This document shows positions 1 through 64,000 of a DNA stretch of 64,000 nucleotides, one piece after another. Position 1 is the first letter of the stretch; each line of letters opens with the position of its first letter. This DNA is from Moniliella sp. 'wahieum' (lineage: Eukaryota), in the NCBI GenBank assembly GCA_003971905.1, contig RSEE01000041.1, positions 310,001 through 374,000 of the forward strand, in the 5' to 3' direction. A program made the position numbers and the translations under genes. The notes beneath the pieces were generated by a model, which saw only the letters and a program-made list of their open reading frames with translations, was not told the DNA's origin and made no database searches.

Positions 1-67
1 AACTTCAACTTCCCACCCGGCGCCTCGCACGCCCTCCCCACCACCTCCTCCACCGCCCCATCGCACG

Positions 68-3000
68 ATGCTGCGCGGCCACAAGGGAGACACGTATGCG
101 CGCGACCTGCAGGACGCCCGCATGCGTGGCGCCTGGGACGCCCCCGCCTCCCCCCCCGCCGCCAAGCACTCCAAGCTGGGCAAGCCCAAGCCCAAGGCCG
201 AGTTTGCTGTTGCGCCGTCTCCCACCTCGCGCGTAAGCTCTCCAAGCCACAGCGGGGGCGTAGGCGACGTTGCCTCGGCCGAGTTTGAGCTGCGCGCGTT
301 CCTGCGTGCGTACTGGGACGAGGTGGGCTGGAACGCCCGCAGCCACGCCTCGGACTTTGCCCGCCCCGCCCATGTTGGCCACACTGCCTTCCCCCCGCCC
401 GTGCCGCAGTCGGGATCGGGCGCGACCTGGGGCAGCGACAAGTACGCTGGCATCCTGTCCAACCTCGATGGGCTGTACAAGCGCCAGCACCGAGGCCCAG
501 AAGAACTCGATCCTGCCCATCCTCGCCTACGCCCTGCTGCATGCCGGCCGCGAGGAGGAGGCAGTGATGGTGCTGCACGATGCGCATTTCATCGAGTCGC
601 TCTCGATTGAGGAGATGCGATCGACGAGTCACAGCGGCGACTATGACGTAGTGTTGGTCATCTTGGGCTTTGTCGTGTACGGCATGGCCAACGAGCGCTT
701 GCACCACGCGGACCCCAAGGCAGGCTATGCGCCTTTGCATTTGCCGGGTACGCACGTGCGATTGACTTGTACGACGGGGTGCGGGGCACGCTCAAGGGCA
801 GCACGCCCGACGAGATGGACCGGTGGGGCGCATTGGCACTGTACCGCAACGCGCTCCTGAGCGTTCGCGAAGGCGACACGATCCTCGCGCTCAATGCGTG
901 CGTGCGTACCAGACCCATGCTACCCGCTGGCCGCCCTCGTTTGTCCCAACGGAGCGCGCGGTGATTTACCGTACCTACCTCGAAGTACTCAACCGGTCCG
1001 TTGTCCAGCGCGCATACCAGCCTCCGCTCTCACGCCCGAACCGGGCCAACACGACCCTCGCTCGCAGATCTACCAGATCAAGGTCCTGCAGACGGTCGCG
1101 GCGCGCGTGCCCATTATCAGTGGTGTCAGTGGCGAGAAGGGGGCGCCAATTCCCGTTCGGCCCGGCTCCACCGCTCGCTCGGTCATCAGCCGCACCGTTT
1201 CCTCGTCGTCCCCGCCGGAGCAGCAGCATGCGTCCTGGTTCCTTGGTCTGGGGCGACGAGGTGTACACGGTCAGCGCGGCCCTTTCGCCCATCCTCGCCC
1301 GCTCCAGCGATTTCCCTCGCGCCGGCCAAAACCAATTTGCTCATGCTGGAATTGGCCGATGCCCTGATGACGTCGTGGAAACTCAATGGGCAAGAAGGCG
1401 GACTGGTCGCGGACGACCTGGTGCAAGTACGTATCGTATCCTTCCCCCTACCCCTCGCATCGAATCCCCCCCTCCTTCCTCCCCTCTCTTTCTCCCCCCC
1501 CCCCCCCCCCCACTATCGTCCTGAATACTAACGTCATTCCAGACCTTGTACGTGATGACACGGATGACGTTTGACTCGCACCTCATCACCCGTAGTCTGA
1601 TGGAGGCGCTCACTGTGGCGGAGCAGTACGAGGAGGCGGAACGTGCGCTTGGTCTGTACGTTGAGCTGGTGAACAAGGCGCGCGAGGCGGCGGAGGCCGA
1701 GCGCAAGAATGCGCGCAAACAGAGGAAGATGCCCAGTCGGAAGCCTCGGCCGCGTCGGCCAACAAATTTGACGATCACGACGATAGCGAAACGTATGCGC
1801 GTTCGTTGCTGTTTGGGGCACGGCTACTGGGCAAGGGATGGGTAAGCACCGCGAAGCGACGAGTTGGCTCGCCAGGCCTTGGCCATGGTGGAGACCGACG
1901 CTGAGGTTGCTACCCCCCCCGAGGATGCCGACCAGGAAGAGAAGCAAGCTCATGCGGAGCTCCTGGCGTACATTCAGCGTGGCGCCGGGATTGCGCGCAG
2001 CGCGCTTGCCGCTGCCCAAACCGACCCAGTGCAACGTGCGGCAATGCACAAGGAGGCTCTTGCTCTCCTCACTGCCTCGGCCAAAGGCGACGACCAGGCC
2101 GCCGAGACGTTTTACCACCTCGCCCGTCTACAGACCCAACTGCACGAGATTCCGGCGGCGACAGTGTCGGCGCGCAAGCGGTCGAATTGGAGCCAGCGGC
2201 GATTGAGCCTTGGCACCTGCTTGTCCTGCTGCTTTCGTGCAAGAAAGATTACAAGGGGCTCTGCGCCTGGCCTCGATCGCCCTCGACGCGGCTGACACGG
2301 ACGCAACTCATGATGAGGCGGTGGCCGACCAGGAAGCTGCCTTGGCCGGGTCGGGGGAGGAGCACGAAATCTTGAGGCGGTTGAGTTGCGGACGGAATTG
2401 TTGTCGTATGACTTCCCCCGACCCAAGCGGAGCGGGACGAGGCGGTGCTTGAGCTGCTCATCACGCACAATGCCCTGGAGGAACTTGTGGCCGCACGGCA
2501 GTAGCGATTGATGGACAAAAGGAGATCTTCCTCTACTTTCACAACCATATCGCGAGCGATGTCCAGCAACGTCTGGGCACACCAAGAAGGGACCGCTGCC
2601 CCAGCACGCACTGTCGAACGAGGTGTTGGAAATTGATACGCACCCGCCCGGCTACTTTCACCGCCGGGTCGCGATTCGCTGCGCTTCTGCACGAAGGGCC
2701 GAACGCCAAGCACTCGACTTCCTCAGCCTCGGACCCCGAGGCTGGTGCGTACAGTACCGTCACTGGTCTTGGTCAGACGGGGATCAAAGCACTACGACGG
2801 CCACTGTCGTGCTCGGCACGGAGGATGTAGCTAGTCCCGTTGCGGCCCCGCCTCCTGTTGCCGTCGATGCGGCGACGCAGACGGCGAGCCAGCGCAAAGC
2901 GCGCACCACGCCGGCAGAACTGGCTCGGCTGAAGCAGCAATCCCGCTCGGAAAACAAGATCCTCGCTCGTCTCTGGCTCATGAGCGCCGCCACGTTCCGT

Positions 3001-3604
3001 CGTGCTGGTCAACTGGCCGACAGCCGTGTCGCAATTCAAGAAGCCGAACGTGCCGTGCCCGACTTGGCGGCCGTATGGACCCACTGGCGTTGTACATGCT
3101 GAAAACGACCGGCTCACGCGGCCACCAACAGTTGTACAAGGCCTTGGCCTGTGACCCGCACGCGGTCCCAGCCGCCGTGCACCTGGCTCGCCTCTTGCTC
3201 TCCCGCCCGGACGAGGTACCAGTCGCGTCGTCCAATGCCGTTCGCACCAAGAGGCGCCTCCGCTCAGCCGCACCATCGCCGCTCCTTCCCTCGGCGCGAC
3301 CGCGTCGGACGCCAAGCCCGAAGCGGACGCGGACGCAACCGCGGACGCGGCCCTGTCTCTGCCCAAGGCGTCACTCTGGCAGCGGAGACCAAGTGACGGC
3401 GCTGTCGTTGGCCGAGGCGTTGCTCACCTCGGCCAGCTCAGGAACGGATGGGACGTGGCCGAGGCGTGGCTCTACTTGGGTCATGTCGCCCGCCTGACCC
3501 AACGCCCGGAACGAGCGGTGGAATGTCTCAAGTACGCGCTGTGGTTGGAACAAACCAAGCCCGTTCGCCCGCTCACCGAGGCGCTGCCCTTGTCGCTGGC
3601 GTAA
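68..3604 (+). CDS. YPP1: YPP1/TTC7-like TPR protein (PI4-kinase complex scaffold), broken by several frameshifts; one intron at about 1427-1542
   Basis: Chained ORF pieces give AETFYHLARLQ, PWHLLVLLLS, LARLWLMSAATFRRAGQLADSRVAIQEAE, YKALACDP and a C-terminal ALWLEQTKPVRPL..*, typical of the Ypp1/TTC7 C-terminal TPRs. Intron has GTACGT...TACTAAC...AG. Stop TAA at 3602-3604. Confidence 0.75.
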
Positions 3605-4048
3605 CTCTTTATCGTATCGTATCTTCTTTTGGTCCCCTTGCCTTTCCCTTCCTTTCATTTCCATTGCTTTGCCTTGTCTTTTTTCCTGTGTCCCGTAGTG
3701 GTGCCCCATCTCGAGGCTCGCGTCGTGCTTTGTGCATTGTGCATTGAATGTGCCCTGGTGCAAGGACGCGGTCGTGCGGTTGGTAGCGTTTTGGTTGCGA
3801 GTCTTGGATGGCAGGGGGGGGGAGCATGGTGGTGTTGCTCGTGTCTCTATGATATAGGGTCGCTGAGAGCCAAGGCAGAGAGGCAGGGGCAGGTGGAGCC
3901 GGGATGGAGCCATTCTGTGGCGCCAGAACATTTCATTTGTTCAGCGAAGACTGGGTGCTGGCCGCCTGCTGGGCTGGGCAATAAATGAGGCCTGAGGCTC
4001 CGAGGCCGAAGACGTTACCTCCTCGCTCCCCCCCACCCCCCACCCAGC

Positions 4049-5518
4049 ATGCTCCTCCCTCTGCGCCCGTTGCGGCTGCAGGCCGCCGCGACCACCGCGC
4101 GCCCCATCCCCGTGCTGATTGGCCTTGTGTCCCGTGCTGCCCCCCCCCGCCCACGACGTACGTCTGCCCCCCCGCCCCATGCGGGGCAAGTGCGTGCGTT
4201 GAGTGCGTCGGCCTGGGCCGGGGCCAAAAAGGCACCCAAAAAGGGGCTGCCAAGGGAAAGAAGGGTGTGGCCGAGGGACCCAAGCCCCGACTGGGTCGGG
4301 TGTCCAACAAGTTCGTCTCTTTTCTTCGTTTCTTTTCTCTTCTCTTGGTGTGGCTGCCATGCGCTTCTCGAGTCCCGGCTGACGCAGCTTTAGTTTGAAG
4401 ATGGGCATTGTGGGCATGCCGAATGTAGGCAAAAGTTCCTTGTTCAACCTGTTGTGCCAAAGTGAACAGGCCAATGCGGCCAACTTCCCATTTGCGACGA
4501 TTGAACCCGAGGAAAGCAAGGTGGTGCTTAAAGACGCCCGCTTTGACTTTTTGGTCAACCTGTACGCGCCCAAGAGCGTGGTGCCTGCGCACTTGACTGT
4601 GCTGGACATTGCTGGCCTCACAGCGGGAGCGTCCAAGGGGGCGGGTTGGGGAACGCGTTCCTCTCCAACGTGCGTTCCGTCGACGGCATTTTCCAGGTAG
4701 TGCGCGCGTTTAAGGACGATGAGGTGACCCATGTGGAGGGCGAGGTGGATCCGGTGCGGGACGTGGACATTATCTCGACCGAACTGCGCCTCAAGGATCT
4801 GGAATGGACCGAAAAGGCATTGGAACAGGCCAAGCAAAAGGCCAAGCAGCGCACTACCAACTCGGTCGAAGCGCAGCGCCGCCAAACTGAAAAACAAACC
4901 TTGGAAAAAGTGTACGCGCTGCTGTCGGAGAACCGAGACGTGCGCAAAGGCGAATGGACCGAGGACGAGATTGAGGTGATCAACACCCTCACCCTTCTTA
5001 CCGCCAAGCCGGTCATTTACCTTGTCAATGTCAACGAGACGGACTATGTCGATCCAAGCAAGAACATCTGGATGAAGCAGATCCAACAGTGGGTGGACCA
5101 GAACAACCCTGGTGATATGATTGTGCCAGTGAGCATCGGGCTCGAGCAAACCTTACTCGCCCTGGATTCTCCTGCGGACCAGGAAGCGGCATTGAGGGAA
5201 TTGGGACCCAACGTGCAGAGCGCGCTGACCCAGATCACGGACGCTGGGTACCGGGCACTGGACCTGATTTATTACTTTACTGCGGGCAAAGACGAGGTAC
5301 GTGCGTGGACGGTTCGGCGGGGCACGTTGGCGCCGCAGGCGGCGGCTGTGATCCACTCCGACTTTGAGAAGCGGTTCATCTCGGCCGAGGTGATGCTGTC
5401 TCAAGATTTGATTGCTGCCGGCAGCGAAAGCGCGCTTCGCGCAGCTGGCAAGTACCACAACAAAGGACGCGCATGGGCCGTCGAAGATGGAGCGATCTGT
5501 TTCTGGAAGCTGGGTTGA
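4049..5518 (+). CDS. OLA1: Obg-like ATPase (OLA1/YchF family) with an Arg/Ala-rich N-terminal extension; intron 4311-4393
   Basis: [22 protein letters not shown] (G1), NFPFATIEP (G2), DIAGL (G3), NVNE (G4, NxxE type), and TGS-type C-terminus [27 protein letters not shown]. Confidence 0.92.
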
Positions 5519-5718
5519 ACGTTGACCTAGCCCAAAGGCCCTGAAGGCATGTGGCGGAAGAGCCGAGCTAGGGACCCCCGTGCATGCCAGGGGCCATTTT
5601 CTACGAACGGGTTGAACTGCGTAATTGGGTACGAGGATAAGCAATCCATGGACGGAGGAGGAGGAGGAAGAGGAGGAAGAGGGTCTTCTCATTGAACAAG
5701 CATACACAGGTGGGCACC

Positions 5719-6244
5719 TTAGCCGTACACGAGACGGAAAACGTCATTGTAGACGTAGAACGAGCCACCCTCGGGGTTCAGGGTGAAGGTCTGGGTGAAC
5801 TGGAGTGGCGCAGGCGAGTCGTCCACCAGCAGCTTGCCCGTAACAAGCACGACAATGCTGCTGCTGTCGGCGCCGGTCGGCTGAGCATCCTTGGTGTCAA
5901 CCTGGTGCTTGACCGACTGGAAGGGCAGCGTCTTGAGCTTCTCGATGATGGCCGCTGCGCCCTGGTGCTGGGAGCCCTCAAACGTGAGCATCGAGTGGTC
6001 GCGCTGGGCGGGCGAAAGAGGACAGCGGATGGACAAGGTGAGTGGGTGGCGCAGCAAGAACGCGTGGGAGCAGCGGGGCACAGGAGAGGGATACGCACGT
6101 AGAGGGGCGCCAGGGCGTCGCGCGACGAGTCGAACTGCGAGTAGTAGAAGTTGACAAACTGATGGAATGCGGATCGGAGCAGTCAGTACCCAGACGTCGG
6201 CGGGGGGCGGGGGGTGGGCGTACCTGGTCGGCGATGGACTCCAT
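5719..6244 (-). CDS. NTF2: Nuclear transport factor 2; exons 6244-6224, 6158-6099, 6003-5719
   Basis: Spliced product [37 protein letters not shown]...GSFYVYNDVFRLVYG; both introns are GT..AG. Confidence 0.95.
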
Positions 6245-6895
6245 GGCTGGGCAGCGGCGCGGCGGGTGGTGGTGGCGAGCAGCGGCTGATGTCGGCGTGT
6301 GGGGTGAAGCACACGCCTCTGCCTCGGCTGCTGCCGCCCAGAAGCGCAGAACGCACCCGCCAACCCTACTGTGCCCGCCCCGATGCGAACGCAGCCAACA
6401 CCGCGAGTCACGTGACCCTGCAGTCGGCCATGGCCCGCCTCGATCCTAGATGGCACTGGCCAGGACGCTGTCCGATCTCAGAGGGCTGATGCATCGCTGA
6501 TGCGCTGGTTGCTGGTGCCTACCTGCCTGCCTGCCGGCCTGCCTATACGACCACAGCGTCCAGTGTTTGTTCCCTTGCCCGCTGGGTGGCCACCCGTCGT
6601 CCACCCCTGTTATGGACGCCGCGGAAGACGCATTTGATAGCCGGCTAATGATCATGGTGTCCCAGTAACAGTAAGTGGCAGGGAGGCAGTGGTAGGGAGG
6701 AGAAGAACCGCAGCTGGGCGAAGCGTCGAGTCCAGACGCAGGAATAGGTGAGGCAGAGAAGCGCGGGGGATGGCACAAGCCAGTGGAGGCGGAGGGGGAC
6801 GGGCGTGGTGCCGCAGGACGAAGACCAATGTGATTCTGGACGCTATGTTATGGGCTGGCCCTCGGACCGACCGCCGTGGTGGGCAGCACAAGCCT

Positions 6896-7889
6896 TCACA
6901 TGTTGGGCTGTACGCCGAGCGACTTGGCTTTCGTCCAGGCTGCATCCACCCGATCCAGCATCGACTGCACCAGCTTGACCGCACCCTTTCGTGCCTGTCG
7001 CAGCTCATCCGTCTGGGCATGTACATTGTCCAATGACAACAGCTGGCGCAATAGCAGCTCGGACAGCTTCTTTTGCTGGAAGACAATCTGGTGTAGGTTG
7101 AGGCGACCAGCGGCTGTGGCATTGGGCCCAGTTAAGCGGATGTCCTCCGGTGCCAGCTCTTGCAATGCCTGGGTCTTTTCCAGGCCTTCTTGTCCGACGG
7201 ATGCTACGCTCTTCTCAAGTTGTTCCACTTCGGGCAGCAGCTCCACTTCAGCCACCCGTTGCGCTTCTTGAATCGCCGCAAAATGCCTTGGTCCGACTGG
7301 TCTGCCTCAGCTGCCTTTCGCACTGCTGCAGCGGCTTGTTGCGCTTCAAACTCGGCCGTGGGACGGGAGCTAGCGTGCTCGGCGGCTGCACCGCCATGCT
7401 TGCTTTTGGAATGCGAAGGATGCGGCTGAGTTGTCGGCTGTTGACTCTGTTTGCGAGGAATGCGATCTGGCTTGGCCCGGCTCTCTTTGCCCACCAGCGT
7501 GACTCTACCGCCATCTCTCAACCGATACTTGTACAGCGGCGCGCGGTCGTCCTTCATAAGCACGCCGCCCGCGACGACTTGCATCTGGTCGTATGGGATG
7601 GAGGTGGCAGCCGAGAGCTGCCTCTTGAGATCAGCAAGGGTAGGGGCGTGGACGTTGGCGGCAGGTCAATGTAAAGCCTGCATTGCAGATTGAGTCAGTC
7701 TCATAGACACAAAAATAACGTTGGCGGTGGGGAACCAAATGAGGGTACGCACGTCTGCGGGCCCCAGCGCACCTCGAGCCGGCGGATGGGTTCGGGGGAA
7801 GGAGGGCCGGATTGTCTCGCCGGTGGCGTGGTGGAGGGCGAGTCGAAGCCAGCGCCCCATCGAGGCCAGTTGCCGCTAAACCAGGACAT
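6896..7889 (-). CDS. Ubiquitin-like plus BAG domain Hsp70 co-chaperone (BAG1/Bag101-like); intron at about 7678-7752
   Basis: Ubl-like GGVLMKDDRAPLYKYRLRDGGRVTLVG and BAG domain LSELLLRQLLSLDNV..LRQARKGAVKLVQSMLDRVD. Confidence 0.85.
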
Positions 7890-8554
7890 GGAGGTTGCCG
7901 TCTGTGGACGATACGTCGGCGAGGGGGGGCTGGGGAGGTAGGGGAGGTGCGGAGCGGCGAGGCGAGGCGAAGCAAAGCGAGGGAATCCGGCCTGAGTTCA
8001 ACGTTGAACATTCAATAGGCAACCGCAGTTCAAAAGGCCCGGTGGCTAGAGCGTGGTTTGAAACATTCAGTGCGTCATCCAGACTTCTTGACACATGTCA
8101 CATGTCATGCTCGGCGCTGACACCGAGGGGGTGGCTGTGGTTGTCTTTTTTCAGAGGGACATACCAAGTTGAGAGCTGACTCGGAGAAGTGAGAGTTGAG
8201 AATTCTGGCGTCGAGCGCGGATTGAAGGGCGTGGATTCCAGGCATATGGAACGGTATGCGTTGGTGCACTTATACCACCCAACGCTGCTGGGGGCAAGTC
8301 GTGTTCGGCTTAGGTCGCGGAGAACGCGTTGGGTATGGGACCCCATTTTGCTCCTGTTCCATCTGGTGTGTTTGGTGTGGGGGGCCGATGTCGAAGAACG
8401 GCAAGGAGCGGGCGAAGTGCTTCAGCTCCACCACGTTGGGGCGATGGAAGCCACACTGTAGTCCTAACTAGCACTCTAGGACTAACTTGACATGGATCGC
8501 ACTGCGGGCTCAACAACTATACGCGGGATGGAAGGCATAAAATGGAAATGACGT

Positions 8555-11500
8555 CTACAGCACCGAATAGCGCCCAGGCGCACTAGGGCCCCGAGCATCC
8601 GCCTCAAATACAGCCTGGTCGCTTCAAGGAGGATCATCTTGATCTCCCGGATCGCATGTTCGATGCGCTCGGGTTCGTTGGACTCGATGAGCAGTTGAAG
8701 CTTGGGTGGGTCGCCCAAGTTAGGCTCTTTGCCCTTATCGTAGAACGCGCCTTTGGAGGTGACCGATGCTCCAGTAGTCTCGACCAACATAGTCATCGTC
8801 TCCTTGTTCGTCACGCGCCAGCGGGATTTCTGGGGGAAGTCGTTGATGGGGATGATGGCATGGAAGTCGGTCGCGTCGGGGTCCTTGGGTCGGCGCGCAG
8901 GGACAAAGCCCTGGGCAGCGAGGCTGGCCTGACGAGCTTCGTGTGCTCCTTGATCTTCGACAGGGCGGCCAAGAGCTTGGAGGTATCTGCGCCACTGGCC
9001 GCGGCCGACTTGATCGCTGCCTCCATCATGCTCTGTTGCTGCGCCGAGCGGTTCAAGTTGGCATCCTCCGGGGGAGCCTGGATCTTGTTTTCTTTGATAA
9101 AGTCGGCGCAGGGCCCTTGCGCACCTCGATCACCATATCGTTGATGCCGCTTGATTCCTCACCACCTTCCGCCGCCCCCCGCAGCACCGGCACCCTCCTT
9201 GGCGCTTTCCTTGCCTGCTGCCGCCGCCTCCGCCGCTTCTTCGTCACCTGCTTGGCCAAGGTCGACTGTTGTGCCTGCAGCGCTTTCTTGCGGTCCGAAT
9301 CAAGACGCTCCAGACCCTTGCCACGGAAGCCCGAGCCAGACGCATGAGCCTTCCCAGTCTGTACTTCTCACCAAATTTGGTAGCCAAAGCTTGCAGCTCG
9401 GGAGGAACAGCAGTGTTGCTCGCCTTCAGTGCCGACACAATGTCGCGAGCGAAACGTCTTGTTGGGGTGTGATGAATGTAACCACTGTCCCACGGTTGCC
9501 CGCACGCCCCGTTCGCCCCGCCCGGTGCACATAGTCTTCCAGGTGGTTTGGCACGTCATAGTTGATCACCAACTGGAGCTGCTTGACGTCCAGCCCACGC
9601 GCCGCGACCGAAGTGGCAGTGACAATCGGGACGACCCCTGCCTTAAAGTCAGCAATGGTCGAGTCGCGGTCCACTTGATCTTTGCCGCCATGGATGGACA
9701 TGGTAGGGTACCCTTTCCGCATCAACTCGCGCAACAGGTCGTCCGCCGACTCTTGCCGTTCCACAAAGATCAGCGTACGGGCATCCTCATCATCATTGTA
9801 CGTCTTGCCCAAGATTTCGAGCAAGCGGGTGAACTTGGTGTCCTCCTCGCGCACCTCAACCAGTTGCTCAATTTCCGGCGGAACCACGCTCTTGCCCCCC
9901 ACGACAATCTCGAGAGGCTTGTGTTTGAGAACCTTGCGCGCCAAGCTCTCCATCTGCTTGGGGAAAGTCGCAGAGAATAAAACAGTTTGACGTTCAGGGC
10001 GAATGTTGTTGACAATGTTGGTCACCTGCGGTTCAAATCCCATATCAAACATCCGATCTGCCTCGTCCAGAACCAGGTACGTTACCCGGTGCACGTTGGT
10101 CACCCGCCCCGAGTTGGCTGTCAAGAGGTCAATCATCCGTCCCGGCGTCGCAACCACAATCTCGGCCGTCTTCTTCATCTCGGCGATTTGTTCCGAAATG
10201 GGCACACCACCATAGACACTAACTGCTCGTAAGCCCAGACCACGCAGAAATGGACGACACTCGCGGTAGATCTGCACGGCCAACTCGCGAGTTGGAGTCA
10301 TGATCAACGCAATGGGACCTTCGCCCGGCTCGAGTGGACGTTGGTCTTTGATGTGCCGCAGCATTGGTAACAGGAACGCCATCGTCTTTCCCGATCCCGT
10401 CTTTGCCACCCCAATCACGTCCCGGCCGGACATGATGGCTGGATGGCCTGGGCTTGGATGGGCGTCAGCTTCTGGTAGCCCAGCTGCTTGATCACCTCCA
10501 CCGTGTTGGCCGGTAAACCAAGATGACTCCACTTGGTAATTGGCCGTGGGCAGTCCTTGCCACGAATTGAGATGCCGTCCAACTCGCGCCGAAGCTCGTC
10601 CGCCTCTTCATCGCTCATCTCCTGCACTTCCGCAGGCGGGTGGTAGAAGGCTTTACGGAACGGCTCATACTCTTGCTTGCTGTGGTCCGTCTGCGGCATA
10701 CCTTTCTTCTTGATGTTCTTGGCCGCTGCCGTCATGATGGCATCAATATTGGACAGCTTGCCCAGCTGGTCTTCCTCCTCTTCCTCGTCCAGGTCTTCCT
10801 CAGCATCGGATTTGCCGTCGAGCTCCTTCCGTGCATCCGTCGTACCATGCGATGCGCCCACTCGTGTCCGATCCATCTCGTCCACCTGTTTCACCTCTTT
10901 CTGACCGAGGCCATATAGGCTTCCAGTGGATCCTCCTCTTCCAGAGAATCGACCTCCATAGCGTCGGCCACGATGGGCGCAACATTGTCTTTAGACAGGA
11001 CCGGCTCGTCGCTCAAGGCCGAGCCGGAGGAACGGTTGAGCAGCAGGGACAACGATGGTTTCTTAGGAGCTTCTTCCTCAGCCATATGCGACAACTTGAA
11101 TGGGGTTGTGGACTTGCGGGACGTAGACCCCCCCACGAAGAGCAAATCCCTTGACTCGGCCTGTCTGCAGGCTGGCCGGCTCTGGAGGAACGGAAACAAC
11201 AAAAACAAAGACAAAACAAGTCAGTTTGGCAACATTCAACGTCAATCGATCAGGAGGAAAACGTACTGGCCGGTGGGGGTGGGGCACGCGGTCGCAGAAG
11301 GGCCCTTGGCGGACAGGCTCGGATTGGCACTCTTATTTGCCTCTTCTTCTTTTTTGGCCCGCCGCCACGCCTCGAGTCGGGCCTTCTTGGAAAGCTTGTC
11401 GGTCTCCTTCGGGGCCGGCGTAGTGGTGCTGGAGGGGTGGATGCTGAAGCAGGAGCAGGGGCAGGAGAGGTACCCGCCGCCGCCTCAGCAGGGGAAGGTG

Positions 11501-11995
11501 CAGGGGTGTGGTGCTAGGGGCGGAAGAGGGCGCTGAGGGAGCTGACGCGACCGAAGGCAGAGGCGCACCACGCGGAGAGCTCGTGGCGGTGGGCCGGGCG
11601 GGGGAGCAGGGGCAGGAAGAGGGGCGCGGAGTGGCCTGGTCGAAGCGGGACCGGCGCGAGGGCGGGGGCGGGCGGCAGGGGGCAGACGGTCGGGAGCAGG
11701 ACGCTTGAGGCTGCCGCTGTGCCAGCGGCTGCGGGGCGGAGCGTCATGGGACTGCTCACGAGGCACCGAGGAGGCAGAAAGGGGAGTGGTCAGGGGGGGC
11801 TGCGGGGCGCGGGGCGCAGTGGCCGGCAGGCTTACTCATGGTGGCGCTCGATGCCGCCGCTGCCGACGGCGACGGAGACGGCAAGGACGCCTCCGCTGCG
11901 GCTCGGGCCCCCGCACGCGGACGGGGGGCATGGCGCCCGTTCCCAAGACCACCGCCAACACTCGGCGAGGCGTTCTGGCGGCGGTCCCAGCTCAT
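8555..11995 (-). CDS. PRP5: Pre-mRNA-processing DEAD-box helicase PRP5/DDX46 (start approximate; introns near 11.8 kb and 11.2 kb)
   Basis: [30 protein letters not shown] and HRAGRTGR motifs; N-terminal RLEAWRR and [11 protein letters not shown]-terminal KH-like [24 protein letters not shown]. Confidence 0.93.
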
Positions 11996-12293
11996 GGCAG
12001 GTGCAAGTGCGTGCGGAATGCAGCAGCCAGCGGCGATGGTTGCCCAAATGCCGCCGAGGGCGCCCAGCAGGCGCAGCGGGGGCCCTTGGCGGGTTACGTC
12101 AGCTGCGCCCTGCTGCTGGTTCCGTCGGGCGTTTGCATGCCCTCAGAGAAGAAAAAGCAGCAGCAACCCTACTTATCTTAGCAGCCCCGATGGTGTCCAT
12201 CATCATCATGCATCATGCACCATGGCCCCCCTGCAGCCCATGGTCGTCTACGTCTCGGCTACGAATGGGGACTGGGACGGCTAACATCAGATC

Positions 12294-13879
12294 TCAGACG
12301 AGGGAAGCTGTGGGATGCGATGGCAGGGAAATTGAATTGGTACACATGAGTGAGAGAGATGCAGGCCGAGGCAAGGGGAGTGGGAACGAGGCGGGGGAGC
12401 AGGGGGATGGCATGGTAGCTGCCACCTTAATTTTCATCCGTCGGGAACAGTTAAGGCTGCCAACTCGGGATCGGCACACGTGGTGGCCCAGCCCGGGAAG
12501 CCAACTGGTACGGCGCAAGGTGCGACGGGTTGCAGCGAGTGCTGCAGAGGCAGCAAGGGAAGGCTGGGAGTACATGAGCGCACGGGCCATACTGAGGGGG
12601 TCGGGCGTGCTAGCAAGGTAAGGCGCCGACTTGGCATCCGCACGAGGAGGCGGTAGGCACGTAGGCGCCCAGACGTATGGTGCAGCGTTCCAGCCAGTCC
12701 CGGGGTGGAGGCATGGTGTCCATCGGGCTGGAAAAGGAACTAACCATAGGGGGCGGCAGCAAGGTGCGCGATGCATCCCCCAGTGGGCAGACGGGTGGGG
12801 TAAAGGTAAACTCGCCCGTGGGCACTCGCACAGGTTGGGGTGAGATGGGGGAATAGACACCGTTCCCGGGCACGGACAGAGACGCCGTCCGTTGGTTCGC
12901 AGAGGCGAGCACACTGGGTAAGGCGGTGTGGCAGGCGAGGACGCGAGGAAGGCCAAGGGACTAGCTGCCGGTGATGCATACCGGAGCGCTTGTTGCTGCG
13001 CAGCCAAATCGGACGCTTGGACTTCCGAAGCGCGCTGAGCCAGCAGATGGGTTACATGCGTCCCCCACGTAGCAAGTTGGTCGGAAGTAACGTGAATGCT
13101 AAAGCCTAGGCCGGCCCATAGTTGCGCTTCACACGCCGTGACAAGCTTAGTCGGGAGCGATACAATGTCTGCCCACGTTTTGCTCGTATAGGTATGGTCC
13201 TCAAGCAATTTGTTTGCCAACACCAGCCCGGCCACGGATGCACGGTACTCGGACTGAGTTCCTCCGAGTACTTCCGGGTGGAGATGTTTAAAGCGTCGGA
13301 CATACAGTCTGCGCCCCAACTTGTCGTCAGTATATGAAAACAGGAGCGTAAGGACATGACTTACAAGGCCACCAACAATGAATCATGTGTTGGTCGCAAG
13401 CTGCGAAAGACCTCCCGTAACCCGAGACAAACTGAGGACAGGGCCGTAAACGGCGACTGGTCCGGTCCTCCGCAAGAGGAGGAAGAGGGGAGGTGCTGCC
13501 GGGTAGGAGACCGTGGGTCAAAGCGGTGTAGGAAGTCGTTGGCTCGGAAGACTAGGCCAGGCGGGCCTGGAGAGAACCACAGGGAACAGACAACTTCGGC
13601 AAACCACTTTGCCATTTCCGTGTAGGAAGGACGAGTGGATCGTGCACGGGGTCGCTTGGCTGTGGGTTGAATAGCGGGCAAGGGCAGTGCCTCGGGGTGA
13701 ACGACGGGTGGATAGTCAGCGCATGGAGGCTGCAAGGGGTGGTAGTGGTGGGCAGGAGGGGATGGATGGGAATGGGATGCCTTGCGCTTTGGCCTGGACA
13801 GTGCCGCAGGAATGGGATACTGGACGGAAGCGGGAAGGGAGGACATGGAAGCGTAGCGATTGGTCTCCATAGTGGTCAT
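12294..13879 (-). CDS. Cyclin-box protein (Pcl/Clg1/Pas1-like) with low-complexity tails; ends approximate
   Basis: Cyclin-fold motifs AKWFAEVVCSLW, HDSLLVAL.YVRRFK and YRASVAGLVLANKLLEDHTYTSKTWADI..EAQLWAGLGFSIHV. Confidence 0.75.
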
Positions 13880-14814
13880 AGCAAAGGCGAGCACACCCAG
13901 GGGAAGAAGTATGGCTGGGGTGGCGGTGGTGGCGGTGGTAGAAGCACAAGCAAGCAAAGTTGTGTGGGTGGGAAGGAGAAAATGGGCAAATGACCGCCAG
14001 AGCTAACTAACGTCTAGCCGTCAGCGTTCACGTTGCGGCGTAGACAACCTATAGAAAACCCACGGTGTGAGCATGGGCGGGCGTGGGGCAAGACGGGTTA
14101 GGCGTTGAGAGTTTGCAGGTGTGAATCAGTGATGAATATTGCATGCGCGCATTAATCACCACCGTCGGGCGTTTGCGGCCGGCACCCGCGTACCACGTCT
14201 TGCACATGGTGGCGGGTGGTGGCGGGCAAGTGGAGCGAAAGGGTTGTCTGATCTACGTAGCATGCGCAGCCGGCAGCATGTAGCGTGTCGTGTGTGCGCC
14301 CCCTTGGCCAGATTCAAAGAGCGTCGAGCCTCCCCACTGTGGCTGCGCACCAGCATGCCTACGCATCATGCACCACACATCAGCCCTCTGTCGTCTCATT
14401 CTCCTCGTCTCATCGCCCCATCGCCTCATCCATATTCGATCGCAATATCTCATCCCACAGCCCATGGGCCCAGACTGAGGCGCTGGCCAGGCGGCTGCGG
14501 CCGAGGCCTGAGGCGCCGAGGCGAGACGCTGAGACGCTGAGACGCTCTGACGCTGGAGGCCCTAGTAAGTGTTGCCCGAGCCTCGGCAGTGCTCGACTCG
14601 GTGCAAGCCAGCCGCGTGATCGAGTGATCGTGAGGCGGTGACTATGAGCCTCACACGCCTCTCAGGCCTGAGGCCCTGACCTGAGGCTTCCAGGTTCTAG
14701 CTGCTTCAGCTTTTCATTCATGCAAACTCCATGTGAAGTGACTGGTGACCTCATGTCACTGGTACAGCAGGTGAAGCTTGAACTTCCAGTTGAAGCGTGT
14801 GGCGGTGGACATGC

Positions 14815-15031
14815 TGTTGGGACCCGTGGTCCCGTACTTAGGCCAAGGCGCCTCATCACCCTTCACACCCTGATTTGTCCTCCGAAGCCTCCACGTGTAT
14901 ACTCAGGCTTGTCTGAACCCCTGTCTCTAGGTGTGGCACAAGGCTTAGACCTTAACCACCACCATCGCGATTGCATTGCTCTACATTTCCAGAGGTTCTT
15001 CCCCAATCCCTTGGGTTCCTCCGGTCTTACA
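14815..15031 (+). repeat. 5' LTR
   Basis: TGTTGGGACCC...GGTCTTACA, direct repeat of 20151-20367. Confidence 0.97.
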
Positions 15032-15045
15032 GAGTTACAATCCTC
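15032..15045 (+). promoter_or_regulatory. Candidate primer-binding site (GAGTTACAATCCTC), non-canonical
   Basis: Abuts the 5' LTR. It lacks the TGG start expected for priming by a tRNA CCA end. Its reverse complement reads as an anticodon arm, GAGGA-TT-GTA-AC-TC. Confidence 0.55.
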
Positions 15046-15137
15046 TTGACGCTCAGCCCTGAGCCTTCCACTCTTACACTCTTCGGTCCTCCGCTGCCGG
15101 CCCTATCCACAAGCGCTTGCTCGAACTGCGTAAGCTA

Positions 15138-18100
15138 ATGGCAAGCATCATGAGCTCTCAGACTCAGGAGTCTTGGTTCAACTCCTCAACCCCTACTTCA
15201 CCAACTGCCGGAGCAGAAGAGAGCACCACTCCCGTCGGAGTTGACCACGCCTCCCCGCCGCTGACACCATCGCGTGAATCTACCCCTACACCTCAACCCA
15301 CCCCCGTGGGCCCCGACAACACCGCGAACGACGTCGCCACCCTCGCCGACCGCATTCGCAACATGTTCAAATTGTTTCCCGAACACATCACCCTCAAACA
15401 GCTACAGGACACTGGTATCAAGCTTGGGTACAGCGAAAAGACGACCACAGAAGCCATTGTCATGTTATCATGTGAGAATCCACCCAATGCTAGCAAGAAC
15501 GAAGGTGCCTTATCGTCAACTCCGGCCGTCGACGACAACCCGTGGGCTTTGACTCCCGACAAGCTCCTCCGTAGTGCCACTCGCAGCAACGTGCCGTACC
15601 ACGAGCGTTTCCACAACAACAGCTCGTTTTGGTTATGGACCCGGATCTTCCTCCCTCGTATCCAGATTATCCCTGGAGCGCGTGAGCATCTGGAACAGGG
15701 CAAGGCCCTGGACGGGTATAACGCAGAACTGGACGCTCACTTGGCCAACATTCTACTCCCGTGGATAGACTCCGACGTCGTCCAGCAGATCACCGGCGAT
15801 GGCACGCCGGCTCTAGGGTCTGCATACTATCATGCTCTGCGTGATTTGTACGGCACCGTTTCAGACACTGAGATCTGTGATATCCTCATAAAGGTTCTCA
15901 CTCTCAAAATGGGCACCAAGTCGGGCCGCCAATACCTGAATGAGTTCACTGTGGCGGTAACCCAGTACGAGATGACGTCCAAGTCCAAGCTGGACGAGAT
16001 TGGTCTAGCACAGATGCTACGGAAAGGCGTTACTGATCAGGGGTGGTTGCACCTCCATCGTAACAGCAGCTACGCCGAATTGCGCCGAGCAGTGAGCGAA
16101 CTCAAAGGCTCCAACTACGGCAGTACCTCCAGTTCAAGCCCAGCTCCCTCCAGTACGGCCCCTTCGGAAGCCACGTCGCACAGCCAAACAAGCAGTACGG
16201 TGACAGGCCGCGGACGAGGCCGAGGTGGCAGCGGGTACAGAGGAAGTCACCGTGGTGGCCAACGTGGCGGCCACTTTAGCCGGCCGGCTACGACAGCCCA
16301 GACCACCTCATCTGCCCATGCAGTAACCCCTATGGCAGCCACTACACCACCCAAGCCAGCCAACCTCCCTGCGCAACACGATTCAGGTGCGAGACCATCC
16401 GTATTCAATGAACGAAGTGCGTTTATCAATCTTCGTCCACACCGCGAGCCCATAGCAGTGGCAAACGGACAGATCGCATACACTGAAGGCATTGGCACCA
16501 TCTCTATGTACATTCAAACCCAGAACGGAGCCCCTATCCGCATCCACCTACCCGGCAGCTTGTACTGCCCCACCTTCCCGACCAACCTGCTCAGCGCTTA
16601 CCATCTATCTATCGCAGGCATTGGCAGCTGGATCCCTCCAGGTGGCCATGGTCTCTATCTCGGACGACACGGCGAACCTTTTCGTCTCGCCGCCGACTCA
16701 AGCTATTCCCTTACTCTGGCGCCCAATACGACAGCCACAGCCAACAGCGCCACTTCGCTACTCAACCTTGATGCAACCCTGGTCAAGGTGAAAAACGCCC
16801 ACATCCGATGGAATCATGCACCTCTAGATCAACTTTCATCCCTCACGTCGGATGACCCAGCATTCGAACGGGTCAACAGTGGCGACATCGCTTTAGTCCG
16901 GTCCTCGTGGCACTGTGCACCATGCGCATTAAGCAGAGCCACTGCCCCACCCCACGCCACGACTGGACGCCCAATCCGAACCATTCGCCCTTTCTCTCTC
17001 CTCCACCTCGACGTCCTTGACATATCCCGCCAAGGCGGCGGGGTCATACTTACGCCCTTATCATTGTCGACGACTTTACGCGGTATACCTGGACGCTACC
17101 CCTGGTGTCCAAGGGTGATGCCACAGCCGAACTTCAAGCCTTCATCCGGCGCGAGCATCGCCAACATCCCGACCGCCCCCTTCAGACGGTCCGCTCTGAC
17201 AATGCGCCTGAACTCACCACCGCAATGGACGAGTTTTACTGCGAGCTGGGAGTAGTGAGCGAGCGCACCAATCCTGGCGAAAGTGCGTCCAATGGGGTCG
17301 CCGAACGCGCCATAAGATCGATTACGGATCGCGCTCGACTCATGGTAATCGCCAACAGATTGACTCCCGACGAGTGGTGGGAACACAGCTTGTTGGCGGC
17401 CACATATGCACACAACCAGTCGCCGCCGAAAGCACTGGGTGGGGACAGCCGATTTGTCCGGTACCATGGCTTCAAACCCTCCCTTCGCATGCGCGGTTTT
17501 GGCACTCTTGCCTACCTGCACCTATTGCCCAACCAACGCGAGGGCGGCAAACTTGGTCCGCGGGCCGTCCCAGCAATGTTGGTGGGTTACGGGCACGGCC
17601 GCGGTTCGAAGGGGTGGCTCTTTGCCATCCACCAGGACGACGGCCAAGTTGGATTCCGTTGGAAAAAGCCGTCCACCTGGACGCATGTCCCGTACACCAC
17701 CGAATATCCCACGCACTTTCATCTGGACCCCCTTGTCCCTGCTGGTGGCGGAGAGGTGCGGGGGGGCGGAGAAATGGGTGCTGGTGGGGAAGTCAGACAG
17801 CTCCCCACCCCGGCGTGTGCGTTTTGCGATAGATGAACTGACCCGCGATACTAATGGTAAGAAAGACAATGCCCCCCATGGAAAAAGAAAATTAAAAGAA
17901 CGAAAAACAGAGGCACATCGCCCGGCTCAAGCCAACGAAAATGAGAATTCAGAGCCTGGCCCCACTCCCACCAACTCCAACCCCCCACATGTATCCCCCC
18001 AACCTGTTGCATCTGACCCCGCAGGCATGGCACAACGCCAGGCAAAGCAAGCCGAAGAAAATGAAACTATCACAGAAGATGCCGTTGACACTGGCCACCA

Positions 18101-20112
18101 AGTCCTGCTTTCCCCTCCCTCTTCCACTTCCCCTTCCTCTCCCGCCCTATCCCCTCCCCTCTCTCCCCCACCGACACGCTCGCCCCCGTGACCGTGCCCC
18201 TGACCGATACAGCCGTCCCCGCACTCGTGCGTCGCAATCCCGTTCGCCAAGCGCGTATCAACGCTCCACCCCTCGACCTGTCCATTCCAGCCAACGACAA
18301 TTTGCGCGATGGCACCTTTTCCCTGCTCGTCAACAAGGCCCCTAGCATCTTTGGCAACCCGGCCGCCCTCTCCGCCCTAGGAATGCAGGCTTTGGTGAGT
18401 ATTTTCGGACCAGCGCCGGACACATCCATGCTACCTGCTTCGGAGCCAAGCTCGCCCCCCATTGCACTCGCAATCGAATCCGCGGCAAGTGACACCGAGG
18501 TCATACTGACCACCGATGGGGTCCCGGTGGCCCCCAAGAACATCAAGAAGTTGGTGGGTCACCCTGCCTTTGATGGCGTACTCGAGGCAATGCGCCTCGA
18601 GCTTCGGCGTTTTGACGAGCGTGACGTGAAGGAAGTTGTACCCATCCCCCCAGGGATCAAACCCCTTCCCGGCATGTGGGTCATAGGTACTAAGACGGAT
18701 GCGGATGCTAACTTCCTCAAGTACCGTGCCCGCTACGTTGTGGGAGGGCACCGGCAAGTTCCTGGCACATGGGCGAAATCTTTTGCTCCTGCCGTTCGTA
18801 CTGCTGCCGTCAACACGCTAATTGCGTTGGCCGAAGCTGATGGCCTCCACTTATTTTCTGCCGATGTGGAAGCTGCCTACCTCTATGCCGATATCAACGA
18901 GCTCGTCTATGTTCGACCACCCCCTTCTTCCCAGAAGCGCCCGGTCATTGCTGGAGACTCAAGAAAAGTCTCTATGGCCTGCACCAGAGCGGGGCCAACT
19001 TTGGAGATTGGCTCCGCACTTTCCTTTGCGACCGACTCCACTTCACTAGCCTAAAATCAGAGCCTTGCCTGTTCATACGTCGCACCGAACCTCTTGGCCT
19101 GATCCTAATCGCCGTCCACACTGACGACTTTTTGGTCGCGTGTCGGTCCCAAGAAGCGTATGATGAATTCTTAGTGGAATTAAGGCGCAGCATCCAAATT
19201 AAGTCCAACGGCCCCCTACGTTTCCATCTCGGCTGCCAATACGACCGTATCGATGGACGACTGTACATCAGCCAACCCAAATTCATCGCTGAGACGCTTG
19301 CCGCGCATGACATATCACCTCACCGGCCCCGCTACCTTCCAATCGGCCACCAACTTCCGCCTCCCAAGCGACCCGAACACGAAAAGCGTGCCACTCGAGA
19401 CGAGCACCGTGCCTACCGTTCTATTGTCGGATCCAGCTTGTGGGCGGCTCGTATGTCCCGGCCTGATGCCCTCTTTGCGGCTACCTTTTTAGCGCGGTTT
19501 ATGGACGACCCGTCCGCCGCCCACCGACGCGCAGCGGAGGACCTATTACGTTTCTTCGCCGGTACGTCTGACTACTCTTTGTGCCTCACACCCAACCGAT
19601 CTCGCCCTCTACTCGAGCTGCACACCGATGCCTCCTTTGCATCAGACAAGAGCAACTCTCACTCCGTTTCGGGCCATGTTGTTTTTGTTTTCGGTGTGCC
19701 TGTATCCTGGGGCTCCAAGTCCCAAAATCAAGGTGTGAGCAACACAGCAGCATCTGAATACCTAGCCATGGGAGATGGCCTTCGAGATGCTCTATTCATT
19801 CGCAACATACTGTTTGAACTTGGTGTCTGCAAGGCTAATCACCCGATTGAGCTCTTTGTTGACAACACCGCTGCCAAAGCGTTGGCCGAAAAGCTCGGCA
19901 GCCTAGGCAAAATACGGGAGATTGACGTCTCGTACCACGAGGTGCGGGAACGCATCCACCGAGGCGAAATTAAAGTCCACTACACTCCAGGTGCACACCA
20001 TCTCCCTGACTGGTTCACCAAACCTCTTTCTCTTCCCAAGATCATTTCTGCGCGTAACAATTTCGATTTGGCTTTCTTTCTTCGCGCTGATCCCCTTCTT
20101 TTTTTTTGTTGA
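15138..20112 (+). CDS. Copia Gag-Pol polyprotein, interrupted by several 1-nt frameshifts
   Basis: Protease HDSGA; GAG-pre-integrase HIRWNH..CAPC; integrase LLHLDV / VRSDNAPE / NGVAER; RT KYRARYVVGG, DVEAAYL, VHTDDFLV; RNase H HTDASFA, SEYLAM, VDN, DWFTKPL. Confidence 0.93.
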
Positions 20113-20150
20113 TGGCCAACGGGCTCTTTCGTTCCCTTGGCCCGGGGGGG

Positions 20151-20367
20151 TGTTGGGACCCGTGGGTCCCGTACTTAGGCCAAGGCGCCTCATCACCCTT
20201 CACCCCTGATTTGTCCTCCGAAGCCTCCACGTGTATACTCAGGCTTGTCTGAACCCCTGTCTCTAGGTGTGGCACAAGGCTTAGACCTTAACCACCACCA
20301 TCGCGATTGCATTGCTCTACATTTCCAGAGGTTCTTCACCCAATCCCTTGGTTCCTCCGGTCTTACA
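20151..20367 (+). repeat. 3' LTR
   Basis: Near-identical copy of the 5' LTR, preceded by a G7 PPT and followed by the CATGC TSD. Confidence 0.97.
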
Positions 20368-21040
20368 CATGCTGGACAAGTGGACAAAAGACCGTCCCAC
20401 CCATTCGCCCATGCTTTGATCCCATCGCGCTACTGCATGCGTGGGAAATGGGAGACGGTCTCGATGATGGATGATGCCGATGTGGGATGTACAGGGGCAT
20501 GTGCATGATGCATGATTCGGCCTTCGAACGGCGGCCAGGCGGGCTTGCTAGCTCCATGCTACACGAGGAGAGCAGTGGCAGGGGGCGACAGGAGGAGGAT
20601 GTGTGATGCTGCTGGAGATGCAGAAATGTGTGACATGTGATGATCGATCGATGATCGCGGATCGAGAGAACCATTCATTAATCAGCGACAATCGACAACG
20701 GTTGAATTCTTCGTTCTGAACAGTTTGGGATCGCTTGAGCTTGAAGCTTGAAGCAAGCTAGTCCAAGCTTGAGTTGCTTGAGTACCTTGCGCTTCAAACA
20801 AAAAACCACGCCCCCAGCCATGATGCATGATGCATGACGCCAAATACGTGGCGCATGGCGCGTAGCCAGTAATTAAAACAGCGGTTGCTGCGGCGGCTGC
20901 GCCTTGACGATGGTTGGACGTTGGATCTCTCTGGTTCCCGGTGTGGCGGCCACATGCTTCCAAGGGGCTCAATTTTTTCAAGGCCGAAGGCCGAAAGCAT
21001 GGGCGCCCTACGCACGACACCCTTTCGCCAATCATCATTG

Positions 21041-21076
<36 letters not shown>
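21041..21076. repeat. (CAT)12 microsatellite
   Basis: Read directly from the sequence. Confidence 0.95.
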
Positions 21077-21077
<1 letters not shown>

Positions 21078-22377
21078 GACCCCATGTAGCTCCGGTTTGC
21101 CGATATGCAGCGTTTCTTCGTCCCTGTTCAAGTTCTGTACTGGTATGAAAAACTCCAGTAGAAAACTAAGTACTAAGTACTGCCATCAACGCACTGTTGT
21201 GGTTGGCAGAGCAAATTAGGCCTGGGTGCGGTGACCGGTGACCATGGAGTTCACGCCAGATATACTTCTCCTTAGGCCTTACTAGTTACTAATTTTGCGT
21301 TAACGCCATTTACCGGATATACCCGCCGCGTCTTCTGCCGCGTCCAGCCGCCCCTTTTTCTTCACGCTCTCCCATCCAACCCCCAACCCCCTGGCACACA
21401 CAATCGCGGCGCACAGGCACAGCATGCTGGGAAGCCCCTCAATTCAATCCTGCATCCAGAGCTTCATCGAAGATTGTCCCCTCCCTCCATAGTGTGTGGG
21501 TGAATGGCGTGCACTAATGCGACGAATGCATCGTCGGGGACCGGGGCTTGTTGCATGCCATGGTCACATGCCACATGTCACACCGCCACAACGCCTCCCA
21601 ATAGAGCTGAGCTAAATTTCGCCGTGCCTGCCTTCTCGGAGGAGCACCGGCCGCTCCCTCCCCAAAATTCATATGCTCAGCGTCAGCAGTGACTATAGTG
21701 AGGCTCGCTGTATAATACGCGCTCCAACCTAGTCACTGTGTTCACATTGTTCACAACAGAACGGCCTGGTTCATTTCTACAGAAGCGCGGTGGCTGTCGT
21801 TGGTCAGGCGCCCCAGGCTGGGGGGCTGGCAACAGCTCCGGAGCCGCAACGACGGCGGATATATCCCAGGCACCCTTAATAACCTGGCCTAATGCCAAAA
21901 GGCCTAAAAGGCCTAAAAGGCCTAAAATTAAAAGGTCTAACTAGTAAGCCGGTAACTCCCAACTAGCCAAGGCCTAGCAGGGCCCATCTCCCGGTTTTGG
22001 GCCAGCCACGGCAGGCCACGGCTACCCAAATTCCCAAACGCGTCCTTGGCAGAGAGGATACCGCGGTCCCGGCCAATCAAGTCCCCTGTAGACCAGAAAT
22101 TGCACATCAGACAGTAGCGCGGAGCTGTTTTGCGCCCTGGCGTCTGCGGCTTGGCCGTTACCGCGTTACCGGATGCTGGGGCTACCAGAGTACTAGGTAC
22201 TGGCTGGACGGACCCAAAGTGACCTCACCGATGAGACTCATCTCTGAGGTGGCCGGTGCCTGTGAGTGCATGCGAGCGGTGACCGTCACCTGCCACAGAG
22301 TCCAGAGGCTCCCGAGGCTCCAGAGGCCCACGGCGGTCTGTTATCTGACCAGTGACTCACTAGTCAGTGACTAGCGA

Positions 22378-22440
22378 GGTGATCCGGTGACCGGTGACCG
22401 GTGCCGGTGATCATCGATCACGAATGACATGGACATGTGA
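22378..22440. repeat. Period-7 quasi-palindromic micro-array (CCGG-TGA)n with adjoining TCGA and CATG units
   Basis: ggtgatccggtgaccggtgaccggtgccggtgatcatcgatca...gacatgtga. Confidence 0.85.
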
Positions 22441-23580
22441 CAATGATTAAGGAAATTAATGCCAGGCCCCCGGACTCGGCGCAACCAGCAACCTCCAACC
22501 TCCCCCGCAGCACACCCTGGCGCTGAAGCGCTGAAGCACTGAAGCTTGAAGATAACAAAAGGGGCCGGAGAAGTCGGAGAAGCTCATTGAGCTCATCCGT
22601 CACGGTCACTAGTCACTTGGTGCTAACGGACATGCCATCCCGGTGTCCATTGACCGAATAGAAACCATCGACAGTCCACCGGCAAATACTCAGCGGCTCA
22701 GCGCGCTCACCGAGCGCCCATTTGCCACAAAAAAGCTGCATCAGCCATCTGCATCATCAAGCCAATAAGTATTTGCCTTCTTAGGCCTAAGCCTTAGTTA
22801 GGCCTTAGACTACCACTTACCGGTTACCTACCCGAAACCGGGAGTTACCGGCCGGTTACCATCAGCGCCTCAGCCTTTCAATCGTTGCACATTGTGCCCA
22901 GCGCGGCCAGCTCATAAAAACGCCAACAGCAGTGATTAAAATGATCGCAACACAAAGCCCGCAATAGACCACACAACTCTCTGGAATCAGGTACCTTAGT
23001 GGTGCCCGCTCGTCGTCTGGGGATCATGCACATCATGCATCATGTGCATCATGCACGGCGCTCCGCCACATATAATACTTGGGTCGGTCGATGGCCGCAC
23101 TCCTGTTGACACGCTGTGCCTGTGGCGGCGCCAGACTAAACGAATCCGTCAAGCCCACGCAGATGAAGCTGTGGAACTTGTGCATTATGCATTATGCCAC
23201 CTGGCTGTGCCTGTACGTGTGTGACGGTGTGACATACGGCTGCGGTGCAAAAGAGGGGGGGGAGGGGGGCGTGGTCTCATTAGCATTATCCACACCTGCC
23301 CCACACCTCCTGAAGGGAGTGTATATATCCCGTGTGGATACGAGCATGCGCCGCGGCAGTGCGGCTCGCTCTGAATTGATGTCATGACACGCATGATGCG
23401 GAGGGTCTTCAAGCTGGAAGCGCCGTAACATCTAAGATCTAAGAAGGAAGCTTCCGGATTCAATACGTGACGGGCGGTGCGTGACGCCGCGACAAGCGAA
23501 GCCCAGCATATATGACCTCGAAGAGGCTGCAAGGCAATAACGGCACTATTATAAGAGAGAGAGCGATCGCGGCGAGCGGT

Positions 23581-23626
23581 GTTCAACGTGTTCAACGGTT
23601 CAACACGTTCAACGTTCAACGTTCAG
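23581..23626. repeat. Period-7 micro-array (ACGT-TCA)n
   Basis: gttcaacgtgttcaacggttcaacacgttcaacgttcaacgttcag; related copies at about 7996, 26083 and 51133. Confidence 0.9.
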
Positions 23627-26248
23627 TATTGCAAATTGCTAAGTAGTGTGACGGATTAACAGCAACGTCATATATACCCCCGCCATGCTTTTGTTGGATA
23701 GCAGCTTGACGAGCGCGATGAGCTCTCGCATCGCTAGCGGTAACAGCGAGAGGAAAGGCAACAAAGGCGCACAATGAGCTCGAGTCACAGGTCCCGCGGT
23801 CCCCTCATACCAGCTATAATCAGGTATATCTTCTCCCCAGTACTCTTCACCGATCCTGTCACCCTTCTCTCTTGTACCAGTGCATCCCGTCAGTGCTTCC
23901 CTTGGTACGTGGCTCTCACTCGTATCGTCCGACCCTTACATGCTACAGCTCTCTGTGTCCTTTAACGCGTTTTTATATAATGCGACGAGTTTATATGCCG
24001 CTCAGTTTTTGTTCCCACTATGTTCACCGCAGTTTGTTCACAGTTTGCATGTGCCTCTCTCATGCCTCAGGGCCTCATTGAACTTCGACGCTGACGTCAC
24101 ATGTCACAGGACACGCCACATCGTGACGCCACCAACCGAGGCCTACCCAAGATGTATACGCAGCAAGAAAGCTGGGACCGTCGCGCTCATTTTTATCAAC
24201 CAGCATCAGCCGCCCAGGGGTGCCTCCGGGGGGGGGGGTTGGGCGGCCACCACTGCGGGCGACACTAGGCGACACCACGCCATCTAGCGAGGATGGGCTT
24301 TGGGGCCTGCCGGGGCACCCATACTGGTCACTAGAAGAAACGGGCACTACTCCATTACGTAGACACCGACATCCGCTTTTTATATTCGTCTCTCGACATA
24401 ATCTGATGCGTATCTCTGCATCCATCATCAAAATCGTCGTCATACTGACCCGAATCCTGTGCTAGTGTGCTCTCGAAGAACAACAACCCCACCTCCTCTA
24501 TTGCAGCACAGCGGCCCGACGGATGCATCTCGATAACATGCCAAGCACCTCGTATAAGTGCGCGCAAGGAATGTGCACAGACACGCGGACCGTGACAGAT
24601 GGAAGTGACGGACACGGTGTGTTGGCAGATAAACGGAGTCTGGCACTCACATCAACATAGTTGATGAGTTACATCGCTGTGGTGATTTCCCAAGTGTTTT
24701 CTTTTCACACCGAAATGGATTCTAGACCCCTGCAAGAGTCAATTCACTTTCGTCAATGAAACATCATTTTGTTACTTGGACATTCCATGGTCCACCAGTT
24801 CCCCCTCCCAAACCTGCCAACAAGCCAGTTCAAATGGGGGCATCCAAAGTCTCCATATCGAAATTCCTTGTGCCGTTCCTGTGTGCGCAAGCGAGAAAGC
24901 TCGTGTGGCAAGATGTCACCGTTGGTGTGTCTATATAAGCATTGCCAACAACTTCTCAAACAGCATAATCCTAGTAATAGTGAAAGCCAACTCGTTCTCT
25001 TCGGTACACCCGTGTTTTGTTCGTATAGATATACCCTGGTCATTGGAAAAGAAGAGATGAAGCCGGGCAAAGAAGTCACCGTGCGTATGGATCACCACCA
25101 GTAGTGAAGTGATCACACTGAGCCTTTGGATCTATCACTGTGAATAAGGGAGACATAGAGCCCTCCCTAAGTTCTCTCGTGTAATGATATATGCTTGTAA
25201 TGAGAATTGGAGGGGACTCATGAATTGGCGTTCATTTCAGAGCGGCGCTCACCCACCCACCCACATAATATGAAGCTCACATCTCCGCAATCCTCCCCCC
25301 CCCCCACACACATGCCACGCAAGAGAAAGACTCGGTTCCTCTTGAGTCAAAGAAGGATTGCGACAAAGGATATCAAGTACCATAGGCAAAACAACGCAAC
25401 TTTTGGCTCGTTAGCGATGAGCGATGGTGAATGATCTTATGCCCATCATGGTAGCAATTCATGTACTATACTAAAAATCACTCGCCTTGTCCGAGTTTCA
25501 GAACAGTGGACTACGCCAGAACGTCGGACGTCATTGGATCGCTATCGTTGTGAGGAGTACAGTGTGAGTAGTGACAAAAGCTGGTGGAGTAAGCCTGACG
25601 ACGGACGGTTGTGCCCTGCCTCTCCCGCCTCAAGCTTTTTGGCCATGTTTAATCCCAAGACTAGATACGGTACACCCCCATTGTCCCCTCGTTAGTTTCC
25701 CCCAGAACTGGCAACAGAACCCCAACTCGATAGAAGTCATACCACTATAGGATAGGCGCCTAGCTTCGTCTCGTCCAACCTCCTACCTGTGTGAAGCCGT
25801 GCATCGTTACGAATGAACAGCGCAGACCTAGTGCGTTCTCTGCCTTCTTTCGAGGCGCTGAATGATGTTCAATTGGCGTTGACCTGATTGGCCTGATTCT
25901 AACTCAACGATGCAGACCAAACTCACAAGTGGATCCACCCTATACTGCTTGTTGCTCTCCTTATCCTCTTCAAAAGAGGAATGCGCAGAGCGCTCTGGCT
26001 CAGTATGCCAAATCGAACCTTGTAACATGTAACGTATCTGTAGCTTGAGGCTTTCCCTTAAGAGTCACCAGTCAAGCTTCAAGGTTCAACGTGCAACGTT
26101 CAACTTGAGCGCTTCAACGTGTTGCGTCCCAAACCAGAGCGCCCTGTGAGGACCAATCTCGAAACCGTTACATCACAGTAGCTGGAATTCAAGCGGACCC
26201 TGGTGGTCAACGTGATGTTGGCCAGGAAGCCTCGAACCGTGTCCATTA

Positions 26249-27770
26249 TCAAGCACGCTTCTGGATGACAACCGCATTGAGCAGGCCAGCCTCCTTGAGC
26301 GTTTGGGTTTCGTCTGTGAGTGCCTTGGGCGGGAAGCTGGTGGTAAGAATGAAGGACTCGGGGCTTGAGCCCGAGGCTGCCAAGAAGCGACGCACGTCAG
26401 CCACAGTGTGAGTCTGGTTGAACTTCTGAACCAGTCGGGTGCCATCTGCCAAGCGGAGCTGCAGCGTGGTGGGATGGGCTGGGAGGAATCCAGCTCGAAC
26501 TGGGGCGAAGAAGCGGGCCCGGCCTGGGTCGCCGGCGCTGCGTCTGCAGTACGGGATGCCGAGACGGAGGAAAGGGGGGGGAAGCCCGGCCAGAGGAGGT
26601 CACGGGGCTTCCGAGGCGGTTGCCTTGCCCCGCAAAGGCCCGGACCGGGCCCGGAGGCGGTGGGGTGTAAGGCTGATCTATGCGCCGTTCGATGTGCAGG
26701 TCAACTTGCTGGTCCGGCCGCACATTGAACACGGAGTTGGGTGCACGCTGGGACTCAATGGCCCGAAGAAGCCGTTGGTTTTCCGGGTTGTCGTACCGAT
26801 ACAACTCGGAATCTTCCACAGTGAAACCATCAGCCAGAAAATCAAATGGCGCACAGCCAGTTCGTCCTCTTGCTCTTCCTCCTCAGGCTCACCGGTCTGA
26901 CCCTCGCCGACTTCAGGCTCTGGTGCATTGATCGAACGCCCGTGGCCCCAGTGGTGACCGCCAGCACTGCCATCGTGTTCTGGTCCACCGGCGGCAGAAG
27001 GGGAAGGGGCGGGTCCCCCCTCAGCAGCCTGGCGAAGAATGTTGTTGACCAAGTCCATCCCTTCCCCTTCGTTGCCATCTGCGTGAGCCCGGGCCAAGGC
27101 CTGCAGCATACGCTGACGCCGCTGGGCTTCGGGGTCCTGGACACTCAGCCCACTCCGCTCTCCACCAGTGTAGAGGTTAGGCGTGTCTTCCTCATCCGAA
27201 TCAGGACCGTCATCATGCTGCAACCGGCCAATGTTACCTTGGCGATACGTGCCATGGCCATGGCGGCTAGTGCTGCTACTGCCGCCTTGGCCACTGCTCG
27301 AGCCAAAGCCATGCACGTTGGAGCCAATCCCGGATCCACTGCGAGGCCCTTGGCCCCCCCCATCCCTAAGACTGCCCAGGGTGGCGATACCTGTCCGGCG
27401 CGCACCAGATGGAGCCGAGGAGCCACCGCCAAACCCGTGCAGAGGATTGGAGCGGCTCTGGGGGCACTTTGGCTGGGCCACGGGTCAGCCGGAGCGGGGG
27501 GCGCCGGACAAGGTGCGTGGGCCTACGTAACCAGGTGGAGCCTCTGGAAGGGTAAACAGACGTGTGAGCACAGGAAGGCAACGCAAGGAGCACCCGAAAC
27601 GTACGGGGTGTAGCAGTGGGAGCCGGCTGAGGCTCGGGCTCGTCTTCCTCCGCGGCCAAGTAGGTGGAAACAGCAGTCTCCAGGTTCCCGTCTGCAGTTG
27701 CAAGGTAGCTGCGCGCGGTCTCAGGAGATGCGCCTGTGAGATCGGCGAAGTGGGCGACGGGGTCGGTCAT
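26249..27770 (-). CDS. SHP1: UBA-SEP-UBX Cdc48 cofactor Shp1/Ubx1 (p47/NSFL1C)
   Basis: UBA-like [66 protein letters not shown] box [45 protein letters not shown]. Confidence 0.93.
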
Positions 27771-28347
27771 GGCAGCGGTTGCCGGTGGTGGAGGGGGAGG
27801 GGGGTGTGGGTGGGGAGAGCAGTGGCTGGCGGCAGCGTGCCAGGCGGAACTGCGGGCGGAATGGTGGGCTGGCAAGGGGATGTGGGCGTGACGCGTCAGC
27901 GCCAGGGCTGGCTCTGTGCTGCGTCATCGGTATCAATCATCAACATCGTGCGACAGGCACTGACGTCATCGTGCGGCGCCGGATGCGGATGGCGCGGGCC
28001 GCCCGCCAGAGGGATCGGGGTGGGGGGCTCGGCTGCGAGGATGCGCAGCGTGCACAGCACGCCGGGCACGCGTCTGCCTCGGGCATGGCGCGGGCCCCCG
28101 TCCCAGCCGCTTCGCTGCCGCCCGCACAGCTCGCCCCGGCGCCAGAGCCCCATCCCCATCCACATGCGCCTGCTCCATGGAGCTCACATGTCACAAGCGG
28201 TGGTGACGCCGGTGATGTGATGGCCGAGCCTCATTTGTCATGCGCAGCAATCTAGATTAGTATAGCCGCCGCCATAGCCCCCTTCAGTCTGTCTCCCCCT
28301 CGTGACGCCGCCACCATCCACCATCCATCACCCCCACCCCCCCCACC

Positions 28348-29777
28348 ATGGTCCTCTGGGTCTCCTTGGCGGCAAACACTCCCACCACCATCTCTCCTCC
28401 CATGCGTCTTCCAACTCCCCCCCACCAGCGATGATGACAGCCGTGTGGGCGGCGACGGCGGCGAGGAAGAGCAGCTGGACGACGAGAACGGCAGCATCTT
28501 GCTCCATTTGATCAGCCAGCTGCGCATCGGCATGGATCTGTCCAAGGTCACCCTTCCTACCTTTGTCCTCGAGCCACGCTCCATGCTCGAGCGCATCACC
28601 GACTTTCTCTCCTACCCCGACCTTATCTTTGGTGCGTCCCAGCTCAGCGACCCCGTCGATCGCTTTGTTGCCGTGACTCGCTATTACCTCGCCGGCTGGC
28701 ACATCAAGCCCAAGGGCGTCAAAAAGCCGTATGTACTGGGTTGATACAGCCCAATCCTAACCTGGGTGGACCTGTTCCACGTTCCACCGTTGTATTGACA
28801 CTCACCTTCCCTCCCACAGCTATAACCCCATCTTGGGCGAGTTTTTCACTTGTTCGTACCGGTACCCTGACGGCTCCACTGGCCATTACATTGCCGAGCA
28901 AGGTTCGTTTCCCCCCTTTTGCACTTTCTTCTGATTTTGCTTCCGTCCTTACTTACTCCCCGTTTCCTTGTCAGTTTCTCACCATCCCCCGATCAGTGCC
29001 TACTTTTACTGTGCACCCGAGCACAATGTCGTCATCTATGGGGAACTGCGACCCAAGAGCAAATTCCTGGGCAACAGTGCAGCCACCCTGATGGGCGGAG
29101 AGAGTCGCGTCGTGTTTCTTGATCGCCAATCCGCCCCAAATGGGATTGGGGAAGAGTATGTGATTGGGATGCCCAACATGTTCGCCCGCGGAATCATGTT
29201 TGGCAAACTGCTGCTCGAATTGGGCGATACGTCTAAGATCGAGTGCCCCGCTACCGACACCTCGGCCTCGGTCGAGTTTAAAACAAAGGGCTACTTTTCC
29301 GGAACCTACAATGCGCTCGAGGCCAAGGTCATGCACGCTCGCAAGCAAGTTGGGCTTGTGCAGGGCAAATGGAGCGATACGATGACCTACACTGACATGC
29401 GCACCGCAGGATCCAAGGATGGTGACATTGGCGAACAATCCGTCCTTTTTGCTGTCAAGGACGCGCCCACTCCAGCAGCCAAGTCAGTCCGGCCTGAGGC
29501 GGAGCAGGCGCCGAACGAGTCGCGCCGGCTATGGAACGGAGTGACAATCGCGATCCAGAAGAAAGACATGCATGCCGCCACCGAGGACAAAACGGCGATT
29601 GAAGATGCCCAGCGGGCTCGGGCCAAGGAACGGGAAGAGAAGCATATCGAGTTTGAGCCGCACTACTTCGTCTATGTCCCCAGCCTTGGCCATTACTTGC
29701 CTCGCACGGAGTCGTTGCCGCCTGCCTTCCAAGCCCCGACCGTTGTCTCGTACTTTGCCTCTCTCCACACTGCGTGA
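28348..29777 (+). CDS. Short oxysterol-binding-protein homologue (Osh6/Osh7-like); introns 28729-28819 and about 28903-28974; start approximate
   Basis: ISQLRIGMDLSKVTLPTFVLEPRSMLE, KKP|YNPILGE, ORP signature EQVSHHPP, ESRRLW..AI, KTAIEDAQR. Confidence 0.9.
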
Positions 29778-30031
29778 GGTAAAAGGGAGAAACAAGATAG
29801 ATATATATCTCATTACCCTTCTTGGTTCCTCTTCACCACCTCTTGGCGTGAATTTGTGTTTTCGCCTTGGTTATCCCTTCCTGAAGCTGCCGGTGTAGAG
29901 TGGTCCACCCAATCCAACCACGCGTCACTTCTACTGTTCCTTCTCTACAAGACCAAGCATAGGCGTGACGGGGATACCAGACAGACTGGGGGCAAAGGAA
30001 AGGCCTATAGAGGAGAGGATGAGTAGATGGA

Positions 30032-31511
30032 TTAGTCTCGCTCCCGGCTGAAGGAAATTTTGACACCATCTCTCTCCGGCAGTGTGACTTTGTCACTGCT
30101 GCCTTTGATTGCCCACAGCTCGTCCACCCTTCGGTCCCAGGGCAAGTCACGGTTGTAGATCCCCTGCAACCCAATCCCATCCGCCGGGCACCATTGCAAC
30201 AGGCCTGCCATCTCGGGCGCGGAAAGCATGTAAGGAGGGAACCGACGAGCCGGATTACGCTTCTGACGTTTTGCCTGTTTAATCGATGCACCGAGAAAGG
30301 TTAGCTTGGCGTTTCGGGAACCCAGGCGCAGCTAAAAGAGAAAGGAGACGTACCAGCAGTTGACCATGGCAACCGTACATGTCCTTGTCGTAGAGGAAAA
30401 ACCCATTTTTCTTTTCCTGAATGTACTGCTTACTTGTGTCACCCTCGTCATCAAAGCCGACATAGGTGAAGCGTCGGCGGTTGTGGTACAGCGCTTGGGT
30501 TGGCCACCGCAACGCCTTGGCGTGCAAATTCTTAAACCGCTCCTTTTTCATCTCGTAGCCGACAATCGTGACCCGTTCGGGTACCGACCGGTGAATTCGC
30601 GGAATCGAGCGAGGGAGAAGAGCAAGTTTTGGAAGCTGTCCAGTGCATAGGTCTCGGTCGTCATCCGAAGCAAGTCCAATCCAGCCCCCGAGCCAGCTTT
30701 GAGAACAGTTGAAGGGGCATGGGCTTTTTCTCCGCTCTTGGGTGCTTTCTTACCGCCGCCAACTGCGTTGTGCTCGACTGCCGCATTCTCTCCCGTCCCG
30801 TCCTTATCCGCATCCACAAACTGCGCAATTTCAGCCCCATGCTCGCCGGTTGTCAACAGCACCACCTCGGCACCGGGGAGGACGGGAAGATCCATATGGC
30901 TCTGCAGCGCCAACTGGAAGTAGCTCTCGGCCTCGGTGGCCAGCGAGTGGGGGCGGGTCTGCCCACCACTAAAGACCAAAAGGGCGGATGGATCCTGGTT
31001 GGCAATTTCAATGCCGCGCTGGATGTGGTTCCAAAACGTGCGCACCGAACCGCCCTTCTGGTACTCCTCCAACACCCAGTTGTCGTCGGTCTGACGGCCA
31101 TCAAAGGAGGAGCCGGCCCAGATGGCATGGCCAACGACAAGCACCAAGTGGTCCAGCTGTTCCGCCCCGGGCTGTGGCGCGGGCGCGACGGTTTGGGCCC
31201 AAGACGCAATCTGCTCAGCAGTGGGGCCAGTTTGATTGGCAGCGGACAGGGCCGAGGTGGGCTTGGAAGGGTGGGCCCATTGAAAGAGGTTGAGAAAGAG
31301 AGACAAGCCGGCGAGAGAGGCGAGGAGGCCGATGCCTAGGTTGGTTACGCGGCTGGGCGACGCAAGGCGTGTGCGCCAATCGGCCGCGCCGCTGGTGGCG
31401 AAGGCGTAGGCCGGAGGTGGAGTAGCGGGCACTGGTGCGGCGCGTGGGGACGGTGTTCTTCCGCGACAGCACCGACGCGCGGCCATTGGTACTCTCGCTC
31501 GTACGCGACAT
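30032..31511 (-). CDS. Uncharacterised YOR238W-like / DUF218-type protein with an N-terminal TM helix; intron near 30275-30352
   Basis: HLVLVVGHAIW, LLVFSGGQT..TEAESYF, TETYALDSFQNLLFSLARF, KKERFKNLH..ALRWP, DMYGCHG. Confidence 0.75.
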
Positions 31512-32243
31512 GCGGCGGTCGCAACGGGCCTTGCGTCGCGTTCGCTGGCGAGAGGACGACGAGGTCAGGAGCGACGCCACGGCGAGCGACCGGGTGGCCA
31601 ATCTGCAACCTGCCTGCGTGGAGCACGCGTTACCTAATATGCGCCCCGTGGCGGTGCAAGTCACTTGCCCGCGTTGCAGCGTAAAAGTTTCATGGGGCGG
31701 TGAAACGGGGGGTTCGGAGGAACAGCGGCGCAGCTGAGACGGGCGTGCTGGTGAAAACCACATCAGAGAGTTGGCGCACCCATGGGGTACGGCTTTTGCA
31801 ACTACTTCTGCATTCAGCAACACCACCATCTACGTCCCAGACGAGTTCCGTGATGGCGGCTTGACGCTGGCCGAGCAACAGATATCGTTTCGAATTTCTT
31901 CAGGAGAGCGGTGACAGACGCCTTGTAGTAGGAGGAATGATGAAGGCACAAGAGGCCCAGGCAATAAAAGAAGGGGAAAGGTAGGAGTAGGGCTTTATAC
32001 CGAGAGGAGGGGAGACGGGAGGAGGGAGAGGAGAGGGGAGATGAGAGGGACGGAAGGAATGGCAGATGGGTGGATGGGATTCCCACAATGAGGTGCAAGC
32101 TAAAGGCGTGATGAAAGCGGACGGAGGCTACTGTACAAACGAAGAACCAACTTGAGACCACAGGGGAAGACTCACAGAGAGCCTGGGCGGGTAGAACCGG
32201 TAAAGTGAGGGATCAAGGTGGGGGACGAGGCGGGAAACAAGTG

Positions 32244-34500
32244 CTAATATGAAAGATAGAGTACGTTGAGGAGCGGAAAGCCGACAATGAGCCCAATCCA
32301 AAGATCAGGTTGCCGCGCGCAGGCGAGTCCTTGATAAACTTGGTTTGTCCCAGCATAATCAACGGGAGTTGGGCCATCTGCATCAAAAACAGGTACCCAC
32401 GGATTTTCCCAGTCACGATCGCCATCACGAGTTCGTGCATGAGGGAGCTGAGAAGAAACGTAACAAAGACCGCCAACGATTTGGACGCGCCGACCGAGAT
32501 GGTTGAGGCATAAACGTGCTTCAGGAGGAAACTGTGCACCGGCCGGTTCCAGTCACGCGAAACTCATCCATCGATTTCGAGTTCCACCAATCCTTGTAGA
32601 ACTCGCGGTCGGCAAACCTGAGCCAAGATGAAAGAACGTTAGCAACATGAGATGGGAGGGTGATGAATTTAGGATGCAGATCAAATAGCTAGGACGTACC
32701 TCGTTATCTCGGCAAAAAAGTTTAGAATCGCCTCGAAGATGATGTAAAAGATGAGGATATAGCAACCCATCATCGGAATCGAAAGCTCAAGGAAGATGCC
32801 AATAACTTCTGTCGAAGAGTTGTTGGGTCCACTGGGACTGATAGGCAGGATCCACGTAGTGGTGATAATGTAGATGCAGAAAAATGTACCAAAGGTGGCA
32901 AGAACTTTCTCGAGCAGGTATCCGGGGCGAATTGAATCAGTGCGAGGATACTCCAGCTCGTACACCAACGAGGGAACCAATAGATAGTCCATGAAGTTGG
33001 AGAAGGTCAAGTTATGAGGGAAGGTCCGTCGTTGGGTCAAGTCTTCCGCAGCGCCAAAGACGGGAGTGGCGGGACCCGACTCCGTGCCCAGGCGACGGTA
33101 TGGATCACGCGATACGAGGTTGTCCCGCAGCACTTCAATGTCCACCGCCAATTTTCGAATTTCCATGTTGGGATGCGTAGCCAGGGGATGCGGATCACGG
33201 ATAAAAGTAGGTTCGTCCCTGCGAGTTCGCGGCGGTGCAGGATGCTGATCGACGGCAGCAGGGGCTTGCTCTGGGGACGAATGTGTTCTTTCCCTTTTCT
33301 CGGCCTCGGAACTAGCCGAGATTCCAGCGACTGAAAGGGCCTGGTCAACAGCCTCCTTGGCCATCGATTGAAGCGCCTGCTCCTTCTGCGCTCCCATTTG
33401 GTCGGCGGTAGGGGGAAGCTTGTCAGCAGTAGTGGGCAGCTTGTCTGCCTCAGACACCTTTGCTGGGGGGCACCAGGGAATTGCATTCTTGGCCACATAA
33501 CGTTCGCGGCAAATTCCCCGTTGAACCTGTTCCTTGCACCAGTCTGACTTGACCCACCCAACCAAAGTCGTCGTCCAGTACCTCTGAGTGATGCAAGGCA
33601 CGGACACAGGCACGGCGCCAGATGCGAGTAGCACGATCAGAAGCTTCTGAGATGGAACTCGCGGACGAGGAGCGGGACTCGTTGTCACCCACATGCGCGG
33701 TCACGCCTTTCTCGGAGTCCTCCCCCTCTGCCGCACCTTCGACTCGCTCCACTTCCAGAGCCAACTGGGCCTCCTTGGCATGCAGGCGCCAATAATCATC
33801 CACATGGTGGCCATTGACGTCAAGGTACGAATAGAGCTTCATCATCATGGCCATCGTATGGAGGACAAAAAAGCCACTTTGGACCCAAGGCCATTCACGT
33901 CGCCTGCTCCATGTGATGACCGCAGCGAGCATACCAGCAAGCCAAAAGTGGACGAGAAAGACGAGGCCATTGGCATAGCGAATACGGTAACGTTGAGCAA
34001 ACTGGATGAGGGGTAAGGCCAAAAAGAGGTGGGTGATCATGACGAGATCAGAAAGTGCAAGGATTTTGGCATCGCGGCTAAACAGATTGAAAAAGCTAAG
34101 AGAGAGGATGGATCCAGTATGGTGGTAGGTGCGCCAAAAGGAATTGAGCATGGCAAGAAACATGCTGATCCAAAAGAGGGTGTAGAAGCCACGAAACGAG
34201 TCGGCGGATGACTCGGCATTAAAGCGGTCAAAGCGGCTGTTGCGAGGGCGAAAAGAGACAATGGAGCGGATGCGCTTGTTGCGGCGGGCGGTGAGGGGAG
34301 GGGGCGAAGGAGGATGCCCCCCTGGGGGGCGATGACGGTATGAACGCCACCGACGCCAACAAAGGTGACGGTGGCATCGGGGGTGAAGACTTCGGGGGGG
34401 ATGTTGGCGTTGTCAGCGCGGCCGGCAAAGACGGAATGCCATGAGCGTCGCGCACGGTGACTGAGGGGGGCGGGGGGGTGTCGGACGAGGGGGCGGGCAT
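32244..34500 (-). CDS. Sterol O-acyltransferase (ARE1/ARE2-type MBOAT); intron at about 32618-32699
   Basis: MKLYSY, DYLLVPSLVYELEYPRTDSIR, FEAILNFFAEITR|FADREFYKDWWN, WNRPVHSFLLKHVY, catalytic LMHEL. Confidence 0.9.
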
Positions 34501-37500
34501 GGCGGTGGGGCAGGGTGGTGGGGGGAGCAGAAGAAGAAGCCACAGCACACGTCACGCTCAGGCGCCTCAGGGCCTGCGGCTGGTCCCAGGGGCACTGCGG
34601 GGTGGCGGCTGAAGGGCTGACGAAGGGCTGAAGCTGAAGACGTGAGCGGCGCGACAGCTGCTGGGATCCGAGCTTTTTCAATGCGATTTAATATTTAGCT
34701 CCATGGCACCGCACACACGTAATAAGCATCGGCCTGCTGTTTGGGTGTGCGATTATAACGTTCAACAACACAGGCATGCATCATCTCCCGCCTCAACGTT
34801 GATGACGTTATGCTCTGATCGCGACCCACACTGCGACGGGTTTCTGTACATGATGAGTCACGCTCATCCGGCCCATCCACTACGCCAACGGACGAGCGAA
34901 ATGCCGCTCTGCGCTTGATCCTCAAGGCGCAGTCCCAACACACCCTTTGTTGTCATGATGAGAGAAACGTGAGGATGTGGTGAAATAGGGCCCGTCGTAC
35001 TTGGAGTTCATCACATTGACCGAACTGGTGGTACTGAACCCACCATCTTCAACGTCATATGGCTTAGGATATAGGAGTACTCGATGAGTCTCATTGGACA
35101 TTGTTCACCCCTCGCATAATATGGTTGTACCACACGCTCATTCGTAACGGCACGGGCGCTATATACGCGGTGGAACGGAAAGCAGATGAATTTTTAGGTA
35201 GTATATATGATCTGCGGACGGACTGGAGGTAGTATAATGTATCCGAAGGGGGGGACACGTCTGAGAGAGGAGGACTACACCCAGGATCCTCGAACTGATA
35301 AGAATCACATCATAGGGCCCATGCACAAGGACCTAGTCGGCCAAAGAATCCGCCGTCTAGCACTACGGAATATGGTCTGGCAATATTCCAACAGAGAGAG
35401 AGCCCCGAACAATTGCTGCAACTTGATTCTTCATGGTGGGCAAGAGAGGCCTCCGCGATGGCGCTTCAAAGTAACTCCCGCAACATGAACGGTTCGGTTT
35501 AGACGTAGCGTTTCCCCTGTCCCAACCTTAAGCTCTGTCAATGATATGGATGTAGAGACGAGGGATTGAGGAAAGTAATCGCAGTCAGGGCAAAGTGATT
35601 TTATAACATCTCACATCTCAAACCGGACAAGTTTTCCATGCCGTCTCCGGGGTCGGCGCATCTTCAATTCCCGACGGGACATACTATTACCCGGCCTGAC
35701 ATGTGGCATATCTCCCTCCGTTCCTCTGTTGCATATGCATGGCAGATCACTACATCACCTTCCTTGAACACATTCACATATACACACGTTCTCATATCTC
35801 AGATCTCATCGATCTCAAAACGTTTATCAATAACATTCAACATTCATAATGTGTTCATCACTCGCATACTCTCTCACAAATCTCTCACCGCCGAGGTCCC
35901 CCATCACCTCTTCAGGCACATCTCAGCGCTCCGACAGACTTAGGCCTTAGGCCTTAGGGGCCTCTGTGTGATGACCGGATCAGTCCCACTGAGCCAGGGC
36001 GGGTTGCCGAGCCCAGCCGAGAGGCCGGTGATCCGTGCGTTGGCTTTTTGAGTCCCTGATTTTGTTCTATCTCGAATGATATATACTAGTTGGACTTTTG
36101 GTCGTGGACGTCTGAAAGTGAGCTCTGCTGTGAGGCTGAGCACGTTGAGGTTCTGAACAAAAGATCAGATAGCAGGCAGTTGATGGTGTGAATTGCATTG
36201 CACATGAGCTACAGAGGCTATAGAGAACATTTCTGCCCTCCACAGTAAGAGTAGTATTGGAAAAAGTATAATGAACCGGAAAGATCCAGGCTTGGGCTAC
36301 TTGGGCCACAGCTTCCGGATCTGAGATTTTTGTTTCTTTTGGTCTCTGTGCGTCTTATTGTGTTTCTGCAGGCCTCTCTCCCCTCAGGCTTTCTCGTAGG
36401 GTGAAGAACCAGCCTGTTCAATTACTTCGCCCTTTCTATAGTTTTTGTGACAGTTCTCCCTGGCATTCCTCTGGCTGATAGTGTGAGAGGTCTTTCCTAC
36501 TTTTGGTATGCGTGCTTCTTCTGTCAGTTGAAGGCCATTGGAAGTGGCCTGTCTTCCTCCAAGAGAAAGCACTTCTAAACTGTGGGTCGGGCCCCAGTCC
36601 GGGGTCCGCCCGTGACATGTGACACTCAAAGCTCATCGGCAAGACACCAACACCTCCGAGGAAGTGAAGAGTTACCTCGAAGGTTTTCTTAAAGCCTTTG
36701 GACTCATGTCTTCCGTCGCTCACATTAATCACTGAGCACACATATGTCAAATGTGCTATACATACTTAGTAGTCCTGAATGTAGTATCTATGCGGGGGAG
36801 GCCCACTCTCACCCTAATCACATGCTATAATACTGTAGAGAAACGTGAGGATGCTTTTGATGGCTCTTCACGATTATGAGGATAGAGCCACCATCCACAT
36901 TCATGTGCACTCTCTTTGTGCTCTTTTGTGCTTCATATTAGCAATTTCTGAAAAAGCTACCAAGAGGCCGGCTCGAGGTGATAAGAGTTGTTGCTGCACC
37001 CACAAAACAATACGCGGTTGTTGCAGAATTGTATAGAAGTAGGTGAGAAGTGATTCGGAAGAAAGAGGTGCGGCTTGATCTGCAATCTAAAAATGCCCAC
37101 CACATACACTGAAGAGAGAGGCTTCCCGCCGCTTATAAAGGGAAAATGACATTGTGCGCCGACTCTGCGTTCATTTTAGATTCGTCTCTCTCTTGGCAGG
37201 GCGAGAGAAGGGTGCAAACAGGGTCGTTTTGGAAGAATCAGCGTGCTGAGATATGTGGCCAGCAACCCTTTTGGTGTATAATGGGGAGAGAGTGAAGTGA
37301 CATGTGTGTCATGTGTTCCTTCCTGGCATGGTGCAAGAATTGGGCGGTTGCAGTGGTCTATGGATACCGGTTTACTGGTTACCACACCCAGCATAACGCC
37401 AGCACCAATATAGAGCTCTCTCAAATATACTCCTCCTCGTGAAAGAACGGGTGCTCACGCTGAGCGTTACGTATTATATTGTTTCCAAAAAATGTGACGG

Positions 37501-37746
37501 CAGCCACGGTTTTGGCTTTCGCGCCACTGTCGATTATTATAGGTCACTCGCGCGTCACTCCAATCGCATATAACTCTCACCCACCCGTCCCACTGATTAC
37601 CACCATTGTCACCACCGCTCCACCTGCACCACTGCTCCCACTTCCACTTCCACCGTCGCTTCCACTCCCACTTCCACACGGCTACCACGGCCACCCTATT
37701 TCTGTTCCGACCGCTCGTTGTCCGCACCCTCTTTTTTCCCTCCACC

Positions 37747-39783
37747 ATGTCCCTCCCAGTTACCTCCCATTCGACTCCAAGGCTTCGAGCTAGCCTCGAG
37801 TTGATCGATTTTGACCTCACCAGCCTCGATAATGTCAGGCTCGGACTACCTCCAAGGCCGTCTACCCTTCCACAAGACCGAACCACACTCCCTTACTCCC
37901 GTGACCGGGCCAGCATACCGCCACTACCCAACGCCCATCAAGCCCGCATCGATGAAGTCCGTGTTGAAGTCGAACTCGACGAAGAGGTGCCTCGGCGCCG
38001 GAGACGCTATCGCCGAAGAATCCCTCCCCCTCTTATTTTATCCGACACCATCTTGAACCACCTCCTAGCGGACAAGGCATCCGTCAAAACTATCGAAACG
38101 AAACCGCAACAATCATCTCTTCTGTCACCCTCATTCAAATCCTGGGCGTCCCAAGTATTGATATCCTCGCCGCATCTTCATCGCCCCGGTCGTCTTGAAC
38201 ATAGTTCTCCTACTGTCAACACTCATTCTGCCACCCTGCACCGCCCCAACAGCGTCCGTAACCGCTCTTCCCGCCTCTTCGGGGACTTACTTCCTCGCAT
38301 ATCCTCTTCGGGAAGTGAAGCTGTCCTAGGCTCACCCATACCCAACGAAGACACTGTTCCTCCTGGCTCCCCCTTTGTCAAAAGCGACTTTGTTAAAGCC
38401 CAGTCGTCACCCCTTTCCTTTACCTGCTGTGGAAACCCAGAAGAAAGTTTTTTGGAGGAACTGGGTGCATTCTCTGTTCCGTCAAACTCGTTCCAGCAGA
38501 GCGACGCTGCCATCTTGAGTAGCCTCTCTGGCCTCCATGCTAACCATCCGTTCTTGCATGACTTCGAAAGAAAGGAATGCCCTTCCACCGATTTTTTCAT
38601 CACGGAACTGGCAAATACGTTCCTGTTGCACGATCCAAAACCGCCCGGCGACGACAAGTGCGGGTCTGATGTTAGCGAGGGTACGCCTCTTTTCGAATTG
38701 TTTCCTCTCGTTCCTATTACTCACTCTGTCAAATGTACAGCCGTCATTACCGGTATTACCGGCGCACTCGGACGATCACATTTTGAACGTGGTCGATGGA
38801 TGGGAGATGACATTGACTGTCTGTCATCTCTCAAGACCAGCACCATTGATAACCTGGAGAGGCCGGAAGATCCAGGGCCAGATGTACCTCACCCTCACCC
38901 CGCGGGCTCGACCACATTGCCCTGTCCTCATCCGCATGCGATCAGCACCTCCCAAAACAAAATTCCCGACGGTGGGCTACCGATGACACGAACTCAGGCT
39001 GTCAGCCTTGGGACTGGAGATGGACCCCCCCGCCTGAGTCTGCGTCTGCTGGGATCGGAGTGGTACGACTGGCAGGGTGAGGGATCTGCACCTTTGGGAC
39101 ACTCTGAGCCGGACGCAACCACAAACCAGGAGCCGTCTACACGCGCACACAGCAACCCCTCGACAGGTTCGCTCATGCGGAACGGGTCTCGAGGCTCTAC
39201 CACAACTTCTCCTACAGTCTACTCTCTGGATGAAGATGCTCCCGTCTCCCGCGAGCGTAAGACCAATAGCACGTCTACCTCGAGGAATTCGGGGACCTCA
39301 TCTCTGTTTCCCAAAACTCGAATCAGCACCGTCGACGGTCCTTCGACGGATCCAGTGGAAGAAAGTCACCAGGCTGGCATGACGTTAAAAGAAGCTCGTT
39401 CCAAGTTCCTTTCCCCTCTTGCGCATGTGCCACTGCCGGCTTTAGCCAGTTCGGTCGGGAGGGTCAGTTTGACCTCCCGTCCAGTCTCTACCCCCGCTTT
39501 TCCCCCATCGTTTTTGCCTTCTAAAGAGACTATTCCAGCGCCGATTCCAAAGGGGAGTGCGCATGACGAATCAAAGGATAAAAAAAGGACCAGGAAGGGA
39601 AGCAAAGAATCCGGAGCTACTCCCACAGTCCCAACTTCCTCGGCCAAGATGGCAGAGGACACGCCAGCGACGCTTGCATCCCCACTGGGACCTCTGCCGC
39701 CCGAGTCCAAGTCAAAGTTCCACTTGATCCGGGGTACAAGTTGGTCAAGCCCCGGATTCCAGCCCTCTCCCAAGCAACGCTGA
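37747..39783 (+). CDS. Hypothetical Ser/Pro-rich protein, possibly continuing to about 40070 through frameshifts
   Basis: Uninterrupted ORF of about 2 kb from CACCATG at 37747; no recognisable domain. Confidence 0.6.
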   Translation: MSLPVTSHSTPRLRASLELIDFDLTSLDNVRLGLPPRPSTLPQDRTTLPYSRDRASIPPLPNAHQARIDEVRVEVELDEEVPRRRRRYRRRIPPPLILSDTILNHLLADKASVKTIETKPQQSSLLSPSFKSWASQVLISSPHLHRPGRLEHSSPTVNTHSATLHRPNSVRNRSSRLFGDLLPRISSSGSEAVLGSPIPNEDTVPPGSPFVKSDFVKAQSSPLSFTCCGNPEESFLEELGAFSVPSNSFQQSDAAILSSLSGLHANHPFLHDFERKECPSTDFFITELANTFLLHDPKPPGDDKCGSDVSEGTPLFELFPLVPITHSVKCTAVITGITGALGRSHFERGRWMGDDIDCLSSLKTSTIDNLERPEDPGPDVPHPHPAGSTTLPCPHPHAISTSQNKIPDGGLPMTRTQAVSLGTGDGPPRLSLRLLGSEWYDWQGEGSAPLGHSEPDATTNQEPSTRAHSNPSTGSLMRNGSRGSTTTSPTVYSLDEDAPVSRERKTNSTSTSRNSGTSSLFPKTRISTVDGPSTDPVEESHQAGMTLKEARSKFLSPLAHVPLPALASSVGRVSLTSRPVSTPAFPPSFLPSKETIPAPIPKGSAHDESKDKKRTRKGSKESGATPTVPTSSAKMAEDTPATLASPLGPLPPESKSKFHLIRGTSWSSPGFQPSPKQR

Positions 39784-40763
39784 CTCCACCAAACACAAAA
39801 GCAGAGGGGGCATCTCATTCATTTCCTTAGGGTCCGCCGCGATCACAAGACTTGGCGTGGCTGGCTGGCCCCTTTCCCTCCTAAGCAAGAGCAGGAGGAA
39901 GTCCAACTCCAATCCGGCAACTTGTCTCCCGCCTCTGCCTCTCGCCCTTGATCCAAAAATCTTTACACTCCTCTTCTTGGCGCGAGGCGCTGAAGCCAGA
40001 AGACAAAAAATGGGGTGAAATTACCGCATTGGAATTCGTGTCGATCATATATTTTGCCACATTGTGTATGTGTGGTACATCACTTTCTTTTCGTCCCGTC
40101 CATCCTGCCAACACTTCGACCTTTTGTCACCACTCTCTCTGTTCTGTGGCCCAAGCGTAAAATCTGACTATATATCTCCTGTCGTTTCCGGAATCACTTG
40201 CCAAATTCATATTCTTACAAGTAATACCCACTGACTCAGTATGATATAAATACTAAGCTGTGAGAATCAGCTGCTCTCTGGTAGGTGTCCAAGGTACTGC
40301 GCGATATATATGTTGTGAACTCCGTATCTCCCTTCATTCTCGTTTCTACGTGGTGAGTCAAGATCATGGTGATAAACATCCGAGCAGCCGGCGGTGGCTG
40401 CCAGTGATCGTTCTGGTGAACCTTGAACGTTGAACCATCTCCATTGAGACTCTTTCCACACAGTGCCCAAACATCAGATGTACACTACCTCATTGTCGAG
40501 AAGGGGGCTGTATCTAATACGAGAGTCATAGTATTGTCAGGTTGTTATAGTTTGTTCGTAGTATCGAGTCATTTGGAAAGCTATAGGGGACAGAGGAAGA
40601 AGGCTGAGAGGGCGTCTTTATGGTGCGCATAGGGGCCATCGGTTGGGAACATGTGTTACGCTTTGTATAATGCGCAGCCGCCTCTCGATGTGGCCTCATT
40701 GAGGTACATGGAAGGGAAGCAAAAGAAAAGAAGAACGAGAAAACAGGGGAAGCAGAAAACAAT

Positions 40764-42650
40764 TCAAGCCAGGGTCCGGGGAACCAGCTTGCAAAGGTAC
40801 GGGTTGATCATGGGAAGCGTGACACTAGCGCCATAGGTGGGAGGGTTGCGAGCCAGAGCTTCTTGGTTGAAGACAATGTCAAAGTGGCCCAGCAACAACG
40901 ACAAGACTGAACAAGCTTCATACAGAGCCAGTGTCTGGCCCAAGCACAGGCGCGGACCTGCGTTGAAGGCATGAAACACGTACGGACTAAACGTTTTCAG
41001 CGAACCGTCCGGCTTGAGGAATCGCTGTGGCTTGAATTCCTCACAATCCGCGCCCCACACTTCGGGCATACGCGCCATCATATAATCCGAAAAGTTCACC
41101 GTCGTGCCCTTTTGGATGATCACGTCGGGAAGGGGCGCGCTGGGCACCGCCCCAGTTCCATAAGGGTCAAGCGGTGTGCCCCCGACCAGTTTCTCTTGCG
41201 CATAGGGCGGATGACATCGGATTCGACAGCATATTTGATGTTCTTGGCCACCGGGGGCTGCAGGCGCAACGTCTCATGCACCACAGCTTGAGTATAGGGC
41301 ATATTTTTCAGGTCGTCATACTCCATCAGACGCTGGTCTCGTCCTTCGCCCAAAACGGTGGCAAACTCTTCCCGCATGCGCACAATCACCTCCGCCGGGG
41401 CCGAGTGGAGGAGATAGATGCACCACGTCAACGCCTGTGCCGTCGTGTCCCGTCCAGCAATGATAAAGTTGAGCACGACCGGAAGCAGCTCGTCCCGGGT
41501 TAAACCTTCGTTCATAAAGAGTTGAAGCAAGTCTTTCCCCTCCTTGGTCTGGGCCCCCTTTTGGTCCCCACCGCGCGCCTGACTGCCTGCCGCTGATCAA
41601 TAATATCATAGCAGGTGGTGCGGATCGTGGCCAATGCGGCTCGCATCTTGCGGCCCCGCTGGGAGAACAGTTCGGTCACCTTGAACAGTGGGTCCATAAA
41701 CCGGTCATTGATCACCGTCTGAGCATAGTCAAAGGCCACGGCAAACGGAACTTGTTTCGACAAGCCAGCTACCTCGGGCCTGTTACAACACACCATAGGT
41801 TCAGTACGTAGACTCGCGCGGTGGTAGGGTCAGGGGGAGATTATATAGAAAAGGTCGGTACGTACGGGAGACATCCTAGATTGGCTCCAAAGGCCATCAT
41901 ACCAAAGGTTTCAAGCGTATAGCGAAAGAAGATATCCGGCAACACAATTTCCTCTTGCCGAGCCGCCGCATCGTCAGCCAAACGCTTCAGAACAACAAGA
42001 TGGTGTTGGACCGAGTGTTGAACATGGGAACGAAAGTTGCTCACGGAAAACTGTATGAAAAGGCAAAATCGTCTTTGGTCAGAACCACAGTGTCCAGACC
42101 ACCTATACAATACAAACCAGAGCGGGAGGGAGAAGAGGCATCACAAGAACAAAGAAGAACACGTACAATACGCGAGGCGAGCTTACGCTGCCGTCTCCAC
42201 ACGTCGCCATCGGCAACAAAGATGCCCGTCTCGGAGAGCAGGTCAGCAAAGTGGCGGCGGAAAGGGGCGCCCTTGACGTAGTTGTCAAAGTTCCCTTTGG
42301 AACTTTGAATCCACTGCAAGTATTCAGGCCGGTTCAACGTCGTGGTCTGACCGCCGAGGGTAGGAATATGGAATGCAAACGGGCGTCCACCGGTCCCGAC
42401 GGTACGTTGATACCCCAGCATCTGGTCCAACAGGTGGTCCGTCTGGCCGGATATCGATCCCACATCAGATTCCAGCTCCCAATCAGGGGCACACCGCCAG
42501 GAATGCTAGGCACCCGGGAATCTTGCGCACGCCAATCGGGCGGTCCGGATAGAGGAGAACGAGGATGAGGAGGACCGAAGCCCCGACGACGAGGACGAGG
42601 AGCGGAATGGGCACTTGGGCGAACATGTTGAGGTCCAGTAGTGATGCCAT
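40764..42650 (-). CDS. Cytochrome P450 (fatty-acid hydroxylase-like); introns at about 42051-42166 and 41780-41865
   Basis: GIFVADGDVWRRQRK, I-helix NFIIAGRDTTAQAL, ETLR, FKPQRF, heme motif FNAGPRLCLG. Confidence 0.93.
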
Positions 42651-43370
42651 GGCGAGCGAGAGTAGTGCGGTAGCGGTAGAGGCAAGCCCTGACGAGGAAA
42701 GCGGCCCTACACGAAGCTGGGGGGTAGGGGGAGGAGAGAGTCCTGGGCATGCTGCCGGGTTGATATATCCCCCCCCCCGCCCCGCTTCAGTACGTTATGC
42801 GCCCGCTCTCTCCTGCACCTTTGCAACGAAAACCTATACTACAGCGTCAAACGCGGGGCGTAAGTACGGTAGAGACCCCAACACAGACATAATAAATACA
42901 CTCCCTTTTACTCAGAGATTGATTGGTAAGGCCGAGCTAGGCGAGATCCTCGCCATGGTCCCCGTGCCCTATAGGCTTGCCACCTCCTTGTGCTGGGGGG
43001 GCGCATACCCTTTCACGGTGTGTGGCATGCTTACCTATCTGGCGCTGGGGCAGGAGAGTCGAATTCCCCCGTTTGGCGCTCGTAATCTTGTGGCTGACAA
43101 AATTAAGCAGCAATAAGTGCCTTGCTTATTGCAGCTGCATGAGAAAAGGTGTGGCGGGGTTACCGGTTTAACGCCGCTCACCGGGCTCAGGCTCAGTGGT
43201 GAGGCTCACTGGTCGCCGCTATCCCCATCCGTCCCCTCTTTCCTTTTTCCTCTTCGCAAGAAGGGTCACACAGGTCTGCTTGACGTGGACGATAATCGAC
43301 AAGGCCCAGGCGCAATAAGCGCAAGCGGGGCATATTTACCCCCACACAGCGGATGATTAATGGGTGGGGC

Positions 43371-43480
43371 CGATGATCGATGATCGATGTCGATGGGGCT
43401 GCATGATGCATGATGGATTCGATGATGTCGATGCAGCGATGAGCGATGATCGATGATCGATGATCATCGATGACGTCGAC
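43371..43480. repeat. Period-7 micro-array (TCGA-TGA)n mixed with (TGCA-TGA)n
   Basis: cgatgatcgatgatcgatg...gcatgatgcatgatg...gatgatcgatgatcgatgatcatcgatga. Confidence 0.9.
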
Positions 43481-44329
43481 GACGCCTGGAATATCGTTGG
43501 TGGCTGAGTCAATGGAAGGCCGAGCCAGGCCGACGGTGCAGCCTATGTTCAAAGGCAAAGCCAGTTGCTAGTTCCCACCTCCATTCGTTGGGGGGCACAG
43601 TCCTTTCACAAGTATGACAGGATGCATGATGCATGATGCTGCCGTGTGACAATGTGCGAACACAAAAAAAGTAGTGCCCACACACTGGGCCAACGGCTGT
43701 ATTTGGGACCAAGCGTCTGTGCGGAACAGCCTCAAGACGTCCGCCACGCCACACGCGTTCGCACGGCCCCCGCAGGCGCTAACCTCGGCCCTCACACACC
43801 TCACGCTTCAGGCTGAGTGATTGATGACTGGATAACCTCCATCCACCCATCCATTGTATTACTTCTGTCTGCAGCACCAAACCGGATGCGATGCTACAAG
43901 CTGAACGAGAGAGATGCGATTGGGGGGGGGGGGGAGGAGGACTTCCATGAGTACTAAGTCAAGCAGTCCCATCCGGGCGTCAGCACAGAGATAAGAGGGG
44001 GGCAAAAGATTTTATGAAGCTCCTTAGGGGCAGGCGAGTAGAAGGGAGCACAGAAGAGAACAAGGGACAAGGGGGCACAGAGGAGAGAGAGGCGACGCAA
44101 AGAAGCGGCGAAGCGAATACCACATAGAGTAGCTGCCTTTCCGTTCTGGGGACGAGGGATAACACATTGTGAGGGAAGGGGAGGGGGAGGGGGGGGCGGG
44201 GGAGGGGGAAAAAGGAAAGCGAAAGGGGGGGTATCAACAGTCGGGCCCTGGCACACACGGCCCATCCCAAACCCCCATCCCAAAACGGGAGGGGGGGGGG
44301 CACTGTGGCGGACAAGCCGACGGAAGGGA

Positions 44330-46704
44330 CTAGCAATACACCGTAGGTGTAGGTGCGTGCTTGGCGATGCTCTCCAGCACCTCTACAATCACACGCGGGT
44401 TGACCATGAGCGAATGACCTGCGCCGCGTACCCGGCGGATCTCGACCAAGGGCATTTGCGTCTGCATCCAGACCAACCCCGTAAACGAGATGCGTTCGTC
44501 CTTGTCGCCGTGCCACACGACAGAGGTAGTTGGACCTGCGGGAAAGTGAACCCCCAGGGCTTGGCGCCGCGGGTGGCAAGGATGCGCACAGGTCGGCCAG
44601 TGCCGCCGTGTGTGGCCTCGGCGTGAGCAGCTTGAAGTAAAGCCGTTCCCAATACGTCCCGTGGAGGCCGCGTGCGCGCAGGAAGTGGCAGGCTGCCCGC
44701 CGAAGGTGCCGCGGACGGGTTGGCACGGTCTTGGACCGTTTGGAGGAGACAGGCAGACCACGTTTGCCTCGTGATGAGGAAGGCGACAGGCTCGGGGAGG
44801 GCGGGGCGGACGAAGGTTGCGAGGGGGACGTAGCCCAGGAAAGGACGGCACGAACGTCACCCAAGGACGAATGGGACGAGTGAGCACTCTCGCTGCTGGA
44901 ACGAAACCAGCGATGGTGGGCAAAGGAAAGACGGTCATTCGAGTTCCGGTTCGGCCTCCAACGCAGGGTCTGTTCCCAGTGACAAGACCTCCACTTCTCC
45001 TTCGTCCTCCTCCTCCATCCCGGGGGAAGAAGGGAACGCACCACTGTGACCCAGAGGTTCAAGCGCCGCCGAGGCAGACTCGGAACGGAGTCGCCCATCA
45101 GGTCGATCGCCAAAGGCACTGGCGCTCCGGACCACTCTCCCATCCTGAGCCGCTTTCCGCAGATCGGTTTCCGAATGGTGTGTTAAGATGGGAGGCGATT
45201 GGGTCCAGGAGGCAGAACGAGTGTGGTGTTGTTCGGTCTGAGGCAAAGTTGATGGTGGAAGAAGGGGTGAGGGTGGGGGAGGCAGGGATCCTGGCAGGCG
45301 GCGCGGGAGGCCGGCCCAGTTTCCAGCCTTGGACATGCCATTCGGCCGTCTGGGCCGTACGGAGAAGCGAATGGGGCACATACCGAAGCAGTGATAGCCC
45401 GGCTCGACCGCCGGGTGGGGGGGAAACCCACGGTGCGAGCAGATGGATTGGCCCAACGACCTGGTCAGGAAAGGCAAGGGCAGTCGCCATGGCAACGGAG
45501 CACCTGCACTATGCGCCAATAGGCCAAACTGGCCCACCCCAATGCGGCTGCCACTTCGCCCATGACGCTGGCCCAGTCTTGCACACCAAATTCAGCTGTC
45601 GACACTGCGTCTGTGCGTCCCATCCCCCATCGGTCGGCACAGATGAGGCGCAGGCCAAGGGCATGCGCCAAGTCGTCATATAGCCCACGAGGTGACGTAC
45701 GGCGCCGAGGCCGAGAAAGACAAGGACGGAAGGCCGGCGGGATCGCCAACGTCGGCGACGGATACCGCAAGCCCTTGTTGGGAGGACGGTCGAGCTGATG
45801 ATGCGAGTCAAACGGGGCGAGTGGACATAGTCGAGGATCTCCTCGGCCGATTCGGTGCCGAGACGGAGGGGGCCGAAGCGAGGGACGAGGGAGGCCCAGG
45901 GAGAAGGGGAAGGTGCTGGGAGCGGAGTGGGGGGGGCGGATGAGGGCGCGATGGGAGCCGACATGGAGTGGGTATCGGGCAGGAGGGCCGGGGGGGAGGG
46001 GGAGGGGACGAGGGCGACGAGGGTTGCAGTCGCTGATACACAGCCGCATTGTGCGCAATCAGCTGGGCCAGCACGGGGTCGGCGTGTGCGTCGGTGTCGG
46101 GCGGCGGCGGCGGAGGAGGGGAAGAGGGATCGGGCGGCGGGAGGAGGGAGGCGTGGGAGACGGGGCGGGTGCGGGAGCGGGGTGTGGGGGGGGGTGGACA
46201 GACACCAGGTCCCACGAGGCAGCCGAGGCGCAGGAGGGGGCGCGGACGTGGAAGCGGAGTGGGTCCGAGGGATGGGGCGGTTGGGGCGTGGCGGGGGGGC
46301 CTGGTGCTGGGGCTGGGGAGGTGGGTGGACGGAGGAGGGCAGCGCGTGCGACGAGGCGAGGCAGCTTGCTCGCCGTGCGTGGCGGGGCCGTGCGTGGTGG
46401 GGCCGTGTGCGCGGCGGGGGGGAGCAGGCGGATGGGGGCGCAAGAAGCGGAGCAGGCTGCGCTTCCCAGTGGCAGGGGGGGTGGCCGCAGCAGAGGCCGC
46501 AGCAGGGGCAGGGCCAGAGCAGAGCCTGTGCCTGCGGCCGCAGCCGAGCATGCAGGCGGGGGCTGCATTGGCAGTGCTGCCGATCGGAGGCAGGGCCACC
46601 CCCGTGCGTGGCTCCATGGCCAGGTGGGCATCGGCAGAGGCCGCAGACAGCGGCAGAGCAGGGGGGACGGGTATCACGCAAGGCGCGGCGGCATGGGATG
46701 GCAA
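44330..46704 (-). CDS. Alpha/beta-hydrolase-fold protein with long low-complexity inserts; start approximate
   Basis: VFLGLGAVR..LYDDLAHALGLRLICADRWGMGRTD, nucleophile elbow LAHSAGAP, LLAPWV, VWHGDKDERI, GAGHSLM. Confidence 0.8.
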
Positions 46705-48126
46705 TGCAGGGGGTCGGCGCAGGGGGCGTTAGGACGTGGGCCGCAAGCGAGCGCTGTGTCGCGGGGGCGGGCTGGCCAGGCGGCGGGGGGCATGCGCTGG
46801 GGGTGCCGGGGGGGCGGGCAGGGCGGTGCGCGTTGCTCGGCGCGGCGCAGGTTGGAGAGGGCGCGGGTGCGGCTCAAGCGTGCGCGCGCACACACCCCCG
46901 CAGCCGACGGCGGCCAGGGCGCGCAGAGGGGCCGCAGGCGCTGGGCAGCGGCGGCGCTGCAGCGGCGGTGCGCGTGCTGTCCAAGGACGACATGCCCGCG
47001 GGGCTGCTGAGGCAGGGCGCAGCGTAGGCCTTAGGCCGTCGGGGAGCAGCCGGCCCAAACAAGATGCGCCGCTGCCAGCGATGGCATGCGATGGCTTGGT
47101 CGCATTGGATCGGATTGGATGGCGTTTATCCGTCAGGCACAATGGCCGACGGCCCTCCCCTCCGAAAAAAACTTATAATTGCGCCGCGCGCGCCCGCTGC
47201 CACCCCTCGCCCATTCCACCCACCCAGTCACCGGGATCCCAACTCCGCCACCGTCAGGCCAAATCAATCCGTTACGTTGCCCGAGTCCTGCTGGGTTTGC
47301 ACGTGTGACGAAAACCTTCCGATGCCCCTCTCTGGATGCAGGTCTACGGTAAGAGCCGGGGAGGGCGACGGAGTCGAACCAGGCGTGGTACACAACTGAT
47401 GCAAAATGATTCATTGGTAGAGGAGAGCACATGGGGCTTTAGGATATCTGGCTAGGGCTGATTGCGCTGGTTCCTTGGATGAGGAGCTGCAAGGTGGTGC
47501 TGCTCTTCTTTCATTCCACCACCACCTGGCTTTCTGAGAACCCGATTGGGATACGGTGCACGATTCTGTTGATGGGCTAACCCACGAATTTTGATTCTCT
47601 GCTTTATAGTCCCCTCGACCACCTCGACCGCTTCCTCTCCCTTGGCCCTGCACTTACTTGGTCCTGATGGTGCCAATCCCCAGCTCGGTTATGCTTGCGT
47701 CACAACGCCGCGGGCATGGCCATGCACTGGCTTGCAGCAACCCCTTCCCCACTGATCTTTGAGCTTTATCATGAGCTGAACATAGCTCGCCAGTGTGCAT
47801 CCACCCCGTCTCTCCCAAAGACCGATCATGCCACGCGCCGATACTGCCACCTCCCACTTTCCATTCTGAACATCGAGTCGCTCCTGCTTGGGGAAAGACG
47901 GTCCGTTGTTCCGGCTACCTCGATGAGTTGAGCCATCTTTATGTATGGGATGCTTTGGGGAGAGGAGCTAGAGGCGAGCAACGTGGACCTAGAATACCTG
48001 TCATCTGAGGGGGCGCGTCGCTGTACGCAACGACGGTTACCTATGGCTGGCTGACTGGGTGGGGCTTGACAGCGTGCGAAAGGAGTAGTGAGTGCGCGAT
48101 TGGGGAGCGAGGAGTTTGAGACGCAA

Positions 48127-49114
48127 TTACTTCCGGGACTTGGCCGCATCGGGGTCTTCCGAGGCACTAGGAAGGCAAAAGAGTCAGGTGCCACGTCGGA
48201 TGTGAGAGGGAAGAGGGGGATACACATTGAGCAGGAGCGACTCGGCATCGAGCATGATCTTGTGCCACTGGTCGACAAGGTGGCAGCGATTTCCCTTGCG
48301 GCCTCCAGCTTGCGCAGAGCAAGGAAGCCCTTGTTCTTCTTGAGTGCTTCGCCAATCAGTTCGGCGGAACGGGCCTCACCCTGCGCCTTGACAATGATCG
48401 ACTGCTTCTCCTGCACCGCCTGGTCGACGAGGAAGGCAGCACGCTGAGCAGTCTGCTGAGCAATCTGCTTGGCTTCGACGGCTTGCGTAAACTCAGGACT
48501 GAAGGCAACATGGGTAATCGACACATCGTCGAGTACCAAGTTGAACCTTCTAGCCCGGGCGGTAAGCGAGTCACGGACCAAGCGCGAGACCATTTCCCGC
48601 TGCGTAATCAACTGGGACGCATTGAACTGGGCCACCACCGCTTTCAGCACCTCGTTGACAATCGACGGAAGCACCCGCTCATCATAGTCGGCACCCAGTT
48701 CGCGGTAGATGGTAGGCAACTGGTGTGCGTCCGGACGAGAGAGGACACGGCAGGTAATGTTGACCATCTGCAAGTCCTTGGTGCCCGTCAAGGAAGCGAT
48801 GCTGCGCGGCTTGGCACGCACATCGTAGTCAATCGGATGTTCAAACCAGGGAAGAAGGAAATGCGTTCCCTCGGGATAGACAGTGGGAAGTACACCATCG
48901 ATACGACTGTACTTGATCGCACGGTGACCACCATCGACGTTGAACAGCGACGCATTGATGCCCACCGCCAGCACCACCAAGCCCACCAACGCGCCCGTAC
49001 CGCCAAGCACACCCTTCGGAGGACCACGGCCGCCACCAGGGAACGATCCACGGCCGCGCCCCTGGCGGTGGCCTGCATCCGGCGCATAAACTCGTCCATC
49101 GGCGAGCGCGACAT
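48127..49114 (-). CDS. PHB2: Prohibitin-2; short intron near the 3' end (about 48168-48222)
   Basis: [86 protein letters not shown]. Confidence 0.95.
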
Positions 49115-49586
49115 GAGCAAAGAGACAGACAAGCTGATGGAAGCCACCCAACCACCGCCCACGCCCCCCCCCCCAACCATCAAACAACCTTCGGGCCTCA
49201 GAGCTTCGGCCTCGCTGAGCCGGCCATTTCCGAAGCCTCCTCCTGGTTCCGCCCGGGCCGCCGAGCCAGGTGTGCACAGTAGGGTTGTCACGGTCATCCG
49301 TCTTACTCATGCACTCATGCATCATTCGTCCTGCGCCACGCTGTCATGCATCATGACGTAGTCATCGCTCACCGACAAGGCCATCGATCATCCCGTGTCG
49401 CAATTTGCCTGCCGCATCACGTGCACCTCGTTGCTTTGTTTCCAACGTCAAATCCACCGTGGAGCCGCGCACTCTGCCCATTCTGTACCCATCTTTCCCA
49501 GCCGGACATGCCCCAGCAGGGGTGTATGAATAGGAGCTGAGGCTTTTGCTTATTCGCGTAAAAATGAAATGGCAAGCCCAAAAAAG

Positions 49587-49670
49587 TAGCTACCGTCGGT
49601 CTTGATCCGACGACCTGTGGGTCACAGAGCAATTATGAGCCCACCGCTCTTCCGCCTGAGCTAGGTAGCT
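49587..49670 (-). tRNA. Initiator tRNA-Met(CAT) with an 11-nt intron (49623-49633)
   Basis: Cloverleaf AGCTACC/GGTAGCT with A1:U72, anticodon arm GTGGG-CT-CAT-A^A-CCCAC with three G:C pairs, T-loop ATCAAGA (A54/A60), downstream T-run terminator. Confidence 0.93.
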
Positions 49671-49857
49671 GCTATTATTAGGGTTCAAGCGGTTCCCAAC
49701 AATACCTGTAGCTTTCCTAGCTATCAATTGATTGAGCCACCGATGAATCGTCCCCCGGTTTACGTTCTACCATCTCGTTCGTAACTTGCATGACCGACAG
49801 CATGCCATGACTAGTTATACACTTTGAGCGCGGAGCACAGGTGTATTAAGGAATCAT

Positions 49858-50916
49858 CTAGTAATAGGTCCGCCTTGGTGGCGGAGGAGGGGGTGTCGAA
49901 GGTAGCTGCTCCGCTGCAGACTGAGGCTGGGCTCGAGTTGAGTCCGACTGCGCCTCTTCACTCGAGGGACCATCTGGAGCTGCTGGGGTCGCATACCGCT
50001 TCTCATATTCTTGGGCCAACTTGTCCATGTCGGCCTTTTCGTAGGCCAGCGTTAGATCGCGCATTTGAGCTGCCTGCCTCTCCTTGGACTCGAGTTGGGA
50101 ACGCTCCTCCTCTCCTTCTCCTTTTCCGCCAGCTGTTGGGCAAGCCTAGCTGCCTCTGCTGCTTCCTTGGCACGCTTCTCTTCCAGCGCCGCATACGCCG
50201 CCATCAAACCTACCCATCATCAAATCCAAAAAGCAAAAGGTCAGTTGACGAATTTCTCCTTCGCAAGACGGGAGCGACGCACGTTCGGCATACTGTTCGT
50301 CATCGGCTTGGGCCTGTTGAACCTCGCAATTTCGTCATACTCTCCTCTTGGGTCATGCTCCGCCCGGTTCCAATCAGAGGCATATCAGCCTGGCATTGCT
50401 AAGGCTTGTTGGAGCTTTTGCGCAGTACCACGCTGGACCAATTTTTGCCCATTATGACGACGTCCAATGATCGGTCCAGATGGCGCAGGCGGTTCGGACT
50501 GCGTCAGGCCCACTCGACGGAAGCAAGCGGGCCCGACGCAGACCCTGTCCCAATTTGACTTCGTCCCAGTCCAGCGCATCGGGGTCCGACTCGGGCCCCG
50601 CCACAACCGCCCGAGCCGAACGTTCGACCGCATCCAGCGCCTGCATCTGCCGCTTGTGCAGGATCGCCGCGTGCTCTTTTTCTTCCGTGATCGCCGCTGA
50701 ATTACGACCAGCCCCAATGAGCAAGGTAAAGAGGAGGACAAACCCCCCTTGTTTGGCCAGCTTGCGCCGCGGGGACGGGGACGGGGACGGGGACGGGGAC
50801 GGCTGACTGCTAGCGGAGTAAAAGCGCCACTGGTGCAGCGGTGGTGGATGAAGAGCCGACGCCGGAAGCGAAGCATGCGCACGCCAAGCTGGCGCCAGAC
50901 GTATCCGGCTGGCCAT
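49858..50916 (-). CDS. Hypothetical protein, probably mitochondrial membrane; frameshifted, probable intron at about 50211-50283
   Basis: Arg-rich N-terminus (..RFYSASS), one hydrophobic segment GGFVLLFTLLIG, charged coiled-coil-like middle, C-terminal ..RRTYY*. Confidence 0.5.
50771..50800. repeat. (GGGGAC)5 hexamer repeat, encoding SP repeats on the minus strand
   Basis: Read directly from the sequence. Confidence 0.9.
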
Positions 50917-51365
50917 CGCGGGTCGGGAATTGGAGGGGGGAGATTCGAGGTGAGTACGTTGAACTCAACGATGAGGTTGAGGGTCGAGTCAAGGTCATCA
51001 CCCCCCCCACTCCATTGCGATTGCGCTGGCGGCACCAGCAGAAGGGAGGCAAGCGGAATGGACAATGTTCCTCTCGCCCACCCAATTCCGAACATTGGAC
51101 ACGCCCCGCGTTACAGCGTTCGTTCAGCGTGTTCAACTGAACGTTCAACGTTCAACGTTCAATGTTGAAGCTTGCATGATGCATGGAGTTACGAAGCGTG
51201 AGGTATGCGAGGCCACCCCGTTCCTCCTCTGTTCCGCCCCTCTGCGGGTTGCCTGCACCTGATGGCATCGGAAAGCAAAAGCGGGAAGAGGGAAAGGTTG
51301 GGTGCAACGCACGTCACTACCTCACCGATGGATGGCGACAGTAAAATACCGAACGTGTAAGAACT

Positions 51366-51460
51366 GGCAATGTGCCCGAGTGGTTAAGGGGATTGATTCG
51401 AACTCTGTTTGAAATATCAATTAGGCTTCGCCTGCACAGGTTCGAGTCCTGTCATTGTCG
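51366..51460 (+). tRNA. tRNA-Ser(CGA) with a 13-nt intron (51403-51415)
   Basis: Acceptor stem GGCAATG/CATTGTC, anticodon arm ATTGA-TT-CGA-A^A-TCAAT, long variable arm AGGC-TTC-GCCT, GGTTCGAGTCC, discriminator G, T7 terminator. Confidence 0.95.
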
Positions 51461-51778
51461 TTTTTTTGCTCGTATTAGCGCAGATGAGGGGGATTCGCAG
51501 GAATGACTTGTGTTCGGTACGCCGTCGCCATACAAAGGCTAGGCATGCGCTGGTGGAGGATGGGGGGAGGACGGGGGACATGGCATGGATGAGGCTCATC
51601 AGTGCCTATGGACTACGGCGATGACCTAACAGGGCACTGAGCTTGAGCCTGTTTTAGCCCGCCTTGGCGGCCTTGGCTAGGAATAAGAGAACCACATATT
51701 GGTCGCATATTCAGTACCCCACATTGCACTCTGCACCTTTTTTGTGCGACCCACCACCACCTTCCTTTCACCATCTAC

Positions 51779-53137
51779 ATGCTTGCCAGATCTCTCATTA
51801 TTCGCCGCATGCATCCCATGCACCGCCTCGGAACACGCACCGCGACGGCCGGACTGTCGCATAGTGCCCCCATCCCCACCCCCTGCCGCCTGCACCCTCG
51901 ACCATCACGGCCCGCTTTCAGCTTCCGCAGGTGCCGCCGCCGGCATCGACCGCGTTTGCATCCAAGGAGCGCATGGCTACCCGCATTGCCCGTGACTTTC
52001 GTTCTGACACACTCACGGTCCCCAGCGACGAAGCAATTGCGGCCATGGCCAATGCGTCCGTGGGGATGATGTGTACGAAAAGACGCCACCACGAGCGAAT
52101 TTGAGGCCAGTTGGCCGCCCTACTCGGGAAGGAGGCCGCGCTCTTCTGTACCAGTGGCACAGCCAGCAATCAGCTTGCTGTCCGCACCATCTGACTCAGC
52201 CACCTTACAGCCTTTTGTGCGACGCCCGCGCTCACATCTTTCTACGAAGCCGGCAGCAGCGATGCTTACCGGCACTCACACCATCCTGTACTGGCCGAGA
52301 CGAATGGCCACCATATCGTATGGGAAGACTTGGAATCGAAAGTGGTTGCCGACGATGGGGATGTGCATGGAGCTCCCACAGCTGGTGTGCCTGGAGAATA
52401 CCCTCAATGGCACCATCTTTCCCCAAGAGGAGATTGTGCGGATCGGGGAGGAGGTGCACAAACGGGGGATCAAGCTTCATCTCGATGGCGCACGGCTGTG
52501 GAACGTGGCAGCTGAGACAAACATGCCCTTGGCTGAGCTTTGTGAGCCTTTTGACTCGGTCAACCTGTGCCTGTCCAAGGGCCTGGGTGCCCCGATTGGC
52601 TCGGTCCTAGCGGGGAGCAAGCATTTATTGCCAAGGCGCGCCATTTCCGTAAGGCGTTTGGCGGCGGGTTGCGCCAGACTGGGCCTATCGCAGCGGCGGC
52701 CCGCGTGGCGCTTGAGACGGGACTCCCCAAGTTGAAGGCGACGCATGAGCTGGCGCGGTGGGCCCAAACCCAGCTGGAGCAGCTGGGGGTGCAGATTACT
52801 ATCCCGGCCGAGACCAATATGGTGCGTCCTGCCTGCTTTGTTTGGGGCCTGTACTGACTTGTGGCCGGAAAAGCTCTTTATCAACACGCAGCATTGGGGT
52901 TGGCCGGATGAGCTGGTGGAGCGGGCGGCAGGACTGCCTGAGCCGTTGCTGACCTATGGCGAGCGCTTGGTCTTCCACCTCAACACAAGCCCGGAGGCCG
53001 TGGAGGACTTGGTTGGGCTGGTCGCGCAGCTCAAGCGGGAGAAGCTGGCCAACGGCGTTGAGCCCGACGGGGCGCAGGAACGCCGGCGCGCGGGGGGGAG
53101 CATCTACGGGCAGCGCAAGCGCACCGAATCGGCCTAA
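51779..53137 (+). CDS. GLY1: Low-specificity L-threonine aldolase; intron at about 52822-52873
   Basis: RDFRSDTLT, VGDDVY, LFCTSGTASNQLAVRTHL, CLENT, LHLDGARLWN, PLP-lysine motif CLSKGLGAPIGSVL, GGGLRQ. Confidence 0.92.
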
Positions 53138-53382
53138 GGCCTAATCCCATATCCATCCCCAGCCAGCCCGCACCCTCACGCCCAGGCGCGCGCAAGCGAA
53201 GCCGGCCAGAAAGTTGCAGCAGCGGCGCACAAATAGGCATCGGTGCAACAGATGGGGGACAGGCGGACAGGCGTCTTACGTCAGACGGCAATTTTTTTCA
53301 GCAGCGGGTTGCTAGCGAGCCGCACATGGGCTGGCGGTGGAGCCTCTTCTCCCCCACCGGCGTGCTCTCCTCGACCACCGCG

Positions 53383-56163
53383 ATGGCCGGCCACCACCAC
53401 CCCGCAACGCTCACCCAGAGCAACAAGCCCTTCAAGTCCGCCACGCCTCCAAGGGCAGCATCAAGGACGCCGCCAAGGGTTGTCTCCTCCTCCGTGCTGC
53501 CGCCTCTCCTGCTGACCCCCAACTCCCCCCAGGCAAGCCCGCCGACGCGCCCCGCTCCGCCCAGCACAAGGCCACCCCCTTCTCTGGCCCCGGCTCCCGC
53601 CAGGCCCGCCGAAACAACGCCAAGCAGGCAGCCCAGTCCAAGCGTGCTGCCCTGGTCGAGTCCAGCCGCATCTTTGGCGCTGGCACTGCCCCTGGCTTCC
53701 CCGCCCCCGACGCCGACGCCGTCGCGAACGGCCTTGGTCTCGGCAAGGGTGTCTCCTCACCGGAGGTGGGGCTCCCCGCATCTGTGCAGTTGTCGATGTA
53801 GCCGGCGGGGACCCTTGGCTTGCCGTAAGGAGATCGAATCCGAGGGCGAGGAGGGCGGGATCAAGCCAGTCCCAGGACACAGTGCAGCCGAGGCACTGGC
53901 CAAGGGCGATGCCTATAGCGAAGTGGAGGCTACCCGTTTTCGCCAGACCATTCAATTTCTTCCCTCTCCATACGGCGCGCTCTATCCCACCATGGACGCT
54001 TGCAAGTGCCGACTTTGTCCTGCTTGTTCTCTCTTCCACCCGCTCTCGAGCCCGGCTCGTGGGGGGAGCTGTGCTTGCGGGCGCTACAGGCCCAGGGCCT
54101 GCCCACCGTTTTGGTTTGTGCTCCCACACTTCATCCCGAGGGCCAGGCCGGGGTAGGGGGCAGCAAAAAGGCGGGCCCGCTGCAGCGGGCGATCAACGAG
54201 ACGCGCAAGAGTCTCTTGAGCTTTGCTCAGTACTTTGCCCCCGAGGTTGAGAAGGTGCATGCGCTGGATGAACATGCCGAGCGCTCTACGCTGATTCGGA
54301 CCCTAGCAACTGCCACGCCCAAACGCGTTTCATGGCGCGATTTCCGCAGTTGGCTTGTATCAGAGAGCTCCGAGTGGACCGCCAACGAGCAGGACCCCAC
54401 CACAGGTACGCTCCAGGTCAATGGCTGGATCCGGGGCACGCCCATCAGCGCGAACCGCTTGGTTCATATCCCCGACCACGGCGACTTTGAGGTGGAAAGA
54501 TTGTGTATGCGCCGCTACCAACAGTCACTCGGCATGCCAAGCGGCCTGTGGTTATGCCGCCCCAACTTAGCGATACGGAGGAGGTCGAGATGGAGGATGC
54601 TGAGCAGGACACTGCCGAACAAGCTTTGGTCCCGCTTCAGCCGGGGGAAACGCTCGATGAGCGGGACGAGGAGCTGGCTGACGATCTGCGCAGCGTCAAT
54701 TCGGTTGACGATATGGCCAATGAGCAGACATGGCCCACAGAAGAGGAGATTGCGGCTGGAGAAGCTCGGCAACGGGCGGCAGAGATGGGGTCGAGTATGC
54801 CCCTCCTCCTGCTGCTCCAGGCACGACGCCCAAGACAATTGTGCGCAACCCTCGTTTGAAGAAGAACGAGGATGTGGGCGAAAAGTACCGTGCTGCTTGG
54901 ATCATCGAGAGTGATGACGAGGGCAGCGAAGAGGGCGGAGAAGAAGCAGTGATGGATGACGTGGAGGTGGAGTCGAATGCACCGGCTATCTCGGACGCAT
55001 CTGAGGGGGAGGATGAGGAGATGGATTATGACGAGGCAGAGGAGCAAGCCGCGTGGGAGGAATACCAAGCACGCAAGCAGGCCGAGCGCGAGAGGATGAC
55101 GAGAACAAGTTCCCTGACGAGGTGGACACGCCCATGCAAGTGGATGCCCGCCAGCGATTTGCGCGGTACCGTGGACTCAAGTCCTTCCGTACCAGCCCCT
55201 GGGATCCATACGAAGACTCCCTCAAGACTATGCTAAGATCTTCCAGTTTGACAGCTTTTCCCGCACCAAGCGTCGGATTCAAGCCAGCGCGCTTCTTGAC
55301 GGTGTACCCCCGGAACGCGGGTAGGCTTGGTGCTGCGCAATGTGCCTATTGGTGCAGCGATCCAAGCTCGCGCTACAGGGGTGGCCAACCTCCCCCCTCT
55401 AAACGACGGAGAGCGGGTTCCGTTTGTCGTATTTGGTCTGTTGCAGCACGAACACAAGATGAGCGTACAGAACATTGCCGTCACCCGCAACACTGAGTTC
55501 ACCGAGCCTGTGCGGAGCAAAGATGAGCTGGTCATGTGTCTCGGGCCGAGGCGGTACATCACACGGCCACAGTACTCGATGAACACCCTTTCTCAAGGAA
55601 AAATGAGCAACGGGGTACACAAGTGGCAACGCTTCCTTCCCACGGATCGCAGCCAGCATTGCCACCGTTTATGCTCCGATCACGTTTGGCGCTGCCCAGC
55701 CCCCGGTTGTGTTTTTCAAACAGCGGAACGCAGCCGCTGGGGAGGCTGGGTACGACCAACGTGGTGTCGGTGCTGCTCAGACGCCCCACCTCGTTGGACG
55801 GGCAGTCTGTTGGGTGCGCAACCAACCCGGATCAATGCCAAGCGCATCTTCCTCACTGGGCATCCGTTCAAGGTGCACAAAAGACGGCCACGATCCGGTG
55901 GATGTTTTTCAACCCCGAAGACGTGCGCTACTTCCAGCCCATCACTTTGCATACGAAGCACGGCCGCTCGGAACATCACCGAACCCCTCGGCACCCACGG
56001 CTACTTCAAGGCTCACTTTGATGGACCGATTACGCAGATGGATACGGTGATGCTGCCGCTCTACAAGCGGGTTTACCCGCGTTGGCCCACCCCCTTCACG
56101 GCTTCACGCGTGGAGATGCCGCTGCCGCGGAGCGAGGTAGAGTATGAGGAAGATGACGAGTAG
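53383..56163 (+). CDS. TSR1: Pre-40S ribosome biogenesis factor Tsr1
   Basis: MAGHHH..QSNKPFKSRHASKG, GWIRG..NRLVHIPDHGDF, NEQTWPTEEE, FPDEVDTP..ARQRFARYRGLKSFRTSPWDPYE, LTGHPFKVHK, EPLGTHGYFKAHFDG..LYKRVYP. Confidence 0.95.
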
Positions 56164-56415
56164 TCTTCTGCTAATCATTGATGGTTTTTGCCTGCCTTGC
56201 TCCATCTTGTTGGATGTGCAGTGGGAGTGGGATTTGCATGTTTAACGTTACCCCTAATCGGTTCCCTATAGTCGAAGTAAATAAAACACGTAAAAGACGC
56301 AGACGGTCATAATAATTGAACTTTTTGGGTGGCATCGTGCATCGTCACGCCCCCACCCGGCGGGCGGACTCCCGCAGCTTCCATCACCTTGCCTTCCATC
56401 GACACGCGCGCGGTG

Positions 56416-58121
56416 ATGGGGATGAGAGTCTTTATGCTGGCCGCAGCGCTGGCCGTGGCGTGTGTGCCGAGCGCGCTGGCTGAAGCATACCATGAACGTC
56501 TTACGCTTCGCCCGCTCGACGACGGCCATGTCCACGCCCTCTTCAACTTCACTTTTGCCGCCCCGGCGGCGCGCAACGGAGGCGCGGCCGTCGGCTCGGA
56601 AGACATTGCTGTCCAGAGCTTTCGTGTGCTGCCGCGCGCACTTATCCAGCTCAGCGACGTGGCTGGTGTAGAAAGGCTGGACCTGAGTCTGAACCGCGGC
56701 GCGTGGGACTATGCTGCCTGGGGCAGTCCCCTGTGGTCCGGCGGGGGCCACGATGCGGTTGGCACGGCGCTGAAATTGTCGCCCAGCTGCGGCCGCAGTC
56801 GACCCCCCGCTTCATCACGAAACCTGGATCGAGCAGCTTTTCCCCCCCACCAACGTTGCTCCGGCCGGTCTGTTGGCGCAGTGGCGGACGTTGACCGCTG
56901 GCCTGGCCGGTTTGTTCTGTGCGTCGCTGGACACGGCCGCGGACCAGGTGGTGCTTCCTTCGCACAAGTCGGTCCTCCACGCTTTTCTTCCCGCCGAAGG
57001 AATCTGCACCGAGAACCTGAGTCCGATGGTTCGCATGCTTCCTTGCCACGCGGCTGGTGGCATCGGATCGCTGCTCAACCCTCACCACATCTTCGACTCG
57101 GCCTTCCATGGGATGAGCGTTCGAGTGCACCGGACCGCCACTGGTTGGGAAGTATACCTTCTCTTCCAAGCCGTCTTTACCCCCGCTGCCCCTGCTGAGG
57201 CTCTGATGACTCCTGTTGCGGATCGGCCATGGTCCATGGCAGGATTGTTTGGCCGCCCTCTTACCGGACGTGCCCTGTGGCCAACTCGTCCGAGGTCTGG
57301 TCATCAAGCCTCGTCGGCCCGCGCGCTTGCTGGCGCTGGAGGAGTTCCCCATGGACATTACATTTGATGCCGAGGTGGCGCTACCGCTTAACATTGACCT
57401 GGCTTGGAACACCAATTCTACCGCTTCGGTTACCCGCCCAGACACGGAACTGTTGAGCGCCTCGCGTGCCGTGATCAGCTCAAGCCAGAACGGGGCCACA
57501 TTGAGGTACGAATCGTTAATGCCGACCCCCTTTTGGAACGGAGAGTGCTCTATACCGATGTGCTACCCGCCTTGATTCGTCCCTACCTCCATACCATCCA
57601 ACTGGACACTACTGCCTTGCCGCCCGCCGGGACGTTTGAACCCCGAAGTGGTGCAGTTCCGCCAGGAAACGCTACTCGGCAGGCTGCTCCACCTCTCCCA
57701 TACCCCAGGCGAGACAAGAGGAGGCGATTTGAATCCAGGCCGGGCCCGACCAGGGGTACTGCAGATGGAACTCGCCATCCCTCCCGCCAGTACGGTGAGC
57801 GTGTCGTATGCGATTGACAAGGCCATGCTGCGCTACACTGACCATCCGCCCGATGCCCACCGAGGCTTCGACTTGCCCCCGGCAGTGATCCAACCACTGG
57901 ATGCGGGTAGATTGCCCGACTCCCCCCGACCGTTGCGCAAGGCAAGTCGGCTGGACTTGGTCCGGCGCTACACCCAGCCGGCCCTGGTGGAACTGGCGGT
58001 GCCGGACTTTAGCATGCCCTACAACGTCATCATCATGGTTTCAACCATCATAGCGCTCTTCTTTGGATCGGTGTTCAACAACCTCTATCGCTCCTATGTG
58101 GACGTGGTGGTGCCCAAGTAG
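56416..58121 (+). CDS. GPI16: GPI transamidase subunit Gpi16/PIG-T
   Basis: Signal peptide, YHERLTLRPLDDG, LAGLFCASL, EGICTENLSP..LPC..GIGSLL, LRYTDHPPDAHRGF, PDFSMPYNVII plus TM helix. Confidence 0.95.
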
Positions 58122-58262
58122 CCCACTCCAACCCAAATTGACCGTTACTGTACCTGGAATGTTTTATTCGGGAGCGAAATGCAAGGCGTAACAGGTTATA
58201 ATGTACAAACATATGGTAGGAAGTACCCAACAAGCGACATGAAGTGCCAACTGTCGGCCAAC

Positions 58263-61200
58263 TCACAACAAGCCATTCTCCTTCAGCATCTTGGTAATCT
58301 TTTTCTCGTCCCGCTCCCGCGGCTCCAGCTGGAGTGATAGCTGGTACAACGCATCGTCAGAGGGAACCTCGACAAGACTGTCTTGGATGAACCGCTGGAT
58401 GCCCTGGACCGGGGTAAGCACGTAGGGCGTACTCTGGTAGGTACCAATCTCTTTGATCACTTCGGCTGTCATGCGATGCTTGGCAAAGTTGATAAACTGG
58501 TTGGAGCGAAGCAGGTCCGGGTTGCCCTCGTCGATGAAGGTTAGGTCGGTCAAATATACACCCAAAAAGGGCACGCAAGGTGGGTTGAGGTTGTGAATCA
58601 TATCGCGGTACTGGGCAAAGTTCTTGGTGTTGAACAGGACCTTGTTGAGCGAGTTGAACGTGTCTCGGTTCTTGGTGCTGACCAGTTGCCACGTTGCACG
58701 CACGCACGGTAGATGGCGGCGCTGTTGAGCCCACTGACAATGGCCGTCATGGAGGCAAAGTTGTGCAGCTGGCGGCACCGGTCGGCAATCTGGATGAAGT
58801 GCCGCACCCATTGCGCCCGCCCTCTGGCATCGGACTGAAGAAGAATGGATTCGACAACCCAGCCGGTCACCTTGTTGCCGTCGCGACAATCTCTTTGACG
58901 TGGGGAGAGCGGTGTGTCCGTCTGGCTTGGCCCAGTTGCAATCGAGACTCTTGAGGGCGGATGCGGCCAAACGCATCCGCCTCGCGGATGGTGAACTGGC
59001 GTGCCATCTCAAGTGGATCAATGTCGAGAAATTTGAGGTGCTTGGCGGACAGGTTGGGCAAGATGGGGGGAGGCGCATTGCTAGTATTGATCGAAAGGGT
59101 CTTGCGTAAATGCCATCCGCACTGCGTACCGTCCTCCCTTCTTCGATCCAGAGCACGAAGCAGCTGGTTTTGGGCGAGACCCGACATGTCGTTCTTAATA
59201 AAAACAGCAATCTTGTCCAACACTTGATCATCCTTCTCGTCCCACGAGTAGGTCTCGAGCCACGTTTTGAGCGCGTTTTGAACTCGGAGCTGGATCGGGC
59301 GTTGCTTTTTGGTCACCCAAAGTGTCTGCTCTTTCTCCTCAGACCATTCGGCATCGGCAGTCGGAACCGCTCAAAGAGCATGTCCAACAATTCTTCTGTG
59401 CTGATGAAGGAACGGTAGGTTAGAAGAAAGGTGTTGTTGAAGGAAGGGTCGTAGTTGTCGTGCATGGTAAAGTGTTGGATGAGGGCACGGGACGTGCCAG
59501 CCTTGACCATCCCATTCTTGCCGAACAAAATGCTGTCTGACGAAATATCGCCCTCTAAAAACCAAGGAACAGGTTCCTCCGATGCCTTGGAGGAAGGCGG
59601 CGGAGCCAGTGTAACCGACGCGGATGGAGAGTCGAGGTGCGGTGGCACATCCTCTGCCGATGGAGCCAGAGACGGAGTGGCAGAAGTTCGCTTGCGTTCC
59701 TGCGGTGGAAGTTCCGTACCAAGAGAAAAGGGACCTGGGGACGATGAATCGTCCATAAAAAACTTTCGCAACCTCTCCGCCCGCGACAAGCGGGCCGAAT
59801 CGGCTACTGTACGTATTGGGCACGACCTTGAGCAGATGGAGACCTTGAAAGTGGAAGAGACAGGTCCCCCGAATTGACGGGGGTAGGTGGGGCAGAGGAA
59901 AAACTTTTCCTGCCATGAACCTTATTCGTTCCTGACAAGAGGCTCGTGGGCAGCCTCGGTCCCCGGCGGCCCCACTTGGCAAACGTTTTGCCCTCTGTTT
60001 GAGACGTTCTGGACGATCTTCTCTCCTCGCCGAGTTGGCAAAAGAACTGGCATTCTCAGGAAAGGTGACATTGCTGCTGCTGGCGCTGCTGGGCGCACGT
60101 CCTGTTGGAACACGGCTAAGACGGCTGTCGGAGCTGTCTGACCGACCGCGAACGCCCAAGCCAGATGCGGGGATGTACGCATAGGCAGACCGCTACTATC
60201 GTGGTGGGTACGCGCAGTAATGTTCAAGGTGCTTTGGGGGACGCTCCAGTCAACAGGTCCGTATATTTTGCTCCGTGCTCCGCAGTAGCTTGATGGAGAC
60301 GACTGCTGCTCTGTTTGCAACTCGAATAACTGGGTCATCGCATCATGAATCTTCCCGAGATTTGCGTCGACCTCACTGAGCAGAGGGATCAGGTCCTCGA
60401 CACTCTGGGGGGCAAAGTGAGCCCGTCATTTGCCAGGCCATCTTGCGCACAGACAAAAATCTCATTAGCACCATCATAGAGATTTGCTTGGCTGGATGAA
60501 ACGCTGAACGAGCATACGGGCATGCGCGGCACTCTTGGCAGACGGATCACGAGGTTCTTCCCCCCCGCTAGGTCCATCGTAGTCCAACCGACAGCCAAGT
60601 CCACATCCTCTAGAAGGGTAAGGTATGTTCCCACGCGATAAAGCATCGTTCGCGTCTTCTCGAGAAACATGTCGTACGAAGGTAAACCAGAGGGACTAAG
60701 ATCCGACCGCCTTCTGGCCCTTGCGCATCCACCAAGGCGCGGAGCTCGGCCGCCTGGCTCGCACATCGTTCTCCTGTGGGTGCAAAAACTGGGCGAGGTG
60801 AACAGAAAGCTCTTGGTTGGGTCGGCGGCTGAGATGAACGTGGCCGCGAGCCAGAAGGATTTGGGTGTCTGAAGCCAAGTCGAAAGGATTGGTGAAGGCG
60901 CCCATTGCCTCGGCGCGGAGACAATCCATCTCATTGGCAGAGGGCAAGACGAACCCGCTGCCCCTCCATCCGGCCGCCGACCCACCACTGAGAGAATTCG
61001 GATCAATTCCCGCCGCACCGTGAGAGCTGCGGAGAGAAGGAAGTACAGCCCGGGCCAGTGCAGCTCTGACGAGCGGCAGGACTCCCTTCGAAAGCGATAC
61101 TGATCCAGTTCAGCCGAAGTTCACACGCCGTCTGCAAAAGCTCAGTTGTGCTGTCGCGTAGCACCCTCCTTTTGTTGAAGTATACGCGATGACAGGGTCG

Positions 61201-62918
61201 CACGCCCGTAGGCAGCTCTCTCGCTGCTGTCCAAAGGATTCCACTGGGCCTCGAGGCGGTAGAGATAGATAAGTTTGTCCGAAGTGACCATGAGCCGAGC
61301 CAGGCATTGAAGGATGGCAGTGGCAGGAAGTGCGACGGTTCGGGGGATGTTGGCACTGAGACTCGAGGAAGGTCTCCTTCCGAAGGAGGATGCGGAGGAT
61401 CCACGGGCCTGGCGACGACGGGGACGCGCATCAAGGGGGTCCGAGGTCAAAATAAAGTCCCCTGGAGAGTTCAGCAGGTCGTCCATCTCCTCCTCCGAAA
61501 CTGGAAGCACTCCTGAAGCATAGAGAAGCGAGCGGGCCGCAGGCAAAAAACGGTCAAAACTCTCGTGCCATCGCCTGCTGATGGTGTCGCCAGAAATTGA
61601 ACTTTGATCGAGATCGGTCACCACGCTGATAAGTCCAGGCAGGTGCCGAGCCATCGCCTCATGGGCCTCGTTAAGCTTGGCCATCGCTGTGTCGCCCGGT
61701 TCCAATTGAAACTGGAGCGCCAACGCCTCTTCAAGCTCGACTTGCAGACGTGGCGGGGCATCTCGGGGGATGGCAGTAAGAGAGGTCAAATTTGCAGCCA
61801 AAGTAGTGTTTCGTAATGGTCTTGGAGAAGATGAGGACACGCTGTCCACTTTGGCACCCAGTAGGACAGGGGCAGGGGTTTTTCCTGGCAGCTGGGACAA
61901 AGGTGACCCAAGCTCGGTCACACCTTGGCCAGCGCTTGGTAGCGGCTGGTGCCACTGCACCTCTCCGGTTGAAGGGTGATAATAGAAAAAGGCTGTCTCA
62001 TCCTCGTTCACGCGCAACACCCACGGGTAAGGAGGCTTGGTCTGCACCATATCGATGGACAGATGTTGGATGCGATTCTCGGGGTACATCGCCGAGGCCG
62101 CTCAAAGAAAGCGAGCCGGGCGCAAGTCTGGGATTGGGACTCGGTACATCTTCGCTCCGACTTCGTCGATGGTGGGAAGCCGAGGGCAGAGGCGTCACCT
62201 AAGTATTGTCAGTACATCTGGCATAAGGATACATGCACACATGCGAGCAGAGCAGCGCTCACCTGAGGGGCGCTCCCACGGCGGGCGTTGGTGGGTGGCT
62301 GTTTGGCGGAGCGCCCGGTGGCGTGACGGATGGACTTGAAGCTGATTCCGGCTCGGAGGGAGCGAATGGGGTCTAGACGCTGCGAAAGCGTATGTGACGA
62401 AGCTTCATCATCAGGCAGCCGAGCATTGGAAAAGGTCTGGCTGAGCGAGCTGCCCATCGGGACGCCCGTCACGGTCGACGAGCTGTCAGACTCCTCGGCA
62501 ACAGAAGAGACGGACTGCCCAACATGGAGTATTGTCTCATTGGGTGCGTTTGGATGGCCGTCGTCCACCTCTTCGTAATCACTGGCGGCGCCGAACGCGA
62601 CTGGGTGGTTGACAGGGACAGGAGGGGACGAGAGGACGAGGTCGTCGTCCAGGTAGAGAGACTCGGCCTCGGAGCGCGAGAGAGGCTGGACGAAGTTGCT
62701 GGGGAACCATCCGCGCACGGGTGTCTCATCGTCGTCCCCGAGCAGCAGGCCGTCCCACCATCCGGTGTCGAGCTGGTTAAGGACTTGGATGATGGCGTCC
62801 TGGCGGAAGGAGAACGCGTTGGGGTCGGCCGCAGTATAGTCGTAGAGGGTGCGCACAAAGAGCGGCTCGCCGGGCGAGGGTGGGTCGGGTCGGGGCGGAT
62901 CGGCGCAGTGGAGGGCAT
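58263..62918 (-). CDS. CDC25: Ras guanine-nucleotide exchange factor, CDC25/Sql2 type (SH3-WW-REM-RasGEF); start approximate
   Basis: SH3 VRTLYDY..GWWDG..RGWFPSNFV; WW-like YPW..FFYYHPSTGEVQW; REM KAGT..LIQHFT..TFLLTYRSF; GEF DIDPLEMARQFT, LHNFASM, PPCVPFLGVYLTDLTFIDEGNPD..INFAK..SLQLEPRE. Confidence 0.92.
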
Positions 62919-62964
62919 GTGGCGCGGGTGGGGGGGGGGCGGAGGAGCGGGGGGGCGGTTTGAA

Positions 62965-63011
62965 TACGGTGGTGAGTACGGTGGTGAGTACGGTGGTGGA
63001 TACGGTGGTGA
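62965..63011. repeat. 12-bp minisatellite (TACGGTGGTGAG) x4
   Basis: Read directly from the sequence; lies just upstream of the probable RasGEF start codon. Confidence 0.85.
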
Positions 63012-63550
63012 TTACCGTGTTGAATGCGATGTCGGATGGGAAAGTCGATGCAAGGGTGCTGTGTGCTGCTGCTGCTGCGTGCTGCCTACGCCTACTAGTA
63101 CTGCCTACTGCCAAGTGCGACTCACCGCGTCTGCATGTAGATCGCATTCCGCGGCCGAGGGACGCGCCGGTCGTGTGCGAGCGGGGTGCGGCTCGGGGCC
63201 AGTGTGGCTGCCCGCCCGCTCCAATTGCAATTGCAATTGCAATCGCAATTTCCATCCCCAGTCCCCACTCGCCCGGGGCGATCCCAATCCCATCCCACAC
63301 ACAGATTTCCCATCTCACCCGCCCTTCCGCACGGGCCTGCCCAAGCCGAGCGGGAGCTACTAGCTACGGGCCATGGACGCACCCCAGCCGCTGCTATCGA
63401 CCCGCTCGGTAGTATCCAATCCGTCCTCGATCCGCACGGAAAGGACTGTGGCTTTCAGATGCCCCTCCCAGATGCCCCCCTCGAACCCCCTCGAACCCCT
63501 TTCGAGGGGAACACATGTAGACGTTTTTCTCAGGCCTCAGCCAACGGTCC

Positions 63551-63602
63551 GGTCACCTGTCACCTGTCACATGTCACATGTCACTGTCACATGTCACCTG
63601 TC
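63551..63602. repeat. Period-7 micro-array (CATG-TCA)n with degenerate units
   Basis: ggtcacctgtcacctgtcacatgtcacatgtcactgtcacatgtcacctgtc. Confidence 0.9.
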
Positions 63603-64000
63603 CCCGGGGGGAGCCCGTTGAGTTGAACGTTTGAACTACGGTGACCAAGTAGGGTAGAATGAGTGAACACCCCCGCCATCACTGATGGTCGATGGATGAG
63701 TCGATGAGGTCCTCGGCCTCGTCTGCATCGATCATCGATCACCATGTGTCATGCATCATGCGTCATGATCTTTTTCCTGTCCTTACCCTGCTCATCGACA
63801 CCGCTCAGCTGAACTCGATCAGGGTCCGACCGCACCGCCCAACACGCCGCCCCGCTCCCGGTGCACCTGTCATATCGTCCGCAACCAGCCCCCAGCTCCC
63901 CACCAAGTACTAACCCACGCGGCTCCCAGGATCTCGCAGCCCCCCCCAGCCAACTCTGCGGAACCGCGTCTACCAAAACGACCCTCGCCCCATCCTCTTA

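Follow-up and report, generated by a model that had tools for sequence, protein, structure and literature searches.

The footprints of known hairpin transposons are of variable length, whereas the scars described here consist of one product only. Hairpins at the flanks are made by hAT, MULE, Transib and RAG, after which Artemis-like host enzymes may open them and end joining joins the ends (PMC5499845). Target duplications are given as 8 bp for hAT and 8-10 bp for MULE (PMC5499845), which differ from the 7-bp, TNA-centred target proposed below. No description of a pattern combining a 4-bp palindrome (pal4) with T-N-A was found in our literature searches.

Moniliella sp. 'wahieum' is a fungus related to smuts. 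Here, we have analyzed 64,000 nt of its DNA (the window, meaning the whole stretch under study), in which pal4 and T-N-A alternate in short arrays.

Period-7 repeats and their T-N-A spacer

The window has 65 perfect tandem repeats of at least two copies with period 6, 41 with period 7 and 5 with period 8, and the unit was pal4 followed by T-N-A in 23 of the 41 perfect period-7 repeats, compared with a chance share of 448/16384 (2.7%; binomial p = 1e-25). The same pal4 was repeated across TnA 25 times and across each of the 15 other X_Y classes 1-7 times, the counts of 7 for AnG and CnT arising because these are the other register of TGCATGA. In 60 order-3 Markov simulations, pal4-TnA-pal4 had a mean of 0.48 and a maximum of 2, and TnA-pal4-TnA with the same N was found 56 times versus 2.08 in 40 such simulations. 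The enrichment of pal4+TNA over other spacers and a Markov background, for which the first-pass annotation had proposed a test, is present within the window (23/41 versus about 3% expected; 25 versus 0.48). AnT, CnG and GnC flanks round pal4 were not enriched (0, 4 and 2 versus 1.3, 6.1 and 6.5 under the Markov model), and, between two TnA, palindromes 2, 6 or 8 nt long showed weak or no enrichment (8 versus 7.35, 3 versus 0.45 and 2 versus 0.10).

The smallest recurring unit is a 12-mer, [TNAab][b'a'][TNAab], where b'a' is the reverse complement of ab. It was found 66 times on both strands versus about 0.2 in 40 order-3 Markov simulations, and 0-6 times in each of the 15 other XnY classes (AnT, CnG and GnC: 0, 0 and 0). 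All the arrays previously marked in this DNA are present in the sequence, except that 7996-8009, described as tandem, is actually a perfect 10-bp palindrome. The claim that many unrelated palindromic cores share period 7 and a TNA spacer also holds, as 11 cores were counted in strict 12-mers (TGCA, CATG, GGCC, ACGT, GATC, AGCT, CCGG, TCGA, CTAG, GTAC and ATAT), with TGCA recurring at 9 loci and CATG at 7. The loci are as follows (positions in the window; no strand is assigned).

3986-3997: single 12-mer TGAGG-CC-TGAGG, core GGCC, in a 13-nt period-7 run
5514-5525: single 12-mer GTTGA-AC-GTTGA, core ACGT; the first TGA is the stop codon of a YchF-like ORF (4547-5515)
7996-8009: TCA-ACGT-TGA, perfect 10-bp palindrome of the complementary-N class, then decayed unit AACATTCAA
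8092-8107: (CATGTCA) x2.3
12204-12219: (TGCATCA) x2.3
12287-12298: single 12-mer TCAGA-TC-TCAGA, core GATC
20502-20516: (TGCATGA) x2.1
20629-20657: 12-mer TGTGA-CA-TGTGA (core CATG), then TGA-TCGA-TCGA-TGA, the sole case fitting retention of both overhangs
20738-20754: (AGCTTGA) x2.4
20819-20837: (TGCATGA) x2.7, 19-nt run in the predicted phase
21165-21181: (GTACTAA) x2.4
21229-21243: (CCGGTGA) x2.1
21270-21291: CC-TTA-GG-CC-TTA-CT-AG-TTA-CT, two events with one TTA in common
22357-22445: compound zone, cores CTAG, CCGG (x3), TCGA, CATG and TTAA between TCA/TGA
22540-22551: single 12-mer TGAAG-CT-TGAAG, after a period-8 variant (GCGCTGAA) x3.2 at 22520-22545
22605-22617: single GTCACT-AG-TCACT, core CTAG
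22781-22828: TTA-GGCC-TAA, TTA-GGCC-TTA and 12-mer TTACC-GG-TTACC
23023-23056: (TGCATCA) array with 9-nt variant units
23181-23197: (TGCATTA) x2.4
23430-23444: (GATCTAA) x2.1
23579-23626: (ACGTTCA) array, final 21 nt perfect, 1-2-nt fillers (GT, G, AC) in earlier units
24096-24108: single GTCACA-TG-TCACA, core CATG
26021-26033: single TGTAA-CA-TGTAA, core CATG, centre A
26072-26121: 12-mer TCAAG-CT-TCAAG, then a decayed (ACGTTCA) array
28184-28195: single TCACA-TG-TCACA, between divergent SEP/UBA and OSBP genes
34686-34697: single ATTTA-AT-ATTTA, core ATAT
35796-35808: single, core GATC
35939-35958: (GGCCTTA) x2.9
36612-36624: single GTGACA-TG-TGACA, core CATG
40423-40435: single TTGAAC-GT-TGAAC, core ACGT, 3' of a P450 gene
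43371-43480: largest compound zone, TCGATGA and TGCATGA units, 5-10-nt variants, 8 strict 12-mers
43621-43639: (TGCATGA) x2.7
49305-49392: TCA-TGCA-TCA (x2) and CATCGATCATC, 5' side of a prohibitin gene
51138-51185: (ACGTTCA) x3.3, 23 nt perfect, then TGCATGATGCATG, 180 nt from a tRNA-Ser gene
53131-53144: (GGCCTAA) x2; the first TAA is the stop codon of a threonine-aldolase-like ORF (52736-53134)
63529-63602: TCA-GGCC-TCA, then a (CATGTCA) array with a duplicated mutated unit GTCACCT
63726-63767: (TCGATCA) x2.3 and TCA-TGCA-TCA

The arrays are short, with about 3.3 perfect units at most. Three TGA/TAA units were said to close all three reading frames on one strand, which is arithmetically true because the period is 7. 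At 63552-63570 the mutated unit GTCACCT was itself duplicated, and slippage therefore acts too.

A 7-bp insertion rule templated by the local flank

The 12-mer reads as a 7-bp insertion at T-N-A, in which TNA is copied directly together with the two bases next to it, and these also appear as their reverse complement, insertion being the probable direction of change. When two copies of [TNAab] were separated by 2 nt, the spacer was the reverse complement of ab in 66 of 80 repeats, and spacers of 1 nt (6/36) and 3 nt (2/29) stayed at chance level; A is required after N (A 66+14, C 0+4, G 0+1, T 0+4). The core at each locus is templated by its own flank. Between the two TNA copies, N was the same in 56, complementary in 7 and other in 3 of 66 cases. 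The centre was A or T at 9/35 loci and at 464/1788 TNA sites outside Pfam-supported ORFs (26% each): the middle base is free, its use matches availability, and it is copied unchanged and not re-made. Isolated TNATNA stayed at the expected level (51 versus 50.1) and two adjacent pal4 occurred 3 times versus 0.27, exactly one new palindrome being made per event. At 21270-21291, where the ancestral site was probably CCTTACT, the left flank would have supplied the core GGCC and the right flank CTAG, and the order of letters is the one expected if CCTTACT was hit on either side.

Symmetric period-7 runs were mostly short (11 nt, 10 runs; 12 nt, 15; 13 nt, 12; 14 nt, 2; 15 nt, 3), with longer ones of 16 nt (4), 17 nt (3), 19 nt (3), 20 nt (3) and 21-23 nt (one each). 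The two phases predicted by the rule matched both start and end of 11 of the 15 12-mers (6 in one orientation, 5 in the mirror; chance 2 in 7, p = 4e-4), and the 13-mers fitted weakly (10/12, p = 0.057). Twelve runs of 14-17 nt lie off the 7k+5 lengths and require chance extension or slippage.

None of the 66 12-mers (35 loci) lies within the 32% of the window covered by Pfam-supported ORFs (p = 1e-6), and this absence from coding DNA is the selection pattern expected of a frameshifting insertion. Sites were found on either side of genes (5' and 3') and on stop codons, including two events on the stop codons of the ORFs ending at 5515 and 53134, where the extra copy lies downstream; 20 of the 35 loci fall in one 6-kb gene-less stretch.

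A possible origin in hairpin-type breaks

Each event would add exactly 7 bp, turning ...cd TNA ab... into ...cd TNA ab b'a' TNA ab... or, in the mirror form, into ...cd TNA d'c' cd TNA ab.... A putative cut-and-paste element would duplicate a 7-bp target, nnTNAnn, symmetric about N, and its transposase would leave the flanks hairpin-capped by the chemistry of hAT, MULE, Transib and RAG. Opening of both hairpins 2 nt off the tip would yield two self-complementary 4-nt 3' overhangs, abb'a' and d'c'cd, TNA remaining double-stranded on either end; direct ligation would create a 4x4-nt mismatch, which replication would resolve to one form or the other. Since the product would hold a perfectly symmetric target, b'a'TNAab, repeat hits and replication slippage may build short period-7 arrays, and hits at array edges, drawing on the next flank bases, may give neighbouring arrays with other cores.

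The scars are alike in anatomy to the P-nucleotide footprints of hAT, MULE and V(D)J recombination, and 'hairpin opening with P-nucleotide-like additions', one of the mechanisms listed in the first-pass annotation, fits them: pal4 consists of two flank bases and their reverse complement, without a loop, and same-N TNA copies lie outside. No hairpin-type superfamily known to us has a 7-bp target centred on TNA. The window was searched for elements with inverted ends and a duplication of 3, 4, 7, 8 or 9 bp, and none was found, the few matches being array against array. No DNA-transposase domain was detected in either the 205 ORFs of 120 aa or more or the 106 ORFs of the non-coding zones (shortest 45 aa), where a copia-like retroelement was the only mobile element found. 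Comparison of its young LTR pair revealed no 7-bp scar event. Because the window holds neither transposon nor transposase, the agent is one that we infer, and about 35 scars per 64 kb without an element is a very high ratio, which counts against a hairpin transposon.

Alternative origins of the arrays

The same +7 product might be made without a mobile element, by a nuclease (endogenous or domesticated) or a template-switch pathway of repair or replication acting at T-N-A; for example, a Harbinger-derived nuclease may nick 5' of T on both strands, with a fixed repair step copying TNA and two flank bases and adding an inverted copy. We consider this unlikely, although the window lacks an element or transposase, end-joining footprints are usually far less uniform than this product, the scars are very dense (35 loci in 64 kb), and PIF/Harbinger transposase is reported to accept any T-N-A middle base, with 3-nt 5' overhangs from cuts 5' of T having been proposed (PMC4561436). 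The product to be explained carries ab twice in direct and once in inverted orientation and keeps the same N. It would not be derivable from a staggered break of 3 nt at one TNA, whether by fill-in, by snap-back or by hairpin closure; each route tried gave +3, +5 or a complementary N, none of which is enriched here. To our knowledge, no repair or nuclease pathway makes such a +7 product. Fold-back across a TNA mini-loop, also suggested earlier, would have to be primed by an unpaired 3' end and would give no direct second copy. Ordinary heptanucleotide microsatellites, with slippage favouring self-complementary units whose looped strands are held by hairpins of a pal4 stem and TNA triloop, seem quite improbable: the arrays are tandem, short and variable, mutated units were duplicated, predicted folds show mini-hairpins with 4-5-bp stems and 3-nt loops, and metagenome contigs commonly contain (GTTCAAC)n arrays (at least 124 DNA stretches matched), but slippage should proceed in whole-unit steps, whereas runs of 1.7 units in two fixed phases form the most frequent class (11/15 12-mers), and it cannot make a palindrome out of non-palindromic DNA. 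Nor does it explain the restriction to T..A flanks (AnT, CnG and GnC 0, 0 and 0 versus TnA 66) or the adjoining different cores at 22357-22445 and 43371-43480; non-symmetric period-7 repeats show just a general excess, as at periods 6 and 8, and 4 of 7 array regions fold no better than shuffles (DNA-fold z-scores -3.07, -0.62, +0.97, -1.70, -2.19, -0.45 and +0.73).

Footprints of PIF/Harbinger type, with a 3-bp TNA duplication and a palindrome made of two bases per element end or by interrupted gap repair, are very unlikely. The two TNA copies are in direct orientation and share their N, TTA-GGCC-TTA recurs, and mPing-type ends begin GG..CC. T-N-A with a free middle base is the exact PIF/Harbinger target, but mPing excision is reported as precise (PMC4561436). 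The first half of the palindrome equals the two bases adjoining TNA in 11/15 12-mers and 66/80 repeats and is therefore derived from the flank, not from an element; at least 11 families of element ends would be required, footprints that retain both duplications (+3) show no enrichment (isolated TNATNA 51 versus 50.1), and no DDE transposase of PIF/Harbinger type was found in the window ORFs. The simple footprints proposed earlier are not supported. A selected cis-regulatory or structural grammar, in which hexamers such as AACGTT, ATGCAT and ACATGT would be putative dimeric-factor sites or DNA-shape signals multiplied in promoters, is given very little credence. The arrays are intergenic, many of them separating divergent genes (28184, 51140) or lying 5' of a gene (49344, 63565), and some units occur at several loci (TGCA 9, CATG 7), but arbitrary neighbour bases dictate the cores, T-N-A alone is common to the 11, some sites lie 3' of genes or on stop codons (5514, 40423, 53131), and most loci share the gene-less stretch. 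With |z| < 1 in 4 of 7 regions, single strands do not fold exceptionally, which qualifies the hairpin formation noted in the first-pass annotation and speaks against the code read by shape that it had envisaged. An assembly or sequencing artefact has a negligible probability, as it would neither avoid coding DNA (0/35 loci) nor respect stop codons, and a flank-templated rule with decayed older copies is not expected of it.

A single mechanism common to all these arrays is much the preferable reading. As for hairpin-type breaks at 7-bp staggered nnTNAnn targets, we tentatively regard it as a serious possibility, somewhat short of probable, that they produced the arrays, which would have grown by repeated hits and slippage and would be mutational scars in the genome of this fungus, not a code.

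Structure and specificity of the period-7 repeats

A count of perfect tandem repeats in the window gave 65 with a 6-nt period, 41 with a 7-nt period and 5 with an 8-nt period. The first-pass annotation had described period-7 intergenic arrays whose unit is a 4-bp palindrome (core) followed by TNA (N represents any base), and every one of these arrays was found in the sequence at its reported position. The proposed enrichment of this unit was also borne out, as its rotations account for 23 of the 41 period-7 repeats compared to 2.7% of 7-mers (p = 1e-25). Equivalent descriptions of the unit are one base added to a hexamer palindrome of the form A....T and the odd palindrome x1x2-T-N-A-x2'x1'. 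Against an order-3 Markov background of the window, palindrome-TNA-palindrome was observed 25 times versus 0.48 expected and TNA-palindrome-TNA with equal N 56 times versus 2.08; A-n-T, C-n-G and G-n-C flanks were unenriched under the same background (0, 4 and 2 versus 1.3, 6.1 and 6.5, respectively). Between TNA copies, 2-nt palindromes were not enriched (8 versus 7.35) and those of 6 and 8 nt barely so (3 and 2). In addition, a period-8 array (GCGCTGAA, x3.2, 22520-22545) and a period-9 array (AAAAGGCCT, x3.4, 21897-21927) resemble the same grammar with two and three bases, respectively, between T and A; TnnA and TnnnA flanks were counted 3 and 4 times versus 0.1 and 0.0 expected, each count coming from a single array.

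Symmetric period-7 runs are most frequent at lengths of 12 nt (15 runs) and 13 nt (12 runs), with only two runs of 14 nt and a second small group at 19 nt (3) and 20 nt (3). Eleven of the 15 runs of 12 nt fall into two of the seven phases (p = 4e-4), six reading T-N-A-a-b-b'-a'-T-N-A-a-b (a' and b' represent the complements of a and b) and five its reverse complement, and none of the 15 begins with the palindrome. Run lengths and phases together indicate that [TNAab][b'a'][TNAab] is the minimal unit, in which two direct 5-nt copies enclose the reverse complement of ab. This 12-mer is present 66 times on both strands of the window (35 loci), versus approximately 0.2 expected, and any other X-n-Y class in place of T-n-A gives 0-6. 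The two bases between the copies are the reverse complement of ab in 66 of the 80 [TNAab]-2 nt-[TNAab] repeats; versions with a 1-nt or 3-nt spacer occur at chance level, and no spacer is templated from the T side instead (0 cases). The A after N is obligatory, and the use of N follows availability, with A or T at the centre of 9 of the 35 loci versus 26% of TNA sites. The two TNA copies that enclose the palindrome are direct, N being the same in 56 of 66 TNA-palindrome-TNA cases, complementary in 7 and otherwise different in 3.

The first half of the palindrome consists of the two bases adjoining TNA and agrees with the flank at its locus in 11 of the 15 runs of 12 nt; the existence of 11 different cores is explained by this copying of arbitrary TNA-adjacent bases. 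At 21270-21291 a single TTA has been used on both sides, with the left flank templating GGCC and the right flank CTAG, and the ancestral sequence was presumably CCTTACT. Two compound zones (22357-22445 and 43371-43480) hold as many as five cores separated by TCA/TGA that neighboring cores share, and no array exceeds 3.3 perfect units.

Genomic placement of the repeats

The window has a G+C content of 58%, and its genes are fungal, including a Cdc25-like gene (SH3 and RasGEF), Tsr1, Gpi16, OSBP and a DEAD-box helicase. For a prohibitin ORF, the best named relatives are those of Tilletiaria anomala, with 90% identity across the half that aligns, and of Thecaphora frezii, with 82%, so that the fungus is placed in the smut-related subphylum of the basidiomycetes. 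A low-complexity ORF of 728 aa (37597-39780) matched no family. Further features are as follows.

Non-genic and repeat features of the window
14813-20372 (+): copia-like LTR retrotransposon whose domains (Pol_BBD, rve and RVT_2) lie in frames shifted relative to one another
20373-26100: approximately 5.7 kb without a Pfam-supported or long ORF, amid an otherwise compact gene map
21031-21077: (ATC)15 microsatellite, equivalent to (TCA)n, within the gene-less stretch
51365-51461 (+): intergenic tRNA-Ser (anticodon CGA), approximately 180 nt from (ACGTTCA)/(TGCATGA) arrays; its length of 97 nt suggests that it probably contains an intron
62961-63025: 12-nt repeat TGAATACGGTGG, x5.4, inside the ORF of the SH3/RasGEF gene; read on the minus strand, it probably encodes a protein repeat of 4 residues
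63222-63250: (CAATTG) x4.8, a perfect array with a 6-nt period, located upstream of the Cdc25-like gene and outside the T-N-A rule; since its unit is a palindromic hexamer, the array is a true long palindrome

Pfam-supported ORFs span 32% of the window but contain none of the 66 12-mers (35 loci; p = 1e-6), as would be expected of a frameshifting gain of 7 bp. Two such events fall on stop codons, a TGA that closes an ORF at 5515 and a TAA that closes one at 53134, the added copy being downstream in each case. The other loci are situated 5' or 3' of genes, in the space that separates divergent genes and, for the most part (20 of 35), in the gene-less stretch at 20.4-26.1 kb, possibly the remains of a mobile element or a regulatory desert. 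Single-strand folding revealed no unusual stability of the arrays (z-scores of -3.07, -0.62, +0.97, -1.70, -2.19, -0.45 and +0.73). The idea of a regulatory or structural code read by shape is not favored by these data, because the repeats behave as scars of mutation in their avoidance of coding sequence, their use of stop codons, their 3' sites and their ordinary folding. A mutated unit, GTCACCT, is duplicated at 63552-63570; duplicated mutated units imply that ordinary slippage also acts on existing arrays, as is probably the case at 63552-63602.

The copia-like retroelement, the only element revealed by a repeat-family and Pfam survey of the window, interrupts one long non-coding region and has LTRs of approximately 219 bp (TG...CA) that are 96-98% identical, with a 5-bp flanking duplication (CATGC). 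No +7 scar is present in its LTRs or Pfam-supported ORFs, and comparison of the LTR pair as a clock for new +7 events revealed none.

Hairpin opening and other possible origins

Among the mechanisms suggested by the first-pass annotation, hairpin opening with P-nucleotide-like addition agrees with this anatomy, that is, with a loop-free palindrome built from local bases and a spacer that is mostly the reverse complement of ab. A loop-free perfect palindrome of local origin is the hallmark of a closed hairpin end nicked off its center (P nucleotides). The target would be a 7-bp stagger, cd-TNA-ab, symmetric about N, and would be duplicated upon insertion of a cut-and-paste element. Excision would turn both flanks into hairpins, each of which would be opened 2 nt off its tip, TNA being double-stranded on both ends, and this opening would leave two self-complementary 4-nt 3' overhangs, abb'a' and d'c'cd. 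Direct ligation of both strands would then create a 4x4 mismatch, to be resolved at replication into one form or its mirror. The product would hold a new and perfectly symmetric target; repeated hits on it would lengthen perfect arrays, as in the runs of 19-20 nt, and new cores would arise from hits at the edges of arrays.

Such a model predicts that the gain is always 7 bp, with a single new palindrome, the same N in both copies and both orientations alike, which is what is observed, the orientations being equally frequent (6 versus 5). A direct duplication is retained, in that TNA plus two flank bases recurs at a spacing of 7 far above expectation (66 versus approximately 0.2), and the full duplication would be of 7 bp, two nucleotides of one copy having been replaced; insertion appears to be the direction of change. 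Two adjacent palindromes were found 3 times versus 0.27 expected, and only one of the three cases fits its flanks. The hairpin model fits all the counts given chance extension or slippage for the runs of 14-17 nt, a need that weighs against it, as does the single product, which is more uniform than known footprints.

Hairpin transposon footprints (Ac/Ds, other hAT, MULE and Transib) and V(D)J coding joints likewise keep a direct target duplication and a short loop-free palindrome templated by flanking DNA at the junction. The 2-nt additions seen here are as expected of a hairpin opened 2 nt off its tip, and Artemis prefers opening at +2. The 7-bp, TNA-centered target differs from those of hAT, MULE and Transib elements, the last of which duplicate 5 bp. 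Target duplications are described as 8 bp for hAT and 8-10 bp for MULE, and hAT, MULE, Transib and RAG as forming flank hairpins that may be opened by Artemis-like enzymes and joined by end joining (PMC5499845); Ac/Ds footprints are described as palindromic and flank-derived (PMC4561436), and P nucleotides as 1-3 bp long (PMC3528771). Known hairpin footprints form a spectrum of products, whereas here there is one product and the scars are dense enough to form arrays. No description was found in the literature searched for palindromic period-7 arrays with a T-N-A center, and what appears to be new is a class of hairpin- or P-nucleotide-like scars with an unusual target, uniformity and density.

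A nuclease or repair route that makes the +7 product without any element is a serious rival, since neither an element nor a transposase is present in the window, no matching family is known and the product is over-uniform. TIR and TSD scans of the window revealed no element that combines inverted ends with the corresponding target duplication, and no DNA-transposase domain was detected in the window (Pfam, 205+106 ORFs). To our knowledge, there is no hairpin-type family with a 7-bp TNA-centered target. Among repair processes, template-switch mutations and synthesis-dependent microhomology-mediated end joining produce small insertions that mix direct and inverted adjacent copies. These events differ in their variable length and absence of a fixed trinucleotide, whereas here five direct and two inverted nucleotides are always added at T-N-A. 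Fold-back synthesis across TNA, another early suggestion, has been dropped, as the primer end would be unpaired.

Several other origins are in conflict with the counts. The canonical footprint of Sleeping Beauty and other Tc1/mariner elements is TA-C(A/T)G-TA, likewise a 7-bp odd palindrome with an ambiguous center at the donor site. However, its center comes from the element ends (2-3 nt of each) and its middle base is randomly resolved, so that palindrome-TNA-palindrome would be the smallest unit and N and N' would be mixed, whereas the smallest unit here is TNA-palindrome-TNA plus two bases and N is copied (56 same versus 7 complementary). Slippage microsatellites show whole-unit changes in copy number and no constraint on unit sequence, which is difficult to reconcile with the 23 of 41 units that obey the palindrome-plus-TNA grammar and with a modal class of 12-13 nt (1.7 units) in fixed phases. 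With respect to inferred products, a 4-bp palindromic target with an element-end TNA overhang would give the wrong smallest unit, and N is non-random; a 5-bp symmetric target xTNAy with the 1-nt offset of hAT would not supply base b; telomere-resolvase-like hairpin closure of a 3-nt TNA overhang would give complementary N, or +5; and Top1/Top2-type breaks would give +4 or +1. PIF/Harbinger elements (Tourist, mPing) are described as having a fixed T and A with a free middle base, with a proposed cut 5' of T on both strands, and as excising mostly precisely (PMC4561436). The fixed T and A and the free middle base are common to the scars, which had led to their being regarded as possible PIF/Harbinger footprints, yet these elements leave a 3-bp duplication without palindromic additions, compared to a 5-nt direct repeat plus two inverted nucleotides here; the predicted +3 product, isolated TNATNA, is unenriched (51 versus 50.1), and such a duplication cannot template the palindrome, the added bases being copied from the flank. 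Bacterial heptanucleotide repeats, such as cyanobacterial STRR and Xanthomonas GGGAATC, also form intergenic period-7 tandem arrays whose units sometimes differ by locus; as described, their arrays are long, comprise one or a few genome-specific heptamers, often occur in inverted pairs and consist of non-palindromic units without a T-N-A center (PMC4692102), whereas the present arrays have at most 3.3 perfect units, 11 cores and a fungal host.

Related arrays in metagenomes and implications

The evidence considered here comprises the 64-kb window and one metagenome scan. Scanning metagenomes with (ACGTTCA)3 matched at least 124 DNA stretches, mostly long one-unit arrays resembling the bacterial heptamer repeats described in PMC4692102. 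A different core is present in only 6 strict 12-mers, at 3 places, across 123 of these loci (451,634 bases); this number is no significant excess over the approximately 2-3 expected by chance from a rough scaling of window simulations. The instances that fit the rule are located in two contigs, L078 (5985-6026 and 10162-10173), which carries a GDP-mannose dehydratase, and L043 (4274-4287), which encodes NACHT/ankyrin domains and appears to be fungal. In L078, (TGAATAT)2 and (TGAACGT)3 lie on either side of AT-TGA-AC, with cores ATAT and ACGT, and a single GTTGA-AC-GTTGA is also present; L043 contains AGTAA-CT-AGTAA. These cases are suggestive at most of the same rule elsewhere, as they may reflect chance or CpG decay, the latter of which may account for L078. 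Heptamer arrays of (GTTCAAC)n, in which units such as CAACGCT and CAACCTG occur as variants, were observed at several places per contig in L003, L029-L031, L042, L073 and other contigs, and resemble bacterial heptamer repeats.

If the reading of the repeats as break scars holds, a single rule, by which cdTNAab gains b'a'TNAab, would cover most short tandem repeats in the non-coding DNA of this fungus and would allow past DNA breaks to be read from the sequence at a density of about one per 2 kb. It would also imply that microsatellites can arise from enzyme scars rather than chance proto-repeats, that a break-repair route can run almost without length variation and that mutation alone can create palindromic promoter motifs in bulk. 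A bolder proposal, which we consider unlikely, is that a lineage-specific DNA-cutting machine, either a new hairpin-forming transposon with a 7-bp T-N-A-centered target or its domesticated nuclease, acts genome-wide and writes one exact 7-bp product that seeds palindromic heptamer microsatellites and new palindromic hexamers, for example AACGTT, ACATGT and ATGCAT, across promoters. If so, non-coding insertions and new dimer-type binding sites would have a dominant source in this fungus, one that is programmed by sequence. The +7 rule is simple enough to be tested on any genome and may be used to trace the responsible enzyme.

Follow-up and report, generated by a model that had tools for sequence, protein, structure and literature searches.

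Introduction

The systems closest to the locus analyzed here are Ty1/copia retrotransposons that are primed by half tRNA molecules. In Drosophila copia, yeast Ty5, Volvox Osser, and 1731 (Pseudoviridae), all of which have the Ty1/copia gene order, the primer-binding site (PBS) abuts the 5′ long terminal repeat (LTR) and is complementary to the anticodon arm of initiator tRNA-Met, and the primer's 3′ end lies at nucleotide 40 of the tRNA (PMC1181622, PMC8515867, PMC5371799). According to one of these reports, the cDNA synthesis of hemiviruses starts from the 3′-OH of nucleotide 40, and the full-length tree does not follow the primer type (PMC1181622). In a review, internal cleavage by RNase P is given as the origin of the primer end of Ty5 (PMC5371799).

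Primers other than the initiator tRNA have also been described. The plant Bianca lineage uses a half tRNA-Ile, and Osser, Bryco, and Gymco-II use a half tRNA-Met (PMC6317226). In fungi, the FunCo1 elements are described as having a site with complementarity to an internal portion of tRNA-Lys (PMC5445492), and LTR retrotransposons of Candida as having a site that matches an internal part of tRNA-Arg (PMC4139406, reporting Goodwin and Poulter 2000). In two bivalve TRIM elements, which are non-autonomous animal elements, the sequence right after the 5′ repeat is similar to the central part of tRNA-Tyr; the authors did not take this similarity for a functional primer site (PMC6934838). Our literature search turned up no copia element with a half tRNA-Tyr as its reported primer, and the supplements of published papers may name more primers, Tyr among them; in a search for the anticodon arm as a string of letters, the matches listed were unrelated by title.

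Here, we analyzed a window of 64,000 nucleotides, i.e., the whole stretch from position 310,001 to 374,000 of contig RSEE01000041.1 of Moniliella sp. ‘wahieum’, for which an earlier note made from the letters alone had proposed that a copia element switched its primer from tRNAiMet to a half tRNA-Tyr(GTA). The element in this window resembles copia, Ty5, Osser, and 1731 in its gene order, in a site that abuts the 5′ LTR, in complementarity to an anticodon arm, and in a predicted primer end at nucleotide 40, but its site fits tRNA-Tyr instead of the initiator tRNA-Met. Like the Candida elements, it is a fungal element with a site for the internal region of a non-initiator tRNA; it differs from them in the tRNA (Tyr versus Arg), in the fungal phylum, and in the length of the match, which is 14 nucleotides here and is described as extensive for Candida gamma (PMC4139406). 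As in Bianca and FunCo1, a Ty1/copia element here has a site that corresponds to a half, or to an internal region, of an elongator tRNA. Unlike the tRNAs of Bianca (Ile) and FunCo1 (Lys), that for Tyr has a gene interrupted by an intron within the part that pairs, and the site therefore spans an exon junction. This crossing of a tRNA exon junction by the PBS is the distinctive detail of the element. The assignment to tRNA-Tyr held up in our analysis; the background against which the note had set the switch was incomplete, because half-tRNA primers from Arg, Ile, and Lys had already been published, and a departure from tRNAiMet is therefore less surprising.

Results

One LTR retrotransposon in the window spans positions 14815–20367 on the + strand, and no second copy of it was found in the window. 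Its LTRs are 217 bp each, begin with TG, end with CA (5′ LTR, 14815–15031; 3′ LTR, 20151–20367; + strand, aligned to each other), and are flanked by identical copies of the 5-bp target-site duplication CATGC (14810–14814 on the left and 20368–20372 on the right). The LTR boundaries were set from the LTR pair and the CATGC duplication, without use of the sequence that follows the 5′ LTR. An open reading frame (ORF) of 712 amino acids begins at 15117 and has its first ATG at 15138; this open part of gag-pol (15138–17255, + strand) covers gag, Pol_BBD, and the start of the integrase. The protease-like Pol_BBD domain lies at 16380–16616 (+ strand; Pfam, E = 1.2e-08). It is followed on the same strand, in shifted frames, by the C-terminal SH3-like domain of the integrase (17468–17623; PF25597, E = 4.8e-07) and a partial copia-type reverse transcriptase, RVT_2 (18626–18934; PF07727, E = 9.6e-19). 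A polypurine-tract-like run of seven G, read from the sequence, adjoins the 3′ LTR at 20144–20150 (+ strand). The order Pol_BBD, integrase SH3-like domain, and RVT_2 along the + strand is the Ty1/copia order, and the TG...CA LTRs, the 5-bp duplication, and the position of RVT_2 downstream of the integrase place the element in Ty1/copia. In the Pfam search, no integrase core domain scored at E ≤ 0.01, and no protein relatives of the element were found among the viral contigs or the genome contigs searched. Just upstream of the element, at 14500–14560, units resembling GAGACGCT and GAGGC form a short tandem array.

Frameshifts split pol over at least five frames in this copy. When aligned, the two LTRs agree in 215 columns and show no substitutions; they differ only by four indels of one base each, and these differences look more like indel errors of the assembly than like age. 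Since only one-base indels separate the LTRs, some of the internal frameshifts may also be artifacts, and the window copy may be young, with frame breaks that are partly artificial.

Directly after the terminal CA of the 5′ LTR lies the 14-mer GAGTTACAATCCTC (15032–15045, + strand), which is unique in the window even when up to two mismatches are allowed. No TGG occurs within the first 25 bases past the 5′ LTR, and the two tRNAs encoded in the window, with CCA added, gave complementary blocks of ≤ 7 nucleotides at this site. The position and the LTR ends agree with the note's description of a 14-mer that adjoins the CA and lacks a TGG start. Read against tRNA-Tyr(GTA), the predicted PBS is complementary to nucleotides 27–40 and takes in the anticodon loop, the whole 5′ strand of its stem, and two nucleotides of the 3′ strand.

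An initiator-type tRNA(CAT) gene is present at 49587–49670 on the minus strand, with an A1–U72 pair and an 11-nucleotide intron in the anticodon loop. It scored 48 bits in the permissive mode of Rfam and was missed by ARAGORN and by the fast mode of Rfam. Introns are uncommon in initiator tRNA genes. The other tRNA gene of the window, for tRNA-Ser(CGA), lies 1.7 kb away at 51366–51460 (+ strand) and has an intron of about 14 nucleotides; both tRNA genes of the window are therefore intron-bearing. As a primer, the spliced initiator arm predicts the PBS GGTTATGAGCCCAC. This sequence is absent after the 5′ LTR, and its sole match in the window (≤ 2 mismatches) is the unspliced initiator gene itself, so that the initiator tRNA-Met encoded in the window was rejected as the primer. 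The note's statement that the iMet gene of the window predicts another site was borne out by this result, and its preference for a half tRNA-Tyr is in line with the lack of a match to the initiator tRNA, the tRNA-Ser, and the LTR of the window.

We scanned metagenome contigs for tRNA-Tyr genes with a pattern made of nucleotides 27–37 (11 letters), an intron of 6–36 nucleotides, the inferred nucleotides 38–43, and a T-loop motif. Four loci matched. One of them, L002 (444–529 of its contig), scored 58.4 bits with Rfam and is a real tRNA gene, with a C1–G72 pair, GTA at nucleotides 34–36, and a 13-nucleotide intron after nucleotide 37. Nucleotides 27–40 of the spliced L002 tRNA, which is not a tRNA of the host, are the reverse complement of the 14-mer at 14 of 14 positions; the scan pattern forced nucleotides 27–43, and the independent part of this match is a true intron-bearing tRNA-Tyr in the right register. 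Nucleotides 26 (G) and 41 (C) of L002 mismatch the window bases that flank the 14-mer, and the unspliced gene matches it at only 11 of 14 positions. The other three loci (L001, L003, and L004) match the pattern but are not tRNAs; the same holds for L005, the sole match in the genomes of prokaryote species, and the viral contigs gave no match to the pattern. L003 and L004 (601–663) and L005 (301–363) are one shared non-tRNA stretch with a chance match to the pattern, which was found in two soil-type metagenome contigs and a Rhabdochlamydiaceae metagenome-assembled genome and appears to be a conserved coding segment.

The contig of L002 is AT-rich and carries a tRNA-Asn(GTT) gene 5 nucleotides upstream of the tRNA-Tyr(GTA) gene (the pair occupies 365–529), together with a small Methyltransf_24 ORF, the relatives of which are all environmental. 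The tight pairing of the two tRNA genes suggests a source other than a fungus, perhaps a protist or a large DNA virus, and the L002 arm is accordingly no proof for a fungus. A human tRNA-Tyr sequence that contains GAGCGGAGGACTGTAGA is printed in a preprint (10.1101/416727), and a protocol (PMC8220392) lists two primers for human tRNA-Tyr, of which the forward one matches this sequence and the reverse one ends in AAGGATCT. In these printed letters, the human tRNA shares with the site the pentamer of the 5′ stem strand, U33, GTA, and TC at nucleotides 39–40, so that 11 of 14 positions agree and the differences are confined to nucleotides 32, 37, and 38. The tRNA-Tyr of budding yeast has a different stem, and the arm is thus not universal in fungi. 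The note had read the reverse complement of the 14-mer as tRNA nucleotides 27–40 and had assigned it to a half tRNA-Tyr(GTA) with the hemivirus type of geometry. The L002 match supports both statements, and the human stem letters and the end of the match at nucleotide 40 support the second. Measured against L002, i.e., a tRNA of another organism, the predicted PBS is complementary to an anticodon arm and ends at about nucleotide 40, as in the hemivirus type.

To judge the level of chance, the shape and the letters of the arm have to be separated. The anticodon-arm shape (U33, a purine at 37, and two closing pairs) occurs in 1,885 of 127,974 14-mers of the window (1.5%), and for this reason the shape alone is weak evidence. 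For the degenerate pattern GAGGAYTGTARMTC, which covers the human and L002 tRNA-Tyr arms, 0.12 occurrences with ≤ 1 mismatch are expected over both strands of the window; one was found, at the exact position of the PBS and on the correct strand. That chance would put a match to a tRNA-Tyr arm precisely here is very unlikely.

Four metagenome runs were aligned to positions 12001–22000 of the window, and the flanks of the element had no cover in any of them. One contig of 5,549 nucleotides in an insect-gut metagenome (run X2) represents a diverged copy of the element and lacks the flanks seen in the window. This copy aligns to 14925–15063, i.e., 32 nucleotides beyond the LTR end, after which 330 other letters replace 102. 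The aligned piece has 14 differences, of which seven were located, all at 14959–14999 and none at 15002–15032; up to seven of the 14 fall in two end zones of about 30 bases each, and the right zone includes the 14-mer. A food metagenome (run X1) contained interior pieces (16356–17607 and 19672–19974) at 99–100% identity and low depth, as well as an LTR piece (20165–20339). These pieces came without the flanking genes, a pattern compatible with a multi-copy family or another strain of the host. The remaining two runs (X3 and X4) gave short pieces only, which look spurious.

Past the predicted PBS, after 5 nucleotides, the leader contains an inverted repeat, the perfect palindrome GCTCAG-CC-CTGAGC (15051–15064, + strand), the complement of which resembles both strands of the tRNA D-stem (nucleotides 10–15 and 22–26). 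Aligned to tRNA nucleotides 10–26, the leader scored 13; p ranged from 0.034 to 0.155 with the segment chosen for the test and was 0.036 against genomic 25-mers. The likeness is statistically marginal, and we treated pairing of the leader with the D-arm as not significant.

Discussion

On the evidence of the letters, we consider that the 14-mer is probably the minus-strand PBS of the Ty1/copia element and would pair with nucleotides 27–40 of a spliced tRNA-Tyr(GUA). In the proposed mechanism, a cut in the anticodon stem would separate nucleotide 40 of the mature, spliced cytoplasmic tRNA-Tyr from nucleotide 41. The resulting 5′ fragment of 40 nucleotides would anneal through its nucleotides 27–40 to positions 15032–15045, and its 3′-OH at nucleotide 40 would prime minus-strand strong-stop DNA into U5. 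Copia, Ty5, and other hemiviruses employ a piece of the initiator tRNA-Met in the same manner. Nucleotide 40 is the last one in the observed match, and the template continues with the final base of U5. The host would have to encode a tRNA-Tyr with this arm. The spliced form would serve as the primer, since the site extends across the junction of the exons at 37/38 and only part of it is matched by the unspliced L002 gene. G26 is dimethylated in eukaryotic tRNAs. Such a modified G26 would stop the plus-strand copying of the primer and may thereby set the inner limit of the site at nucleotide 27.

Two alternatives to this mechanism deny that the site says anything about a tRNA primer. The element might use no tRNA at all, with self-priming like that of Tf1 or a hairpin like that of the fungal GalEa copia elements, in which case the likeness to tRNA-Tyr would be due to chance. 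A canonical site of the TGG type is indeed absent, a 6-bp palindrome lies 5 nucleotides downstream of the PBS, and fungal copia elements without a tRNA site have been published (PMC5445492). Self-priming of the Tf1 kind calls for a PBS that is complementary to the start of the LTR transcript, but the best complementarity between the LTR and the 14-mer was 8 of 14 positions, and the best duplex (−11.8 kcal/mol) was equaled or bettered by 166 of 300 shuffles. No LTR stretch complements the 14-mer, as the note had stated, and self-priming is therefore without support. The Conserved Hairpin Site of GalEa is described as a 9-bp palindrome that includes the final A of the LTR and has a complementary second box 12–41 bp away (PMC5445492); in the window, there is no palindrome at the junction between LTR and PBS, and the fold of 15010–15110 was no better than that of shuffles (z = −0.91). 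Together with the very low chance of a tRNA-Tyr arm match at this place, these results make priming without a tRNA quite unlikely. The other alternative accepts a site but regards it as a decayed or non-functional remnant that is uninformative about how the family is primed. The breakage of pol over at least five frames would suit such a remnant; on the other side, the target-site duplication is intact, the LTRs have no substitutions in 215 aligned bases and only the four one-base indels, and a full match of 14 positions to a tRNA arm is not expected of a decayed site. Since the LTRs are free of substitutions, the site is unlikely to have decayed, and we regard a remnant as highly improbable.

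The remaining alternatives concern which tRNA molecule is bound. The arm of another host tRNA could be the partner, e.g., that of tRNA-Thr(UGU) in a register shifted by one base. This register (loop A-T-TGT-A-A) also allows U33 and a purine at 37, and the bacterial mode of ARAGORN calls the L002 gene Thr(TGT); that call is an artifact of the intron, because Rfam puts GTA at nucleotides 34–36 of L002. The Thr register moreover needs an A at nucleotide 32, places an A opposite a C in the pair 29–41, and would end the match at nucleotide 41 instead of the published nucleotide 40 (PMC1181622). The stem letters of the site, in turn, agree with known tRNA-Tyr, and there is very little likelihood that a different tRNA arm is bound. 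It could also be argued that the primer is the unspliced pre-tRNA-Tyr or a splicing intermediate, with the final CTC of the site pairing with the start of the intron. Both tRNA genes of the window have introns, and that of the L002 tRNA-Tyr follows nucleotide 37, as such a primer would need; yet the L002 intron begins differently and leaves a match of only 11 of 14, and nucleotides 39–40 of the mature tRNA-Tyr of L002 and of human, as printed in the sources above, already give TC. Furthermore, the splicing endonuclease leaves a cyclic phosphate on the 5′ exon that it releases, and such an exon cannot prime. A primer of this kind seems scarcely plausible to us, and the mature, spliced tRNA-Tyr remains our preferred primer.

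Half-tRNA priming as such is known, and what the present element would probably add is tRNA-Tyr as a new primer for it, judging from the match of the site to the arm. The list of half-molecule primers has so far comprised the initiator Met, Arg, Ile, and Lys, and Tyr would now join it. In such a list, the identity of the primer is labile and the 27–40 geometry is fixed. Standard annotation tools seek matches to the 3′ ends of tRNAs, and elements of the half-tRNA type are consequently scored as having no PBS. Tyr is the one case among these in which the paired region extends across the site of a tRNA intron, and it may thus offer a handle on whether primers are selected before or after splicing. 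The practical gain is modest and would consist of better PBS catalogs for fungal copia elements and of a prediction, namely 5′ fragments of tRNA-Tyr with nucleotide 40 as their last.

A broader reading, which we put forward tentatively and with rather less than even confidence, is that a copia lineage in smut-related basidiomycetes may prime from the first 40 nucleotides of the spliced tRNA-Tyr. If this were true, the primer could be chosen only after tRNA splicing, because the site spans the 37/38 junction, and a contact between the leader palindrome (15051–15064) and the D-arm of the tRNA may add to this selection. The limits 27–40 are shared with the initiator halves, and Arg, Ile, and Lys cases have been described; taken together, these would mean that structure-specific cleavage at 40/41, along with a stop at the modified G26, applies to any tRNA, and half-tRNA elements would then be free to hop between primer tRNAs.
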